Assembly: GCA_021613535.1 (NCBI GenBank) | Contig: CP075494.1 | Location: 13,516,001-13,580,000, forward strand | DNA length: 64,000 nt | Direction of reading: 5' to 3' | From: Adineta vaga | Lineage: Eukaryota; Animalia; Rotifera | Shown here: positions 1 to 64,000 of the stretch, piece by piece | How positions within the stretch are numbered: the stretch's first letter is position 1 | How the letters are laid out: each line of letters opens with the position of its first letter | Notes under the pieces: model-generated | Told to the model about the DNA's origin: nothing | The model's input: only the letters and a program-made list of their open reading frames with translations | The model's database searches: none | Translations under genes and position numbers: made by a program

Positions 1-517
1 TATATTAAGTCATGACTATCAAGTTTAGCTGTTGCTATTATCGTATAAGAAATATGATTATGAAGAATCTATTTTCAATATTTACGCAGGGATGAAAGAA
101 AATAAGATACTAAAATGCCTACGGCATCTTGACTTCCAAGTACTTTTCTAGCAAGCCCTTGACAAAAAAGAAAAATCTTTTCTACTATACAGGAGAAAAC
201 TTTTGTTGTTCATCTAGTTAGTAGTGTTTTTTTTTATCAACAGAATATTAAACATGGATAATATAAGTCATAAACTTTAAAATAAACAACTTTGAAGAAC
301 AAAAGTTTCTTTTTGTTCCGAGTAATTCTATTTTCAGATGTGTTGTAACACTTGTTATGTATTCTACGAATGCAAATGATATTTTAGGTGATTCTTCTGT
401 CATATATTCAAAGCAGAAACTAAAGATTGATATGAAATTTGCTTTTTTCCGCGAAAGAACTGAGACGAGGAATAGAAACTCACCTTGTGCTGCCCATGAC
501 CATAGTACTGCCATATC
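1..517 (-). CDS. Probable further small coding exons (3' part of the gene above or a separate gene), running off the window start
   Basis: Exon-like open segments with GT/AG flanks, e.g. FCFEYMTEESPKISFAFVEYITSVTTHLKIELLGTKRNF and LARKVLGSQDA. Splice phases are not fully resolved. Confidence 0.35.
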
Positions 518-734
518 TAAATGAAATATAGAGATTTTTCTTATATTTCATTGATTAGCAACAAAAGAGTCTGAGAAAATGAGATTTTTTTATTCCCTAT
601 TCTATTGATACATAAATGTAGCTTGCATCGTCCTGACTATACGAGTAATTTTTATAGTGCATACAGAAGATTATCAACATCAAGATGTTTTTTCGGCTCA
701 TGAATAAAATGTATATAAATATCGGTATATTTAC

Positions 735-1516
735 CTTCTTCTTCACTTCCATCACCTGATTCACTATTCTTTTTCGGTGTTGTTTTGCGTCGATTTCTGG
801 TCGTATCCATGGATTTACCATCTTCGTCATCCTCATCATCATCATCATCATCATCAAATTCATTACCTAATGTGAATATTTGCAATATTTTTGTATTACT
901 AAATTAATTCTAAACTTACGAACAAATCGACTATCGTTAACATCAAAATTTTGTGTATCTTCGATATCAGATATAATAAAAGCTAAAAAGATGAACAATT
1001 GATAAAGAAAACAAATGAATTGATCGATAAATTTCAAAACTAACGATTAGGTTTTTTGCTTCGTGTTATAACAGAATCGGTAGTTGATGATGTTAAAATT
1101 AAATCTTTTCTTTGTTTATAATCGTCATCGTTGTCTTCATGATCGTCAATGTCCTCAGATGATTCATCACTTTTATCGTCATTGACTACTTCCGCGTTAT
1201 TTTCCGACTGCATCGTACATTTACAACCAATACAATGATGATGATTAAATTGTTCTTTTAATTTTCTATTCACATCCTGTAATTGTTTATATTTTCGATA
1301 GATTTGATTGATATATTTCTCATTGATTTCATTGTATGCATTAATAATTTCATCAGTTAGTTCATATAGTTCTTCGATACGTTTACGTGCTTTCACATCG
1401 ATTGATTTCGAAGCTAAAGACATAGAAATCTATAAATAAATAAGTGAGATCTAATAAAATACACCACCTGATAGAGTAGCAGACGACAATCGTTTTGGAC
1501 TCGTACGTTTTCCCAT
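735..1516 (-). CDS. Unidentified spliced gene (5' exons): predicted coiled-coil, HHHCIGCKC motif, then acidic low-complexity region
   Basis: ATG at 1516 (MGKRTSPKRLSS...). Main exon overlaps ORF 1040-1423. Frame-consistent GT-AG joins lead to a small exon (FIISDIEDTQNFDVNDSRFV) and to the poly-D exon ending at 735. First intron boundary and 3' structure are uncertain. No family recognised. Confidence 0.55.
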
Positions 1517-1772
1517 AGTATGATTCTATTCAAATGAATTCAAATGTCAACAAATATCTTTGTGTGAGATTGTCGACAGATGCCACTGTAGTTTGCTAAC
1601 GATATTTCAAACAATGATGTATTGTTATTGAACAAAAACTTAAATTTTAATTTTAAAGAGAATTTTTTTTTTAATTTTATTTTTGATTTATTATGTTGAT
1701 ATGACAACAGAATGATCTGCGAAAAGACATGATGGCGCTTTTTGATCGTCTTCATCTTTTATAAACCGCAAA

Positions 1773-4700
1773 ATGAAGTATCAAGTAAGATGTGAAAAAA
1801 GATGCAGCGAAACGAAGCTTTTCTTATGGACATTTAGACTGAATATCAACGAAACTATCAAAAACGAACACCGAGAAAATTTCATGAACTTCCAATTGAA
1901 GAGAGAAAATTAAGCGAAGGTTTTTCTTCTAACTTATTTTTATGTGATTTTATTATTCTCTATTATCAGTATCGGCTCGACGTTCGGCATCATCACCATC
2001 ACGTCGTCGTGGTCGATCAGTACCAGCATCACCCGATCGAAATAATGCTAATTTTGCGGTTATTGGTCCGAATGAAAAATTTTCTCAATCACAATTGTAT
2101 CGTATGAAAGAACCAGTTAAAGATTATCCACGTGTAGCAAAATCACAAGAATTCGCTTTATTGGGAAAAAATTCTAAATTTGAAAATAATGTTGTTTATC
2201 CATTACGAAAGCCTGTTATAAGTAATTCACCTCGAGTAAGATTTTCTCACATCTATTCAATCAGTTGAATAGAAATGGCCTTGATTCTACGTTCCTTTAT
2301 GAATAGGTTGTCGTACGACGACGAAAAAGTGAAAATCATTCGTGTGGTATTCAGACTGTAAGTAGTATCATTAGCAATAGAGTAAAGTCTATTACTATAG
2401 TGCAAAAATTTAGAATCTGAAAAGAACAACTAGTGCTTCATTTGACCCTCGATATAAACGAGATAAGGCTTCTCAACGAGTAAGTTACATCTGTACTGAT
2501 CTATAAAAGTCAATTCTTGATTTTATTCAATGTCATAGAAAAGAAATACGCCATTAAGTGAATATAAACAACAATATGATTGGAAACAACCAGCAACTAC
2601 TTCGCTTAGTTATCAAATACCAAATGAAGATGTAAAAGTAATTAATCTCTCTATCTCTCTCTCTCTTATTATCTCATTTAAAAAAATTAATCTATTTGTT
2701 TCTAGGATGAACGACAATCGAATTCAAAAGTATCTTCATCTGCTGTTGAGCGACCTGGAAAAACGTCTGTTGCTGTCAATACACCAGCACGAGTAGAAAT
2801 CGATGTTAACAGAGTTTCAAAACCAGCACATCAAGCTGCAGTAGCTCGTCCAGCAAAACCATTTCGTCCAAAACGCGATGAAACAACTGAATATCGAGCA
2901 CGTTATAAACCAACTGTAATTGAACCAAAACAGCCTAGAAGACAGAAAGCATTCGAAGCAGAACAAGTAGATGAACGAAGAAAACGTCAAGAAGTTCCCC
3001 ACGTCGAACAATCACGTTCGGATGATGAAGGTACTGGTGGAGTTGTAAATTTAGGAAATGAATTTCGACAAAAATATCCACATGGAAAATTAAGGTTAGA
3101 GATAGATAAACGAAATTTTCATGTTATTGAATATATTATCTATTTCATAGACGTTGGAAATCAGAATATCAATCAACCTATAAACCATTCTGGCGTTTTG
3201 ATTATAAAGATGGTAAATGGTATAAAGATACAGCTACAGTAAGTGAATTGATTTCCTATTACAGATTATCTAATTACTTAATTCTTCAGGACGAAAAAGG
3301 TTTTAATCCGAATTTGTTCTGGTATAAAGAATTAATGTCTACACGTAAACGAGCAGATGAATTTCGTTCAAAAGCAGAAACCGATCATTTTAATCCTGAT
3401 CATACTCTTCAGCTACAAACAGGTTATGGTACGAATAATTATCAAGCATGGGATATCGAAGATGATAGAGATGAAGATAGTGATAGCGTCATTTCGATTG
3501 ATCGGTGAGATATCTCTTCCTAGGAAATATAAGACATTTTCTTATTCGGTAACTTTTGTAGAGATTTAGAACGAGAACGAATCGAAGGTGAACGACGTCG
3601 AGAAAAAGATGCTCGACGAAATCAAGCTGAACAAATTCGTTATGAAAAGTATGATTAGAGAAATGACCTAGTGCATTTCATCGGTATTCACTCTATATTC
3701 TTCTATTATAGACCAAAACAACGGGAAAAATCAGCAAGATGTCAAACTGATCCCGTAGTGCAGACTGATCATCAAGTTGATCGAGTTATTTATGTTGATG
3801 AACCTTTACCAAAACAACCAAGTTCCGCAACTAAAGCCTTTGTGCGTAATCTAGGCTCATCATCTGTTCAACAACATATGTCTTGGGATTCGGAAAGTCT
3901 CTATAGCCAACAATCCAATTCAGATATGTTCGTTTCTATATTATAAAGAAATCAAATAAAAGAGAATTTTATTTTCATAGAGATTCTTATCGTCGTCATG
4001 ATAGAACTGATAATTCAAAACATCGAACGAATATTATTCGTCGTACCTCACCAAAAAAACGTGAATCTCGAGGAACAGGAACTCATTCACCACTTCCAAG
4101 TGAACGACCACAAAGAACAATCACTTCACCTCATATCAATGATCGTCGAACTCATGTATGAATTCATTCTTTTTGTCATTCGAAAATCAATTACATTCTG
4201 TTTATCATATAGCAAAATGGAACCAATGCACATAGTATTCGTCCAGCAACAAGTTCGCATGATACTTGCAATGCGACAGGTCGACCAAGTTATGATTCTC
4301 AATCATATGATAGACGTCCTCATACAAGTATGAATGAATGTAAGTATTGACAACTCATACTTCTTTTCAATGAATCATTCTTTTATAAATAGATTGCACA
4401 TATCCAGGTAGTCGATTTAAAGATGAAGTGACAGATTACTATTACGGTGGAATTGACTACAAACAACAGCAACAAAATCATTCATATGCAGCAACACCAA
4501 ACCCATCCTATCCTAATCATGCTCAATCATCCGATCAACATTATGGTCAAACATATAAAACACAAAATAAAGGTAAGATTGATATATATATATATATTCC
4601 ATTACAATATACCTTTTTTATCATTTCAAACTATAGAAGATGACGTTCTTTCGGTTAATTCTGCTCGATCATTATCAACAAGTTGTAGTTTAGCATCGCA

Positions 4701-4800
4701 AACTCTCGAACGTGCTCATAAAAATCTCAATAAATATTGGGATGATAAATCTCCATCATCGCTCTCTTCACCAAAAAAGACATTTAATGCTAAGCATTAA
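1773..4800 (+). CDS. MDM1: MDM1 (SAXO6)-like microtubule-binding centriolar/ciliary protein, multi-exon
   Basis: Spliced translation gives repeated (S/T)EY motifs: TEYQRNY, SEYKQQYDWK, TEYRARYKP, SEYQSTYKPF. It also has the MDM1-type block WYKELMSTRKRADEFRSKAETDHFNPDH...WD and the MDM1-type C-terminus DDVLSVNSARSLSTSCSLASQTLERAHKNLNKYW. Stop TAA at 4798-4800; AATAAA at 5046. Confidence 0.85.
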
Positions 4801-5294
4801 TCAATAATTATGAAAAGAATTCCATTCATTTGCGTCTATTTCTTCTTCGTTTTTTCTACGTTTTGATATAATTTTGTATTGTCATACTTTTAGTTTTTGT
4901 GTACATCTGCTTCTCATTATTCTTAACGCAAACACTCATCGTTTTTCTTTCTCCTCGTACTTCTTCTTCATTGTGTGAATTAGTGTTTTTTTTTCGTATT
5001 GCTAACAGTAGATTTGTGATATCTTACTAATCCATACACAAGAAAAATAAAATAGTTTTTTAGCATATGGGAACAGTAGATTTTAGTCAAAAGTTGTTTG
5101 CTTTTTTAAATAAATTCAAATCATTTTTCATGTATTGGATGCATTCAGTCTTATATTTTGTCGTTTATTTAACGAAAGATATAATAATCATGATTGACTG
5201 TAAGACATATATTGAGATGACTATATTCCAGATGCTAAGTTGCAAAAGATGTCGTGTAGTACGAAGGAAAAATGTGCCATAGAGAAAGGAGGTT

Positions 5295-5308
5295 GGTCTC
5301 ATAGCAAT
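5295..5308 (+). promoter_or_regulatory. Possible RFX X-box upstream of PACRG
   Basis: GGTCTCATAGCAAT has 2 mismatches to GTHNYYATRRNAAC and lies ~100 bp upstream of the ATG of a ciliary gene. Confidence 0.3.
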
Positions 5309-5406
5309 GAGTTTTTCTAATGGTTGTCGTCAACAAATAATAAAGAAAAGAAAGAGTATACCACTTGTGTAAAATCGCAACACTCTCAAGAGCTCAACAA
5401 CAAATC

Positions 5407-6414
5407 ATGGCTACAGCGACATCGCCCCGTCGTCAAACGAATGCTCGATTACGACAAAGTGAACCTTTAGAAACGGATGGTTTTACTGTAAAATCTCTTT
5501 TAAAAAATGCTAAAGTAATTGTTTTTTAATCTCTATGAAATTTGATATTTTCATGAAGAAAGTGCTATTCTAGGTGAATGCACCACCACGAGCTGAAGCA
5601 ACACGTATTCGTAACAGTAAACCAACAGCTTTTCGTAAATTTTATGAACGTGGTGATTTTCCAATAGCACTTGAACATGATACAAAAGGCAATAAAATTG
5701 CTTGGAAAGTACGTAAATAGAAATTTCCATCTGACAAATTTTTTATTAAAAAACTTTCTTTAGGTTGAAATTGAAAAACTTGATTATCATCACTATCTAC
5801 CATTATTCTTCGATGGTCTATGTGAAATTGATCATCCTTGGGATTTTTTTGCTCGACAAGGTATTCATGATATGCTTGAACATGGTGGTAACAAAATTCT
5901 TCCTGTTATTCCACAATTAATCGTTCCAATTAAAAGTATATATATAAAATCATGTTAGACTTGAATAGAAAGAATATTTAACAAAATTTTGTTTAGATGC
6001 CTTAAATACACGAAATCATAAAGTTATTTGTACAACATTGAAAATTCTTCAACAATTAGTTACATCAGGTGATATGATTGGAGAAGCACTTGTTCCTTAT
6101 TATCGTCAAATTCTACCAATATTTAATCTTTTTAAAAATTGGAATTGTAAATAATCATCGTACTTTTTTAACGAATTGATTCAATCAATTGTTTGTCTTT
6201 TGTAGCAAATTTGGGTGATCACATCGAATATGGTCAACAACGACGTGAAAACTTAGGAGATTTAATCAATGAAACACTCGAAGCATTCGAACGACATGGT
6301 GGTGAAGATGCCTTTATTAATATCAAGTATACTTTTGATTTTTCATAAGACAAAATCTACTTTTTCTTCTTTAGATATATGATTCCTACTTATGAATCAT
6401 GCATGCTTAATTAA
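5407..6414 (+). CDS. PACRG: Parkin co-regulated gene protein (axonemal inner-junction protein), 6 coding exons
   Basis: Spliced translation contains [69 protein letters not shown] and [22 protein letters not shown]. Missed by the ORF track because the exons are short. AATAAA at 6557. Confidence 0.97.
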
Positions 6415-7616
6415 TCGATTCGTAAATTATCATGGTTTTCGATCTTTAATCGTCTCTTTTTTTTTCTAGAAAATAATCTTCTTCTTGATATTTTTTCATG
6501 AACAATCATCTGTATTGTACTATATTTTTTTGACAGAGAGAATATAGTGAAAGTGGAATAAATTGATCTTGACATGTTTACGCGTATAATAGATATTGAA
6601 CAGTTTCTTATCAGAATTTCTAGTTACTTCAATGACAAAATATTGAGAGAAACTATTTAAGATGAAAAAAATTCCATGAATGGATTTTTCTTAAGGCAAG
6701 AAATGAACTTGAAAGAATAAATAACAAAAGTAAGTACTTACGAGGTTATAGTAACAGATATTGATAGAGAAAACGAAATAAATGAAGAGAAAGAAAATTT
6801 TTGAAATTGAAGACTCTAGAAATTAAAGTAAACATAACTTGAAATAAAACTTCGGTAATCTAATTGAATAATTAAGTACACATATGATAGTAACTATTAA
6901 TGATTGTTTTGTAGAAATGTACATGTAGATAGCGTGAACATGTCTCTATCTATCTATTTTTCACACAGAATGATCAATTGTCTTTATATCCAAGACATGT
7001 CGACTGATTACGAAGAAAAATTCCAGAAGATAGGTAAAAGTATCTTTCGGCTTTTATCGGAGATTTTGATGTATTTAGCTGAAAAATGAGACCTAGTTAA
7101 AACAACTGCTTAGTTTATTTAAATTCTAAAAAATAAAAGATAATTGCACGGTAAAATTAGTAAATCGTCGCCCAACTTTATAATCTTCGAAACAAATGGA
7201 ATATAGGTCTCCAAATACGAGCTAATACCACTGGGAAAACACTGGAAATTGGTACAGCATTAAGCAACGTTTTCACTTCCTTTCTACAGTATCTTGAAGA
7301 ATCTGGCGGCTGCACATTATTGCTTACCTGAAATAGAAAGGTTTATCTTCAATGTTTTAAATTAAAGTTCTTTGCAGACCATAGACCTTTGGACATAGTC
7401 CTTCTGTTCTTATGTGAAATCAACTTGTTTGTATCTCGTCATACCGTAGTACGAATGTTTTCTGAAAAACTCCGTCTATGTCAGAATTTAAACTTTAATT
7501 TCAAGACGATGAGTAAAATATATGGGTATTCAATCTTGTTTGCCGAAACATATATTTTGTTGAAGAAAAAGATTATTCTCGATTATACAGTTTTTATTTA
7601 CAGCAAATGAACAAAT

Positions 7617-8708
7617 TTAAATTGGTGTATATAATAAATAATTTTGTAATTTAACAGTTGGTACTATTGAAGCAATCGTGCAGGTTTTGAGATTTTTCAG
7701 ATTTTGTCGAATTAGAAAGCGACATAAATCTTTCAATTCAAATACATGTTTAATTGAGTATTCTATTTGATTTAAACATGGTTGAATATCATTATCGATT
7801 AATGGAATCAATAAAGGTGGAGATGCAACAGAAAGATATTGAAGTTTTCTTTCAAATTTCAATACATGTCTCATTTGAAGTTCTTTCAGAAACAATGATA
7901 TATAATTATGATTAAAGTGCTGTAACATTATTTTCTTCGATGAGTCAAGTCCATAATATTCATCATTTTTACAAAGTAATAAATTCGTTCGAATCAAATA
8001 AATTAATAAATTTAAAAGTTCATCAAGGACCATTCGACGTAAATGATATTTTAATATAAGAAGTAAATATTCATTAAGTAAAAGATAATCTTCAACATTG
8101 ATGTAAACAATTTGTGCTGATGATGTTAATGTAGCAATATCCAATGTACGTAAACATGCACAATTGGATTCAAGTAAAAGTTGAATGATTGCAAATGATT
8201 TATTCATTGTTGTTTCAATAGCAACATACAAATATGAGTGTCCAGTAGAATTACCTGAAGAAAAAGTTGATTCTTTTTTTTTTCTCTAATAGAAAATTTA
8301 CAAATAACCTTGAAAAAGATCACAACCATATCGAATCAATAAATCAACCATATCCAATCGTCCCATTAGAATTGCATGTTCTAAATAACTCATTCCATAC
8401 TGATCTCGATGATTGATATCAATATCTGAAGTATTTAATAAACGTGTCATCGATTCAATATTTCCACGTGACACTGCAATTTGCATTGATTGAATCGAAC
8501 GATCTTGTTTACTTTTTTCATGCGAATGTAAATAATGAAGATTCGATCTTGTACAATTAAAATTCTCTATTGAATTATTTTGTTGTTTAATTGAATCATT
8601 ATTATTACTATCGACATTAGAATCAAAATGTTCATCAAGACGAATTGTTGATGCAGCAGTATCAGAAGAAAATACACGAGAAAATAATGATCGAGCACGG
8701 GTTAACAT
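7617..8708 (-). CDS. Ankyrin repeat and SOCS box protein (ASB-like), 2 coding exons (8708-8309, 8254-7617)
   Basis: Ankyrin-like repeats (AVSRGNIESMTRLLN, DINHRDQYGMSYLEHAILMGRLDMVDLLIRYGCD, GHSYLYVAI) and a C-terminal SOCS box (VFELKDLCRFLIRQNL...VPTVKLQNYLLY). Phase-1 GT-AG intron at 8308-8255. Confidence 0.8.
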
Positions 8709-9737
8709 CTAGAATAATTTCAATGAAACATATATACTAAATTATTAGAATAACAATTAGTGTCAACTTGAATCTTGTAGTAACGCCCACTAAACTACAA
8801 TGTACCGACATATGATGTTCTATTCATTCGAATATGTAATTAACTATCCACATGATCTCTGAACTTCTGTATAATAACTAAAATAGAGAATAGATTTTTT
8901 GAATATATGTATATATTTGATATTTTCACTCACTTTTTATGATATAATCAGTTAATGGTATTTTGTTGGTCTTTATTTCGTTCACATATTTGTCTTTAGC
9001 AAACGAAATATGAGTCTTTCATGTGAGAAACACACATGCGTGCAATGAGGCGCGAATCACTGAATCTTCTTCATTTGCTTAATGTCGTTCTTTTCTTTCG
9101 TTTTTTTTCTCTCTTTCTTCATACAGTAAGATTAACTTTTCATTTTAACCAACAAGCATTCGATTGTCCTTGTTTCTTCTCTCGATTCAAGTATATTTCG
9201 TTTCTTTTTCAATTCCAATGTGATTGTGTTGGTAAGACATGAAAGAAAAATTTTCTCCTGATGACTGTCCTTTCAATTAATACTCAATTGCATACGAGTA
9301 AATGGAAGAAGAAAAAGTAAATCAGTTATTTATTCAAATGTAATACTAATTTATGTCTATATTAATCATAAATAGATCTAAGATTTATGAAAGACCGTTA
9401 CAGGTCGCAAGAAATGAAATAAAACGGTCGTAGATCATGGCCATAGACTGTGAATGTCAAAACCATGACCAGCAAAAGGTTGATCACGCTAATTTTATTT
9501 TATTATGTTTCATTTTCTTCTGTGTCTGATTTAAAAACCATGAATAATTTTAATTCATTTCAATGGATGTTGATCTGAAAGTATTGTAAATATTTCAAAT
9601 GAATATAAATATTCTATTCTCGATCATGTTAGAAATTCTTTTTTTTTAATCTTATTTAAATATATACTGATTCAAAAGCGAAAAAAAAGACTGAAAATTT
9701 TTATTAAATTCATATACAATTAACAAAAATTTAGTAA

Positions 9738-12700
9738 TTAATGTAATCGATTGAGATGCATGAGCAGTTTTTTCTGCCAAAAGTCATTATGAATAGTAAT
9801 TGCATCACATTGAATTGAAAAATGTCTGATAGGAATATTTGTAAAGCGTTTACCACCAGAATTATACCTATTCAAAATAAAACACGAATATTAATCGTAA
9901 AAAAATATTTCGCTATTTTCTGTTTTTGAAATACATACTTATACCATTTTTCTACCATAATTTCAGTTATAATATTAGGTCCAATTCCGTATAATTTTTC
10001 GATAATATCTGTTTCAGGTATGTACACATAAACAGCACGAAATTGTAGACGATGATCACGAAAGAGAAGAACGAAATGTCTAGCTTCCGATAATTCAATT
10101 TCCTAGTTCAGAAAAAAGTTTTCTTTTTCATGTGAGAAAATATGTATTATATCTTACTCGAGAAACAATCTCACGTTGACGTTCATTAGTTGGACCAGCT
10201 AGGGCGACTTGTTTAAGTGAATTTAATATTGCTTGTTTATTTGTTTTTGTCAATATATGTGATTGACTTCGTGCAAGATGTGATCCTTTATAAGAAAGAA
10301 AATGTTTATGAATTCAAAAGACAAGATTGCAAAGATATTTTACCTAATGGTATTGATAAAGCCAATGATGAGACTGAACCAGTTAATGGTGAATCGATGG
10401 TTAAATCAAAAGGATCTTCAAGAAGATTATATCCATGTAGATGATGATGTTGTTGTTGTTGCTGTTGTTGTGAACATCTCTTATTACTTAACACCGATAG
10501 ATTTATTAGACTTCCACCAAATGCGGATGCTGGTTTAGTTATCGGTCTTAATGGACCTGTAGCTTTGGAATGTAATGATGTAAATGATTGATAATGTTCA
10601 TTTAGATTACAGATACTAGCTGCTCGATTCATTTTTGATCGAGATGAATTTGTTGATGCTAAGACACTTGGTGAGACTAAATCAAATTTAGTAAAACCTC
10701 GTTTTGGTGTTTGATCTAAAATTTCAAATTGAAATGCATATAAATGACAAACAAAGAATATGAAAGTTACTTGATTTTTTTCCACTAGCAATACTTATTA
10801 AATCAAATGTAGAATCACCAAAACTCACATCATCATATGAGACAAAAGATGTCACGGATGCTTTACGTTTCAAACGACTTCGATTTCGAGCAGCAGCAAA
10901 ATAGTAATCATGTATAGATGGAGGATCAGCTTCTAAACGTTTTTGTTCTTTATGTGCTTGCAATATAGTATTACGACGAAGATCAGTTTCTTGTCGACGT
11001 TGAGAAGTATATTCTTCATAAAGTCGATATTCATTCTGACGTTCATAAGCTGTTGTTAATCGTTCATTTCTTCGAATTAATTGTGTTTCACGGCGAAGAA
11101 TTTGTCGACGAATAAGTGCCTCTTTTCTCGCTTGCATTCGTTCAAGATCTTGTGGCTAAAGTTAAATGAAACAAATGCAATTGTTAAGATTAGGTCAACA
11201 GATACTTACAGTTAATGGATCACCAAGAGGTATAAAAACGAGACTTTCACCAAAAATTGGTATATCTTCAGGTTCTAAAATAGAGAAAGAAATTATAAAT
11301 GTAATTCTGTATATGTGAAACGAAAGTTCGAATGGATTGATTGTAATAACTAATAATCTGATCTTAAGATGATTGAATATATATATATATATATATATAT
11401 GCATACTAAGGTTATATTTGTATTAAAGATTCAGTTGAGAAATCTTTTCTTTACACGTCTAATAGAGAGCATGACAAATTTTATGTTGATTATGATTGAT
11501 GATTCTACTATTAACTCATGAAGTGTTCATATACAGATGATGAGAGACATTCATATTCAATTCATGGTTCAACATTCTCACTATGTATTTTGTTCGTTGA
11601 AAAGAAAAATAGGCGTTACCGTTTGCTTTCTCTTCCATTATAATTGATTTTGGATGTTCATTAGTGACACGTCCACTTGAGAATTTTTGTAATTTATCTT
11701 TAATATCACTTAATTCAGCACTCAATTTATTTAATGCTGGTGTTGAATGATATTGATTTTTATTATTATTAGATAAATATGATGATCTTTCTGCAGTGTT
11801 AGTACGTCGATTAACGGTAATATTTGCCGGTGGTACAGCTGCTTTAATATGCACATCTAAAATTTCACTTCCGAATTGTTTCTTCCACAATTCTCGTACA
11901 ACTTGAATAATTGCCAGCATTTCTTCCTTCGATAATGGTTTACTTAGATCGATCATGGCGGCATTTTTTGTTGTAGAATCAATCATATCTTCGTTATGTG
12001 TGGTTTTCGTACCATCACTTAAACCTGAATCACTTGGTGATTCTTCCATTAAACATGGTAATATGGAAGGAGAATGATAAGGATATGATGCTGATGTTGA
12101 TGGTGCTGGTTCATCATGTGGAAGATAAACATTCTGATCAGAAGAGATTTGAAAATCCAGTTGAGAACGTTCGTTTTCATAAAGATTTACCTCAAGTACA
12201 GAATTTTCTAAACATGATGGAGGAGGAGGCCATGCTTGATCTCCTACTACAGTTGTAGATTGCACTTGATCAGATGTAGCAGAAGACGATGATGCGGATG
12301 ATGCGGATAGATGACGACATAGACGTTGTTTTTTGGCATCAAGTAAAGCTCTAGAAAAATCAAAACATGTAATCAATCATTACATATTGTTCAATATAGG
12401 GAAGACTCATACGAATTAAGATATTGATCTTACTTTTTTTATGTATGTCATTTTGCATATACATATTCAAAATCATATACTTAATCGATTTGAATATGTG
12501 CAGTCTATCTATAGTTCTTCATTTTTATTTCATGTCATTTACTGTCTTAAGTTTTAATTTATGCCTATGCATATCAATAGTCATGCAATGTCTACACGAT
12601 GATGAATTCTTCTTGACAAACTCGTACAATTGTCCTTTTGTTCATTGCTACTCGTTATGTTATTGTTTTTTGTAACAAATTCTTCTCAAGTAGCAATCAG

Positions 12701-13166
12701 ACATGTGTCACAATTATTTCTGTAAACATAACAATTGAATGACAATCTATCGATATCAGTTAATTAAAACGAAAAATTACATCATAATGAATCCAATGAA
12801 GAACTATTCTTACCGAACATGATGTAATTTTTCTTGTATATCATTATTATCCGATGGAGACAATGATGTCATTTGATTTTTCGAAGCAGTTATATTTGCA
12901 TCTAAACGTGATTTTGCTTGTGCTTGCCACGTGGTTGTTTGTGGTTTCATGACGACAGGTGATTTAATTGGCGCAAAAATTGTTGGAAGAGTTCGACATG
13001 ATGCTGATGGTGTTCGAAAATCACATAAAGATGATGATAATGGAGAATATAATTCATTTGTTTTATTTTGATAAGCATGATGACTTTGAGCAATCCAACG
13101 TGAAACGTAACTTGTTGGTGCTGTAGCTTCAGCAGTTGAAGTATTAAGAACAGTCGTCATTCTCAT
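9738..13166 (-). CDS. CAMSAP: CAMSAP/Patronin-family microtubule minus-end protein (coiled coils + CKK domain), ~8 coding exons
   Basis: The last exons encode a clear CKK domain: KTNKQAILNSLKQVALAGPTNERQ...HFVLLFRDHRLQFRAVYVY...KLYGIGPNIITEIMVEKWYKYNSGGKRFTNIP...DAITIHNDFWQ. Upstream exons give CC1/CC2/CC3-like segments (RALLDAKKQRL; LNKLSAELSDIKDKLQKFS; ERMQARKEALIRRQILRRE). All joins are frame-consistent. Confidence 0.9.
11378..11400. repeat. (TA)n microsatellite in a CAMSAP intron
   Basis: Direct observation: ~11 TA units. Confidence 0.9.
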
Positions 13167-14565
13167 CGTCGTTGTTCAATTCGGTTGTGATTAGAAGTGA
13201 GATTTTACTATCTAAATGTGATATATAATACAGACTAGCATATATAAGATTATGTTTGACCCTGGTTTAACAGTCGTATGTCAACATGTCACTGACGCGT
13301 ATGTAAGAAAGAAAGAATATATATATATATATCTATATACATATATGATTAAGAAGAAGAAATAAAAACGAAATGACATCCATAGACATAAGATGAGGAA
13401 AAAGAAGTTATTTGAATAAGATTAGCCTTAGGTGAGAATTCACATAGATCTACGAAAGAAAGTATATTAAGTTCATTGTACGTTCACATCCAAACGATTG
13501 ACCACTAATTCATGTATACGTATGTATAAATCTGAACAAATGATGTAATCGAAAATTTGATACTCAGATGAATAGAGATGGTGAACGAAAAAAGAAAGAA
13601 AAAAGAAAGGAAGAAATTGATAGAGAGTAGTCACTTTTTTCTTCTGTCTCCTTATACTTCCTGATAGGAAACTTCGTTTATTTCTTCAATGTTCTATGGA
13701 CAAGGTTGCTGCTATTACTATACTTACTATTAACAAAATGTCTATTCAACAATAAACTAACTAGTACATATAAGAAAGTAGTAGTTCATGAAGAGAAAGA
13801 CAGAGAAAAAAAAAGAAACTAATGTCAGTCTAATTTATATCAGAAGAAATATGTTGGTGCATATACATACAGTGACAATCAAGGTAGTTAGAAACAAAGA
13901 CCTTGTTCTCTTTTCTCAATGATTTTCGATGTGCATTTTGCTAAATGATGATACTTTGTTCCTCCTCCTCCTCCTCCTTCTTCTTCTTCTTCTTCTACTT
14001 TCGTTTTTTGATTTTCTTTGTCGGTAGACATCAATGTCGTGTAACGATACCCTACAGCTATATCACTCATAGAATGTTATAATAATGATATGAAAACTAG
14101 CTATTTGTCTTAATCATTGTATTTTTTATAGGCGATCGATTTCAATTTGTAATACGTACATTTCTTTTTGAAGATATTCAGCTCTTTTTTTATCAACATG
14201 ATAACGGAGGAAGGAGAAGAGAGAGAGAGAGACATACGAGTAAAAGTCAGTCGAGACTGTCTCATCACTTCAATAAGATCAATGTTTCTTGTATGTATAT
14301 ATACGTGTATGTGTGTGTGTTTTGTATCGGGCTCGTGTGTATACACACACACACACATGTATATATATATATATCATACATATGGATGACCTTCTTTTTG
14401 TACGTTTTTTTCCTCGTTTTTAAAAGTGAAGCAAATCGACATGTTGGTTTGAGTATGTAAAGACGAGAGCAAAGAAAATGACAACCGAAACTCATATGTT
14501 GATTCTGAATATGGAAGATTGAAAGCAAAGATATTACTTAATTTGATACTCTAAGAAATCGCTTT

Positions 14566-14592
14566 TTCTTCTTCTTCTTCTTCTTCTTCTTC
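14566..14592. repeat. (CTT)n microsatellite, one of several simple repeats in the 13.3-17 kb intergenic region
   Basis: Direct observation. (CCT)/(CTT) at ~13960-13995, (GA) at ~14216-14232 and (TATG) at ~14805-14825 are nearby. Confidence 0.85.
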
Positions 14593-17035
14593 GGAAAAGG
14601 GAACATTATATATACCTGTAAAAATTGAATGATTACGATGCTCAATTGTATGAGTTATCGAACTTTCGAATAGTAGAAATATGATGATTGAGCAAGTTGT
14701 CGATTGCTATTATTTAAATGTATACTATAGTTGTTCTAATGGGTTCTAATTGAGAAGAGATATAATAGTTGTATGTATGTGATCGTTTGAGAATAATTTG
14801 TATATATGTATGTATGTATGTATGAGTCTTCGATCTGAATCAGGCCACGTTCATACGTTCTAAATGTAGATATGAATATGAATATGAATAAAAAAAGAAG
14901 GAGACAGATCGATAGGAAGAATAACCCTTATGATAATATGAGCGGATGGTACAAATGAATGAACATCAAAAAGAAGAACAAGAAAGAAAAAAAGCTGTTA
15001 AAAAAAACGAACAGAATAGGTAGATAAATCAAGCGAAGGTGTATAACAGTATCTTATAACGAACATAACCTTGCATGTTCGATTTCGGTTTCAAACTGAA
15101 CTGGAATCACGTACTTACAGTTATGAAGAAAAAAAGTTTGCGCATGTGCTCCAACAGCAGATATGAACTAAATGAAAAAATATGATCAGAAACCAATGTG
15201 TGATTGTCTTATTTATAAATAGAAGACAGACAGGTTTGAAAATTGATATATGTATTGATAAAATCAACCATTTAATAGAAAATATGATTGTAGACTAGTT
15301 TTTATTGTCTGCCACTAATTATGTGTGTTCGTGATGGAAATGTTTACACGACTATTTGATAACAATTGAGGTAAAATTTTGTTTTCAATTGTTAATATAT
15401 CATGATAATACAATATCAACTTTAGAAAATGAAATGAAATGAATTTGATTAAATATTCAATATTTTCCCTTTTGATCTAACAAATTTTATCAACAAAAAT
15501 CCATGGATTAATCTGGATATTTGATCATTTAATCATGTCTTTATTTCAATTTGAAGAGATCATTGAAAACATTCTTTCTTTATGTTTTGACTTTTTTTTC
15601 TTCTTTTTTTCGAAGAATTAGTAAAACATTTTTGAAATATTGTTGTTAGTCTCCTTGAATACTTTTCGTACTTCACACATTAACCATGAAGATTTAATGT
15701 ATAGGGGCACAATAAGACATTCACATTTTCATTGTCAAGGTTTAATTTTAATTATCTCATAGAATATTTTAAACAAAGATATTTTGTCTTTCATCAGAAA
15801 ACATATATCAAAGAATGTCCAAGAAATCGAATATATTTGGATTGAAATTCGAACACTTATGACACGAAAACAAGGACAATTCATAGGTTTTTATCAATTT
15901 TGTGAAAGATTTCCAGCAACTGTATCATTTCTCATACAAATAGTACAAAGTCCAAAATGTTGAAGGGAACAACTGTGGAATATGATTAATTCTCTTCTCA
16001 CTAATGCACTCTAGTGTCATTTGTATCACCACCTACGCGTGTTATTTCATATTTACGTAGGAAGTATACAACACGTACAGTAAATATACAACAACACTTA
16101 ATTAACTTGAGTTTATTCTCTTCTTAAGAATCAAGATTTCTCAAAGTAGAAACTAAACAAAAATGATGATTTGAAATTTATCTTCTCATTAATATTTAAC
16201 TATTTTATTTGCTTTCGCATTGACGACAATCACATAGTGTGATGATGACATACGACATCTGTGTCAACAGAGTAGTTTTCGGATAATGAAAGGATAAGTT
16301 CTTTATATGAACCAATGGAAAAATCCAAAATAAAAAACAACAAACAATAAAAGAGGGAAGAAGAAGAAGAAGAAGAATTTTTTCATCTTTTCATTCGATC
16401 TTTCTTTATTATTATTTTCCATGACATCAATTTCCTTTCTTTCTTTCATCAGCGTCAACATTATTCCGATATTTAAATAGAAATAAAGAAAAGAAAATCT
16501 TGACATGAAGATCTGATTATTCCTATATATTATCAAAATTGTTTATACAAACAATAATTTAATGGAACTTATTTAGCTATTTATAAGATTAGTTATTAAT
16601 CATGACATAACTTGTTGACTGTCCAAGTTTTTCTTTTTTTTTTCGAAAGACAAAATTTAATCTTTTCTCGACCATTGATTCCGATGAATTTTATTTCGAG
16701 TAACTAAGAAACATTCGAGACAAATCATAGAGAGAAATGTAACAATACACTTGTAAGTTTGTTTTCTTTTAATCTTAAAGAAAAACGTCTAGAGTTAATT
16801 AAATAATTTCAAGCAGATTATATCTCGAGGCAAGGTTTTTATGATTTGAAAATAATCTTTATTCTTTTCTTTTCTTTCTTTTCTCTTCTCTTCTCTTCTC
16901 TTTTCTTTTTCTCTATATCGAAGAATAGTCATCAGACGAAAACACGTGAAACTATATCAGATGACGTAAAAATGTACAAGGTTATTTCGCTGTTGTCATT
17001 ACTATAATCGAATTAATTTTGCGTTTATTTTCTAG

Positions 17036-18115
17036 ATGATGCAGTCGTCATCAGGTAATGCTAAAGATGGTAATAGTAGTATCCATCCGTCCTCGTTTCG
17101 TATGAGAAATAATTCCTATTCAACAACACCATTCACAAATAATTATCAATTATCATCATCAACCTTTTGGTCACATCCTCCAACCTTACAAACTCCACCA
17201 CCACCTCCATTAACATTCAATATGAATGGTCAAACATCCATTCAACAATTTCTCAATTCTGATATGCTTGCATCTATGTCAAGAAGTAATTCTCAGCCAG
17301 ATCTAACTGCAACATTAAATACAGTACCATCATCAGTCAATCAATTGACATCATCTAAATCGATGTCTGTTTGTTCGGATGATTTATATATGGATATTGG
17401 TGGTTGTAATAATTCAAGTGTTGTCGATGATTTATTCCTTGGAATAGAAGCGGATTTTATTGGTACATCGGATTTATCAGATTTCTTTGAGAATGAATAC
17501 TTTTCGGAATTAGACTTAGATGATACACGTTCATTATTCCAGCAACTTGCCAATTCTTCTAGTCCATCACAAGCACCACCACCACAACGTAGTGCACCAC
17601 CATCACCTAAACCACAACCAAAGAATCGTTCAAATAATAATGGAAAACAATTACCAACAAAATTATGGTCAAAAATGACTAGTCATGAACAAACATCAGC
17701 AACTGAAGATCTAACACGTACTATTAATGAACAACTTGGACGACGAGAACAATTAGAGATTATTCGAATTTTACAACCAGATGGTCCACGTTTATTACCA
17801 CATCAAACGCAAATTATTCTCGATTTTTCTGGTATGAATGATGAAAAACATCGACGAATTCGAAATATAATTAAATTTAATTTAATTGGCGGTGGTGGTT
17901 CATTGAACGATGAAAGTGATGGTTATTCTTCGTTATCATCAAATAAAAGTGATCCATTATCTCAACGGATTGAAAAAGCATTAAAATTACGTCAACGGAA
18001 AGAACAACGACAAGCAGCTAAAGAACATCGATCGGGTTTATTCAATGCTCAACATCATCAAGTTCTTGAATTGACAAAATGCGATGAAGATATTGAAGTA
18101 GATATCTTATCGTAA
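17036..18115 (+). CDS. FAM199X: FAM199X-like protein (single coding exon)
   Basis: 359-aa ORF. WSKMTSHEQ...NEQLGRREQLEIIRILQP...IILDFSGMNDEKHRRIRNII and the C-terminus KALKLRQRKEQRQAAKEHRSGLF...EDIEVDILS match the recalled FAM199X conserved blocks. The ATG directly follows a splice acceptor (tttctag), so 5' UTR exons are likely. Confidence 0.8.
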   Translation: MMQSSSGNAKDGNSSIHPSSFRMRNNSYSTTPFTNNYQLSSSTFWSHPPTLQTPPPPPLTFNMNGQTSIQQFLNSDMLASMSRSNSQPDLTATLNTVPSSVNQLTSSKSMSVCSDDLYMDIGGCNNSSVVDDLFLGIEADFIGTSDLSDFFENEYFSELDLDDTRSLFQQLANSSSPSQAPPPQRSAPPSPKPQPKNRSNNNGKQLPTKLWSKMTSHEQTSATEDLTRTINEQLGRREQLEIIRILQPDGPRLLPHQTQIILDFSGMNDEKHRRIRNIIKFNLIGGGGSLNDESDGYSSLSSNKSDPLSQRIEKALKLRQRKEQRQAAKEHRSGLFNAQHHQVLELTKCDEDIEVDILS

Positions 18116-19774
18116 TACTTGTTTTTTTTACATATATATATACATAATCTTGTTGCTCGTTGTTGCTCGTTGTTGTTAACTGTGGAGTTTCTTTCGTCTT
18201 TTTCTTTGCATACAATTGCAATTGTACTCTTCTTTCTCATATCTCTCTGTTTGTATTTATATCATTGTTTTTTCTCGGTCTTTGTCTCTCTTTCTGTGCA
18301 CTTGTTTGTGCCATGTGTGTATGACGATTGGTGACAAAAAAAACGCAAAAGAAACTGAAGAAGTAACATTTTTATTTACGTTTTATTTGACTTGAGTCAT
18401 TTATTATTATTGTTTTAAGTAAAGTGAACATTTCGAATCTAAATGTATTCGAGTAAAGATCAATTTAATTTTGAAAATGATTTCATCTTTAACATCAATA
18501 TCTGTATAAAATACAATTAGTCGAACATCTGCATTTACGTCATTTATGTTACGGATGTATATAATGATAAGAGAAATATATGATAGACTAGGGTTGATTA
18601 TTTCTGACAGTTCTGATTTGAAGAGAACGATTCGGATTACGATGAATAAATGATTTCCAGATCATCTGGTGTTACACAAAGAAAAAAGGGTTTATTAATA
18701 GAAACTTTTACGATTTCAATATGATGAGTGAGACAATGATTAGTTCGTTGGTACATATTAAAGAAAAGCCTAAAGAAACAATATGGAAAATTTCAGCTAA
18801 ATTAAACAATCGATATTTTAGGCATAATAATAATAACATCATCATCATATACAAGTCAAGAAACAACGAAAGTAATAAATTATAAAGAAGAATCGGTTTT
18901 TCTATGCGTAGTAGGAGTAAATAACATATCATTAGAAGATTGTATTCTATTTATCAGATCGTAAGGATTAGGTAGACGACGTTCGAAGAGCAACTGTTTT
19001 GGCCTTACATTTCAATCTTTCTTGAGAGTTTTACATCGTCCTACTGAAGGAAAATTCTTTTCTTTTTTGATAAAGAAACATATCGACTCAGATCGATCTT
19101 ATCACCAGAGAACGTAAATAAGATAGAATGGTGGAGAAAGGGGTTGTCATTAGTTTAGAATGGTATTTAGAGTTTTGATGACAAAATAATCAAATTATTA
19201 TTCAATATCTCAGCAAAATATGATATAAACTTTCGGACAAATGTCAAACGGACTCCGTAATTATGAAACGAGAAGAAATCTATTATTTAAAACTATACAA
19301 AGATTTTCTTTTCCATACTTACTTATCATTGATCGATAGAAAATAGCTGAAAGATTTTTTTTTGTTTCTAAGGAAGAATTTTTTTTTCGAACGTTTCAGT
19401 CGATTAAACATAAATATTTTTTTAGAAAATCGTGATTTCCGTGCTAAATCAAGGATATAATTGAAGCTAGTAATATTAGATGTTTTTATCTCTATTCTGG
19501 AATAATTAATCTTTGTCGAGAAACGCTAGAATAACAAATATTCCGGCATTCTGTAAATATCGACGAAGGTCCGTCGGCTTAACGTTCTGTATATACTCGT
19601 CAAAAACTGACTCTATTGAAAATTAGTCGAAGACAACGATGATGATGAAATGAAGCGAAGATAGATTTTTTTCTGTTGAAGGATAGGTTGATAGGACTTT
19701 GACTAATTTTGTAGTATTTTACAATACCAACCCTCAGCTCTTGTAGTGTCAACGAAACATCAGTTATTTAGATA

Positions 19775-19782
19775 TATAAAAG
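19775..19782 (+). promoter_or_regulatory. Candidate TATA box for the titin-like gene
   Basis: TATAAAAG, followed ~115 bp later by a strong donor (gac|GTGAGT, ~19895). Further probable 5' UTR exons lie at ~20153-20222 and from ~20934. Confidence 0.35.
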
Positions 19783-20995
19783 ACTGACAACTCGTCATCT
19801 GATATTATGATAGATATATTTCTCGTATACTTAATCGAAGGAAAAATGAATACGACTCAAGTATCATAACATAACCCATTGATTATCCAAGAGACGTGAG
19901 TAAGGGATAGTATTATAAAAAGAACAGATCTTCTATGGAAACAATGCATTCTATTAAAGAAGAATGGCTATGTTATCGTAAGAATGATATCGATACACAA
20001 AAAAAAAATGGAGAAAAAATTTCGAGTAATGTTAAGACTTATTGTAGAACGTTAGATGTCAATTGACTTCAACAAGGTTAAGTATCCTTCGACCCGATGT
20101 TTGTTTATTTCAGCTTCATCTATCAATGAGACGATATTTGTTTTTTTTTACAGTTGAAAGAAAACCTCTAGTTACCAAAAGATCTGCTAATATCATCGAT
20201 GTTCGTCGGTTTCATTCGTTGAGTAAGATTTGTCTTTTCTTCCTATTTCATATCCTATCATTCTTATGAAATGTTTGTATGGATTTCGTTTTTTTTTCTT
20301 CTAAATAAATGATAAAATTATTGATGTCGTCGTTCGTTCGATGATTGAATGATGATAATGACAAAGAAGAGCTTCATTGCAAATATTATCACCAAACAAT
20401 TTTTGTACCAATATGTCTCGTATGCAATCAATCTATCTATCAAATATATCCATAAGGGACAAATCACCTGCCGCTTAACATTAGACGATAGCATTCGTAC
20501 GAATAAGGAAAAAGAAAATTGATATTGTGCTTTTTCTTCAAGCAAATCAGAATGCGAGAGAGCAAGAGATGACATCAAATTCAAGGACAAAATCACACTT
20601 AGACTCGATTAAGCATTTGATAGTGTGACATCATATAGACAATAACTGTTCACTTTCTCTCTTGTTAGATAACTCTTGACATATCAATCATCTCCTTTGT
20701 TTCTCTCTCCTTGTCGTTCTCTTTTTTTCTTTTTACATTTCTGTACACGATCATGTTAGAGAACAAGTGATTATTCTTTTGGAAAGATCTATGCATGCGT
20801 GTGATTTTTTTTTCTTCTTCGACATTGTATACACAATGACATTTGCTACGATCTGTTGTTGTTGTTGTTAGCATTATTATATTCACACTTTTTTTCTTCT
20901 TTCTTTGCTTCCTTATTTTTATCTCTCGTTTAGATCAGAAGAGTAGTCAGTCGATCTGTCTTTGTCAGCGCATATTATCGTATACAACTAATGTA

Positions 20996-23900
20996 ATGGC
21001 AAAATCTAAAACTGATACTGGTGAACTCTTTTTAAGTCGTCTCTCGGAAGTTTATACATGTCGTCCAGGTGATAATGTACTTCTTGAATGTTATGTTCGT
21101 CATCAACAAGTTAAATCAGTTGCTTGGTATGCAAATGGTGAATTAGTTGAATTGAAAGGTTTTCGTCTATGGTATCGATATCAACCAACAACAGGTCAAT
21201 GTTCACTTTATCTACGTTCTGTACTTTATTCAGATGAAGGTTCATATTGTTGTATAGCAACAGGTTTAGATGATACAACTGAAATTTTACAACTTCGATT
21301 AGAAATTGATAATCGTAAGAATTTTTTTCTTTTTCTCTTTTTGTCAAATTTTTTATTTTCTGTTTCTTATAGATGATAAAACATGGACTAAAATTCCTAT
21401 CTTACATATGGCTGGATCTGTCTCAGGAGAAGGTAAATATACTGGAATATATCTTTCTATAAACAAGAAAATGAGTTTCTAAATAAATACATCTCTCGGT
21501 ATTTGATGACCTCGATGACATTCAGAAGAAATCTTCTTCTTCTTTTTCTAAAACGTTAACAGAAGCGTGTTTCGTGGTACATTGATTTCTGTATTTTCTA
21601 TCTTCGTCCTTCTTTCTTCGAAGACTTTTCTGGCATCTTATGCTTTACTGCTAATACATATTGTTAACAACCAGTTCTCTTTGCATCTTTCTCGTTTTTT
21701 CTCTCGGCGATGGTGGTAATGTGCTACGGTCTGACCATATACGCAGCCGTATGTTATCCATGCTACGTCGTATAAATTCTATATCAGAACATGCTGTGAA
21801 AGAACAACAAAAAACGATTCTACAAAAATCGAGAAAAAGAAGAGCAAAGATTTTTCTCCGCGACAATGCACTGAGCATATTTGCCGATTGATAACTAATT
21901 AACTAATCGACTAGAAGAAGTGATAGAGAGAGAGGATAGAAGCTTCGAGATAGAGAGAGAGGGAGACAAAATAATATGCTGTTTTGTTTTCTTCGCTAGA
22001 TGAAGAAGAATCAAATACAATCTTTGCAACTCCTCATCAAAAATTGAATACGGAACAAGGTATGTTTCCGGTCCATTGGTACGAACTTCGTCTCGATCGA
22101 CCTCTACCCGATCCAACAACTGTTGACGAAAACAGTCCATTACAACTTTCATGTCGTATAGCTGGTCTTCATATTGACAAATTTGAATGGTTTAGAAATG
22201 GAGAATTGATATCTGTCTCCAATGATAGTCCTCCATCATCATTCGTATCATCAACATCATTAACAACTGATATTGATCATGGCTTATTTTATACATCTTA
22301 TGATACGTTACCAGCACATTTTATTCCTATATTAACTGTTGATCGAACAACAAAACATCGTCATGAAGGTATATATGAATGTCAGGCATCGAATGCTCAT
22401 TATCGCGTATCATCAACATGTAATGTTATTATTAAAGAAATTGAACAACCTGGATTTTCAACTGACGAAGTACATGATATTTTGTTCGTTCATTTTGTTT
22501 TTAATCGAATTTCTTTTTTCTTCTAGGCACGTTCTCCTCGCCCAGTATTTGAAATCAAAAAACGATTAGAAGAGGATCAACAAGAACAAACTCCACCAAT
22601 CGATCGTAAACGTCTTCGATTGGATGAAACAACTAGTAATCGTCAAGTAATACAAAGCCAATTACCATCATTAATCAGTCCTGTTGAATCACCTTTTCGA
22701 ATTTTCGGCGATCAACTTGTACCATCAACAGAATCGAAGAAAGATCCAACGAAAACTGTTACATGGAATGAACAAATTCAAACATTTGTTCAAGTAAATC
22801 TTTTTTGCGTAATTTTTTAATTTTATTCTTCTTATCATCTTTAGAGTAATTTATCAAATGAACCTGATCGATTACTTCCACCTATTCCCGAACGATTAAC
22901 ATCAACATCATCGGATGAAAGTAGTATGTCAGCTGGTGATCTCGAACAACTTCTTCGTTCACATTCATTAATGACAACACAATCATCGATGAAAACTATT
23001 GATACAAGTAGTAGTTCCGATACTGGAAATGAACTAACAGGCATGTCACCAGTATTTTTTCAATTACTTCCATCAAATCTTGAATGTGAAGAAGGTGAAC
23101 GTTTATTACTTTCATGTCAAGTTATAGCTGGTACACAATGTCAAATAAGATGGTTACTTAATGAAATTATGATTTCGGAAAGTGCATTTCGTACTCGACG
23201 TCATTATAATCCGGATACAGGCATTTGTTTTATTATTATTGATCCAACGACAACATCTGATTCAGGATGTTATCGTTTAATTATTTCAAATCAACATGGT
23301 CAAGCTCAATCGATATGTCATGTTCGTATTTTTGTTCGTCAATTACCACCGATGCCTGAAGATGATCAATCAACACGTCTATATTTTGTTAAACCATTAC
23401 CATCAACACCAATCACATGTCGTGATGGTGATACCATTCAATTAACATGTGTTGTTCATGGACGACGACCAATCTATACTCGATGGTTAAAAGATGACCG
23501 ACAAATAATCATTAATGAAAAACAGCAACATACACGTCAAATTTATTTTGATTCTTTAACTGGTAAATCAACATTAACTATTCACGATATATATCCCAAT
23601 GATAGTGGAATATATCGATGTGAAGCAACGAATGATCGAGAAAAAATTAGTACAAATACAACAGTTGATGTTATACGTAAGTATTTAGATTTATGAAATT
23701 ACTCTTTTCTATTCAATTAATCAAATAGATTATCAATATGAAGGTGATAGTGATCGATCTTCTGCTTCGTATATATCCGGTCCACCGAGTGAACCTGAAG
23801 ATGCAAGTGAATTTCAAATGTTACAAGACAAAGCTATATTCAATGAATCTCGTCGTCTTGTCGAAGATTTAGATGCTCGTATTGCTGATTTGTCTCGTGG

Positions 23901-26900
23901 AAATTTAACGACAACTGCAGATAATTCCAGATATGGTAATATAGAGTTTCTCTAAAAACTTTTTTTTCTAGTTGAAAGATAAATATCAGTTCATCCAGTA
24001 AATGTGTTGACACTCAATTGATTTTTGTACATCACAAAAGAATAGATTAACATCATGTATTGAAGATAAAACATCTCTTATATAATTGTCTGTTGTAGTT
24101 GTAATCAATCTATTCTTCATTTGGATTTGTTGCCTTTATCAGATGAAAGATAATATTATTATTCTCTTCTCATTTTTAATTTCTTTTTCTTATATATTAA
24201 ATCCATATCTAATAGATTCAAATAATAGAAAATTAATTAGATCTCTTATCAATATTTAAGTATAATGGTTATTCTTATTTTCATATAAATTTGCCCTTAT
24301 TGACATCATCCATGAAGGAAAAAGACAGTAATATCTATCAGCAAAATTTCCTCTTACTATTCTTTCCTAGAAAAAAAAAATTCTTCGTCTATATGGATTC
24401 TTTTGTTCCACGCCTACTTTCCTTCTATGTTGTGTACGTATATACATATCGGTCATCATCAACATCATCCTTCGCATCTCTACGATATCAACATTAACTA
24501 AAAGAAAGGAAAGAAGAAAAATCGAAGCAAACATGGATATCCAAAAAAAAAAGAAGAAAGAATGTTTTTTCTCAACCTATGACTTTGCAATACTTCTCAG
24601 AAGGATAACGTTCTGTTTCTTTCTCCCAAATTCTCGTCGTTGTTGATTTGTCTTCCTATGATTATATCATCTGTACAGCTGCCTACCAATGACCAAGTAA
24701 ACATGAAGTTTGTCTATCTGTTTTTCAAGCAACATTTGTAGTATTGGGAGATAATAGACAACATTTTCTTTTTCTGTATCTTGCTGCGTTCTATATTCAT
24801 CATCAACATCATACTTAGCTATACAGTCTTGGTATTTGTTTTGCTTATTCATCGAAGTATCGTTTTTCAAATCAAATGGCATTCAATGACGAACGTATAC
24901 CAAAATTTGTTCATGTCGATGATGAAAATAGATTTCAAAGTAATGATTTAATTTTATTTGGTTTCGAACAAGAATTAAAATCGATTACTGTACGTCATGG
25001 TGAATCAGCACGATTTGAAGCAAAAATACATTTAAAATCAACATCATCCAATATTCAAATTGATCGATCTATATTAATAATTGAATGGCGTTTAAATGAT
25101 ATACCATTAATTAATGATGAGAAATCACGATATCGTTTTGATTCAATACCAGAAGAAAATCTCTATTGGATGGACATTCGACAATGTGAACAAGAAGATG
25201 AAGGAGTTTATACGATCTATATTAGTTATGATCATGGAAAATTTCATGAGGAATCGAGCGCTTATCTCTTTGTTGATAGTGAGTTTATATGAAGAAAAAA
25301 TGTTTTTCATTTAGAAAGAATAGATTGATCTGTTGTTAATTAATTGATTTTCAATGTATATAATTGAAAACGATCAATTATTTATCCATTATGTTTGTTA
25401 TTCTTTTTTTTTTCTTTCTTCGTTCTGAGAATCCAAGAAAGATAGAAAATTCTTATAATTATAATTGATTAAATCATTGATATTTTGTTGTGTTTTTTTA
25501 TAGGCTTTATTACTGAAAAGGAGGAGCAACCTGATCAATTAAGCCAACAAGGATTAACTGCCGATGATACGTGGTTTTCTGCCACATCACTTGATCGTTT
25601 TATTCCACCAACAATCACACGACCTCTTCTATCAACTTATCGATGTCATTCGAAAACGAAATTACAACTTCAAGTGGAATATTTTTCTCCATCTATTCAG
25701 TGTCATTGTAGATGGCAAGTACAATATTTAAATGATACTACACCAGGACCCGTACAGAACGGCTCAATAATTAATACAAATTATTCATCAACATTAACAA
25801 TTCATTCAATGACGCCTGAATTACAAGGTACATACACATTTTATTTGGAAAATGTCTATGGAAATGCAATGACACAAACCCATGTTATTGTTGATAAGGA
25901 TTCTAGTGATGACGAATTAGGTAAAGTAGAAAAACAACAATATATCATTTTTCTTCTTCTTTTTTTCCTATCAATAACATTTTAGAATACCAAGAAGTAC
26001 CTGAAGAACCACTATTGAAAAAGCAATATGTTGATGACGATAGTCATCTTCCAATTCATGTTCTTAGTGGAGATACAGAAAATCTTATTATTCATACTGA
26101 ACGTACTCCACAAGTAATGAATTTATTTGTACTATATTTGATTTTTGATTATTATCTATGTAGATTACACGAGATATATCAAGCGAACAAAATTTACAAC
26201 TTCAACCTGGTGACAAAATTGAAATTGAAGATATTAGTATGACAGTTCAATTTAATAAACAACAACAACAACAATTAAAATCTGTAAGTAAAGTGTTAAT
26301 TGAATATGTCAGAAGATTATATAGTAGTCTCCAATAATCTCATGTTTTCTTTTTAAGGAATATGACCAAAATCAATTCCAATTACCAACGACATCAACCA
26401 TTACTGACTCTGTTCAGAGAATTATTCGGGAGGATATTCCGCAAACAACTACAACTACTATTACAACTGAAGAAACAGATATGTTTTCTTTACCATCATC
26501 TACTACATTAGATCAAACTTTGAGTGGTGTTGCACAGTGGTCTCAATTATTTTCGGATAATAATATGCTTCCGTCAATTACAACAGCATTACTACCTAAT
26601 CGTGCCTCACAAATTTCGAATTTATCTCCATCCGCTAATGTATATGAAGAGGAACAATATGTTATGCATCCTGTTGACCAACGTTTAGCAATCAACTCTT
26701 CTGGAACATCTAGTAAAGCTAATACTATTCAACAAGCAACTGTTGAATCAGGTGTACAATCATTCGATGAAGCAGCTCAAGAAACATCTGTCAATATTAG
26801 TCATATACGTCAACAACAATCTGGAGGTGTTAAACGCACAGCTATATCAATTTCGCAACCGAGCACTACGACAGATTTTCCGCTATTAGATGAAACTGCT

Positions 26901-29900
26901 ATTCAACTCGATCAGATTCATCGTCCTACTGCAACAGAATCTGTGCAATATATTGCACCAATCGATATAATTCCATCAACTGGTACCATTGTTAGAACAA
27001 CTACTGCTTTAGGTGAAGAAGAATTGCCCCAAGAAACTTCTATGAATATTAGTCAACTTCGTCAACCAATCGCACAAAGCTTCCCTACACAACAGCAAGT
27101 ACCTATTAATCTTCAACCACGTATTGGTTCTATTCGTATGACTACATCAACGCTTAGTCAAGAAGAACTATCTCATGAAACAGCAATTCGTATCAATCAG
27201 ATACGACAACAGTATCCACAGGCGACCAAACAACAAGTTTTATCTATACTTCAACAATCTTTTGCCGTTACCGAACCGATACTTGAAGAAGCTGCTCTTC
27301 ATCTCGACCAAATTCAACGTACTGAAGCACTGAAAAATGTTCAATACAAATCATCTACTGATATACAGCCATCGATTGCAACCTTCCACACTACACAATC
27401 GGCATTAGGAGCCGACGAAGCATCTCAAGAAACATCACTCAATATATCTCAAATACGACAACCAACTGCTAAACAATTACCAACACACGAAACTCCCAAA
27501 CATCAAGCGTCACTTGTCATACAACCCAGTATTGCAACCGATGCGCCAATTTTTGATCAAACTTCCCTAATAGCTAATCAAACACAACAACCTGTCAAAT
27601 CACAAACAGTTCAAGATCAAGTGTCCGCTCAACTTCCAAATACGGCAGCTACGATTTTCAAAACAGCCTCCGCTTTCGCACAAGACGATTTTCCACAAGA
27701 TACTGCAGTTAACGTTAATCAATTACGTCAACCAGCTGCACAAACTATACCTGCATTAGAACAACCACTAGTAACAGATGAACGTCCAACAGCCACCGGT
27801 ACTATCATGAAGACAACATCAGCTCTAGGTCAAGACGATCTGCCACAAGATACTGCAGTTAACGTTAATCAATTACGACAACCAACTGCACAAACTATTC
27901 CTGCAGTACCTTCAGTCGAACAACCAAGTGTGGTTGTACCAATTCAGCGAATTGAACAACCACTAGTAACAGAAGAACGTCAAACAACCACCGGTACTAT
28001 CATGAAGACAACATCAGCTCTAGGTCAAGAAGATCTCCCACAAGATACTGCAGTTAACGTTAATCAATTACGACAACCAACTGCACAAACTATTCCTGCA
28101 GTACCTTCAGTCGAACAACCAAGTGTGGTTGTACCAATTCAGCGAATTGAACAACCACTAGTAACAGAAGAACGTCAAACAACCACCGGTACTATCATGA
28201 AGACAACATCAGCTCTAGGTCAAGAAGATCTCCCACAAGATACTGCAGTTAACGTTAATCAATTACGACAACCAACTGCACAAACTATTCCTGCAGTACC
28301 TTCAGTCGAAGAACCAGGTGTTGCTTTACCAGTTCAGCGAATTGAACAACCGGTATTAACAGATGAACGTCAAACAGCCACCGGTACTATCATGAAGACA
28401 ACATCAGCTCTAGGTCAAGACGATCTGCCACAAGATACTGCAGTTAACGTTAATCAATTACGACAACCAACTGCACAAACTATTCCTGCAGTACCTTCAG
28501 TCGAACAACCAGGTGTTGCTGTACCAGTTCAGCGAATTGAACAACCGGTATTAACAGATGAACGTCAAACAGCCACCGGTACTATCATGAAGACAACATC
28601 AGCTCTAGGTCAAGACGATCTGCCACAAGATACTGCAGTTAACGTTAATCAATTACGACAACCAACTGCACAAACTATTCCTGCAGTACCTTCAGTCGAA
28701 CAACCAGGTGTTGCTGTACCAGTTCAGCGAATTGAACAACCGGTATTAACAGATGAACGTCAAACAGCCACCGGTACTATCATGAAGACAACATCAGCCT
28801 TGAGTCAGGAAGACCTACCACAAGATACTGCAGTTAATGTTAATCAATTACGAGAACCAACTGCACAAACTATTCCTGCAGTACCTTCAGTCGAACAACC
28901 AAGTGTGGTTGTACCAATTCAACGAATTGAACAACCAGTAGTAACAGATGAACGTCAAACAACCACCGGTACCATCATGAAGACAACATCAGCTTTAGGC
29001 CAGGAAGACCTACCACAAGATACTGCAGTTAATGTTAATCAATTACGACAACCAACTGCACAAACTATACCTGCAGTACCTTCAGTCGAACAACCAGGTG
29101 TTGCTGTACCAGTTCAGCGAATTGAACAACCGATATTAACAGATGAACGTCAAACAGCCACCGGTACTATCATGAAGACAACATCAGCCTTGAGTCAGGA
29201 AGACCTACCACAAGATACTGCAGTTAATGTTAATCAATTACGACAACCAACTGCACAAACTATTCCTGCAGTACCTTCAGTCGAACAACCAGGTGTTGCT
29301 GTACCAGTTCAGCGAATTGAACAACCGATATTAACAGATGAACGTCAAACAGCCACCGGTACTATCATGAAGACAACATCAGCCTTGAGTCAGGAAGACC
29401 TACCACAAGATACTGCAGTTAATGTTAATCAATTACGACAACCAACTGCACAAACTATTCCTGCAGTACCTTCAGTCGAACAACCAGGTGTTGCTGTACC
29501 AGTTCAGCGAATTGAACAACCGGTATTAACAGATGAACGTCAAACAGCCACCGGTACCATCATGAATACGTCATCAGCTCTAGGTCAAGAAGATCTACCA
29601 CAAGATACCGCAGTTAACCTCAGTCAATTACGACAACCAACTGCACAAACTATTCCTGCAGTACCTTCAGTCGAACAACCAAGTGTGGTTGTACCAATTC
29701 AACGAATTGAACAACCAGTAGTAACAGATGAACGTCAAACAACCACCGGTACCATCATGAAGACAACATCAGCTTTAGGCCAGGAAGACCTACCACAAGA
29801 TACTGCAGTTAATGTTAATCAATTACGACAACCAACTGCACAAACTATTCCTGCAGTACCTTCAGTCGAACAACCAGGTGTTGCTGTACCAGTTCAGCGA

Positions 29901-32900
29901 ATTGAACAACCGATATTAACAGATGAACGTCAAACAGCCACCGGTACTATCATGAAGACAACATCAGCCTTGAGTCAGGAAGACCTACCACAAGATACTG
30001 CAGTTAATGTTAATCAATTACGACAACCAACTGCACAAACTATTCCTGCAGTACCTTCAGTCGAACAACCAGGTGTTGCTGTACCAGTTCAGCGAATTGA
30101 ACAACCGATATTAACAGATGAACGTCAAACAGCCACCGGTACTATCATGAAGACAACATCAGCCTTGAGTCAGGAAGACCTACCACAAGATACTGCAGTT
30201 AATGTTAATCAATTACGACAACCAACTGCACAAACTATTCCTGCAGTACCTTCAGTCGAACAACCAGGTGTTGCTGTACCAGTTCAGCGAATTGAACAAC
30301 CGGTATTAACAGATGAACGTCAAACAGCCACCGGTACCATCATGAATACGTCATCAGCTCTAGGTCAAGAAGATCTACCACAAGATACCGCAGTTAACCT
30401 CAGTCAATTACGACAACCAACTGCACAAACTATTCCTGCAGTACCTTCAGTCGAACAACCAAGTGTGGTTGTACCAATTCAACGAATTGAACAACCAGTA
30501 GTAACAGATGAACGTCAAACAACCACCGGTACCATCATGAAGACAACATCAGCTTTAGGCCAGGAAGACCTACCACAAGATACTGCAGTTAATGTTAATC
30601 AATTACGACAACCAACTGCACAAACTATTCCTGCAGTACCTTCAGTCGAACAACCAGGTGTTGCTGTACCAGTTCAGCGAATTGAACAACCGATATTAAC
30701 AGATGAACGTCAAACAGCCACCGGTACTATCATGAAGACAACATCAGCCTTGAGTCAGGAAGACCTACCACAAGATACTGCAGTTAATGTTAATCAATTA
30801 CGACAACCAACTGCACAAACTATTCCTGCAGTACCTTCAGTCGAACAACCAGGTGTTGCTGTACCAGTTCAGCGAATTGAACAACCGGTATTAACAGATG
30901 AACGTCAAACAGCCACCGGTACCATCATGAATACGTCATCAGCTCTAGGTCAAGAAGATCTACCACAAGATACCGCAGTTAACCTCAGTCAATTACGACA
31001 ACCAACTGCACAAACTATTCCTGCAGTACCTTCAGTCGAACAACCAAGTGTGGTTGTACCAATTCAACGAATTGAACAACCAGTAGTAACAGATGAACGT
31101 CAAACAACCACCGGTACCATCATGAAGACAACATCAGCTTTAGGCCAGGAAGACCTACCACAAGATACTGCAGTTAATGTTAATCAATTACGACAACCAA
31201 CTGCACAAACTATTCCTGCAGTACCTTCAGTCGAACAACCAGGTGTTGCTGTACCAGTTCAGCGAATTGAACAACCGGTATTAACAGATGAACGTCAAAC
31301 AGCCACCGGTACCATCATGAATACGTCATCAGCTCTAGGTCAAGAAGATCTACCACAAGATACCGCAGTTAACCTCAGTCAATTACGACAACCAACTGCA
31401 CAAACTATTCCTGCAGTACCTTCAGTCGAACAACCAGGTGTTGCTGTACCAGTTCAGCGAATTGAACAACCGATATTAACAGATGAACGTCAAACAACCA
31501 CCGGTACCATCATGAAGACAACATCAGCTTTAGGCCAGGAAGACCTACCACAAGATACTGCAGTTAATGTTAATCAATTACGACAACCAACTGCACAAAC
31601 TATTCCTGCAGTACCTTCAGTCGAACAACCAGGTGTTGCTGTACCAGTTCAGCGAATTGAACAACCGATATTAACAGATGAACGTCAAACAGCCACCGGT
31701 ACTATCATGAAGACAACATCAGCCTTGAGTCAGGAAGACCTACCACAAGATACTGCAGTTAATGTTAATCAATTACGACAACCAACTGCACAAACTATTC
31801 CTGCAGTACCTTCAGTCGAACAACCAAGTGTGGTTGTACCAATTCAACGAATTGAACAACCAGTAGTAACAGATGAACGTCAAACAACCACCGGTACCAT
31901 CATGAAGACAACATCAGCTTTAGGCCAGGAAGACCTACCACAAGATACTGCAGTTAATGTTAATCAATTACGACAACCAACTGCACAAACTATACCTGCA
32001 GTACCTTCAGTCGAACAACCAGGTGTTGCTGTACCAGTTCAGCGAATTGAACAACCGGTATTAACAGATGAACGTCAAACAGCCACCGGTACCATCATGA
32101 ATACGTCATCAGCTCTAGGTCAAGAAGATCTACCACAAGATACCGCAGTTAACCTCAGTCAATTACGACAACCAACTGCACAAACTATTCCTGCAGTACC
32201 TTCAGTCGAACAACCAAGTGTGGTTGTACCAATTCAACGAATTGAACAACCAGTAGTAACAGAAGAACGTCAAACAACCACCGGTACCATCATGAAGACG
32301 TCATCAGCTCTAGGTCAAGAAGATCTACCACAAGATACTGCAGTTAATGTTAATCATTTACGTCAACCAACTTCAAAAATGATTACTGGAGTATCTAGAA
32401 TTGAACAGCAAGGGTCAGAAGTTGAACAGCCAGCCATTACTGTTGATATGCCAGTTAGGGAAGAAACACGTAATGTTATCGAGGGAAATCGTGCTCTGTT
32501 CGTAGAAGAAGCATCCCCGTATAGTACTACTACGGATACTGAACGAACAACCGGCGTAACTTCTTCTTCATGGGATGTGACTAGTTCAAGTTATGATCAG
32601 GATCAGCATACACAAGTCGTACAATCATCTGAATACGAAGTATCAACTGATTTGAAAGAATCATCAGGGTTTTTACATAGCAATGTGTCAGCATTAGCAA
32701 GTGACGTTGAATATGATATCAATATATCCACTAGCATTGAGGGCTACCAGCAACAACACGGATACAAATCGCAACGACCAACTGTTGTTCAAAGTCCTAC
32801 ATCACTGGTGGAAAGCGAAGAACATACTCAGTCTACTACAGTAAATCAACGTCGACAAATGGTTCCATCTGTTCAAAAAGAAGAAGAAAGAAAAGAAAAA

Positions 32901-35900
32901 CAAATAGAAGATGAAGAAATGTCACAGAAAGAGAAATCGATTTCACCTGAACCGTCGATGAATATTGACGAAGTTATTGAGACAATTCGTTTAGAAGATG
33001 AATTACTGGAACCTAAAAAGCCATTTATTGCAGATATTCCAGTACTAACCGAGGAAGAGACGTCTCTATCTATTGTATCAGTTGTTGATGTTTTGCCTAC
33101 AATCAATGAAATACCTCAAACTATCAGTGAAGAAATATCAATGCGAATTAATCAACTCGAAACTGTTCCTTCCGATCAAGTTGTCGATGAAGAACTGCCA
33201 GCAAACGGTACGGTTCCAACTTCATCAACGCAAAATCAATCAGATCAAGTTTCATCGGGATCAGAAGGCACACTAATGTCTACTACTATAGAGAAAGAAT
33301 CATCAACACCTTTAGTACAGAACATTGAAGAAGCGTCTGCGATCAAAATAAGCAAAGTGGTTGATTATATCGAAATACCAGCATCAAAAACGGATTCGAA
33401 TGAGCACAAACCTGAAGCAATAATTATTACTGAAGAAATAAAACCAGCTGATAAGATTACGCCAGCCGAAGGTATGTTCGTTAAACGTATTAGTTTTCTT
33501 CTGACAAAAATAAATAATTTTTACATATGTTTAGACGTCTCAAAACAAATTACAGATTCATCTGAAATTAGACGTTCAACTGCCGAATTAAAACCAGAAA
33601 CATTTCAACAAATACAGAGTATGATATTAAATGACTTCATTTTTATTATGAAAAACAAACACACTCTCTTATTTTAGCTCCTGACACGATTGACAAACTT
33701 ACTCCGCAATCTGCAACCCAACAAATCGAAGGACTTTCCGAAACTACTACCGATATATTATCAGTACCTATCGAATCAAACTTGTTACCCTTAGCCACAA
33801 TGCCAGATGACACATTCGTTGCAGATAATCAAGTTCAACCTGAGAAAATTGTACAAGAAGTTCTTACGGCAGCCTTTGAACATGCTGATGCTCCTCATGT
33901 TGAAAAAATTTTAGAAACTATATCAACACTTACGTCAGCTACACCAGAAACAACGGTCGACACTTATATTCAATCAAAAGATACTGCTACTGAAGAAACT
34001 ATCGAAAAAACCCAATTGATTGAAACGGCCACCGCAATTCTCGAATCTAATCTAGCCGAAAAAACAATTAATATGACATCACATATACAAGAAACCAGTC
34101 AACTGATTCAACCAACAGTTACACTCGCTCAAGCTGAAAAATTACAACATGAAGCGGCAGTCGAGTATAAAAGTGATCAACTTTCGTCATCAACAATTGA
34201 TTTTACTTTAAGCTCTGAAAACATTACCGAACAACCACCAACATCGACTGCACATACGGTAGAGCAACCGACTGAAACACAGCCAACAATCACATTTGAA
34301 CAAACCGTACACTCCGACCTAGCTCAACCAGCCAACACAGCTGAACAATCATTAGAATCAACTCAAAAATTCACATCAACATTCTTCACATCTTCAACCG
34401 AACAACCGTCCGTCACAAACACTCAGCAACAATCAAAAACATCAGAAACTATACCTGACACGACACCTATCCCTACTCTACAACAATCTCAACAAGTACT
34501 CTTACAGCAAAAACAACAAGAGTCTATTCAAACTGAACAGCATCAGACAGAATTGATATCCGATATACCACTAGACAAAGAACGACAAATCTCACCAATA
34601 CAGCAAACCAAAAAACAAGAACATAATACCGACACAGACAAACTAGAACCGGTGCAACAAGTTCCGCAGTCAAAAGAACTTCCGCGAGAATCACAACTCA
34701 ATGAAGCAAAACTCCCAGAACAAAACAAACACGTTGCTGAAGCCAAGAATTCCCAACCGGAGAAACCTACAGCCGAAGCACAAACAGTTCAACCAGAAAA
34801 ACAAATAGCTCAAGCTCAACAGGTCACACCAGCCACGGAAACTCCTACGGTTGAACACCAAAAACAAACAACTGAAACTGAGAATCTTCAAAAAGAGAAT
34901 CAAGTTGCCCATGCTCAAAATATCCCACAAGAAAATCCAACAGCCACAATACAACAATTTCAACAAGAAAAACCAACAGCTGAACCTCAGAAGCACGGAC
35001 AAGAGAAACAAACAGAAGAAGCACACAGACTTCCAGAAGAGAAAAACGTTACGGAAACTCGAACAGCGGCAGAAGAGAAACAAACATCGCAAGCTCAACA
35101 AGTTCAGCAACAAAATCAAGCCATTACATCAGGCATCACCGAACAAGAGAAACAAGTAACTGCAGATAAAAAAGCCGAAGAAGCTAATTTGGTCTTCCAA
35201 GCTGCACAAGAAAAGAAAGCTGAACAAGAGAAACAAGTAGCCGAAGCCAAACAAGCAGAAGAACAAAAGAAGGAAGCTGAAGCTCAGAAGGTGGAAGAAG
35301 CTAAACTTGCTAAACAAGCTGAACAAGAGAAACAAGTAGCCGAAGCCAAACAAGCAGAAGCAAAGAAGGCAGCTGAAGCTCAGAAGGTGGAAGAAGCTAA
35401 ACTTGCTAAACAAGCTGAACAAGAGACACAAGTAGCCGAAGCCAAACAAGCAGAAGAACAAAAGAAGGCAGCTGAAGCTAAACTCGCAACTGAATCGAAG
35501 AAAGCTGAACAAGAGAAACAAGTAACTTCAGATAAAAAAGCCGAAGAAGCTAATCAGGTCTTACAAGCTGCACAAGAAAAGAAAGCTGACCAAGAGAAGC
35601 ACGTAATCGAAGCCAAACAAGCAGAAGAACAAAAGAAGGCAGCTGAAGCTATGAAGGTGGAGGAAGCTAAACTTGCTAAACAAGCTGAACAAGAAAAGAA
35701 AGCAGAAGAAGCCAAACAAGCTGAACAAGAAAAGAAAGCACAAGAAGCCAAACAAGCCGCTGAAGAAAAGAAGGCTGCGGATGCTAAGAAAGCTGAAGAA
35801 GCTAAACTGGCCTTACAAGCTGAACAAGAAAAGAAAGCAGAAGAAGCCAAACAAGCTGCCGAAGCGAAGAAAGCTGAACAAGAAAAGAAAGCGCAAGAAG

Positions 35901-38900
35901 CCAAACAAGCCGCTGAAGAAAAGAAGGCTGCGGATGCTAAGAAAGCTGAAGAAGCTAATCAGGTCTTACAAGCTGCACAAGAAAAGAAAGCTGAACAAGA
36001 GAAGCACGTAATCGAAGCCAAACAAGCAGAAGAACAAAAGAAGGCAGCTGAAGCTATGAAGGTGGAGGAAGCTAAACTTGCTAAACAAGCTGAACAAGAA
36101 AAGAAAGCACAGGAAGCCAAAGAAGCGGCTGAAGCCAAGAAAGCTGAACAAGAAAAGAAAGCGCAAGAAGCCAAACAAGCCGCTGAAGAAAAGAAGGCAG
36201 CGGATGCTAAAAAGGCTGAAGAAGCTAAACTGGCCTTACAAGCTGAACAAGAAAATAAAGCACAGGAAGCCAAAGAAGCGGCTGAAGCCAAGAAAGCTGA
36301 ACAAGAAAAGAAAGCGCAAGAAGCCAAACAAGCCGCTGAAGAAAAGAAGGCTGCGGATGCTAAGAAAGCTGAAGAAGCTAATCAGGTCTTACAAGCTGCA
36401 CAAGAAAAGAAAGCTGAACAAGAGAAGCACGTAATCGAAGCCAAACAAGCAGAAGAACAAAAGAAGGCAGCTGAAGCTATGAAGGTGGAGGAAGCTAAAC
36501 TTGCTAAACAAGCTGAACAAGAAAAGAAAGCACAGGAAGCCAAAGAAGCGGCTGAAGCCAAGAAAGCTGAACAAGAAAAGAAAGCGCAAGAAGCCAAACA
36601 AGCCGCTGAAGAAAAGAAGGCAGCGGATGCTAAAAAGGCTGAAGAAGCTAAACTGGCCTTACAAGCTGAACAAGAAAATAAAGCACAGGAAGCCAAAGAA
36701 GCGGCTGAAGCCAAGAAAGCTGAACAAGAAAAGAAAGCGCAAGAAGCCAAACAAGCCGCTGAAGAAAAGAAGGCAGCGGATGCTAAGAAAGCTGAAGAAG
36801 CTAAACTGGCCTTACAAGCTGAACAAGAAAAGAAAGCAGAAGAAGCCAAACAAGCTGCCGAAGAAAAGAAGGCAGCGGATGCTAAAAAGGCTGAAGAAGC
36901 TAAACTGGCCTTACAAGCTGAACAAGAAAAGAAAGCAGAAGAAGCCAAACAAGCTGCCGAAGAAAAGAAGGCAGCGGATGCTAAAAAGGCTGAAGAAGCT
37001 AAACTGGCCTTACAAGCTGAACAAGAAAAGAAATCAGAAGAAGCCAAACAAGCTGCCGAAGAAAAGAAGGCAGCGGATGCTAAAAAGGCTGAAGAAGCTA
37101 AACTGGCCTTACAAGCTGAACAAGAAAAGAAAGCAGAAGAAGCCAAACAAGCTGCCGAAGAAAAGAAGGCAGCGGATGCTAAAAAGGCTGAAGAAGCTAA
37201 ACTGGCCTTACAAGCTGAACAAGAAAAGAAAGCAGAAGAAGCCAAACAAGCTGCCGAAGCGAAGAAAGCTGAACAAGAAAAGAAAGCACAGGAAGCCAAA
37301 CAAGCCGCTGAAGAAAAGAAGGCAGCGGATGCTAAAAAGGCTGAAGAAGGTAAACTGGCCTTACAAGCTGAACAAGAAAAGAAAGCAGAAGAAGCCAAAC
37401 AAGCTGCCGAAGCGAAGAAAGCTGAACAAGAAAAGAAAGCACAGGAAGCCAAACAAGCCGCTGAAGAAAAGAAGGCTGCGGATGCTAAGAAAGCTGAAGA
37501 AGCTAAACTGGCCTTACAAGCTGAACAAGAAAAGAAAGCAGAAGAAGCCAAACAAGCTGCCGAAGCGAAGAAAGCTGAGCAAGAGAAGAAAGCGCAAGAA
37601 GCCAAAGAAGCGGCTGAAGCCAAGAAAGCTGAACAAGAAAAGAAAGCGCAAGAAGCTAAACAAGCCGCCGAAGAAAAGATGGCAGCGGATGCTAAAAAAG
37701 CTGAAGAAGCTAAACTGGCCTTACAAGCTGAAAAAGAAAAGAAAGCACAGGAAGCCAAAGAAGCGGCTGAAGCCAAGAAAGCTGAACAAGAAAAGAAAGC
37801 GCAAGAAGCCAAACAAGCCGCTGAAGAAAAGAAGGCTGCGGATGCTAAGAAAGCTGAAGAAGCTAAACTGGCCTTACAAGCTGAACAAGAAAAGAAAGCA
37901 GAAGAAGCCAAACAAACTGCAGAAGCCAAGAAAGCTGAACTTGAGAAGAAAGCGCAAGAAGCCAAACAAGCTGCCGAAGAAAAGAAGGCTGCGGATGCTA
38001 AGAAAGCTGAAGAAGCTAAACTGGCCTTACAAGCTGAACAAGAAAAGAAAGCAGAAGAAGCCAAACAAACTGCAGAAGCCAAGAAAGCTGAACTTGAGAA
38101 GAAAGCGCAAGAAGCCAAACAAGCCGATGAAGAAAAGAAGGCAGCGGATGCTAAAAAGGCTGAAGAAGCTAAACTGGCCTTACAAGCTGAACAAGAAAAG
38201 AAAGCACAGGAAGCCAAAGAAGCGGCTGAAGCCAAGAAAGCTGAACAAGAAAAGAAAGCGCAAGAAGCCAAACAAGCCGCTGAAGAAAAGAAGGCTGCGG
38301 ATGCTAAGAAAGCTGAAGAAGCTAAACTGGCCTTACAAGCTGAACAAGAAAAGAAAGCAGAAGAAGCCAAACAAGCTGCCGAAGCGAAGAAAGCTGAGCA
38401 AGAGAAGAAAGCGCAAGAAGCCAAAGAAGCGGCTGAAGCCAAGAAAGCTGAACAAGAAAAGAAAGCGCAAGAAGCCAAACAAGCCGATGAAGAAAAGAAG
38501 GCAGCGGATGCTAAAAAGGCTGAAGAAGCTAAACTGGCCTTACAAGCTGAACAAGAAAAGAAAGCACAGGAAGCCAAAGAAGCGGCTGAAGCCAAGAAAG
38601 CTGAACAAGAAAAGAAAGCGCAAGAAGCCAAACAAGCCGCTGAAGAAAAGAAGGCTGCGGATGCTAAGAAAGCTGAAGAAGCTAAACTGGCCTTACAAGC
38701 TGAACAAGAAAAGAAAGCAGAAGAAGCCAAACAAACTGCAGAAGCCAAGAAAGCTGAACTTGAGAAGAAAGCGCAAGAAGCCAAACAAGCTGCCGAAGAA
38801 AAGAAGGCAGCGGATGCTAAAAAGGCTGAAGAAGCTAAACTGGCCTTACAAGCTGAACAAGAAAAGAAAGCGCAAGAAGCCAAACAAGCCGCTGAAGAAA

Positions 38901-41900
38901 AGAAGGCAGCGGATGCTAAAAAGGCTGAAGAAGCTAAACTGGCCTTACAAGCTGAACAAGAAAAGAAAGCAGAAGAAGCCAAACAAGCTGCCGAAGCCAA
39001 GAAAGCTGAGCAAGAGAAGAAAGCGCAAGAAGCCAAAGAAGCGGCCGAAGCGAAGAAAGCTGAACTTGAGAGGAAAGCACAGGAAGCCAAAGAAGCGGCT
39101 GAAGAAAAGAAGGCAGCGGATGCTAAAAAGGCTGAAGAAGCTAAACTGGCCTTACAAGCTGAAAAAGACAAGAAAGCCGAAGAAGCCAAACAAGCTGCCG
39201 AAGCGAAGAAAGCTGAACTTGAGAAGAAAGCGCAAGAAGCCAAAGAAGCGGCTGAAGCCAAGAAAGCTGAACAAGAAAAGAAAGCGCAAGAAGCCAAACA
39301 AGCCGCTGAAGAAAAGAAGGTAGCGGATGCTAAAAAGGCTGAAGAAGCTAAACTGGCCTTACAAGCTGAACAAGAAAAGAAAGCAGAAGAAGCCAAACAA
39401 GCGGCTGAAGCCAAGAAAGCTGAGCAAGAGAAGAAAGCGCAAGAAGCCAAAGAAGCGGCCGAAGCGAAGAAAGCTGAACAAGAAAAGAAAGCACAGGAAG
39501 CCAAAGAAGCGGCTGAAGCCAAGAAAGCTGAACAAGAAAAGAAAGCGCAAGAAGCCAAACAAGCCGCTGAAGAAAAGAAGGCTGCGGATGCTAAGAAAGC
39601 TGAAGAAGCTAAACTGGCCTTACAAGCTGAACAAGAAAAGAAAGCACAGGAAGCCAAAGAAGCGGCTGAAGCCAAGAAAGCTGAACAAGAAAAGAAAGCG
39701 CAAGAAGCCAAACAAGCCGCTGAAGAAAAGAAGGCAGCGGATGCTAAAAAGGCTGAAGAAGCTAAACTGGCCTTACAAGCTGAACAAGAAAAGAAAGCCG
39801 AAGAAGCCAAACAAGCTGCCGAAGCGAAGAAAGCTGAACTTGAGAAGAAAGCGCAAGAAGCCAAAGAAGCGGCTGAAGCCAAGAAAGCTGAGCAAGAGAA
39901 GAAAGCGCAAGAAGCCAAAGAAGCGGCCGAAGCGAAGAAAGCTGAACAAGAAAAGAAAGCACAGGAAGCCAAAGAAGCGGCTGAAGCCAAGAAAGCTGAA
40001 CAAGAAAAGAAAGCGCAAGAAGCCAAACAAGCCGCTGAAGAAAAGAAGGCTGCGGATGCTAAGAAAGCTGAAGAAGCTAAACTGGCCTTACAAGCTGAAC
40101 AAGAAAAGAAAGCACAGGAAGCCAAAGAAGCGGCTGAAGCCAAGAAAGCTGAACAAGAAAAGAAAGCGCAAGAAGCCAAACAAGCCGCTGAAGAAAAGAA
40201 GGCAGCGGATGCTAAAAAGGCTGAAGAAGCTAAACTGGCCTTACAAGCTGAACAAGAAAAGAAAGCCGAAGAAGCCAAACAAGCTGCCGAAGCGAAGAAA
40301 GCTGAACTTGAGAAGAAAGCGCAAGAAGCCAAAGAAGCGGCTGAAGCCAAGAAAGCTGAACAAGAGAAGAAAGCGCAAGAAGCCAAAGAAGCGGCTGAAG
40401 CGAAGAAAGCTGAACTTGAGAGGAAAGCACAGGAAGCCAAAGAAGCGGCTGAAGAAAAGAAGGCAGCGGATGCTAAAAAGGCTGAAGAAGCTAAACTGGC
40501 CTTACAAGCTGAACAAGAAAAGAAAGCCGAAGAAGCCAAACAAGCTGCCGAAGCGAAGAAAGCTGAACTTGAGAAGAAAGCGCAAGAAGCCAAAGAAGCG
40601 GCTGAAGCCAAGAAAGCTGAACAAGAGAAGAAAGCGCAAGAAGCCAAAGAAGCGGCTGAAGCGAAGAAAGCTGAACTTGAGAGGAAAGCACAGGAAGCCA
40701 AAGAAGCGGCTGAAGAAAAGAAGGCAGCGGATGCTAAAAAGGCTGAAGAAGCTAAACTGGCCTTACAAGCTGAAAAAGACAAGAAAGCCGAAGAAGCCAA
40801 ACAAGCTGCCGAAGCGAAGAAAGCTGAACTTGAGAAGAAAGCCCAAGAAGCCAAAGAAGCGGCTGAAGCCAAGAAAGCTGAACAAGAAAAGAAAGCACAA
40901 GAAGCCAAACAAGCCGCTGAAGAAAAGAAGGCAGCGGATGCTAAAAAGGCTGAAGAAGCTAAACTGGCCTTACAAGCTGAACAAGAAAAGAAAGCAGAAG
41001 AAGCCAAACAAGCGGCTGAAGCGAAGAAAGCTGAACAAGAAAAGAAAGCACAAGAAGCCAAAGAAGCGGCTGAAGCCAAGAAAGCTGAACTTGAGAAGAA
41101 AGCACAAGAAGCCAAACAAGCCGCTGAAGAGAAGAAGGCAGCGGATGCTAAAAAGGCTCAAGAAGCTAAACTGGCCTTACAAGCTGAACAAGAAAAGAAA
41201 GCAGAAGAAGCCAAAGAAGCGGCTGAAGCGAAGAAAGCTGAACTTGAGAGGAAAGCACAGGAAGCCAAAGAAGCGGCTGAAGCCAAGAAAGCTGAACAAG
41301 AAAAGAAAGCGCAAGAAGCTAAACAAGCCGCCGAAGAAAAGAAGGCAGCGGATGCTAAAAAGGCTGAAGAAGCTAAACTGGCCTTACAAGCTGAAAAAGA
41401 CAAGAAAGCAGAAGAAGCCAAACAAGCTGCCGAAGCGAAGAAAGCTGAACAAGAAAAGAAAGCACAAGAAGCCAAAGAAGCGGCTGAAGCCAAGAAAGCT
41501 GAACAAGAAAAGAAAGCAGAAGAAGCCAAACAAGCTGCCGAAGCGAAGAAAGCTGAACAAGAAAAGAAAGCACAAGAAGCCAAAGAAGCGGCTGAAGCCA
41601 AGAAAGCTGAACAAGAAAAGAAAGCACAAGAAGCCAAAGAAGCGGCTGAAGCCAAGCAAGCTGAACTTGAGAAGAAAGCACAAGAAGCTAAACAAGCCGC
41701 TGAAGCCAAGAAAGCTGAACTTGAAAAGAAAGCACAAGAAGCGAAACAAGCAGCTGAAGAAAAGAAGGCAGCGGATGCTAAAAAGGCTGAAGAAGCTAAA
41801 CTGGCTTTACAAGCTGAAAAAGACAAGAAGGCACAGGAAGCCAAAGAAGCGGCTGAAGCCAAGAAAGCTGAACAAGAAAAGAAAGCACAAGAAGCCAAAG

Positions 41901-44900
41901 AAGCGGTTGAAGCCAAGAAAGCTGAACTTGAGAAGAAAGCACAAGAAGCCAAACAAGCCGCTGAAGAAAAGAAGGCAGCGGATGCTAAAAAAGTTGAAGA
42001 AGCTAAACTGGCCTTACAAGCTGAAAAAGACAAGAAAGCACAGGAAGCCAAAGAAGCGGCTGAAGCCAAGAAAGCTGAACAAGAAAAGAAAGCACAAGTA
42101 GCGAAACAAGCGGCTGAAGAAAAGAAGGCTGCTGAAGTTAAAAAGGCCGAAGAAGCTAAACTTGCTGCCGAAGCAAAGAAGGTGGAAGAAGAGAATATGG
42201 CACTCGAAGCTAAGAAAGTCACCGTAGAAAAGAAAACACTCGAGTTGAAGAAGTTGGAAGTGAAGAATAAAGTTGATGAAACGGTGAAAGATGCTGGCGA
42301 ACAGATTTTGGGAGCGGTTCAAATGGCTGGTGATGAAACGAAAGGAAGTTTGAAAAAGACGCCCCAAATTGAAGCTGTCAAAGCAGCGGAAGCTCTTGAT
42401 GTCGCGGCTCCTGAATCTCCTAGTACGGTAGCTGAGCAAGACTTTTTGCGTCCCAATTTTACTTTACGTTTGAAACCAACGACGGCTGTGAATGAAGGTG
42501 ATAAGTTGAAGCTCGAAGTGCGTTTCATCGCTCAACCTGAACCAACAGTAACAGATTTTGTTTTAGAATTTTTTGTCTGAATATGCTCTGACTTTGTTTT
42601 TGCTAGATTACATGGTATTTTAAAACAGAAGTATTGAAGCCAGCAGCTAATGTACATTTTGATCAGCTGCGTGATGTGCATATGTTTTCATCAATATTAA
42701 CAATTGATAGAGTTACTGCCGACTTTGATGGAAAATTCAAAATTGTGCTTAAAAATGATTTAGGTGAAGCGGTCAGTAGTACACAAGTTAATGTCAAACG
42801 TTGTAAGTAAAATTGAAATGTTTGTAGAGCTAGAGAATATTTGTGTAACGGTTTTTAGCATCTATGGCTGTACAACTTCAAGCACCACCGAAGAAAACAA
42901 GTACTGTCGAAGCGACTGTACCGTCACCAAATGAGTAAGTGTTATTAACCATTTTAGTTCTTTTTTTCGACCGGATTTAAGGGAAAAAAATTTCATTCTT
43001 ATCGATCTAAGTACTAACATACGGTTGTTATATTTATTTTCTCTTCGTTATATCTGTAGTGTTTTAAAGCGATTTTTATGAGTTGTTTTTGTTTGATTAT
43101 CATTTATTGTTGAAATGATGTTGATTAAAACATAAAGAATATTATATGATGAAATGACAACAACGAAGAAAGTACGTATGAATAGACATATTGACCTTGC
43201 TACAGTATGACGTTCATACAACTTAAATGATTATTTTTCTTTGCTAATTTATCGTATATACAATGCGTATTGTCTATATATTGATTAACTGTTCCATCCG
43301 TTTTTCTCTTTTACTCTCTCTCTCTCTGTCTCTTTCTCTCTTTATTTTCTATTTTTGGCTGGCGGTTATATCGACAGTAATTGCGCGAGAATAACTTCTA
43401 GACAACGATTTATGTTAGTAAGAGTGCACGATGAATGGTCCTAACAAATGGACAAAAATAACAATGTCACCCTTGTGTCATAGAAAGGATGAGAAGAAAG
43501 AGCAAAAGCTACGTAATCCTATCAAGAATGTATAACAAGAGGCATCGTACAACTCTGATAACGACTCAATGAGAACAAAAAGAGAAAAGAAGAAGAATTA
43601 ATCGCATATGGAAAAATCTGTGTGTACATAAAAGGGGTAAAGAAAAGAAGATGATAGAAATAGACATAGAATGGTCGTTCTTTTCTTACGTCTAGCATGT
43701 AAACTTTGTTCATAAACTATCATCAAATTTTTTCCAGTTTTTTTTCTACTTGAACTAATGAAGTTTTCTACTTAGAATATGATTAATGATTTGTCTGATA
43801 TCCTTGAACAGTACCATTGAAGAAGTGTGTTGTAGTGACAATGATGAATCAATCTATCATATCAGCATGTCTCAATGTAATAATAACCTTTTTCTTTTAT
43901 CTATCAATAGAGTAACATTAACGACGGCGAGTGGTAACGAAACTGATACAATGACAAGCGAGCTTGCTAGTGCTTCTCCACGACGTCGTTCAAGCACATT
44001 AGTTATACCAGAAGGTAAACCTTCCTTTGCTCATCCACTCGAGAGTGAACTATTAATCAATGAAGATGAACAACTTATGTATGTATCATTTAAACTTATC
44101 TATTTCACTAATTCTTCTATATCTTCTAGTCTCGAATGTATTATTACTGGTAATCCAATACCAGACTTAATTTGGTTCTTCAATGATAGAAAAATACTTA
44201 CTAATAATGATTATCAAAGAAAGACTGAAACATTAAATCCACATACTGTCCGTCAGCAATTGATTATTGATGCTAAACAGAAAAAAATAGGTGTATACAA
44301 AGCACAGGCACAGAATACATATGGTCATACTGTTAGTACATGTCATGTGAAAAAATCTGCGCATACAATTGATCAGAAAAAGAAAGCTGCATTTGAAGAA
44401 ACGGAATTACAAGCACCTGAACAACCTATTCAACGACGTCGTTCGAGTGTGACAGCACCAACTAAACTTGAACCGACACAAAAGCCAGTTATTGTGCAAG
44501 GTTTATCTACATTACAAATTGATTTAAGTTCACCATGTGCATTAACATGTAAATCGAAATATGATACTGAACATCAATGGATCAAAGATGGTCAAATTCT
44601 TACAGATATAACATCAGCTGATGGAAATATTTTTGCGAATTCTGAACGTTCTACTGATGGTAATATTCATATATTTAATATAAAACAATTTAAACAAGAA
44701 AATAGTGGCAATTATGAATTAATCTTAAAAAATAAACTTGGACAAATCATTTCTCAAGGACGTTTAGAAATGAAAGGTATACCGCCAACATTTACGCTTG
44801 AACCAACATCAGCAGCCGTTGTTAAAGGCAAAATAGCAGAATTCAATTGTCGTGTAGATGGAAGTCCAAAACCTGAGGTACATATTTCAATTGAATTTAA

Positions 44901-47900
44901 CTTTAGAAGAATAAAAATTCTTTTTGTTTTTGACAATTATAGATTCAATGGTTTCTTAATGGAAAACTTTTACGTTCTGGTGGTAAAATAACTATTGTTG
45001 AAGAACATGGTCTCTTTATTCTTCGTATTAATAATACAACTGATGCTGATGCAGGTACAATTAAATGTGTCGTCAAAAATTCAATAACTCAAATTCAAAG
45101 CGAAGTTCAATTACAAATTACTGGTGAACATCATGCACCGAAGATTATTGATAAATCACCTTCAACAGAAATTAAAGCTGGTGATAAGATTGAATTTTTT
45201 GCTAAAGTTTCTGGTACTCCAACACCTTCAGGTTAATTTCATTCATATAGAAAATTTGATTTGATATAAGATAATAATTACTTTTCTTTTCTCTTGTCTA
45301 GTAACATGGTCACGAAAAGGCATGACGATATCAAACAATGAATTTTATCAATTACGAACCGAAAATGATACACATTATTTATTGATCAAAAATGCAGTTG
45401 CTGATGTTGCCGGTACTTATGTTATCAATGCAGAAAATGTAGCTGGAAATGTCACTGATGAAATTGATCTACATATAACTGGTAAAATAACATTGATGTT
45501 TTTTTCAATTATATATATATACATACTATTCTCGATGTTTTCTTCACTATAGGTCTAAGTACATTATTCGAACGACTCTTACGTGATACTGCTGTTACAC
45601 AAGGACGTCCTTTACTTCTTGATTGTGAAGTAAATATCAAAGATGGTGTTCCAACTGTTATATGGATGAAAGATAATCAACCAATTATTCCATCTGATCG
45701 TGTAGTTCCATCAATGAAAGGAACTAAAATTCATGTTTTAAATATTAAACAAGCATTACCATCCGATGCTGGTTATTATAGTGTTAAAGCTAAATTAGGT
45801 CCTATCTCAAGTATAACAGATGCGCAAGTTCTTGTTGCTGTTCCGCCAACAATTTCTCAAATACCTGAAACTATTAATGTTGTTGATGGACAAGATTGTG
45901 AAATTAATATTGAAGTCACTGGTTCACCATCACCGACAGTTAAATGGTCGTTCTTAGCTGAAGATTTAACATCTTCATCGAAATATCAAATCACATCTGA
46001 TGGTAATCATCATCAATTACGTATACAACATGCGACTGGAAAAGATGCTGGTGAATATCAAGTTGTTTGTACGAATACAGTAGGTCGTGCATCAGGAAAA
46101 ATCAATGTTTGTATATCATCTCCGCCAGCAATTATTGAACCATTAAAAGATCTATTTATTCCAATTAAACGAACGGCTCGATTAGAAACACTAATTGAAG
46201 CATTTCCTGAAGCGAAAGCAGTTTGGTCGAAAAATTCTATTCCTATTGATTTTAGTTTATATGGTGGACGATTAGTTGCTGAAGAAAAACGTGGTCTATG
46301 TTCATTAGTTATTAAAAATATTCAATTAGAAGATGGTGGATTTTATGTATGTACAGCACAAAACCTCCTGGGACAAGTAAAAACATCGGCAACATTAACA
46401 ATTGAAATGGCACCAGTATTTGTACAAAAATTAGAAAAATTAGAAGGTGTTGAAGATTGTGATATTGATATTCGAGTACAAATTGCTGGATATCCACGAC
46501 CAAAAGTTGAATTTTCATTTAATCAGAGACCACTTGACCTAAAAGGACGATATTCATTAAAAGAATTAAAAGATGGTTGGTATGTATTTACAATTGCTAA
46601 TGCGAAAACAACGGATGCTGGTTCATATACATGTACGGCAACAAATTCTCTTGGACAAGCATCAAGTGTTGGAAAATTAACATTATTTGAATTAGCTCCA
46701 CCAAGTTTTACAAAGAATTTAGCCGATGGTTTATTTCCTGTTGGTGGAATTTTGAAAGGACAATTGAAAGTCAGTGGTTTACCATTGCCACGTTTAACAT
46801 GGATTAAAGATGGACAAGCATTCGAAGAAAATGAACGTATATCAATTGTTTTCGATCCACGTACAACAACATGGACATTAACTATACCTGATTGTCAAGA
46901 AACGGATACAGGTGTTTATGAATGTCATGCCAAGAATCCTGGTGGTGAAAAAGTAACCCAATGTAAATTAACAGTATCAGGTGTTCTACCAACTTTTGTT
47001 GATTCACCAGAAAAAGTCAGTTGCTTGGAAGGACAATCTGCTATTTTCGGTTGTCGTGTTGCGGGAGATCCGTATCCAGTCGTTGTTTGGTCAAGAGGAA
47101 AAGGAAAAGTATTTACAGAGAATACATCAAAATATACACTCTATTATGATGATGAATTGGATGCACATATTTTTGAAATTAATCAATGTTCCAATGCTGA
47201 TACAGGTATTTATCAAGTGACATTACAAAATGTTCACGGAACTATAACAAAACCAGTTTCGTGTTTTATTGCTACGAAACCTGAAGAAGTTATTGATTAT
47301 AAGAGTATTTTACGTAAAATGGAAGGTTTAACACGTGAAGGTGAAGGTGGTCCTGATTGGGGTAAATTGAAGAAAGGTAAAGCGAAAGCGAAAGGACCTG
47401 GTGATCCTGGTTGGCAATATCATTTGAAACATTTTGAATTAACTGGTGAAGGACAAGCACTTGAATTTCAAGATCCACAATCTGTTCAATTACTTGGTTT
47501 AGCACCTGGTGAAATACCTGGTCGTCGTTCACGTTCAGGTAGTCGTGCTGGCCAAGGTAATGAAGGTGAAGATGATGGACGTGGAACAGATTCTTCGACA
47601 ACAGGATCAGGAAAAGATCGTAAAGGAGCACGTCTTGGTGTCGTCACATTTACTAAACCATTAACGAATATAACAGTCATTGAAGGTAAAACGGCAGCCT
47701 TTGAATGTAATGTATCTGAAGCTGAAGCATCTGTTACATGGTTTATTAATGATCAACCAGTACCAACACAACGTGCTCAAACATTAGCCATTGGTAAAAC
47801 ACGTCGTCTTGTCCTGAAAGATTGTTTATTAAATGAAAATGATGCAACAATAACATGTGTCTTAGATGAAATAACTAAAACGAATGCACAACTATTTGTT

Positions 47901-50900
47901 AAAGAAGAACCATTTGATTTTACTGATAAATTGAAAAATTTGAAAGTTAAACGTGGTGATAAATGTGAATTAGAATGTAAGGTTAATAAACCAAATATTA
48001 CATTAGAATGGTTTAAAGATGGTACACCAATTACAGAGATTAAAGAAACAGTCGATGGTTTAATTCATAAGTTAATTATACCAAATACAGAAGATAAAGA
48101 TAAAGGTGTTTATGTTGCAAAATATCAAGAAATACAAACTGAAGGACAAATTGAAGTATTAGGTCCACCACAAATTGTCAAAGCACCTACTGACTCAATT
48201 CTTCTCGTTGGTCAATCAGTTCTGCTCACTGCTGAAATTATTGGTAATCCTAAACCTCAAGTAACATGGCTATTCAAAGGTCAACCATTAAAATCTACGG
48301 CTAGTAAACATCAAATTGATGCGAAAAAAGATGGTATTTATACTTTAACAATTGTCAAAGGTGATATTGCTGATGAAGGTCAGTATACAGTTGTTGCTGA
48401 AAATGCTGTTGATAGAGTACAAGCTGATGTCAAAGTATCTGTCTGTACTAAACCTAAAATTGATAAGATTGCTGATGTTGCTGTTAATATTGATGAAACT
48501 GCTCGTATTCAATGTCAATATTCTGGGCAACCTATTCCAACAATTACTTGGTTTAAAGATGGAAAAACTATTTCAGATGATGATCAACGATTTGTGATTA
48601 CACAAGAAACACCAACATTATCTGTATTAACCATTGCTAATACAACGATGGATGACAAATGTGTCTATTCAGTTAAATTAACAAACGTTGCTGGTGAAAT
48701 TGAAGGAAAAGCAAATTTGAATGTTAAACGTAAGTTTTTGAGAAAATTTCATTTTAAATTCTTTTAAATTCTTTTTAGCAACGAAACCAACAATTCTTCG
48801 TGATCTCAATCCGACTTATATTGGTATTAAAGATGAAGAATTTATTTTATCTATCTCAGGTACAGGTAATCCATATCCAACATGTCAATGGTTTAAAAAT
48901 AATACTGAATTAATTTCAACACCCGATGAACATATACAATTTCGAGAAGATAAAACAACAAATGAATATTTTCTTGTAATTAAAAATGCTAATCAAGATG
49001 ATATGGGTGAATATCAATGTCAATTAACCAATGCTGCTGGTTTAGTTAAATCTAAAAAGAGTAAAGTTACTATTCAAAAACAACCTACATTTATTCGAAA
49101 ACCTGAATCAATTACAGTTAACCAGACTGAATCAAGTAAAATTGAATGTCAAATTGATGCATTACCACAAGCTAAACTTACTTGGTTAATTGCTGGTAAA
49201 CCGGTATCTGCTAAAGATGGTTATGAAACAAGTTTCGATGCTAAAACTGGTATTGCAACACTAAGTATTAAGAATACGACAACAAAACATACAGGTTCCG
49301 TAACAATAAAAGCTGAAAATACAGCTGGTACTGCTGAAGAAACAATCGATATCAATGTTCGTTCTACACCAATTCTTCTCAAACCATTAACTGATATTGA
49401 AGTTGTTGCAAATACAGATGCAACATTCATTTGCGAATTTCAATCATCACCACAAGCAACAATTCAATGGTTTTGCAATGGTAAACCATTGAATGTCGTA
49501 CCAAATAAATATGACATTTCATTTGATGCAAAAACAAATCAATATAAATTAATCATTAAAAATACAACATTAGATGATCATGGAAGTTATAGTGTACAAG
49601 CAACAAATGAACTTGGACAAATACAAACAGAAGCAAAATTGAATGTAACACATGCACCTGATTTTCTTACTGGTTTACAAGATCGATCTGTTGGTGCTAG
49701 GGAAACAATTGAATTTACTGTTAAAGTTGCTGGTATTCCACAAGTAACATTATCATGGTTAAAAGCTGGCAAAGAAATCAAAGCTGATGAGAAAAAATAT
49801 TCAATTGTACCTATCGATAATGATGGAAATGCTAAATTAATTATTAAAGATGTTAGTGAAGAAGATCAAGCGTTATATTCATGTGTAGCTAAAAATAAAG
49901 TAGGTACAAATCAAACAGATGGACAATTGAAAGTAACAGCTTCGTTACAATTTACTCAACCATTACAAGATACAGATGTCTTAAATACACAAAATGCAAC
50001 CTTAACATGTGAAGTGCAAGGTATTCCAAAACCAACTGTGAAATGGTATGTTAGAAGATATGATTGTTAATTTATAATAATTAATTCTTCTTTTCTTCAT
50101 TAGGTTTTTCAATGATGTGGAACTTAAATCTACTCAAAAACAAACAATAGCTGTCAAACAAAATGTTCATACATTAACTATCAATCGTACCGATGCAACT
50201 GATGCTGGTATAATATTGAATTCTAAAAACGGAATCATTTCTTCCTATTCGTACTCTATTTTTTCATAGGTATTTACAAAGCTGTTGCAGATAATGGCAC
50301 TGGAGTATCTATTGATACAATCTGTAATTTGACAGTTGGCAGTATGTAGTTTTCATTGACTAATATATTCATGTATTCTCTTGTTCTTTGTCTTTCGATA
50401 GGCAAACCAAAAGTTGAAGGTAAACCTGCTGATGTTACTGTAAATGTTGAACAACCCGCCATACTTGAATGTACATTCTCTGGTTTACCTAAACCAGAAG
50501 TAACATGGTTTAAAGATAATATTCCAATCATTGCTGATCAACGTATAACTATTCATGAAGATAAACCTAATGTTCATTCGTTACATATTTCTCAATCTCA
50601 ACTTGATGATAAAGCTACGTATATATGTAAAGCTAAGAATCGTTTTGGTGAAATTGATGCAAAAATGAATTTAATTGTCAACTCAATAAAACCAGTCATT
50701 ACTCGTGATTTATCAGATCAATTAACGATTGAAAAAGGTAATGTTCTAGAACTTCAAATTGATATCACTGGCACACCTCAACCACAAATCAAATGGTTCA
50801 AAGGTAATGATGAAATTAATTCAACGAATAATAAAGATTATCAAATTATCTTCGATGAAAAACAAACCTATTCATTAATTGTACAAAATTGTACACCAGA

Positions 50901-53900
50901 TCATCAAGGTGAATATTCTGTACAAGCAACGAATTCAGGTGGAACTGTTAAATCAAAGAAAACAAAAGTTACTGTACAGAAAAAACCAGAATTCATCAAA
51001 TTACCTCAATCACAAACAATTAAAGATGGACAAGCAGTGATATTCGATGCACAAATTGATGCTTATCCGCAACCAAAAGTCACATGGTAAGAATTGATTC
51101 GTTTCGATAAGAATGAAGATAACAGTGTACACATGTTTAGGCTTAAAAATGGTAAACCATTAACACCTGATCTTGGTTTTGAAAGTCAATTTGATGCTAA
51201 AACGGGTCAAATTACTCTTAAACATAAGGCAGCAACAAATAAACAATCAGGTGAACTTATCTGTCGAGTAGAAAATGCTGCTGGTACGACCGATGCATCA
51301 GTTACACTCGATGTGCAAGGTAAACTAATATTCAGACAAGAAATCACATACGTTTTATATTTTATTTCTATAGCATTACCAATTATTACGAAGAAATTAG
51401 CTGATCAAGAAGTGATGATTGACAATGAAATTCGTTTTGTTGTTGAAATCACTGGTTCACCTACACCGACGATTTCGTGGTCGAAAGATGATACTCCAGT
51501 AACAGCCGATGTGGATCATATTATCGAATCTGATAATACAATACATACATTAATCATTAAAAATGTTAAATCAACTGATGAAGGTAAGTATCGTGTTGTA
51601 GCTGAAAATCTTCTTGGTCAAGTAGAATCAACTGGTCAATTAACTGTTCTTGAACAACCATTAATCGATCAACCATTTGGTGATATTACTCAACCGATTG
51701 GGTCAGATGTTACTCTTAAATGTCGTGTTACGGGTGGTCGACCTAAAGCAACAGTCACATGGTTGAAGAATGGTAAAGAATTCAAAGGTGATGAACGACA
51801 TATAATCACTTCATCACCTGATGGTACATGTGAATTATTGATAAAATCACTTGATGAAACAGAAAATCAGGCGAAATATACATTAATAGTGAAAAATAAA
51901 GTTGGACAAAAAGAAATTCATTCAACGATAACGGTAAAAGCTTCATTAGACTTTCTTCAAGAATTAAAAGATCAAGATATTCTTGCACAATCACCATGTG
52001 TTTTAACTGTGGAAACAAATGGTATACCAAAACCAACAGTTAAATGGTAAGTTCATTCATTGAAGAATAAATTTTTAATTATATGTTTGATATTTTCATA
52101 GGTTTTTCAATGATCAAGAATTGAAGAATACTCCAAAGACAAAACTTGAATCCAAACAAAATATTCATACATTAACATTACCAAAAGTTGATTTACCTGA
52201 TGATGGTGTTTATAAATGTGTTGCTACCAATCCAGATGGAACCATTGAAACAAAAGCACACATCTCTGTTTGCAGTATGTTGATGGCATTAGAATCGAAT
52301 ATTTGTAATCTGTTTTATTCGTTTCATTGTAGCTAAACCAAAAGTCGATGGTAAAGTCAATGATGTTACCGTTCAAATCAATGAACCAGCTGAATTACGT
52401 ACAAAATTTAGTGCCATACCAAAACCAACAATTGCTTGGTTTGTATATAGACTATCTGTCAACTTCATGTCATATCATCTATTTTTAGGTATAAAGCGAA
52501 TGATCTCAATACTCCATTGACTTCAACTGATAATATTGAAATAACTGAATTACCCGATGGCACAAGTGTTCTTCGAGTGAAAAAGACAGAGTTAACCGAT
52601 GCTTCTGCATATATTGCTCGTGCAACTAATAAAGTTGGTGAAATTGATTCTAAGATCAATTTGATTGTTAAAGAAGTGAAACCACAAATCTTATCTGATA
52701 TAGTCAATGTCAATGCTATTCGTGACGAAGTAGCACAATTTAGTATTAAGGCAACTGGAAATCCACAACCAACAATTCGTTGGTTTAAGAATGATAATGA
52801 AGAACTTCTTGAAACTAATCAAGATTTTGAATTTATTCATGATACATCATCGGATACGTTTACACTCAAAATCAATAAATGTCGACCAGAACATCAAGCT
52901 GATTATTCAGCTATAATAGCCAATTCAGGTGGTACAGTAAAATCGAAAAAAGGCAAATTAGTTGTAACAAAATCACCGGAATTTATTGAAAAACCTGTTT
53001 CTATTGATGTCAATGAAAATGATGCTAGTGAATTTCGAGCGAAAATAGATGCTTATCCACCAGCAAAAATTACTTGGTTATTTGAAGGTAAACCTGTAAC
53101 TGCAAAAGATGGATTTGATATACAAACTGATCAAGCTACGGGTACATCAGTATTAACAATTAAACAAACATTACCTAAACATATAGGAAAACTTACAATT
53201 AAAGCAGATAATTCAACAGGTTCAATTGAAGAAAGTGTTCAATTAGCTGTAAAAACTGGACCAAAGATTACTAAAAAACCAACCGATATTGAAGCTTTAC
53301 TACATACGGATGCAGTATTTACTATTGATGTAGCTGGCTCACCAAAACCAGAAATTGAATGGATTCATCGTGACCTATCAATTAAAGTTTCGGATAAATA
53401 CGAAATTATCGAAGAAAGTGCAACAGTAACAAAACTTATTATTCATGATGTCACATCTGAAGATGAAGGATCAATTCAAATCAAAGTTAAAAACGCATTA
53501 GGTCAAACCGATGTTACTGCACAGTTGAAAGCACTTGAAACGCCACGAATCGAACCACAATTGACTGACCAAGAAGTAACATTGAATCAGCCACTTGTTC
53601 TCAAAACAAATGTATACGGTCGACCAAAAGTCGATGTTCAATGGTTAAAAGATCAAAAACCATTAGCAGCATCTGATCGTATCAAAATCGAACGTAATGA
53701 AGATGAATGTACATTGACAATAGCAAATATTAAAGAAGAAGATATTGGTACATATACATTAACAATTAAAAATAAACTTGGCAAAGCAGATTCTGTATCA
53801 AATATTAAAGTTACTGCTTCATTACGATTTCTCAATCAATTGAATGATCTCGATATTATTCAAACTTCAAATGGAATTCTGTCTGTTGATTGTGAAGGTG

Positions 53901-56900
53901 TACCAAAACCGAAATTAACTTGGTATGTTTATTAAAGAAATAATCTCCATGGAGTTATTTTCTATACTTTTCTTTCTTTTAAAGGTATTTCAATGATACA
54001 GAAATTAAATCTAATCAAAAGACACGTGTTGATACCAAAGGCTCAACTAGTACATTGACTATCAATAAGGCAGATATGGTCGATATTGGTATTTATAAAG
54101 TTGTAGCTGATAATGGAAAAGAAAGAATAGAAACACAAGCTAATGTTGATGTTTGTGGTATGTAATCATTGTCAATTGTTTAATAGATAGCATTTCCAAT
54201 GAAATATATGGATTATTCGATCTAAATAATTCATTTGTTTATTTTTAGTCAAACCAAAAGTGGATGGTAAACCAACTGATGTTACTTGTTTATTAAATGA
54301 AACAGCAAAACTCAGTATCAAATTTACAGCTATACCAAAAGCAACAGTTACATGGTATAAAGCTGATGGTACAGAAGTACAAGCGGATGATCGTATTCAA
54401 ATGACTACCGATGATAATGGACAATCGACATTAACTATTACAAATGCTACACCACAAGATACTCAAGCATATATAGCTCGTGCAACGAATAAAGTTGGCT
54501 CGGTCGATGGAAAAGTCAATTTAAATGTGAAAGGTATAGTAGATAAAATGAATAAAACTTGATGAGAACTGTTTCTTTTACTTTCTGCCTCTTCTGTAGA
54601 AGTCAAACCAACCTTAAAGAATGATCTTGAACCACAAACTGTAAATGTTGGCGATGAACTTATCTATCGTCTTCTCGTTGATGGTCGTCCGACACCGACA
54701 ATTAAATTCTATAAAGATGGTAATGAAATCGGTCCCGTAACTATTGAACAGTCAACAACGCCAGGTGATAGTATTGTTACAGCTATTCTTCGTATTCCTC
54801 AAGCTGCTACAACTGATCAAGGTGAATATCAAGCTTCGGTTGAAAATCCAGCAGGTGTTGTTAAAACGAAGAAAGTAAAAGTTACTGTTCAACAATTGCC
54901 TGTTTTTCTTCAAACACCTCAAGATGTATCAGTGAGTCAAGGCAAAGAAGTCACATATGAAGCACAACTTTCAGCATTTCCAATACCAAAAATAATCTGG
55001 TTACTTAATGGTAAACCATTAACAGCCAATGCTGATTGTGCAATTACATTTGATAATGCCACACAAAAAGCAACATTAACCTTACGTAAAATTGATGCTG
55101 ATAAACATGCAGGAATTATTACCTGTCAAGCTGAAAATGCTGCAGGCAAAATTACACATGATGCTAAACTTAATGTTTTAACAGCACCGAAAATCTTGAA
55201 AGGTTTGAAAGATGAAAGTATTATTGAAGGACAAGATATTACATTATCAATTGAATCAAGTGGACATCCTGCACCAACAGCACAATGGTTCTTGAATGAT
55301 AAACCAATCGTACCGACTGATCAACATTATGAAGTAATTATACCAAAAGAAGGACATTTATATGAATTAAAAATCAAACAAACAAAATCTACTGATGAAG
55401 GTATTTATAAAGTTATTATGACAAATTCAGAAGGTGAAATTACAAGTCAAGCTAATTTAAATGTTTATATTGCACCTGTCATGAAATCTCTTCCACCAAA
55501 AATCGATGGAGTTCAAGGTCAACAAATAATTATCTCATGTCAAATAACGGGTCGTCCAAAACCAGAAATTGTTTTCTTAAAAGATAAAAAAGATGTTATG
55601 ACATTAGAAGATAAAGCTCGTTTTCAAATTGACTACGATGAACAAACAGGTAATGTACGTTTGATTATTTCTGATGCGAAAGAAGAAGATCATGGTAAAT
55701 ATACAATTCGTGCTAAGAATGCAGCACAAACAATTGAAGAACAAACAGTGGTAAATGTATCAGCACAATTATCTTTTACTGAACAACTTCAAGATACTGA
55801 TGTTATTAGTGGTCAAAACTTAACATTAACTTGTCGTTGTCAAGGTATTCCTAAACCAACAATAAAATGGTATCAAAATGATACGGAAATTAAATCAACA
55901 ACAAAACAAAAGATTGAATCAAAACCAGATGGAACTCAAACAATAACAATCAATCGTGTTGATTTAACCGATGGTGGAAAATTTAAAGTTATTGCTACGA
56001 ATGAACAAGGAACAATTACATCGGAATGTCAAGTTGATGTTTTAATGAAACCTAAAATTGAAGGTAAAGTCCAAGATGTTCAAGTCGTTATTGGTGAACA
56101 AGCCCAATTAAATGTAAAATTATCTGGTATTCCAAAACCAGATATTCAATGGTTGAAAAATGGTCAACCATTTGATATTGATAATCAACGAATTAAACTT
56201 ATTGAAAAAGATGATGTATATTCATTAGTTTTTGAAAGTACAATTATCGACGATAAAGCTGCCTATACATTAAAAGCAACGAATAAAGCTGGTGACGTTG
56301 AATCACCGAAGATTAATTTGAATATTACATCAATTCAACCGAAAATTAAAACCGATTTACAACCAACGTTGAATGTAACAAAAGATGAACCGATTGTTTT
56401 GACTATTCAAGCAGATGGAAAACCAAAACCACAAGTCAAATGGTTTAAAGGTAGCGATGAAATATCACCCGATCAAGTGGGTGTTCAAATGCTTGAAGAA
56501 GGTGAAAATACATATAAATTAATTATTGAAAAATCAACAGAAAAAGATCAAGGAGACTACACTGCACTTATTCAAAATACTGGTGGACAAGTTAAATCAA
56601 AGAAGACAGCTGTTACAGTTACTAAACTACCTGAATTTGTTACAAAACCAGAAGATACAACAGTCAAACAAGGTGATACCACTACGATTGAATGTCAAAT
56701 TGATGCACTTCCATTACCGAAAATTACATTATTACGTGATGGTAAACCTTTGACACCTAAAGATGGTATTGAACAAACATTTGATGCTGCTACTCGTCGT
56801 CTTATAATTACAGTTAAGAATGCTCGTGTAGATCAAACTGGCACATTAACATGTAAACTTGATAATTCCGTTGGTTCAGCTGAAGCGTCATTTAAATTAA

Positions 56901-59900
56901 ATGTTTCTGCTGCTCCTGTTATTTCAAAAGGTTTAACAGATCAAGAATGTTTGATTGATAAAGAACTTCGTTTAACTATTGTTACATCAGCAAGTCCTGT
57001 ACCAACTGTAAAATGGTATAAAGATAATGTTGAATTGACTAATATTGGCACAAAGGTTAACGATGATACATTTGAATTAATTATTCCAAATGTTAAACCA
57101 GAAGATCAAGGAAGTTATAAGGCGGTTGTATCCAATGAACTTGGCGAAAAAGAAACTCAATGTAAAGTAACAATACTTGAACCTGCTGAATTAAAATGTG
57201 ATTTTGCTGAACAACAAACAATTCAAGTTGGAGACATTCTTCAACTTCAATGTCATGTTAGTGGACGACCATTACCAGAAGTGACATGGACAAAAGATGG
57301 TAAAGAAATAAAAGCATCAGATCGTATAGAAATTGTAAAGAATGCTGATGGAACTTGTTCATTAACAATCAAACAAGCAACATCAGATGATAAAGTAAGA
57401 GTAATAAATAAATAGTTTATTGATTTCATCATGAACACAAATTCTTCTCTTTTGTAGGGTGTTTATAAAGTTATTTGTAAGAATAAATTACAGACACGTG
57501 AAGCACAAACACAAATTCTTATTTCATCACCATTAAAATTTAATACAACATTGAAAGATACTGTTGCACAAGTTGGACAAAGTGTTACATTCGAAGTTGA
57601 TTGTGAAGGTTTACCAAAACCAACTATTAAATGGTAAGATTTATCTATCATTCATTTATTCAATACAACAGATATATTCATACTCCATATTTTTGTTTAA
57701 TCTCAGGCTCTTCAATGGTCAAGAAATAACACCATCAGCTAAATATAAGATTGAATCTAAAGGAAATTTGAATAAACTTACAGTACCAAAAGTTGATCTC
57801 ATCGATACTGGTGTATATGAAGTTGTTGTTTCAAATGGTATTGATACAATTAAAAGTGAATCAAAATTGGATGTTTCTATTAAACCTAAAGTTGAAGGTA
57901 AAAAGGAATAATTCAAATAGACTTTTTTTTAACTAGATTTTTTCTCTATCTAGGTAAACCATCTGATGTTAATGTTAATATCAACGAATCAGCTAAACTT
58001 CAATGTAAAATTTCGGGTTCTCCAATACCTACTATTGTATGGCTTAAAGATGGTCAACCATTGCAACCATCTGATAATATTACTATTCAAACAGAAGCCG
58101 ATGGTACACAAATACTTCTTTTTAAATCAGCTCAACTAGCAGATAAAGGTAGTTATACATGTCAAGCAACGAATATTGGTGGTACAAGTGAAGTTAAATT
58201 AAATCTTAATGTTCAACAAGTAAAACCAACATTAAAATCTGATCTTGCAAAAGATATTATTGCTCAAGCTGGTGAACCTATTTCACTTTCTATTAAAGCA
58301 TCCGGTACTAAACCACAAGTAAAATGGTACAAAGATGGTGAAGAAATCATTGAAACAGTTGAAGAAGAATATGAAATGGTCGAAGAAGAAGAAACCTATA
58401 CATTGTTAATGAAACGTGCACAACCAAAAGATAGTGGAGAATATCAAGCCGTCATTACAAATGATGTTGGACAAGTAAAATCAAAGAAAATTAAAGTACA
58501 AATTCAAAAAGCACCACAATTCAAAAAGAAACCAGAAGCCATGCTTAATGTTAAAGAAGGTGAACAAGCACGTTTTGAATGTGAATTTGAGGGTAATCCA
58601 ACGCCAAAAGTTTCTTGGTTACGTGATGGAAAACTATTAACACCAAAAGATGGTTTTGAAATCAAAACAGATGCAGCAACAGGCAAAAGTATTTTAACAA
58701 TCAATCAATCGACACCGAAACATTCAGGTCCAATTACAGTACGTCTTGAAAATTCAGTTGGTACACCTATTGAAGAAATTGTTCAATTAAATGTTGAAAC
58801 TACACCACAATTATTACAAAAACCAACAGCAACATGTGAAGCACATTTGAATCAAACTGCTTCAATTGCATTTAAATGTTTAGCAACACCTAAACCAACA
58901 ATACGTTTATTTAAAAATGATATTGAAATTGAATTAACTGGTGATCATTATGAACTTGTTCCTAGTGCAACTGATGCAACTTCATATGAGATCAGAATAA
59001 AAAATGTTCAAATCGAAGATGAAGGAAATTATCGTATTCGTATTGAAAATGCTTTGGGAAATATTGATGCAAATGTTCAAGTTACAACAGTTGATAATGT
59101 TTCAATAACAACATCAGCTCATGCAATTAATACTGATTTAAAACAACATGATACATTAACACTTGAATATACTGTTACTGGTCGACCTAAACCTGATATT
59201 ACATTTATGAAAGATGGCAAAGAAATTAAACCATCAGCTAAAATACAAATAACTTATGATGAAACAACTAATATTTGTCGATTAGTTACAACAGATGTTG
59301 GACAAGAAGATCAAGGTGTGTATACATTAATTGCTAAGAATAAATTAGGTAAACAAGAAAGTCAACCAATAAAAATTAATGTTACTGCACCAATTACTGT
59401 TAAAACAACTTTACCAGAAACAATTGATGCTGTTCTCGGCGAACAAATAACAATGACTATTGAAGCATCAGGTAGATTATTGATTTAAAAAAATTAATTT
59501 TTGATTTTTTTCAAAAAATATTCTTTTTCCTATTCAAGGTATTCCTCAACCTAAAATTACATGGTTATGTAATGGTCAACCTCTTAAATCGTCACCGAAA
59601 CATAAAATTGAAACATCAAAAGAAAATCCAAATTTAACGACTTTAACCATTACGAAATTAGATCATGCTGATGTTGGTAAATATACTGCTGTCATTGATA
59701 ATGGTCTCGAAAAAATAGAAGCCAATAGTACATTAAATATTCATGCAAAACCGAAATTAGAATCGAAATTAGAAACATCATTAACATTTAATATTGGTGA
59801 ACAAGGTCAAATTCCAATACGTGTTAGTGGAGAAGATAATATCATTACTTGGTTTAAAGATTCTCAACCAATTACATTTGATGATCGCATTCGAATTGTC

Positions 59901-62900
59901 ACAGAAGAAAATAATACTTATAAATTAGTTATAGATGATCTTCGTTCTGAAGATAAAGGTCTTTATTCAATGCATATTGAAAATAAAGGTGGAAATTTAG
60001 ACATTAAAACAACAGTTAATATTAAAGAACAAAAGCCACAAATTCTTGCTGACCTTAATGATTCTCCAGCAGCAAATGCTGCCAAAATAGGTGAAGAATT
60101 TTCATTAGAAATTCGTGCACAAGGTAAACCACGTCCTCAAGTATCATGGACACTTAATGGTCAAGAATTACCAGCTGATTCACCAGATTATGATTTAATT
60201 ATAACTGAAGATGGTCTTTATCGTCTTGTATTTCGTCAATTTAATGAACGTTATATTGGTGAATATCAAGCTGTTGTTACAAGTTCTGCTGGTACATTAA
60301 AAACGAAAAAAGCTAAAGTAACTGGTCAACAAGTACCTATGTTTACTCAAGAACCACCTCAATTTCTTCAAGTTAAAACGGGTGAAAAACTAACTGTTGA
60401 ATGTACAGCTAAAGGACATCCAACACCGAAAATTACATGGTTACGTGATGGAAAAGTTTTAACGAATAAGGACGGTTTTGATATTAAAATGGATCAAGCA
60501 ACTGGCCAAGCAACATTTATTATTCCAAGTGCAAATATTAAACATACAGGCAAATATGAATGTAAAGTTGAAAATCAATATGGTACACATACATCAGAAA
60601 TTAATATTGATGTTCTTGGTAAGTAGAATAAATAAAACTTTCAGTAGAGATAGTTCGATTTTGCTTTAGCTCCACCTACTGCTCAACAGAAAATGCAAGA
60701 TTTTGAAGTATCTCGTGGACAAGAAGTAACTATTACTGTTACGGCTGATGGTAGTCCATTACCGACATGTACATGGTATCATAATGAGAAACCACTTGCT
60801 GTACAACCAGATCGTATTGTTATTATTGATGATGGAGCAACACATACTTTGAAATTACTTGACGCTCAATTAACTGATGATGGTCAATATAAAGTAAGAT
60901 AAGAAAGAATACTATTTTGCTTTTTGCAAAATCATTGCTTTTCTTCTTCGTTATTTCAAGGCTATCATTGAAAATCAAATGGGTAAAACAGAATTAGTCA
61001 GTCAAGTTACAGTCATGGGTAAGTTCAGCATTTTATAAATCCTTTGCATATACTGTTTATATTATTTTACATTCCACTGTGATCTAATTTCGAATATTGA
61101 TCAGTATTCATATTTTTATTTGAAATCAATTCTATCTTAGACGTACCTGATATCTCTTCGGAACCAATTGATGTTCGTGTCACTCAAGGTGGCTCATGTA
61201 CGCTTGAATGCCAAGCTTCAGGTAAACCTTTACCTGAAGTAAAATGGACAAAGAGTGGCAAAGAAATCAAATCAACTGAAAGTCTTTTACTTGAGTCAAC
61301 ACCCGATGGTACTCATCGTTTGACTATAAATAATGCTCAATCAGATCATGCAGGACAATATATTGCTAACGTCAAACATAAAATTCGAGCTCAACAAATG
61401 ATTTTCAATGTTACTGTTACAGGTATGAACGAAGAACAATATATAAATGTGTCTTTCTAATGTTAAACTATGCATAGGATAGGAATAATTAAAAAACGAA
61501 TCTTAGATCATAAATAAAAAAAGTATATTCTATCTCTAACAAAACATTCATACGTGTTATCCGATACTACTTCCAATTCATTACATCTTCTCGATTAAAA
61601 CCTAAAACAAAATCGAAATTTCAAACTAATACCTTTTCTTTTAAAAATCTCTAGCTCCATTAACCTTGAAACAAACACCAACAGATCTTAACGTGCTACA
61701 AACGCAAAATGCTCTCATTACATTTGAAGTCGACGGTTTACCAAAACCCACTATCACTTGGCTCTTCAACGGAACACCCATCCAATCATCAGCCAAATAC
61801 AAGATGGAAACAAAAGGAAATCAAATCATTCTAAACGTTAACAAAACAGATTTTGTCGATTCAGGCATATATACAGCTGTCATTGATAACGGAATTGAAA
61901 AAATAGAAGTTCCCGTGAAAATGAACGTTGGCGGTAATAACACCTAACTTAGACTATCCATTGAATTTATTCTATTTTCTCTTAAAATAATTTTAGTCAA
62001 ACCCAAAGTGGAAGCAGCTAAGCCAGCTAATGAACAATCATGTGTTATTGGTCAAGATACTCAGATCACATGGAAATTTAGTGGTGTTGAGAAACCACAA
62101 GTAACATGGCTCTTCAAAGGACAACCACTTACAACTAATGAACGATATCAAATCACCGAAGGTGAAGATGGAACATCGACACTAGCCATCAAGAGTGCTG
62201 AACTCACTGACAAAGGTGTTTACACTGCGAAAGCAACAAACGCAGTGGGTGAAGCAGAAGCAAAAACAACACTCAACATTGCTGGTATCAAACCAGTGAT
62301 CACGAATGATCTCGAAGGTACATTACAAGCAACGAAAGGTGAATCAATGACAATCAAACTACAAGTGACAGGTACACCTCGACCTGATGTCATTTGGTGT
62401 CGAGGAAATGATGATCTTGTACCAAGTGATCGTATTCAAGTAGTAGCACCAGCAAGTGAAGGTGATGACACATACACACTGACAATTCTGAATGTTCAAC
62501 CAGAAGATCAAGGTGATTATTCAGCTAAAATAAATAATGTTGGTGGATCACTCAAAACAAAGAAATGCAAAGTGACCGTTACAAGTAAGTTATCGAACCT
62601 TTCATATGCTTTTTCTAGTCTTACTTTTAATAGAATTACCCGTCTTTGTGAGCAAACCAACAGCTCAAGAAGTCAAACAAGGTGAAACAGCGGTGTTCCA
62701 AACAAAGATCGATGGATATCCCACACCTAAAGTCACATGGCTTCTCAATGGCAAACTATTGACAGCGAAAGAAGGCGCGCAAGTCGAACTCAATGCTGCA
62801 ACTGGTGATGCCAAACTATCAATTCCTAAAGTTGATCTACAACAACATTCAGGCACAGTTACATGTCGACTCGAGAATCCACATGGGACTCAGGAAGAAA

Positions 62901-64000
62901 CTGCACGACTCGATATTCTTGCTGCACCACTCATCACCACTCAACTGCCGAAACAAGAAGAAACAGTGAGTGGCAAAGATGTGACACTTCGAGTCGTTGT
63001 TCGAGGTTCACCACGACCTGAAGCACAATGGTTCTACAATGACACACCGGTACCTGCAGAGAATACCACATTTGATGAAGAAAAGAGCGAATATCAACTC
63101 ACAATAAAACAAGCCACAGTTGCTACAAGTGATGGAACATATCGTGTTGTGTTGAAGAATGATCTTGGAGAGAGTGAATCAACACCATGTGTATTGACAG
63201 TACTGGAACCAGTGAAGGTAACAAAGACAGCACCAGCGAGTGATGTTGTCGACTTGAAAGTGGGTGAAGCATTTGAATTATCGTTTGATGTTGACGGTAA
63301 AGAAGCACCAAAAGTACAATTGACCAAGGATGGCAAGGAAGTGAAGTTCAGTAGTGTTGAAGGTGTGAAACATGTATATTCGATTGGTGAAGTAAAACCG
63401 GAACATCAAGGCGTATACAAGTTGACAGCAAAGAACAAAACATCAACAGAAGAAAATATTGTAACATTGAAAGTGACAGGTATGTCATTTTGATTATTAA
63501 CTAAAACTCGTACCCAAGTTTCGATGCGTTGCTGCGTGAGGTATCTTCTTCATACTCCATATGATATTCGTAGATACTATAATCTTTGCATTTCCGATTT
63601 GTAAATAGCAACAATGCTATACGAGAAACATACCAATCATACCGAACTATAACGTCATTCAGTACCATAATCCATTATGTATGTGAATATAAATGAAAAG
63701 CTAGCTTGTTCATAAGATATGGCCTGCAGAGATAGTCGGAAGTTTTCCATGAAACTTAAAATATGTATATTTCTTACGATTATTCATACATATTTTAGCC
63801 CCACTAAATATTACACAATCATTAACTGATACGAATGTTCTTCTTGGACAAAATGCAACTCTATCAATCATCTGTGATGCTTTTCCAGCACCAAAAGTAA
63901 CCTGGTAAGTTATCTATAGAGCCCCCCAAAGAGGTCCAACGTCTATGATCATTATTTTTTCCAAAGGTTTTCGAATGACACCGAATTGAAAACATCCGCA
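20996..64000 (+). CDS. Giant titin/twitchin-like multi-Ig muscle protein, 5' portion; continues past the window end
   Basis: Dozens of I-set Ig domains (P.F...L, G.P.P.v.W, D.G.Y.c.A.N..G) joined by frame-consistent GT-AG introns at the junctions checked. Two giant repeat exons (26358-33471, 33678-42547). No stop in the spliced frame before the window end. No Fn3 or kinase domain seen. Confidence 0.92.
24876..25278 (+). CDS. Probable alternative first coding exon of the titin-like gene (one Ig domain)
   Basis: Starts MAFNDERIPKF with an in-frame TAG upstream and no phase-1 acceptor nearby. Encodes an Ig domain (FEQELKSITVRHGESARFEA...DEGVYTI). Its phase-1 donor at 25278 fits the 25504 acceptor, as does the upstream donor at 23935. 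Confidence 0.65.
27796..32370 (+). repeat. Coding tandem repeat: 195-bp (65-aa) unit, 23 full copies plus a partial
   Basis: The CCGGT anchor recurs every 195 bp from 27796 to 32281. Unit: TGTIMKTTSALGQEDLPQDTAVNVNQLRQPTAQTIPAVPSVEQPGVAVPVQRIEQPVLTDERQTA. Confidence 0.98.
35140..42200 (+). repeat. Coding Ala/Glu/Lys-rich repeat array built from 18-bp (6-aa) modules
   Basis: Modules AEQEKK, AQEAKQ/E, AAEEKK, AADAKK, AEEAKL, AAEAKK plus an ALQ triplet, combined into 18-, 33-, 51- and 69-aa units. Confidence 0.97.
47290..47640 (+). other. Twitchin/MyBP-C-like inter-Ig regulatory linker
   Basis: IDYKSILRK...GGPDWGKLKK...PGWQYHLKH...GRRSRSGS between Ig blocks. Resembles the recalled DF/Y-x-S-x-L-K/R-K and PDW-x-x-L motifs of twitchin-family linkers. 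Confidence 0.55.
48165..64000 (+). repeat. Six-Ig-domain super-repeat (~575 aa), at least 7 complete copies
   Basis: The marker G-x-(V/L)-K-(S/T)-K-K-x-x-V-T recurs at ~49040, 50940, 52930, 54850, 56580, 58470, 60290 and 62540. Six Ig domains lie between markers in the intron-free 54896-57415 ORF. Confidence 0.9.

Follow-up and report, generated by a model that had tools for sequence, protein, structure and literature searches.

Results

Organization of the locus

The window analysed here, 64,000 nucleotides of Adineta vaga contig CP075494.1, carries from position 20996 to its end the 5′ 58% of what is probably a single very large gene of the titin class. All parts of this gene described below lie on the plus strand. 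The coding region starts at ATG 20996 and ends with the TAA at G000:C5:13614134, 34,134 bases beyond the window end. In the exon model, the full gene comprises about 21,460 codons in about 91 exons, corresponding to a protein of about 2.4 MDa. A complete chain of GT-AG exons was obtained across the gene (median intron 63 nt), and the 12,502 codons of this frame-consistent chain inside the window bear out the single open reading frame of roughly 12,000 amino acids proposed in an earlier, sequence-only reading of the window.

The encoded blocks follow each other in a fixed order: six Ig domains, a T/Q/P/V-rich segment with 24 repeats of 65 residues, an Ala/Glu/Lys array, about 135 tandem Ig domains and an Fn3 block. 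A census with local HMMs yielded about 140 Ig and 20 Fn3 domains in the whole gene, arranged as I x 137 followed by FFF II FFF II and F x 14. Domains are closely spaced, with a median linker of four residues and only eight linkers of more than 25 residues. The blocks that the sequence-only reading had named were all recovered where it had placed them, here counted as six Ig, a 24 x 65-residue array, a 2,220-residue Ala/Glu/Lys array and 62 Ig, and its two repeat arrays do stand in series, their lengths, as those of tandem repeats, depending on correct assembly.

The exon chain was modelled by dynamic programming, except that the donor of the spring exon was placed at 42547 on account of a split Ig domain (the model gave 42574). 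Doubtful in this model are the exons at 21373-21432, 23744-23997 and 33535-33618, the acceptor at 24827 and several small 5′ exons with weak acceptors. Searches and fold predictions were run on single exons or single ORFs, and domain counts were mapped to the exon model by their coordinates. Sequencing runs of unspecified kind containing 50-82% of the sequence words were rejected as RNA evidence: on 42350-48300 the introns were covered and splice joints were lacking, so that these runs represent DNA and are silent on expression.

The last residues of the protein read '...EEYIKNVW*', and the next gene encodes a signal-peptide protein. ORFs at 99596-101445 of the extended stretch were discarded as further exons, having no family match, needing a 5-nt micro-exon and starting with a signal peptide. 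A second copy of the spring head or of the N-terminal Ig exon was not found in the same genome. An Ig-rich locus on contig 2 was likewise discarded as a duplicate; with an identity of only 24-31%, it represents another gene.

N-terminal Ig cluster and upstream neighbour

The start codon and the six-Ig N-terminal cluster are located at 20996-25920 (Pfam I-set/Ig_3, local Ig HMM and exon model). The domains lie at 21029-21286, 22095-22433 (with an insert), 23049-23330, 23400-23672, 24963-25250 and 25608-25892 and are separated by unique linkers; the exon opened by ATG 20996 itself encodes an Ig domain. The upstream neighbour is a FAM199X-like gene in the A. vaga genome and in three relatives, and in four rotifer contigs a FAM199X-like gene precedes the same Ig cluster. 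'Connectitin' has been described as having SESTD1-like and CCDC141/zormin-like genes as conserved upstream neighbours (PMC12198301). A SESTD1/zormin-like neighbour is reported for both Sls and TTN, whereas no SEC14 or spectrin domain was found within 21 kb upstream of the rotifer gene.

Two short linker exons (25986-26283, exon model) lead from the sixth Ig domain to the repeat exon. The homologue of this Ig domain and the linker share one open frame in the relative L026, and in the Rotaria sordida protein P0006 the linker is joined to the repeat region.

The 65-residue repeat exon

The repeat exon (26358-33471; exon model and repeat analysis) spans 2,371 codons and consists of degenerate ancestral units of about 100 residues, 24 tandem units and a unique acidic tail. 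The tandem units, at 27795-32474, are each exactly 65 residues long and share a mean pairwise identity of 91.5%; their composition is dominated by Thr (14%), Gln (13%), Val (11%) and Pro (10%). AlphaFold predicted the repeat region with a mean pLDDT of 45, which points to a mostly disordered segment.

Relatives of the repeat exon were limited to 19 proteins among 1.84 billion representative proteins (HMMER). Two of the 19 carry an organism name, both from bdelloid rotifers, and a motif is common to the repeat exon and 13 aligned relatives. Pfam contained no true match for the repeat arrays; matches to NETI, Cullin_Nedd8 and Plasmodium_HRP were dismissed as composition artefacts. A word search with the unique head of the spring exon gave no match, a result of little meaning given its length filter and low-complexity words. 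The arrays are lineage-specific, in support of the lineage-specific character proposed in the sequence-only reading. A possible 84-nt exon at 33535-33618 is uncertain (exon model), and without it a single 206-nt intron (33472-33677) joins the two giant exons in frame.

The Ala/Glu/Lys exon, a candidate spring

The spring exon (33678-42547) is composed of a conserved unique head ('NLLPLATMPD...'), a P/E/K/Q/T remnant of about 200 residues, a core and a unique tail. The core (35402-42061) has 2,220 residues, of which 32% are Ala, 25% Lys, 24% Glu and 11% Gln, with no Pro and a single Gly. Lys-to-Glu pairs at i+3/i+4 numbered 586 against 294 +/- 13 in shuffled sequences, and Glu-to-Lys pairs 368 against 293 +/- 14. 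Periods of 6, 18 and 51 residues were detected, not 7, and Leu amounts to 4%. The AlphaFold prediction is helical throughout (pLDDT 81). The core has the sequence features of a single alpha-helix (SAH, E/R/K-rich) domain, namely helix-favouring charged residues and opposite charges from i to i+3/i+4 without a hydrophobic heptad seam. Minus-strand and alternative-frame ORFs within the array were set aside as by-products of its low complexity.

At the orthologous place, rotifer relatives with the same block order carry PEVK-like arrays (Pro 6-20%). The flanks of the spring array are conserved on both sides between A. vaga and these relatives. What is new in A. vaga is that a proline-free array of about 2,200 residues, predicted to be helical, stands in the place of the usual proline-rich spring.

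From the candidate springs to the Ig array

The last 32 codons of the spring exon (42452-42547) encode the initial third of an Ig domain (Ig HMM positions 1-31, E 1e-5), the rest of which follows at 42607-42802 (HMM positions 32-90, E 8e-13; Pfam I-set 32-90). Next come a short linker exon 'SMAVQLQAPPKKTSTVEATVPSPN' at 42859-42934, with an orthologous exon of the same ending in L026 and L032, and the longest intron in the window (42935-43910, 976 nt; sequence comparison). Conservation with three relatives is confined to the final ~75 nt of this intron (43836-43910); the remainder could not be aligned. The following exon, at 43911-44078, encodes a conserved linker with 'SPRRRSSTLVIPEGKP', a putative basophilic-kinase-type site; this exon was recovered in 17 metagenome loci.

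Frame-consistent splicing by itself is weak evidence for one polypeptide, since splice sites can be chosen rather freely. Stronger evidence comes from the Ig domain that the spring exon shares with the exon after it. Unbroken reading frames or annotated proteins of relatives connect linker, repeat region, spring head and PEVK (P0006, P0008), and PEVK and the start of the Ig array (L026, L027). The intron-free contig L046 of a relative, probably cDNA-like because it lacks every intron found in 12 or more relatives, contains one frame of 4,783 codons that passes from PEVK through all four junctions of 42548-44129 into 35 Ig domains. L046 supports one polypeptide, with the continuity seen in a relative rather than in A. 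vaga.

Two genes, or two main products, divided at 42935-43910 would consist of a product of about 6,500 residues, a 'spring protein' that carries the Ig cluster, the two arrays and one Ig and ends at the TAA over the donor, and a separate Ig/Fn3 filament transcribed from a promoter in the intron. Several observations are in keeping with such a division. Besides being the longest in the window, the intron is also long (1.4-1.8 kb) in L026, L032, L040 and L044. The linker exon ends in GA|GTAAGT, so that unspliced read-through gives GAG TAA, and this in-frame stop at the donor occurs in two species. The conserved 75-nt block lies directly before the acceptor. The intron-free contig L037, from a relative, differs at the 5′ end. 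It begins about 100 nt before an ATG of its own ('MQSGRRVSTQG'), which lies where the long intron would be, has an in-frame stop upstream and is joined to the exon homologous to exon 43911. In addition, the Rotaria annotation divides the locus into several genes, and an early poly-A site gives rise to a short isoform in Sls (PMC9886278). A division is nevertheless improbable. L046 crosses the junction, the GTAAGT donor and the acceptor score well with matching phases in both species, and an N-terminal product alone would have no thick-filament end. The block before 43911 was moreover rejected as a conserved coding start, because the in-frame ATGs are at non-homologous positions and a 4-nt indel separates two species. 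Split products are quite possible as additional isoforms beside the full-length form: the ATG of L037 suggests that shorter isoforms may exist, and an internal start at the long intron may give a spring-less one.

Tandem Ig domains and their super-repeat

The region 42452-64000 encodes 62 further I-set Ig domains, 61 of which form the tandem array at 44130-64000 (local HMM), interrupted by a unique 124-residue insert at 47253-47645. The pure Ig super-repeat noted earlier was confirmed as a periodicity of six Ig domains. From 48168 to about 61000 this periodicity is old, with 33% identity at lag 6 against a background of 23-26%. The first near-identical 6-Ig unit starts at 61997, from where about eight units of 1,713 nt each with 94-100% identity continue past the window. 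Whole units, as well as exons of 588 and 846 nt, can be skipped in frame.

The C-terminal Fn3 block and the affinity of the gene

Past the window, ORF and Pfam scans located 20 Fn3 domains (90197-97924 in the extended stretch). Together with four Ig domains they are encoded in the final 2,450 codons, with 14 of the Fn3 in an unbroken run. The statement that Fn3 domains are lacking, made from the window, therefore holds inside it and fails beyond it, an effect of the window edge since the gene runs 34 kb further. Of the two features to be looked for in an extension, Fn3 and a kinase, the second was not detected by the Pfam scan of ORFs past the window, and the kinase exons of a twitchin-type gene on contig 6 had no tblastn match in the 114-kb stretch.

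In the PDB, the best match of the Fn3 block was A-band titin (8g4l, 2.5e-91; best non-titin match 1e-19). Ig and Fn3 domains also match DSCAM, contactins and RPTPs in the PDB, as they would in a non-muscle extracellular protein of hemicentin or DSCAM type; near-identical tandem units are difficult to assemble, and mis-assembly might have inflated the arrays. Both readings are very unlikely. The protein lacks a transmembrane stretch and, at its N-terminus ('MAKSKTDTGELF...'), a signal peptide, titin was the top PDB match in all three regions tested, the Fn3 domains follow the intracellular muscle-type consensus, and the PEVK-like springs of the relatives are a hallmark of titin. As to assembly, the two ends of each array share one frame with conserved flanks.

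In view of the 'twitchin-like head' that had been assigned to the Ig domains after the long intron, it was considered whether the gene might belong to the twitchin/projectin family or be fused to one of its members. This group does look N-terminal, and Ig clusters also open twitchin and projectin, which share I-set Ig and muscle-type Fn3 families with the rotifer gene. The first Ig exons after the intron, however, match titin (Z1Z2), DSCAM and Robo in the PDB, not twitchin, and their identity to Ig domains of the organism's own twitchin-type gene is 23-28%, equal to background. That gene is present separately on contig 6 (G000:C6:5279500-5300000) with Fn-Fn-Ig repeats and a kinase matching Aplysia twitchin (1.4e-48). 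An Fn3 cluster on contig 3 matches it and was taken for its duplicate. Twitchin and projectin have Fn-Fn-Ig super-repeats over most of their length and an autoinhibited kinase close to the C-terminus, the rotifer titin gene neither. The twitchin/projectin reading is thus largely refuted, its remaining likelihood being close to nil, and the assignment of the head had to be given up; the assignment to the titin class was upheld.

Discussion

The gene is probably the bdelloid counterpart of the I-band titins of the I-connectin/D-titin (Sallimus) class, an assignment that rests on architecture. I-connectin/D-titin is described as the match of the I-band part of chordate titin, with projectin matching the A-band part, and Sls combines PEVK springs with five C-terminal Fn domains (PMC12198301, PMC9886278). 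Like Sallimus/D-titin and crayfish I-connectin, the rotifer gene encodes a kinase-less giant with N-terminal Ig domains, candidate springs of unique sequence, long tandem Ig runs and C-terminal Fn3 domains, and as in Sallimus the A-band part is provided by a separate projectin/twitchin gene. It differs from Sallimus in having no kettin-type Ig modules with linkers of about 35 residues (median 4), in its 20 Fn3 domains, 14 of them unbroken, instead of five, in springs placed directly after six Ig domains and in a main spring that is proline-free and predicted to be helical instead of PEVK.

C. elegans TTN-1, which reaches from the I-band to where the A-band begins, is likewise an invertebrate titin. 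Its candidate elastic regions are short tandem repeats peculiar to its lineage and segments predicted to be helical or coiled-coil; such candidates are reportedly the subject of Flaherty et al. 2002, going by its title. Besides Ig/Fn3 domains TTN-1 has a kinase, which the rotifer gene lacks, and the repeat sequences are unrelated. With the I-band of vertebrate titin the gene shares tandem Ig super-repeats, unique inserts, a spring between Ig blocks and near-identical duplications of Ig blocks, and in the PDB the rotifer domains match titin Ig and A-band Fn3 domains best. It differs in having no Ig/Fn3 A-band super-repeats, kinase or M-band part, and in the predicted Ala/Glu/Lys helix that stands in place of PEVK.

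The overall layout is thus an ordinary one, that of a known invertebrate titin type. The sequence-only reading had regarded the combination as new, a claim that an existing family of the same architecture would undo. Such a family exists for the overall layout in I-connectin/D-titin (PMC12198301, PMC9886278); the two spring modules are not part of it. No rotifer titin was found in a literature search.

Judging from Sallimus and TTN-1, the N-terminus would be anchored at the Z-line or dense body and the Fn3 block would dock on the end of the thick filament, provided that the full-length form is expressed in A. vaga; members of the Sallimus class reach from the Z-disc to the A-band edge in muscle. 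The middle part would then act as springs in series, in which straightening of the tandem Ig domains and the disordered entropic segment would yield first, after which the helical array would unfold and refold at low, near-constant force in the manner of SAH domains. SAH domains are constant-force springs that unfold at less than 30 pN, and they share with myomesin linkers the behaviour of reversible low-force springs (PMC4183817). Like SAH domains and the helical linkers of myomesin, the core is charged and helix-forming, has no proline, shows an excess of opposite charges at i+3/i+4 and is predicted as a continuous helix. With 2,220 residues it has about 20 times the length of characterised SAH domains (about 100 residues), and unlike them it consists of one third alanine with almost no arginine and periods of 6, 18 and 51. 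As a helix the core would extend over about 330 nm, once unfolded over about 800 nm. We tentatively suggest, as a possibility somewhat short of even chances, that in this rotifer lineage the PEVK entropic spring was swapped for this SAH-like array of about 2,200 residues in series with a 24-copy disordered repeat, and that helix-coil unfolding at near-constant force, instead of a random coil, sets passive force.

An I-band titin without kinase alongside a separate twitchin-type gene indicates that this split holds in a bdelloid rotifer too. The 6-Ig units offer a simple model for the tuning of length by duplication or splicing. Closely related rotifers with PEVK-like arrays and A. vaga with its proline-free array between conserved flanks form a natural pair for testing spring chemistry against passive tension. 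If the proposed exchange is correct, nature would have changed the physics of the spring within an otherwise conserved titin, and the change may be connected with how extremely bdelloid bodies shorten and extend.

Sequences and searches

The gene was traced beyond the window (G000:C5:13516001–13580000) by joining the next 50 kb to the window sequence. Database searches and structure predictions each used a single exon or ORF as query, and domains were counted on ORF pieces and then placed on the exon model by coordinates. The genome comprises 100.8 Mb in 6 contigs, with ∼31% G+C and short GT..AG introns; in the Adineta vaga AV20 assembly of six scaffolds, chromosomes 1, 2, and 3 are homoeologous to 4, 5, and 6 (PMC8494291). 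The sequencing runs containing the stretch were DNA runs. Contigs from 2013 DNA runs carried scattered single-base differences against positions 42350–48300, which look like allelic variation within the same strain. Two named organisms were present among the relatives of the gene, both bdelloid rotifers (Rotaria sordida and R. socialis).

Gene organization within the window

The gene lies on the forward strand and starts with an ATG at 20996, opening an Ig-encoding exon. Six N-terminal Ig domains (21029–25892; Pfam and Ig HMM matches) are followed by the repeat exon (26358–33471), in which degenerate units of ∼100 residues precede 24 units of exactly 65 residues each (27795–32474; average identity 91.5%). 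The spring exon (33678–42547) opens with a unique head, followed by a short P/E/K/Q/T stretch and then by a 2,220-residue core (35402–42061) with 32% A, 25% K, 24% E, and 11% Q, proline 0 and glycine 1. The rest of the window, starting at 42452, encodes 62 I-set domains but no Fn3 domain. Ig domains six apart share a mean identity of 33% at ∼48168–61000, against a background of 23–26%, and 94–100% from 61997 onward. With 12,502 codons of the exon model inside the window and 6 + 62 Ig domains, the counts of the sequence-only reading for the window (∼12,000 residues, 65–70 Ig, Fn3 absent) were correct. Array lengths depend on the correctness of the assembly, and some 5′ exons of the model are uncertain.

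A unique insert of 124 residues, Gly/Lys/Arg-rich and containing 'RRSRSGSR', separates two Ig domains at 47253–47645 and recalls the unique-sequence inserts in the N2 regions of titin. The upstream neighbour is a FAM199X-like gene (17036–18112; Pfam 1.2e-17), as in rotifer contigs L026, L027, and L028.

Remainder of the gene

Past the window edge (coordinates of the extended 114-kb stretch), the near-identical 6-Ig units reach ∼8 in all, each encoded by exons of 106 + 173 + 588 + 846 = 1,713 nt. These exons remain 94–100% identical despite the length spread of the introns preceding the 106-nt exon (319, 543, 1812, 928, 1075, and 404 nt at 63480–78021). In-frame skipping is possible for the 588-nt exon, the 846-nt exon, and entire 1,713-nt units. 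Two partly identical units and ∼17 divergent Ig domains follow.

The C-terminal block (90197–97924, forward strand) is arranged as FFF-II-FFF-II-F x 14, which makes 20 Fn3 and 4 Ig domains. The lack of Fn3 noted before is thus an effect of the window edge. With a mean identity of 29%, the Fn3 domains are old, and they fit the muscle-type consensus. In the PDB, A-band titin of the thick-filament structure 8g4l was their best match (2.5e-91); outside titin, the best was 1e-19. While the search past the window, proposed for Fn3 and kinase domains alike, did yield Fn3, no kinase was detected there by Pfam scan, and the kinase exons of the twitchin-type gene of the same genome gave 0 tblastn matches in the 114 kb. 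The frame terminates with '...EEYIKNVW' and a TAA at 98132–98134. In the exon model, the whole gene has ∼91 exons and 21,461 codons (∼2.4 MDa) and spans 77 kb, of which 83% is coding; the median intron length is 63 nt. About 1.6 kb past the stop begins a gene (99700–101450; G000:C5:13615700–13617450) whose protein carries the N-terminal signal peptide 'MAWLLLLLLSIVTFICGQ' and has no Pfam match.

Continuity of the reading frame

A frame-consistent GT-AG chain was found across the gene. Since the choice of splice sites is free, this chain alone is weak evidence for one gene; the findings that follow weigh more. L026 carries the homologue of the sixth Ig domain and the linker in a single ORF. The linker, repeat region, 'NLLPLATMPD' head, and spring are joined in proteins of R. 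sordida (CAF1496878.1) and R. socialis (CAF4318905.1), and the spring and Ig start share a single ORF in L026 and L027. In our sequence, the two giant exons are separated by ∼200 nt with good splice sites, and one Ig domain is split between the end of the spring exon (domain positions 1–31) and the next exon (32–90). Only the 976-nt intron at 42935–43910 had no such joining support in those relatives, and 17 related metagenome loci were therefore retrieved to examine this junction.

Among them, L046 covers the initial 14,352 nt of a 40.8-kb contig and is a single intron-free frame of 4,783 codons. This frame leads from a PEVK-like segment, by way of '...AQPEPT ITWY...', 'SLKTTTPTKKQITTATEATSDE', and 'TSLTTAS...QRRSSGLVIPEGKP', to 35 Ig domains. 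Absent from L046 are all four introns present here at 42548–44129, which occur in at least 12 other relatives; on that basis it can be read as cDNA-derived, and its junctions agree with the predicted exon borders. L046 provides transcript-like support, although in a relative, for a single polypeptide.

Possible isoforms at the long intron

The exon preceding the long intron ends in GA|GTAAGT both here and in L026, so that an unspliced transcript would stop immediately. The 3′ end of the intron is conserved (∼75 nt at 43836–43910; L026:20560–20635; L032:∼1830–1903; ∼85–90% identical), and the remainder is unalignable among the three. This block may regulate splicing, or it may be the 5′UTR of an internal transcript. 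A conserved coding start was considered and rejected, the in-frame ATGs being non-homologous and a 4-nt indel separating the species. Locus L037, from a relative, is likewise intron-free and cDNA-like, with 3,400 codons and 34 Ig domains; in L037:1–300, a purine-rich stretch of ∼100 nt precedes an ATG ('MQSGRRVSTQG') that is joined to the homologue of the exon at 43911, with an in-frame stop upstream. L037 is possibly an internal-promoter isoform without the N-terminal Ig cluster and springs. In Sls, an early poly-A site gives a short isoform (PMC9886278). Together with this parallel, the GA|GTAAGT stop, the conserved intron end, and the L037 start make a short N-terminal or internal-start product possible alongside the full-length form.

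Classification

In chordate titin, the counterpart of arthropod I-connectin/D-titin and C. elegans Ce-titin is the I-band part, and that of projectin/twitchin is the A-band part (PMC12198301). Sls (Sallimus) combines PEVK springs with five Fn domains at the C-terminus, and projectin has Ig-Fn super-repeats together with a kinase (PMC9886278). By its architecture, the present gene fits the I-connectin/D-titin type. Its layout, with C-terminal Fn3 and no kinase, is that of invertebrate I-band titin, and the claim of a new architecture is therefore not sound. Unlike Sls, the gene lacks kettin-type linkers (median linker 4 residues), has 20 rather than five Fn3 domains, and has no SEC14 or spectrin gene within the 21 kb upstream.

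A 'twitchin-like head' had also been proposed after the long intron. The PDB matches of the first Ig exon there were to titin (including Z1Z2), DSCAM, and Robo, not to twitchin. The twitchin/projectin-type gene of this genome lies on contig 6 (G000:C6:5279500–5300000, ∼20 kb), with N-terminal Ig, Fn-Fn-Ig repeats, a kinase best matching Aplysia twitchin (1kob, 1.4e-48) and C. elegans twitchin, and C-terminal Ig. Compared with those of the contig-6 gene, the Ig domains after the long intron show 23–28% identity, no higher than other pairs, and the twitchin-like label is not supported. That something begins at this position has some backing from L037.

An acidic Ala/Pro/Glu-rich ORF was noted near the 3′ end of the contig-6 gene. 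On contig 3, a matching Fn3 cluster (G000:C3:10580667–10589248) looks like a duplicate from an old genome doubling, and the pair of Fn3 clusters on contigs 3 and 6 fits the homoeology of chromosomes 1, 2, and 3 with 4, 5, and 6 (PMC8494291). The Ig-rich locus at G000:C2:3866000–3889000 (minus strand) was rejected as a duplicate of the titin-like gene, as it showed only 24–31% identity to the N-terminal Ig exon.

Repeat and spring modules

In a HMMER search of 1.84 billion representative proteins, the repeat exon had only 19 relatives, and no Pfam family matched the region. Four rotifer contigs have a FAM199X-like gene, the Ig cluster, the repeat region, and the spring in this order; of these contigs, only L026 reaches the Ig tandem after the spring. 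Relatives share a ∼100-residue unit with a conserved motif, and the 65-residue array is a local amplification of this ancestral material. From the same motif, L028:11931–13772 carries its own near-identical tandem array with a ∼97-residue unit, so the region was amplified independently in different rotifer lineages. AlphaFold, run with a 14-row alignment, gave a mean pLDDT of 45 and one short helix; on this prediction, the repeat region would be mostly disordered.

In relatives, proline-rich PEVK-like arrays lie immediately before the conserved 'EQDFLRPNFTLRLKP' Ig start, with proline contents of 13% (L026), 18% (L027), 10% (L046), 20% (R. sordida), and 6% (R. socialis); the R. socialis spring terminates with a short 'EAKAKKAAEAKAK' stretch. 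Before the same Ig start, our sequence contains 0.4% proline and 31% alanine. The A/E/K array thus occupies the PEVK position. K-to-E pairs at i+3/i+4 are in large excess (586, against 294 ± 13 in shuffles), and the array shows periods of 6, 18, and 51, not 7. A 300-residue piece was predicted by AlphaFold as all-helical (pLDDT 81). SAH domains are constant-force springs that unfold below 30 pN (PMC4183817), and by analogy the array would be a helical spring of ∼330 nm, extensible to ∼800 nm (our own arithmetic at 0.15 and 0.36 nm per residue). We infer both these mechanics and the sarcomere location of the protein. What is new here is the pair of spring modules, chiefly the proline-free, predicted helical array at the PEVK position, for which the PEVK-bearing relatives form the comparison set.

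What the first reader, a model, noticed from the sequence alone, without database searches (positions are those of the whole stretch)
33678..42547. A ~2,300-residue proline-free Ala/Glu/Lys hexad array sits where titins carry PEVK: a candidate alpha-helical spring
Seen: one 8,870-bp exon. From ~35140 to ~42200 the protein has no Pro, almost no Gly and no aromatics. It is built from 6-residue A-x-E/D-x-K-x modules, with a 3-residue ALQ insert that shifts the register every 33/51/69 aa. Known: titin-family elasticity normally comes from Pro-rich PEVK, while E/K/A sequences with i,i+3/4 salt bridges form single alpha-helices (SAH, TolA-II-like), and similar compositions in LEA proteins fold on drying. 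Inference: this is a non-PEVK elastic element, about 350 nm if fully helical at 0.15 nm/residue, working by helix-coil transition. It might stiffen on dehydration if the host is desiccation-tolerant.
Basis: partly seen in the sequence, partly recalled or inferred. Interest (0 to 1): 0.85.

Follow-up and report, generated by a model that had tools for sequence, protein, structure and literature searches.

The report
Proline-free helical spring in rotifer titin
A giant titin-like muscle gene of a bdelloid rotifer carries a 2,355-residue, proline-free Ala/Glu/Lys repeat that is predicted to form a very long charged single helix, and in related rotifers the same slot holds a proline-rich PEVK-like spring instead, so nature appears to have swapped two kinds of molecular spring.

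Summary
Window 35135-42199 (+) encodes 2,355 residues: A 32%, K 25%, E 24%, Q 11%, no Pro, one Gly, one Phe. They form A-x-[E/Q/D]-[A/E]-K-x hexads, with 32 three-residue ALQ inserts.

The exon belongs to an Ig/Fn3-rich, kinase-less gene resembling sallimus/I-connectin. The genome is probably Adineta vaga.

Opposite charges are strongly enriched at i+3 and i+4, and like charges are depleted. There is no heptad hydrophobic period. AlphaFold2 predicts helix with pLDDT about 80. I therefore read it as an Ala-rich SAH-like spacer and helix-coil spring. This is a prediction, not a demonstration.

New here:
- The paralogue on contig 2 has the same exon at only 347 aa, with no array.
- Orthologues carry Pro-free A/E/K arrays in A. 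ricciae, Rotaria socialis and R. magnacalcarata.
[quoted passage not shown] The desiccation idea is not supported. Pro-free arrays occur in both desiccating and non-desiccating species.

Transcription is shown for the 5' unique part of the exon only. This is a new variant of a known kind of element. The scan had noted this stretch only as this same finding.

The parts
26481..33471 (+). Upstream exon of the same gene. It holds about 24 copies of a 65-aa T/Q/V/P-rich repeat (27759-32393). This is context: a second, Pro-containing low-complexity segment in series with the array.
   Evidence: Open frame. Tandem Repeats Finder gives period 195 nt x 23.8 copies at 93% identity. Composition is T14 Q14 V12 P11 %. 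A spliced contig of run X7 joins 33471 to 33535.
33472..33534 (+). 63-nt GT..AG intron
   Evidence: Joint 33469>33533 (cut +2) in a contig of run X7.
33535..33618 (+). 84-nt mini-exon that links the two giant exons in frame
   Evidence: The X7 contig continues into it. The donor GT at 33619-20 and the frame continuity were read from the sequence. The 3' end is inferred.
33619..33677 (+). 59-nt intron (inferred)
   Evidence: GT at 33619-20 and AG at 33676-77. Splicing here joins the frames. No read evidence was obtained.
33678..42547 (+). The 8,870-nt exon of the finding
   Evidence: Open frame 33635-42580. AG/GT borders. The annotated A. ricciae orthologue P0018 runs from array through tail into the Ig domain in the same way.
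33678..35134 (+). Non-repetitive T/Q/E/P-rich lead-in. It has two anchors conserved in paralogue and orthologues (33761-33808 and 34121-34165). It shifts gradually from Pro-containing QPEK-type motifs to Pro-free sequence.
   Evidence: BLASTP against the contig-2 paralogue exon, E 2e-15. Hits P0001-P0006. Composition gradient. X7 contigs lie at 33741-34160 and 34580-34803.
35135..42199 (+). Ala/Glu/Lys/Gln hexad array of 2,355 aa: about 375 hexads and 32 ALQ inserts. The first ~560 nt are more degenerate; from ~35700 on the array is homogenised.
   Evidence: AlphaFold2 on 38135-39034 gives all helix.
42200..42403 (+). Non-repeat tail between the array and the Ig domain
   Evidence: Translation. 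It is conserved with P0007, P0018, P0033, P0034, P0037 and P0039.
42404..42547 (+). Last 48 codons of the exon: the tail end and the first ~30 residues of an I-set Ig domain (DFLRPNF...FIAQPEPT)
   Evidence: 44/48 identical to A. ricciae P0018. BLASTP to the contig-2 paralogue, E 9e-14.
42548..42606 (+). 59-nt phase-0 intron that splits the Ig domain
   Evidence: GT..AG read. The orthologue proteins read straight through.
42607..42802 (+). Next exon: the rest of that I-set domain
   Evidence: Pfam I-set positions 32-90, E 1e-4, 22.7 bits, just under the 23.7-bit cut-off. 48-52/65 identical to the orthologues.

Best explanation
The array is a lineage-specific, recently expanded low-complexity module in one of two ancient duplicate (ohnologous) titin-like genes of a bdelloid rotifer. 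The gene resembles sallimus/I-connectin.

It occupies the elastic-segment slot between a few N-terminal Ig domains and the long tandem-Ig region.

Its sequence is close to ideal for a monomeric, Ala-rich, charge-stabilised single alpha-helix. Only helix-favouring residues occur, there is no Pro, and almost every charged side chain has an opposite partner 3 or 4 residues away. Ala sits in a 6-residue register, which spreads it around the helix instead of forming a seam.

I infer three mechanical regimes:
- At rest it is a semi-flexible rod of about 350 nm contour. The rms end-to-end distance is about 100 nm if the persistence length is about 15 nm.
- Under load it first straightens, then unwinds non-cooperatively at a low, nearly constant force, up to about 0.9 um.
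- On release it rewinds.

It acts in series with the Pro-containing 65-aa-repeat segment just upstream and with the Ig chain. Functionally it is the counterpart of the PEVK-like array that orthologues in other Rotaria carry at the same place.

Shown: the sequence features, the gene context, the orthology, the swap between Pro-free and Pro-rich arrays, and transcription of the exon's 5' part.

Inferred: helicity, monomeric state, spring behaviour and muscle location.
For: Composition and hexad register.

Charge pattern:
- Opposite charges at i+3: 592 against 309 expected, z +20.
- Opposite charges at i+4: 411, z +7.
- Like charges at i+3 / i+4: 81 / 35 against 309, z -16 / -20.
- 90% of charged residues have a partner.
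- No hydrophobic power at periods 3.5 or 7.

The apolar helical moment per ALQ-delimited unit is only 0.05-0.09. Its azimuth steps by about +60 degrees at each ALQ, and the net over the whole array is 0.008.

AlphaFold2 on 300 aa gives helices 2-136 and 144-299, mean pLDDT 79.6.

Gene context: I-set Ig exons on both sides, an Fn3 run at the 3' end, and no kinase seen. The best non-rotifer hits are arthropod titin/sls.

Constraint across species:
- A. ricciae P0018 has 42 hexads in perfect A-x-E/D-x-K-K register. Opposite/like charges are 105/0 at i+3 and 72/1 at i+4, although the individual hexads differ from those in the window.
- R. socialis and R. magnacalcarata have Pro-free A/E/K arrays.
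- The environmental contig L017 has an 8-residue A/E/K/Q unit.

Same slot as PEVK-like arrays in R. sordida and Silwood-1. Orthology is supported by a tree with 98/98 support.

SAH domains behave as constant-force springs that unfold below 30 pN (PMC4183817).

A bacterial parallel: the force-transducing domain II of TolA/TonB is either alpha-helical or Pro-rich depending on taxon (PMC12204202).

Transcription: the spliced X7 contig, and X7 contigs in 33741-34803.
Against: No experiment exists. AlphaFold2 tends to draw helices for such sequences, pTM was 0.28, and the model has a break at one ALQ site.

The array is less charged than natural SAHs. It is 51% charged, or 62% counting Q/N, against about 80% reported (PMC5812594). 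Ala is 32% and Arg is almost absent.

Designed Ala-rich E/K heptads (AEEAKKA) dimerised, and AAEAAKA aggregated (PMC5347031).

K>E(i+4) pairs (317) outnumber E>K (94). Which orientation stabilises more is disputed in the papers read.

Transcription through the repeat core is not shown. Only runs of guessed RNA type hold 100%-identical contigs there.

Long exact internal repeats, up to 493 nt, show very recent expansion, which is also compatible with weak constraint.
Confidence: 0.55

Rival explanations
1. Disordered polyampholyte spring. The array is mostly random coil or only transiently helical in vivo. It works as an ordinary entropic spring like PEVK, merely built from other residues.
For: It is a low-complexity tandem repeat in the slot where orthologues have a Pro-rich, presumably disordered array. 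The charge fraction is below that of natural SAHs. The AlphaFold2 pTM is low.
Against: Pro is absent from 2,442 residues and Gly is near absent. All abundant residues are strong helix formers. The i+3/i+4 charge pairing is far beyond what composition alone gives and is kept in A. ricciae. Short Ala-based E/K peptides are classic monomeric helices (as cited in PMC5347031).
Confidence: 0.2
2. Self-associating helices. The Ala-rich helices pack on each other, either as antiparallel hairpins within one chain or as Alacoil-like or straight 18/5 bundles between neighbouring molecules. The array would then be a stiff rod or a cross-linker rather than a single-helix spring.
For: AEEAKKA repeats dimerise and AAEAAKA aggregates (PMC5347031). 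The array has 32% Ala and an 18-residue (5-turn) period. The AlphaFold2 model has two long helices with a break at an ALQ site. C. elegans titin is reported to have coiled-coil regions (title cited in PMC12198301).
Against: There is no 3.5/7 period and Leu is only 3.9%. The hexad register spreads Ala round the helix. The small apolar moment is rotated by 60 degrees at each ALQ and cancels over the array.
Confidence: 0.12
3. Neutral runaway expansion. This is a slippage-prone coding microsatellite-like repeat, tolerated in a linker. Its length and composition have no specific mechanical meaning.
For: Exact internal duplicates up to 493 nt, and very few DNA variants per hexad type. The unit length differs between species: 6, 8 or about 10 residues. 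The contig-2 paralogue and its orthologues do without any array.
Against: The frame stays open over 7 kb. The helix-compatible charge pattern and the lack of Pro are kept in four species despite sequence turnover. Every C5-type orthologue sampled has some long E/K-rich array at this slot.
Confidence: 0.08
4. LEA-like, desiccation-responsive element that folds or stiffens on drying.
For: The composition resembles group 3 LEA proteins, and the host genus tolerates desiccation (PMC7943196).
Against: No LEA family match at E<=1. The periods are 6/18 residues, not 11. It is embedded in a giant Ig protein. Pro-free arrays are present in the non-desiccating R. socialis and R. magnacalcarata, and are replaced by Pro-rich arrays in the desiccating R. 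sordida and Silwood-1.
Confidence: 0.03
5. Assembly artefact or untranslated sequence.
For: Highly repetitive DNA. Short-read assemblies of relatives break inside the array. Transcription of the core is not shown directly.
Against: Conserved coding sequence flanks both ends in frame. Independent assemblies of four other species contain arrays at the same place. Older DNA runs hold 53-59% of the sampled words. Contigs 100% identical to the window lie inside the array.
Confidence: 0.02

Closest known systems
PEVK segment of vertebrate titin and PEVK-like segments of invertebrate titins (Drosophila Sallimus, crayfish I-connectin)
   Same: It is a tandem low-complexity, E/K-rich segment inserted between Ig arrays of a titin-family protein. 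[quoted passage not shown]
   Different: It has no Pro, 1% Val and 32% Ala, and is predicted helical rather than coil or polyproline-II. Neither the window's array nor the Rotaria arrays match any Pfam family for PEVK motifs. What I say about Sls and I-connectin is from my own knowledge and from PMC12198301. The primary papers were not held.
Single alpha-helix (SAH, ER/K) domains of myosin-6/-10, caldesmon and drebrin
   Same: A dense i/i+3 and i/i+4 network of opposite charges, no hydrophobic seam, and a helical prediction. Such domains are shown to be constant-force springs below 30 pN (PMC4183817). Caldesmon is a muscle protein whose SAH is rich in Ala (mentioned in PMC5347031).
   Different: It is about ten times longer than the characterised SAHs I know of (about 100-200 residues; my knowledge). 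It is 51% charged instead of about 80% charged+N/Q. It has almost no Arg. It is built from near-identical tandem hexads rather than irregular sequence.
TolA domain II and other bacterial or fungal A-x-x-A-K-K hexad arrays
   Same: The same hexads (AAEAKK, AADAKK types) occur in Lactococcus hypothetical proteins P0008 and P0010, in a TolA-like JGI protein P0014, and in a Malassezia protein P0019. TolA domain II is an alpha-helical force-transmitting spacer. Across taxa it alternates with Pro-rich versions (PMC12204202), as happens here between rotifer species.
   Different: These are convergent low complexity, not homology. Those arrays are about 90-340 aa in the hits examined. They sit in the periplasm or on the cell surface, not in muscle.
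Coiled-coil and tandem-repeat regions of C. elegans TTN-1 (Flaherty et al. 2002)
   Same: It is a precedent for predicted helical, non-PEVK segments in an invertebrate titin. The title is cited in PMC12198301.
   Different: Here there is no heptad signal. Details of TTN-1 could not be checked because the paper is not held.
Group 3 LEA proteins
   Same: A/E/K-rich composition that can form helix.
   Different: There is no 11-residue period and no Pfam LEA match. The array is part of a giant Ig protein. Its distribution does not follow desiccation tolerance.

Membership tests
Titin family, I-band type (Sallimus / I-connectin / Ce-titin-like) | Long tandem arrays of I-set Ig domains | tested here: met
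   I-set hits in nearly every ORF from 20.8 kb to ~92 kb in window coordinates.
Titin family, I-band type (Sallimus / I-connectin / Ce-titin-like) | Fn3 domains towards the C-terminus | tested here: met
   Mixed Ig/Fn3 and then an Fn3 run in L022-L023, i.e. window coordinates ~90-98 kb.
Titin family, I-band type (Sallimus / I-connectin / Ce-titin-like) | Unique low-complexity elastic segment(s) inserted between Ig arrays | tested here: met
   The 65-aa repeat exon and the A/E/K array lie between Ig exons.
Titin family, I-band type (Sallimus / I-connectin / Ce-titin-like) | Closest named relatives outside the phylum are titin/sls | tested here: met
   After the rotifer orthologues come a Cherax protein, 'titin' of Dinoponera and 'similar to sls' of Cotesia, but obscurins come too. 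The subfamily assignment is therefore approximate.
Titin family, A-band/kinase type (vertebrate titin, twitchin, projectin) | Ser/Thr kinase domain near the C-terminus | tested here: not met
   No kinase hit in the ORFs scanned up to the gene's apparent end at ~98.1 kb. Small exons were not scanned.
SAH (single alpha-helix) domain | Dense opposite-charge pairs at i+3/i+4, with like-charge pairs avoided | tested here: met
   z +20/+7 for opposite charges and -16/-20 for like charges. 90% of charged residues are paired.
SAH (single alpha-helix) domain | No heptad hydrophobic seam (distinguishes it from a coiled coil) | tested here: met
   No power at periods 3.5/7. The net apolar moment is 0.008.
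SAH (single alpha-helix) domain | About 80% charged plus N/Q residues, with an E/K/R mix | tested here: not met
   51% charged, 62% with Q/N, Ala 32%, Arg 0.2%. The benchmark is from PMC5812594.
SAH (single alpha-helix) domain | Monomeric, highly helical in solution, with non-cooperative melting | not testable with these tools
   Only an AlphaFold2 prediction exists. The dimer prediction job gave no answer.
PEVK segment | Pro, Glu, Val and Lys make up most residues, in PPAK-type ~28-residue modules | tested here: not met
   P 0%, V 1%. No Pfam match other than a low-complexity family.
Canonical coiled coil | Heptad a/d hydrophobic positions | tested here: not met
   Hydrophobic period 3.0, none at 3.5/7. 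L+V+I+M is about 5%.
Group 3 LEA (Pfam LEA_4) | 11-residue repeats matching the family profile | tested here: not met
   No hit at E<=1. The periods are 6/18.

The most novel reading that the evidence does not exclude
The array is a real single alpha-helix of about 350 nm, roughly ten times longer than any characterised one. It serves as the main low-force spring of a titin-like protein. Bdelloid rotifers have repeatedly exchanged this helix-coil spring and a Pro-rich entropic spring at one orthologous slot. This gives a natural swap experiment on how titin elasticity can be built.
Probability: 0.35. Interest if true: 0.8.

Novelty: new variant of a known kind. Interest (0 to 1): 0.62.

Why it matters
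Titin-family springs are thought of as Pro-rich disordered chains plus Ig chains. SAH domains are known as short constant-force springs in motors.

A 2,355-residue SAH-like array inside a titin-like protein would join these two fields. It alternates with a PEVK-like array in orthologues of sister species, and it is absent from the ancient duplicate in the same genome.

This offers three natural comparisons for testing how spring chemistry sets passive muscle mechanics:
- array against no array;
- helical against Pro-rich;
- unit lengths of 6, 8 and about 10 residues.

It also gives a very simple sequence rule that may keep Ala-rich charged helices monomeric: a hexad register with a 3-residue phase shift. 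That could be useful for designed rigid linkers.

No paper in the searchable library mentions PEVK together with rotifers.

Tried and rejected
- Complex prediction on two copies of a 153-aa piece gave 'no answer' (score 0.00, controls not run). It is not used as evidence either way.
- Foldseek against the PDB with the 300-aa model found no match.
- A PDB sequence search found no match.
- ESM Atlas returned only unnamed clusters at 0.85-0.86, below the useful range.
- Pfam gave only Plasmodium_HRP, a low-complexity Ala-rich family and not a meaningful relation. No PEVK/PPAK or LEA family matched the window's array or the Rotaria arrays.
- The exhaustive HMMER search with the unique lead-in gave only six short fragments. 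These were useful as anchors but not for function.
- The repeat finder on the array gave hundreds of overlapping families and was uninformative. It was replaced by my own exact-repeat scan.
- Comparing the Pro-containing lead-in (34535-35284) with the Silwood-1 PEVK-like array gave only a weak match, E 0.037. This hints at, but does not show, common origin of the two array types.
- Fukuzawa 2001 and Forbes 2010 are not held. Searches for TTN-1 coiled-coil/PEVT and for crayfish SEK found nothing.
- I considered that the genome might be C. elegans (six pieces, about 100 Mb). I rejected this because the nearest named proteins are Adineta and Rotaria.
- The long antisense ORF 36382-41115 and the two alternative + frames are by-products of the repeat, not genes.
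Exons were handled one by one by reference.

Full report
**1. What is there**

The + strand frame is open from 33635 to 42580.

From 35135 to 42199 the exon encodes 2,355 residues. Their composition is A 31.7, K 25.1, E 24.1, Q 10.9, L 3.9 and D 1.9 %. There is no Pro, Trp, Tyr or Cys, and only one Gly and one Phe. The longest Pro-free run is 2,442 residues.

When the sequence is cut after each ALQ, the pieces divide exactly into hexads. Position 1 is Ala (96%), position 3 is E/Q/D, position 4 is A/E and position 5 is Lys (94%). The commonest hexads are AEQEKK, AAEAKK, AQEAKE, AADAKK, AAEEKK and AEEAKL.

There are 32 ALQ inserts. The units between them are 33, 51, 69, 87, 105 or 141 residues, always of the form 6n+3. 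Tandem Repeats Finder reports periods of 18, 54, 153, 207 and 306 nt.

The array is young at the DNA level. Exact internal duplicates reach 493 nt, and each hexad type has only 1-6 DNA spellings.

**2. The gene**

Nearly every ORF on the + strand from about 20.8 kb to the window's end is made of I-set Ig domains. I fetched 80 kb more of the same contig. The gene runs on to about 98.1 kb in window coordinates, through more Ig, then mixed Ig/Fn3, and ends in a run of Fn3. No kinase domain appeared in the ORFs scanned.

The last 48 codons of the exon begin an Ig domain. After a 59-nt phase-0 intron, the next exon matches I-set positions 32-90.

Directly upstream lies a 7-kb exon with about 24 copies of a 65-aa T/Q/V/P-rich repeat. 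A contig of run X7 shows a 63-nt GT..AG intron, 33472-33534. From the sequence I then infer an 84-nt mini-exon and a 59-nt intron that join the two giant exons in frame.

Outside rotifers, the best matches of the orthologue are arthropod titin/sls and obscurins. By architecture the gene is nearest to the kinase-less I-band type of invertebrate titins: Sallimus, I-connectin and D-titin (PMC12198301, and my own knowledge).

**3. Which organism**

The assembly has 100.8 Mb in six contigs. The nearest named proteins are from Adineta ricciae and Rotaria species. The older sequencing runs date from 2013.

This fits the chromosome-level assembly of Adineta vaga. In that assembly, chromosomes 1, 2 and 3 are homoeologous to 4, 5 and 6 (PMC8494291). 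The species name is my inference, not a tool result.

**4. Is it transcribed?**

Run X7 holds a spliced contig across 33471|33535, so it contains RNA. It also holds contigs at 33741-34160 and 34580-34803, inside the exon's unique 5' part.

Runs X1 and X2 hold contigs 100% identical to the window inside the array, for example at 35746-36244 and 38312-38397. Their RNA status is only a guess.

Annotated gene models of A. ricciae and four Rotaria species include their arrays in the coding sequence. So transcription of the exon is shown, but transcription through the whole array is not.

**5. Structure prediction from sequence**

The charge pattern is far from random:

| Pair type | Observed | Expected | z |
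|---|---|---|---|
| Opposite charges, i+3 | 592 | 309 | +20 |
| Opposite charges, i+4 | 411 | 309 | +7 |
| Like charges, i+3 | 81 | 309 | -16 |
| Like charges, i+4 | 35 | 309 | -20 |

Ninety per cent of charged residues have an opposite partner at +-3 or +-4. The charge spectrum peaks near periods 6 and 3. The hydrophobic spectrum peaks at 3.0 and has nothing at 3.5 or 7.

Six residues turn an ideal helix by 240 degrees, so the invariant Ala is spread evenly round the helix. The remaining apolar moment per unit is 0.05-0.09. Every unit length is congruent to 15 mod 18, so each ALQ turns this weak face by about +60 degrees. Over the whole array it cancels to 0.008.

This differs from the heptad-phased AEEAKKA design, which formed an Ala seam and dimerised (PMC5347031).

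AlphaFold2 on 300 residues gives two helices, 2-136 and 144-299, with mean pLDDT 79.6 but pTM 0.28. The break falls just after one ALQ, while four other ALQ sites stay helical.

There are caveats. The array is less charged than natural SAHs: 51%, or 62% with Q/N, against about 80% (PMC5812594). It has 32% Ala and almost no Arg. The dimer prediction gave no answer.

**6. Relatives: the most informative result**

(a) *The paralogue.* Contig 2 of the same genome, the homoeologue of contig 5, carries a paralogous Ig-rich gene. Its equivalent exon is 347 aa. It aligns with both ends of the window's exon (E 2e-15 and 9e-14) and has no array. Its upstream exon also lacks the 65-aa repeats.

(b) *The orthologues.* Searches returned named proteins whose sequence just before the same Ig domain could be read:

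| Species (protein) | Array seen | Pro | Type |
|---|---|---|---|
| A. ricciae (P0018, partial) | >=252 aa, 42 hexads in perfect A-x-E/D-x-K-K register | 0% | Pro-free A/E/K |
| R. socialis (P0033, partial) | >=85 aa, other unit length | 0% | Pro-free A/E/K/D |
| R. magnacalcarata (P0037, partial) | >=170 aa, other unit length | 0% | Pro-free A/E/K/D |
| R. sordida (P0034, partial) | >=215 aa, period 24 aa | 14% | PEVK-like |
| Rotaria sp. Silwood-1 (P0039) | ~700 aa, residues ~2001-2700, period 24 aa | 15% | PEVK-like |

The two PEVK-like arrays have E+D 22-23, K+R 23 and V 7-8 %. An environmental contig, L017, has a tail 40/47 identical to the window's. There the tail is preceded by at least 2.8 kb of an 8-residue A/E/K/Q/L unit. 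Its frame is broken in many places, possibly by long-read errors.

(c) *The tree.* A maximum-likelihood tree of the next large exon splits the sequences into two groups with 98/98 support. It has ten rows, non-rotifer hits were left out, and the midpoint root is for drawing only.
- One group holds the contig-2 copy, A. ricciae P0036, a JGI protein and Silwood-2 P0038. P0038 has no array.
- The other holds the window with A. ricciae P0018, and beside them (R. socialis + R. magnacalcarata) with (R. sordida + Silwood-1).

Every sampled member of the window's orthology group therefore has a long E/K-rich array at this slot. The array is Pro-free in three lineages and Pro-rich in one.

On this small sample, a Pro-free ancestor needs one change and a Pro-rich ancestor needs two. 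Arrays turn over fast, so I do not press this. The Pro-containing lead-in at 34685-35134 weakly resembles the Rotaria unit (E 0.037).

**7. Desiccation**

PMC7943196 lists the phenotypes:
- Desiccating: A. vaga, A. ricciae, R. sordida and Silwood-1/-2.
- Non-desiccating: R. magnacalcarata, R. socialis and R. macrura.

Pro-free arrays occur in both classes. Within Rotaria it is the desiccators that have the Pro-rich type. There is also no LEA match and no 11-residue period. The desiccation idea therefore has no support. The sample amounts to only about three independent lineages.

**8. Mechanism proposed (inference)**

As a helix the array has a contour length of 353 nm. Fully extended it would reach about 895 nm.

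With a persistence length of about 15 nm (my recollection of measurements on ER/K helices), the relaxed end-to-end distance would be about 100 nm. A coil of the same residues with a 1-nm persistence length would give about 40 nm.

I propose three regimes in series with the neighbouring Pro-containing repeat and the Ig chain:
- straightening of a semi-flexible rod at very low force;
- non-cooperative unwinding at a low, roughly constant force, as measured for the myosin-10 SAH (<30 pN, PMC4183817);
- then stiffening, when the extended chain and the Ig domains bear the load.

Swapping it for a PEVK-like coil would shorten the resting span and replace the plateau with a rising entropic force. TolA and TonB offer a bacterial parallel, where a force-transmitting spacer is helical in some taxa and Pro-rich in others (PMC12204202).

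**9. Comparison with the known, and novelty**

The array is not a PEVK segment, a canonical coiled coil or an LEA protein; the defining features were tested and not met. It fits SAH domains on charge pattern and lack of a seam, but not on charge density. It is about tenfold longer than the SAHs I know.

The same hexads occur convergently in short bacterial and fungal arrays. No paper in the library mentions PEVK together with rotifers, and nothing on rotifer titin was found.

I class it as a new variant of a known kind: a titin-family spring segment built on an SAH-like design. The added finding is that Pro-free and Pro-rich arrays interchange at one orthologous slot.

Noticed in passing
window 26481-33471 (repeat 27759-32393): Exon with about 24 copies of a 65-aa T/Q/V/P-rich repeat at 93% identity. 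The contig-2 paralogue lacks the repeats, and Rotaria sp. Silwood-1 has only a few degenerate, longer copies. AlphaFold2 on three units gives low confidence (pLDDT 49), with one beta-hairpin drawn per unit.
   Followed up: partly
window 33472-33677: The gap between the two giant exons is not a single intron. A spliced contig shows a 63-nt intron, followed by an 84-nt mini-exon (33535-33618) and an inferred 59-nt intron.
   Followed up: partly
G000:C2:3883507-3884493 (-), L016:3499-4542: An ohnologous titin-like gene on the homoeologous contig has short versions of both giant exons (347 and about 213 aa). It has intact long Ig ORFs downstream. This is a natural array-less control in the same animal.
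   Followed up: partly
L017:1-2900 (ENA ERZ25073694 ctg45118): An environmental orthologue has an 8-residue A/E/K/Q/L unit (24-nt period, about 115 copies). Its reading frame jumps among all three frames. I cannot tell whether this reflects sequencing errors or a decaying gene.
   Followed up: no
window 36382-41115 (-), 36501-39323 (+), 39327-42101 (+): Very long stop-free ORFs lie on the opposite strand and in the two other + frames. They are by-products of the codon-poor repeat, not genes.
   Followed up: yes
window 64001-80000 (L020-L021): Several near-identical exon blocks of about 600 aa of Ig domains repeat downstream.
   Followed up: no
window 17036-18115 (+): A single-exon ORF matches Pfam FAM199X (E 1e-17). 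It lies just upstream of the titin-like gene.
   Followed up: no
window 33154-34803: Contigs of run X7 differ from the window at 2-4% of positions in the unique part of the exon. Runs X1 and X2 are identical to the window there. This points to a different strain or haplotype.
   Followed up: no
P0008, P0010 (Lactococcus), P0019 (Malassezia), P0027 (Plasmodium MAEBL): Unrelated proteins carry arrays of 90-340 aa built from the same A-x-x-A-K-K type hexads or related E/K/A repeats. This simple motif recurs by convergence.
   Followed up: partly
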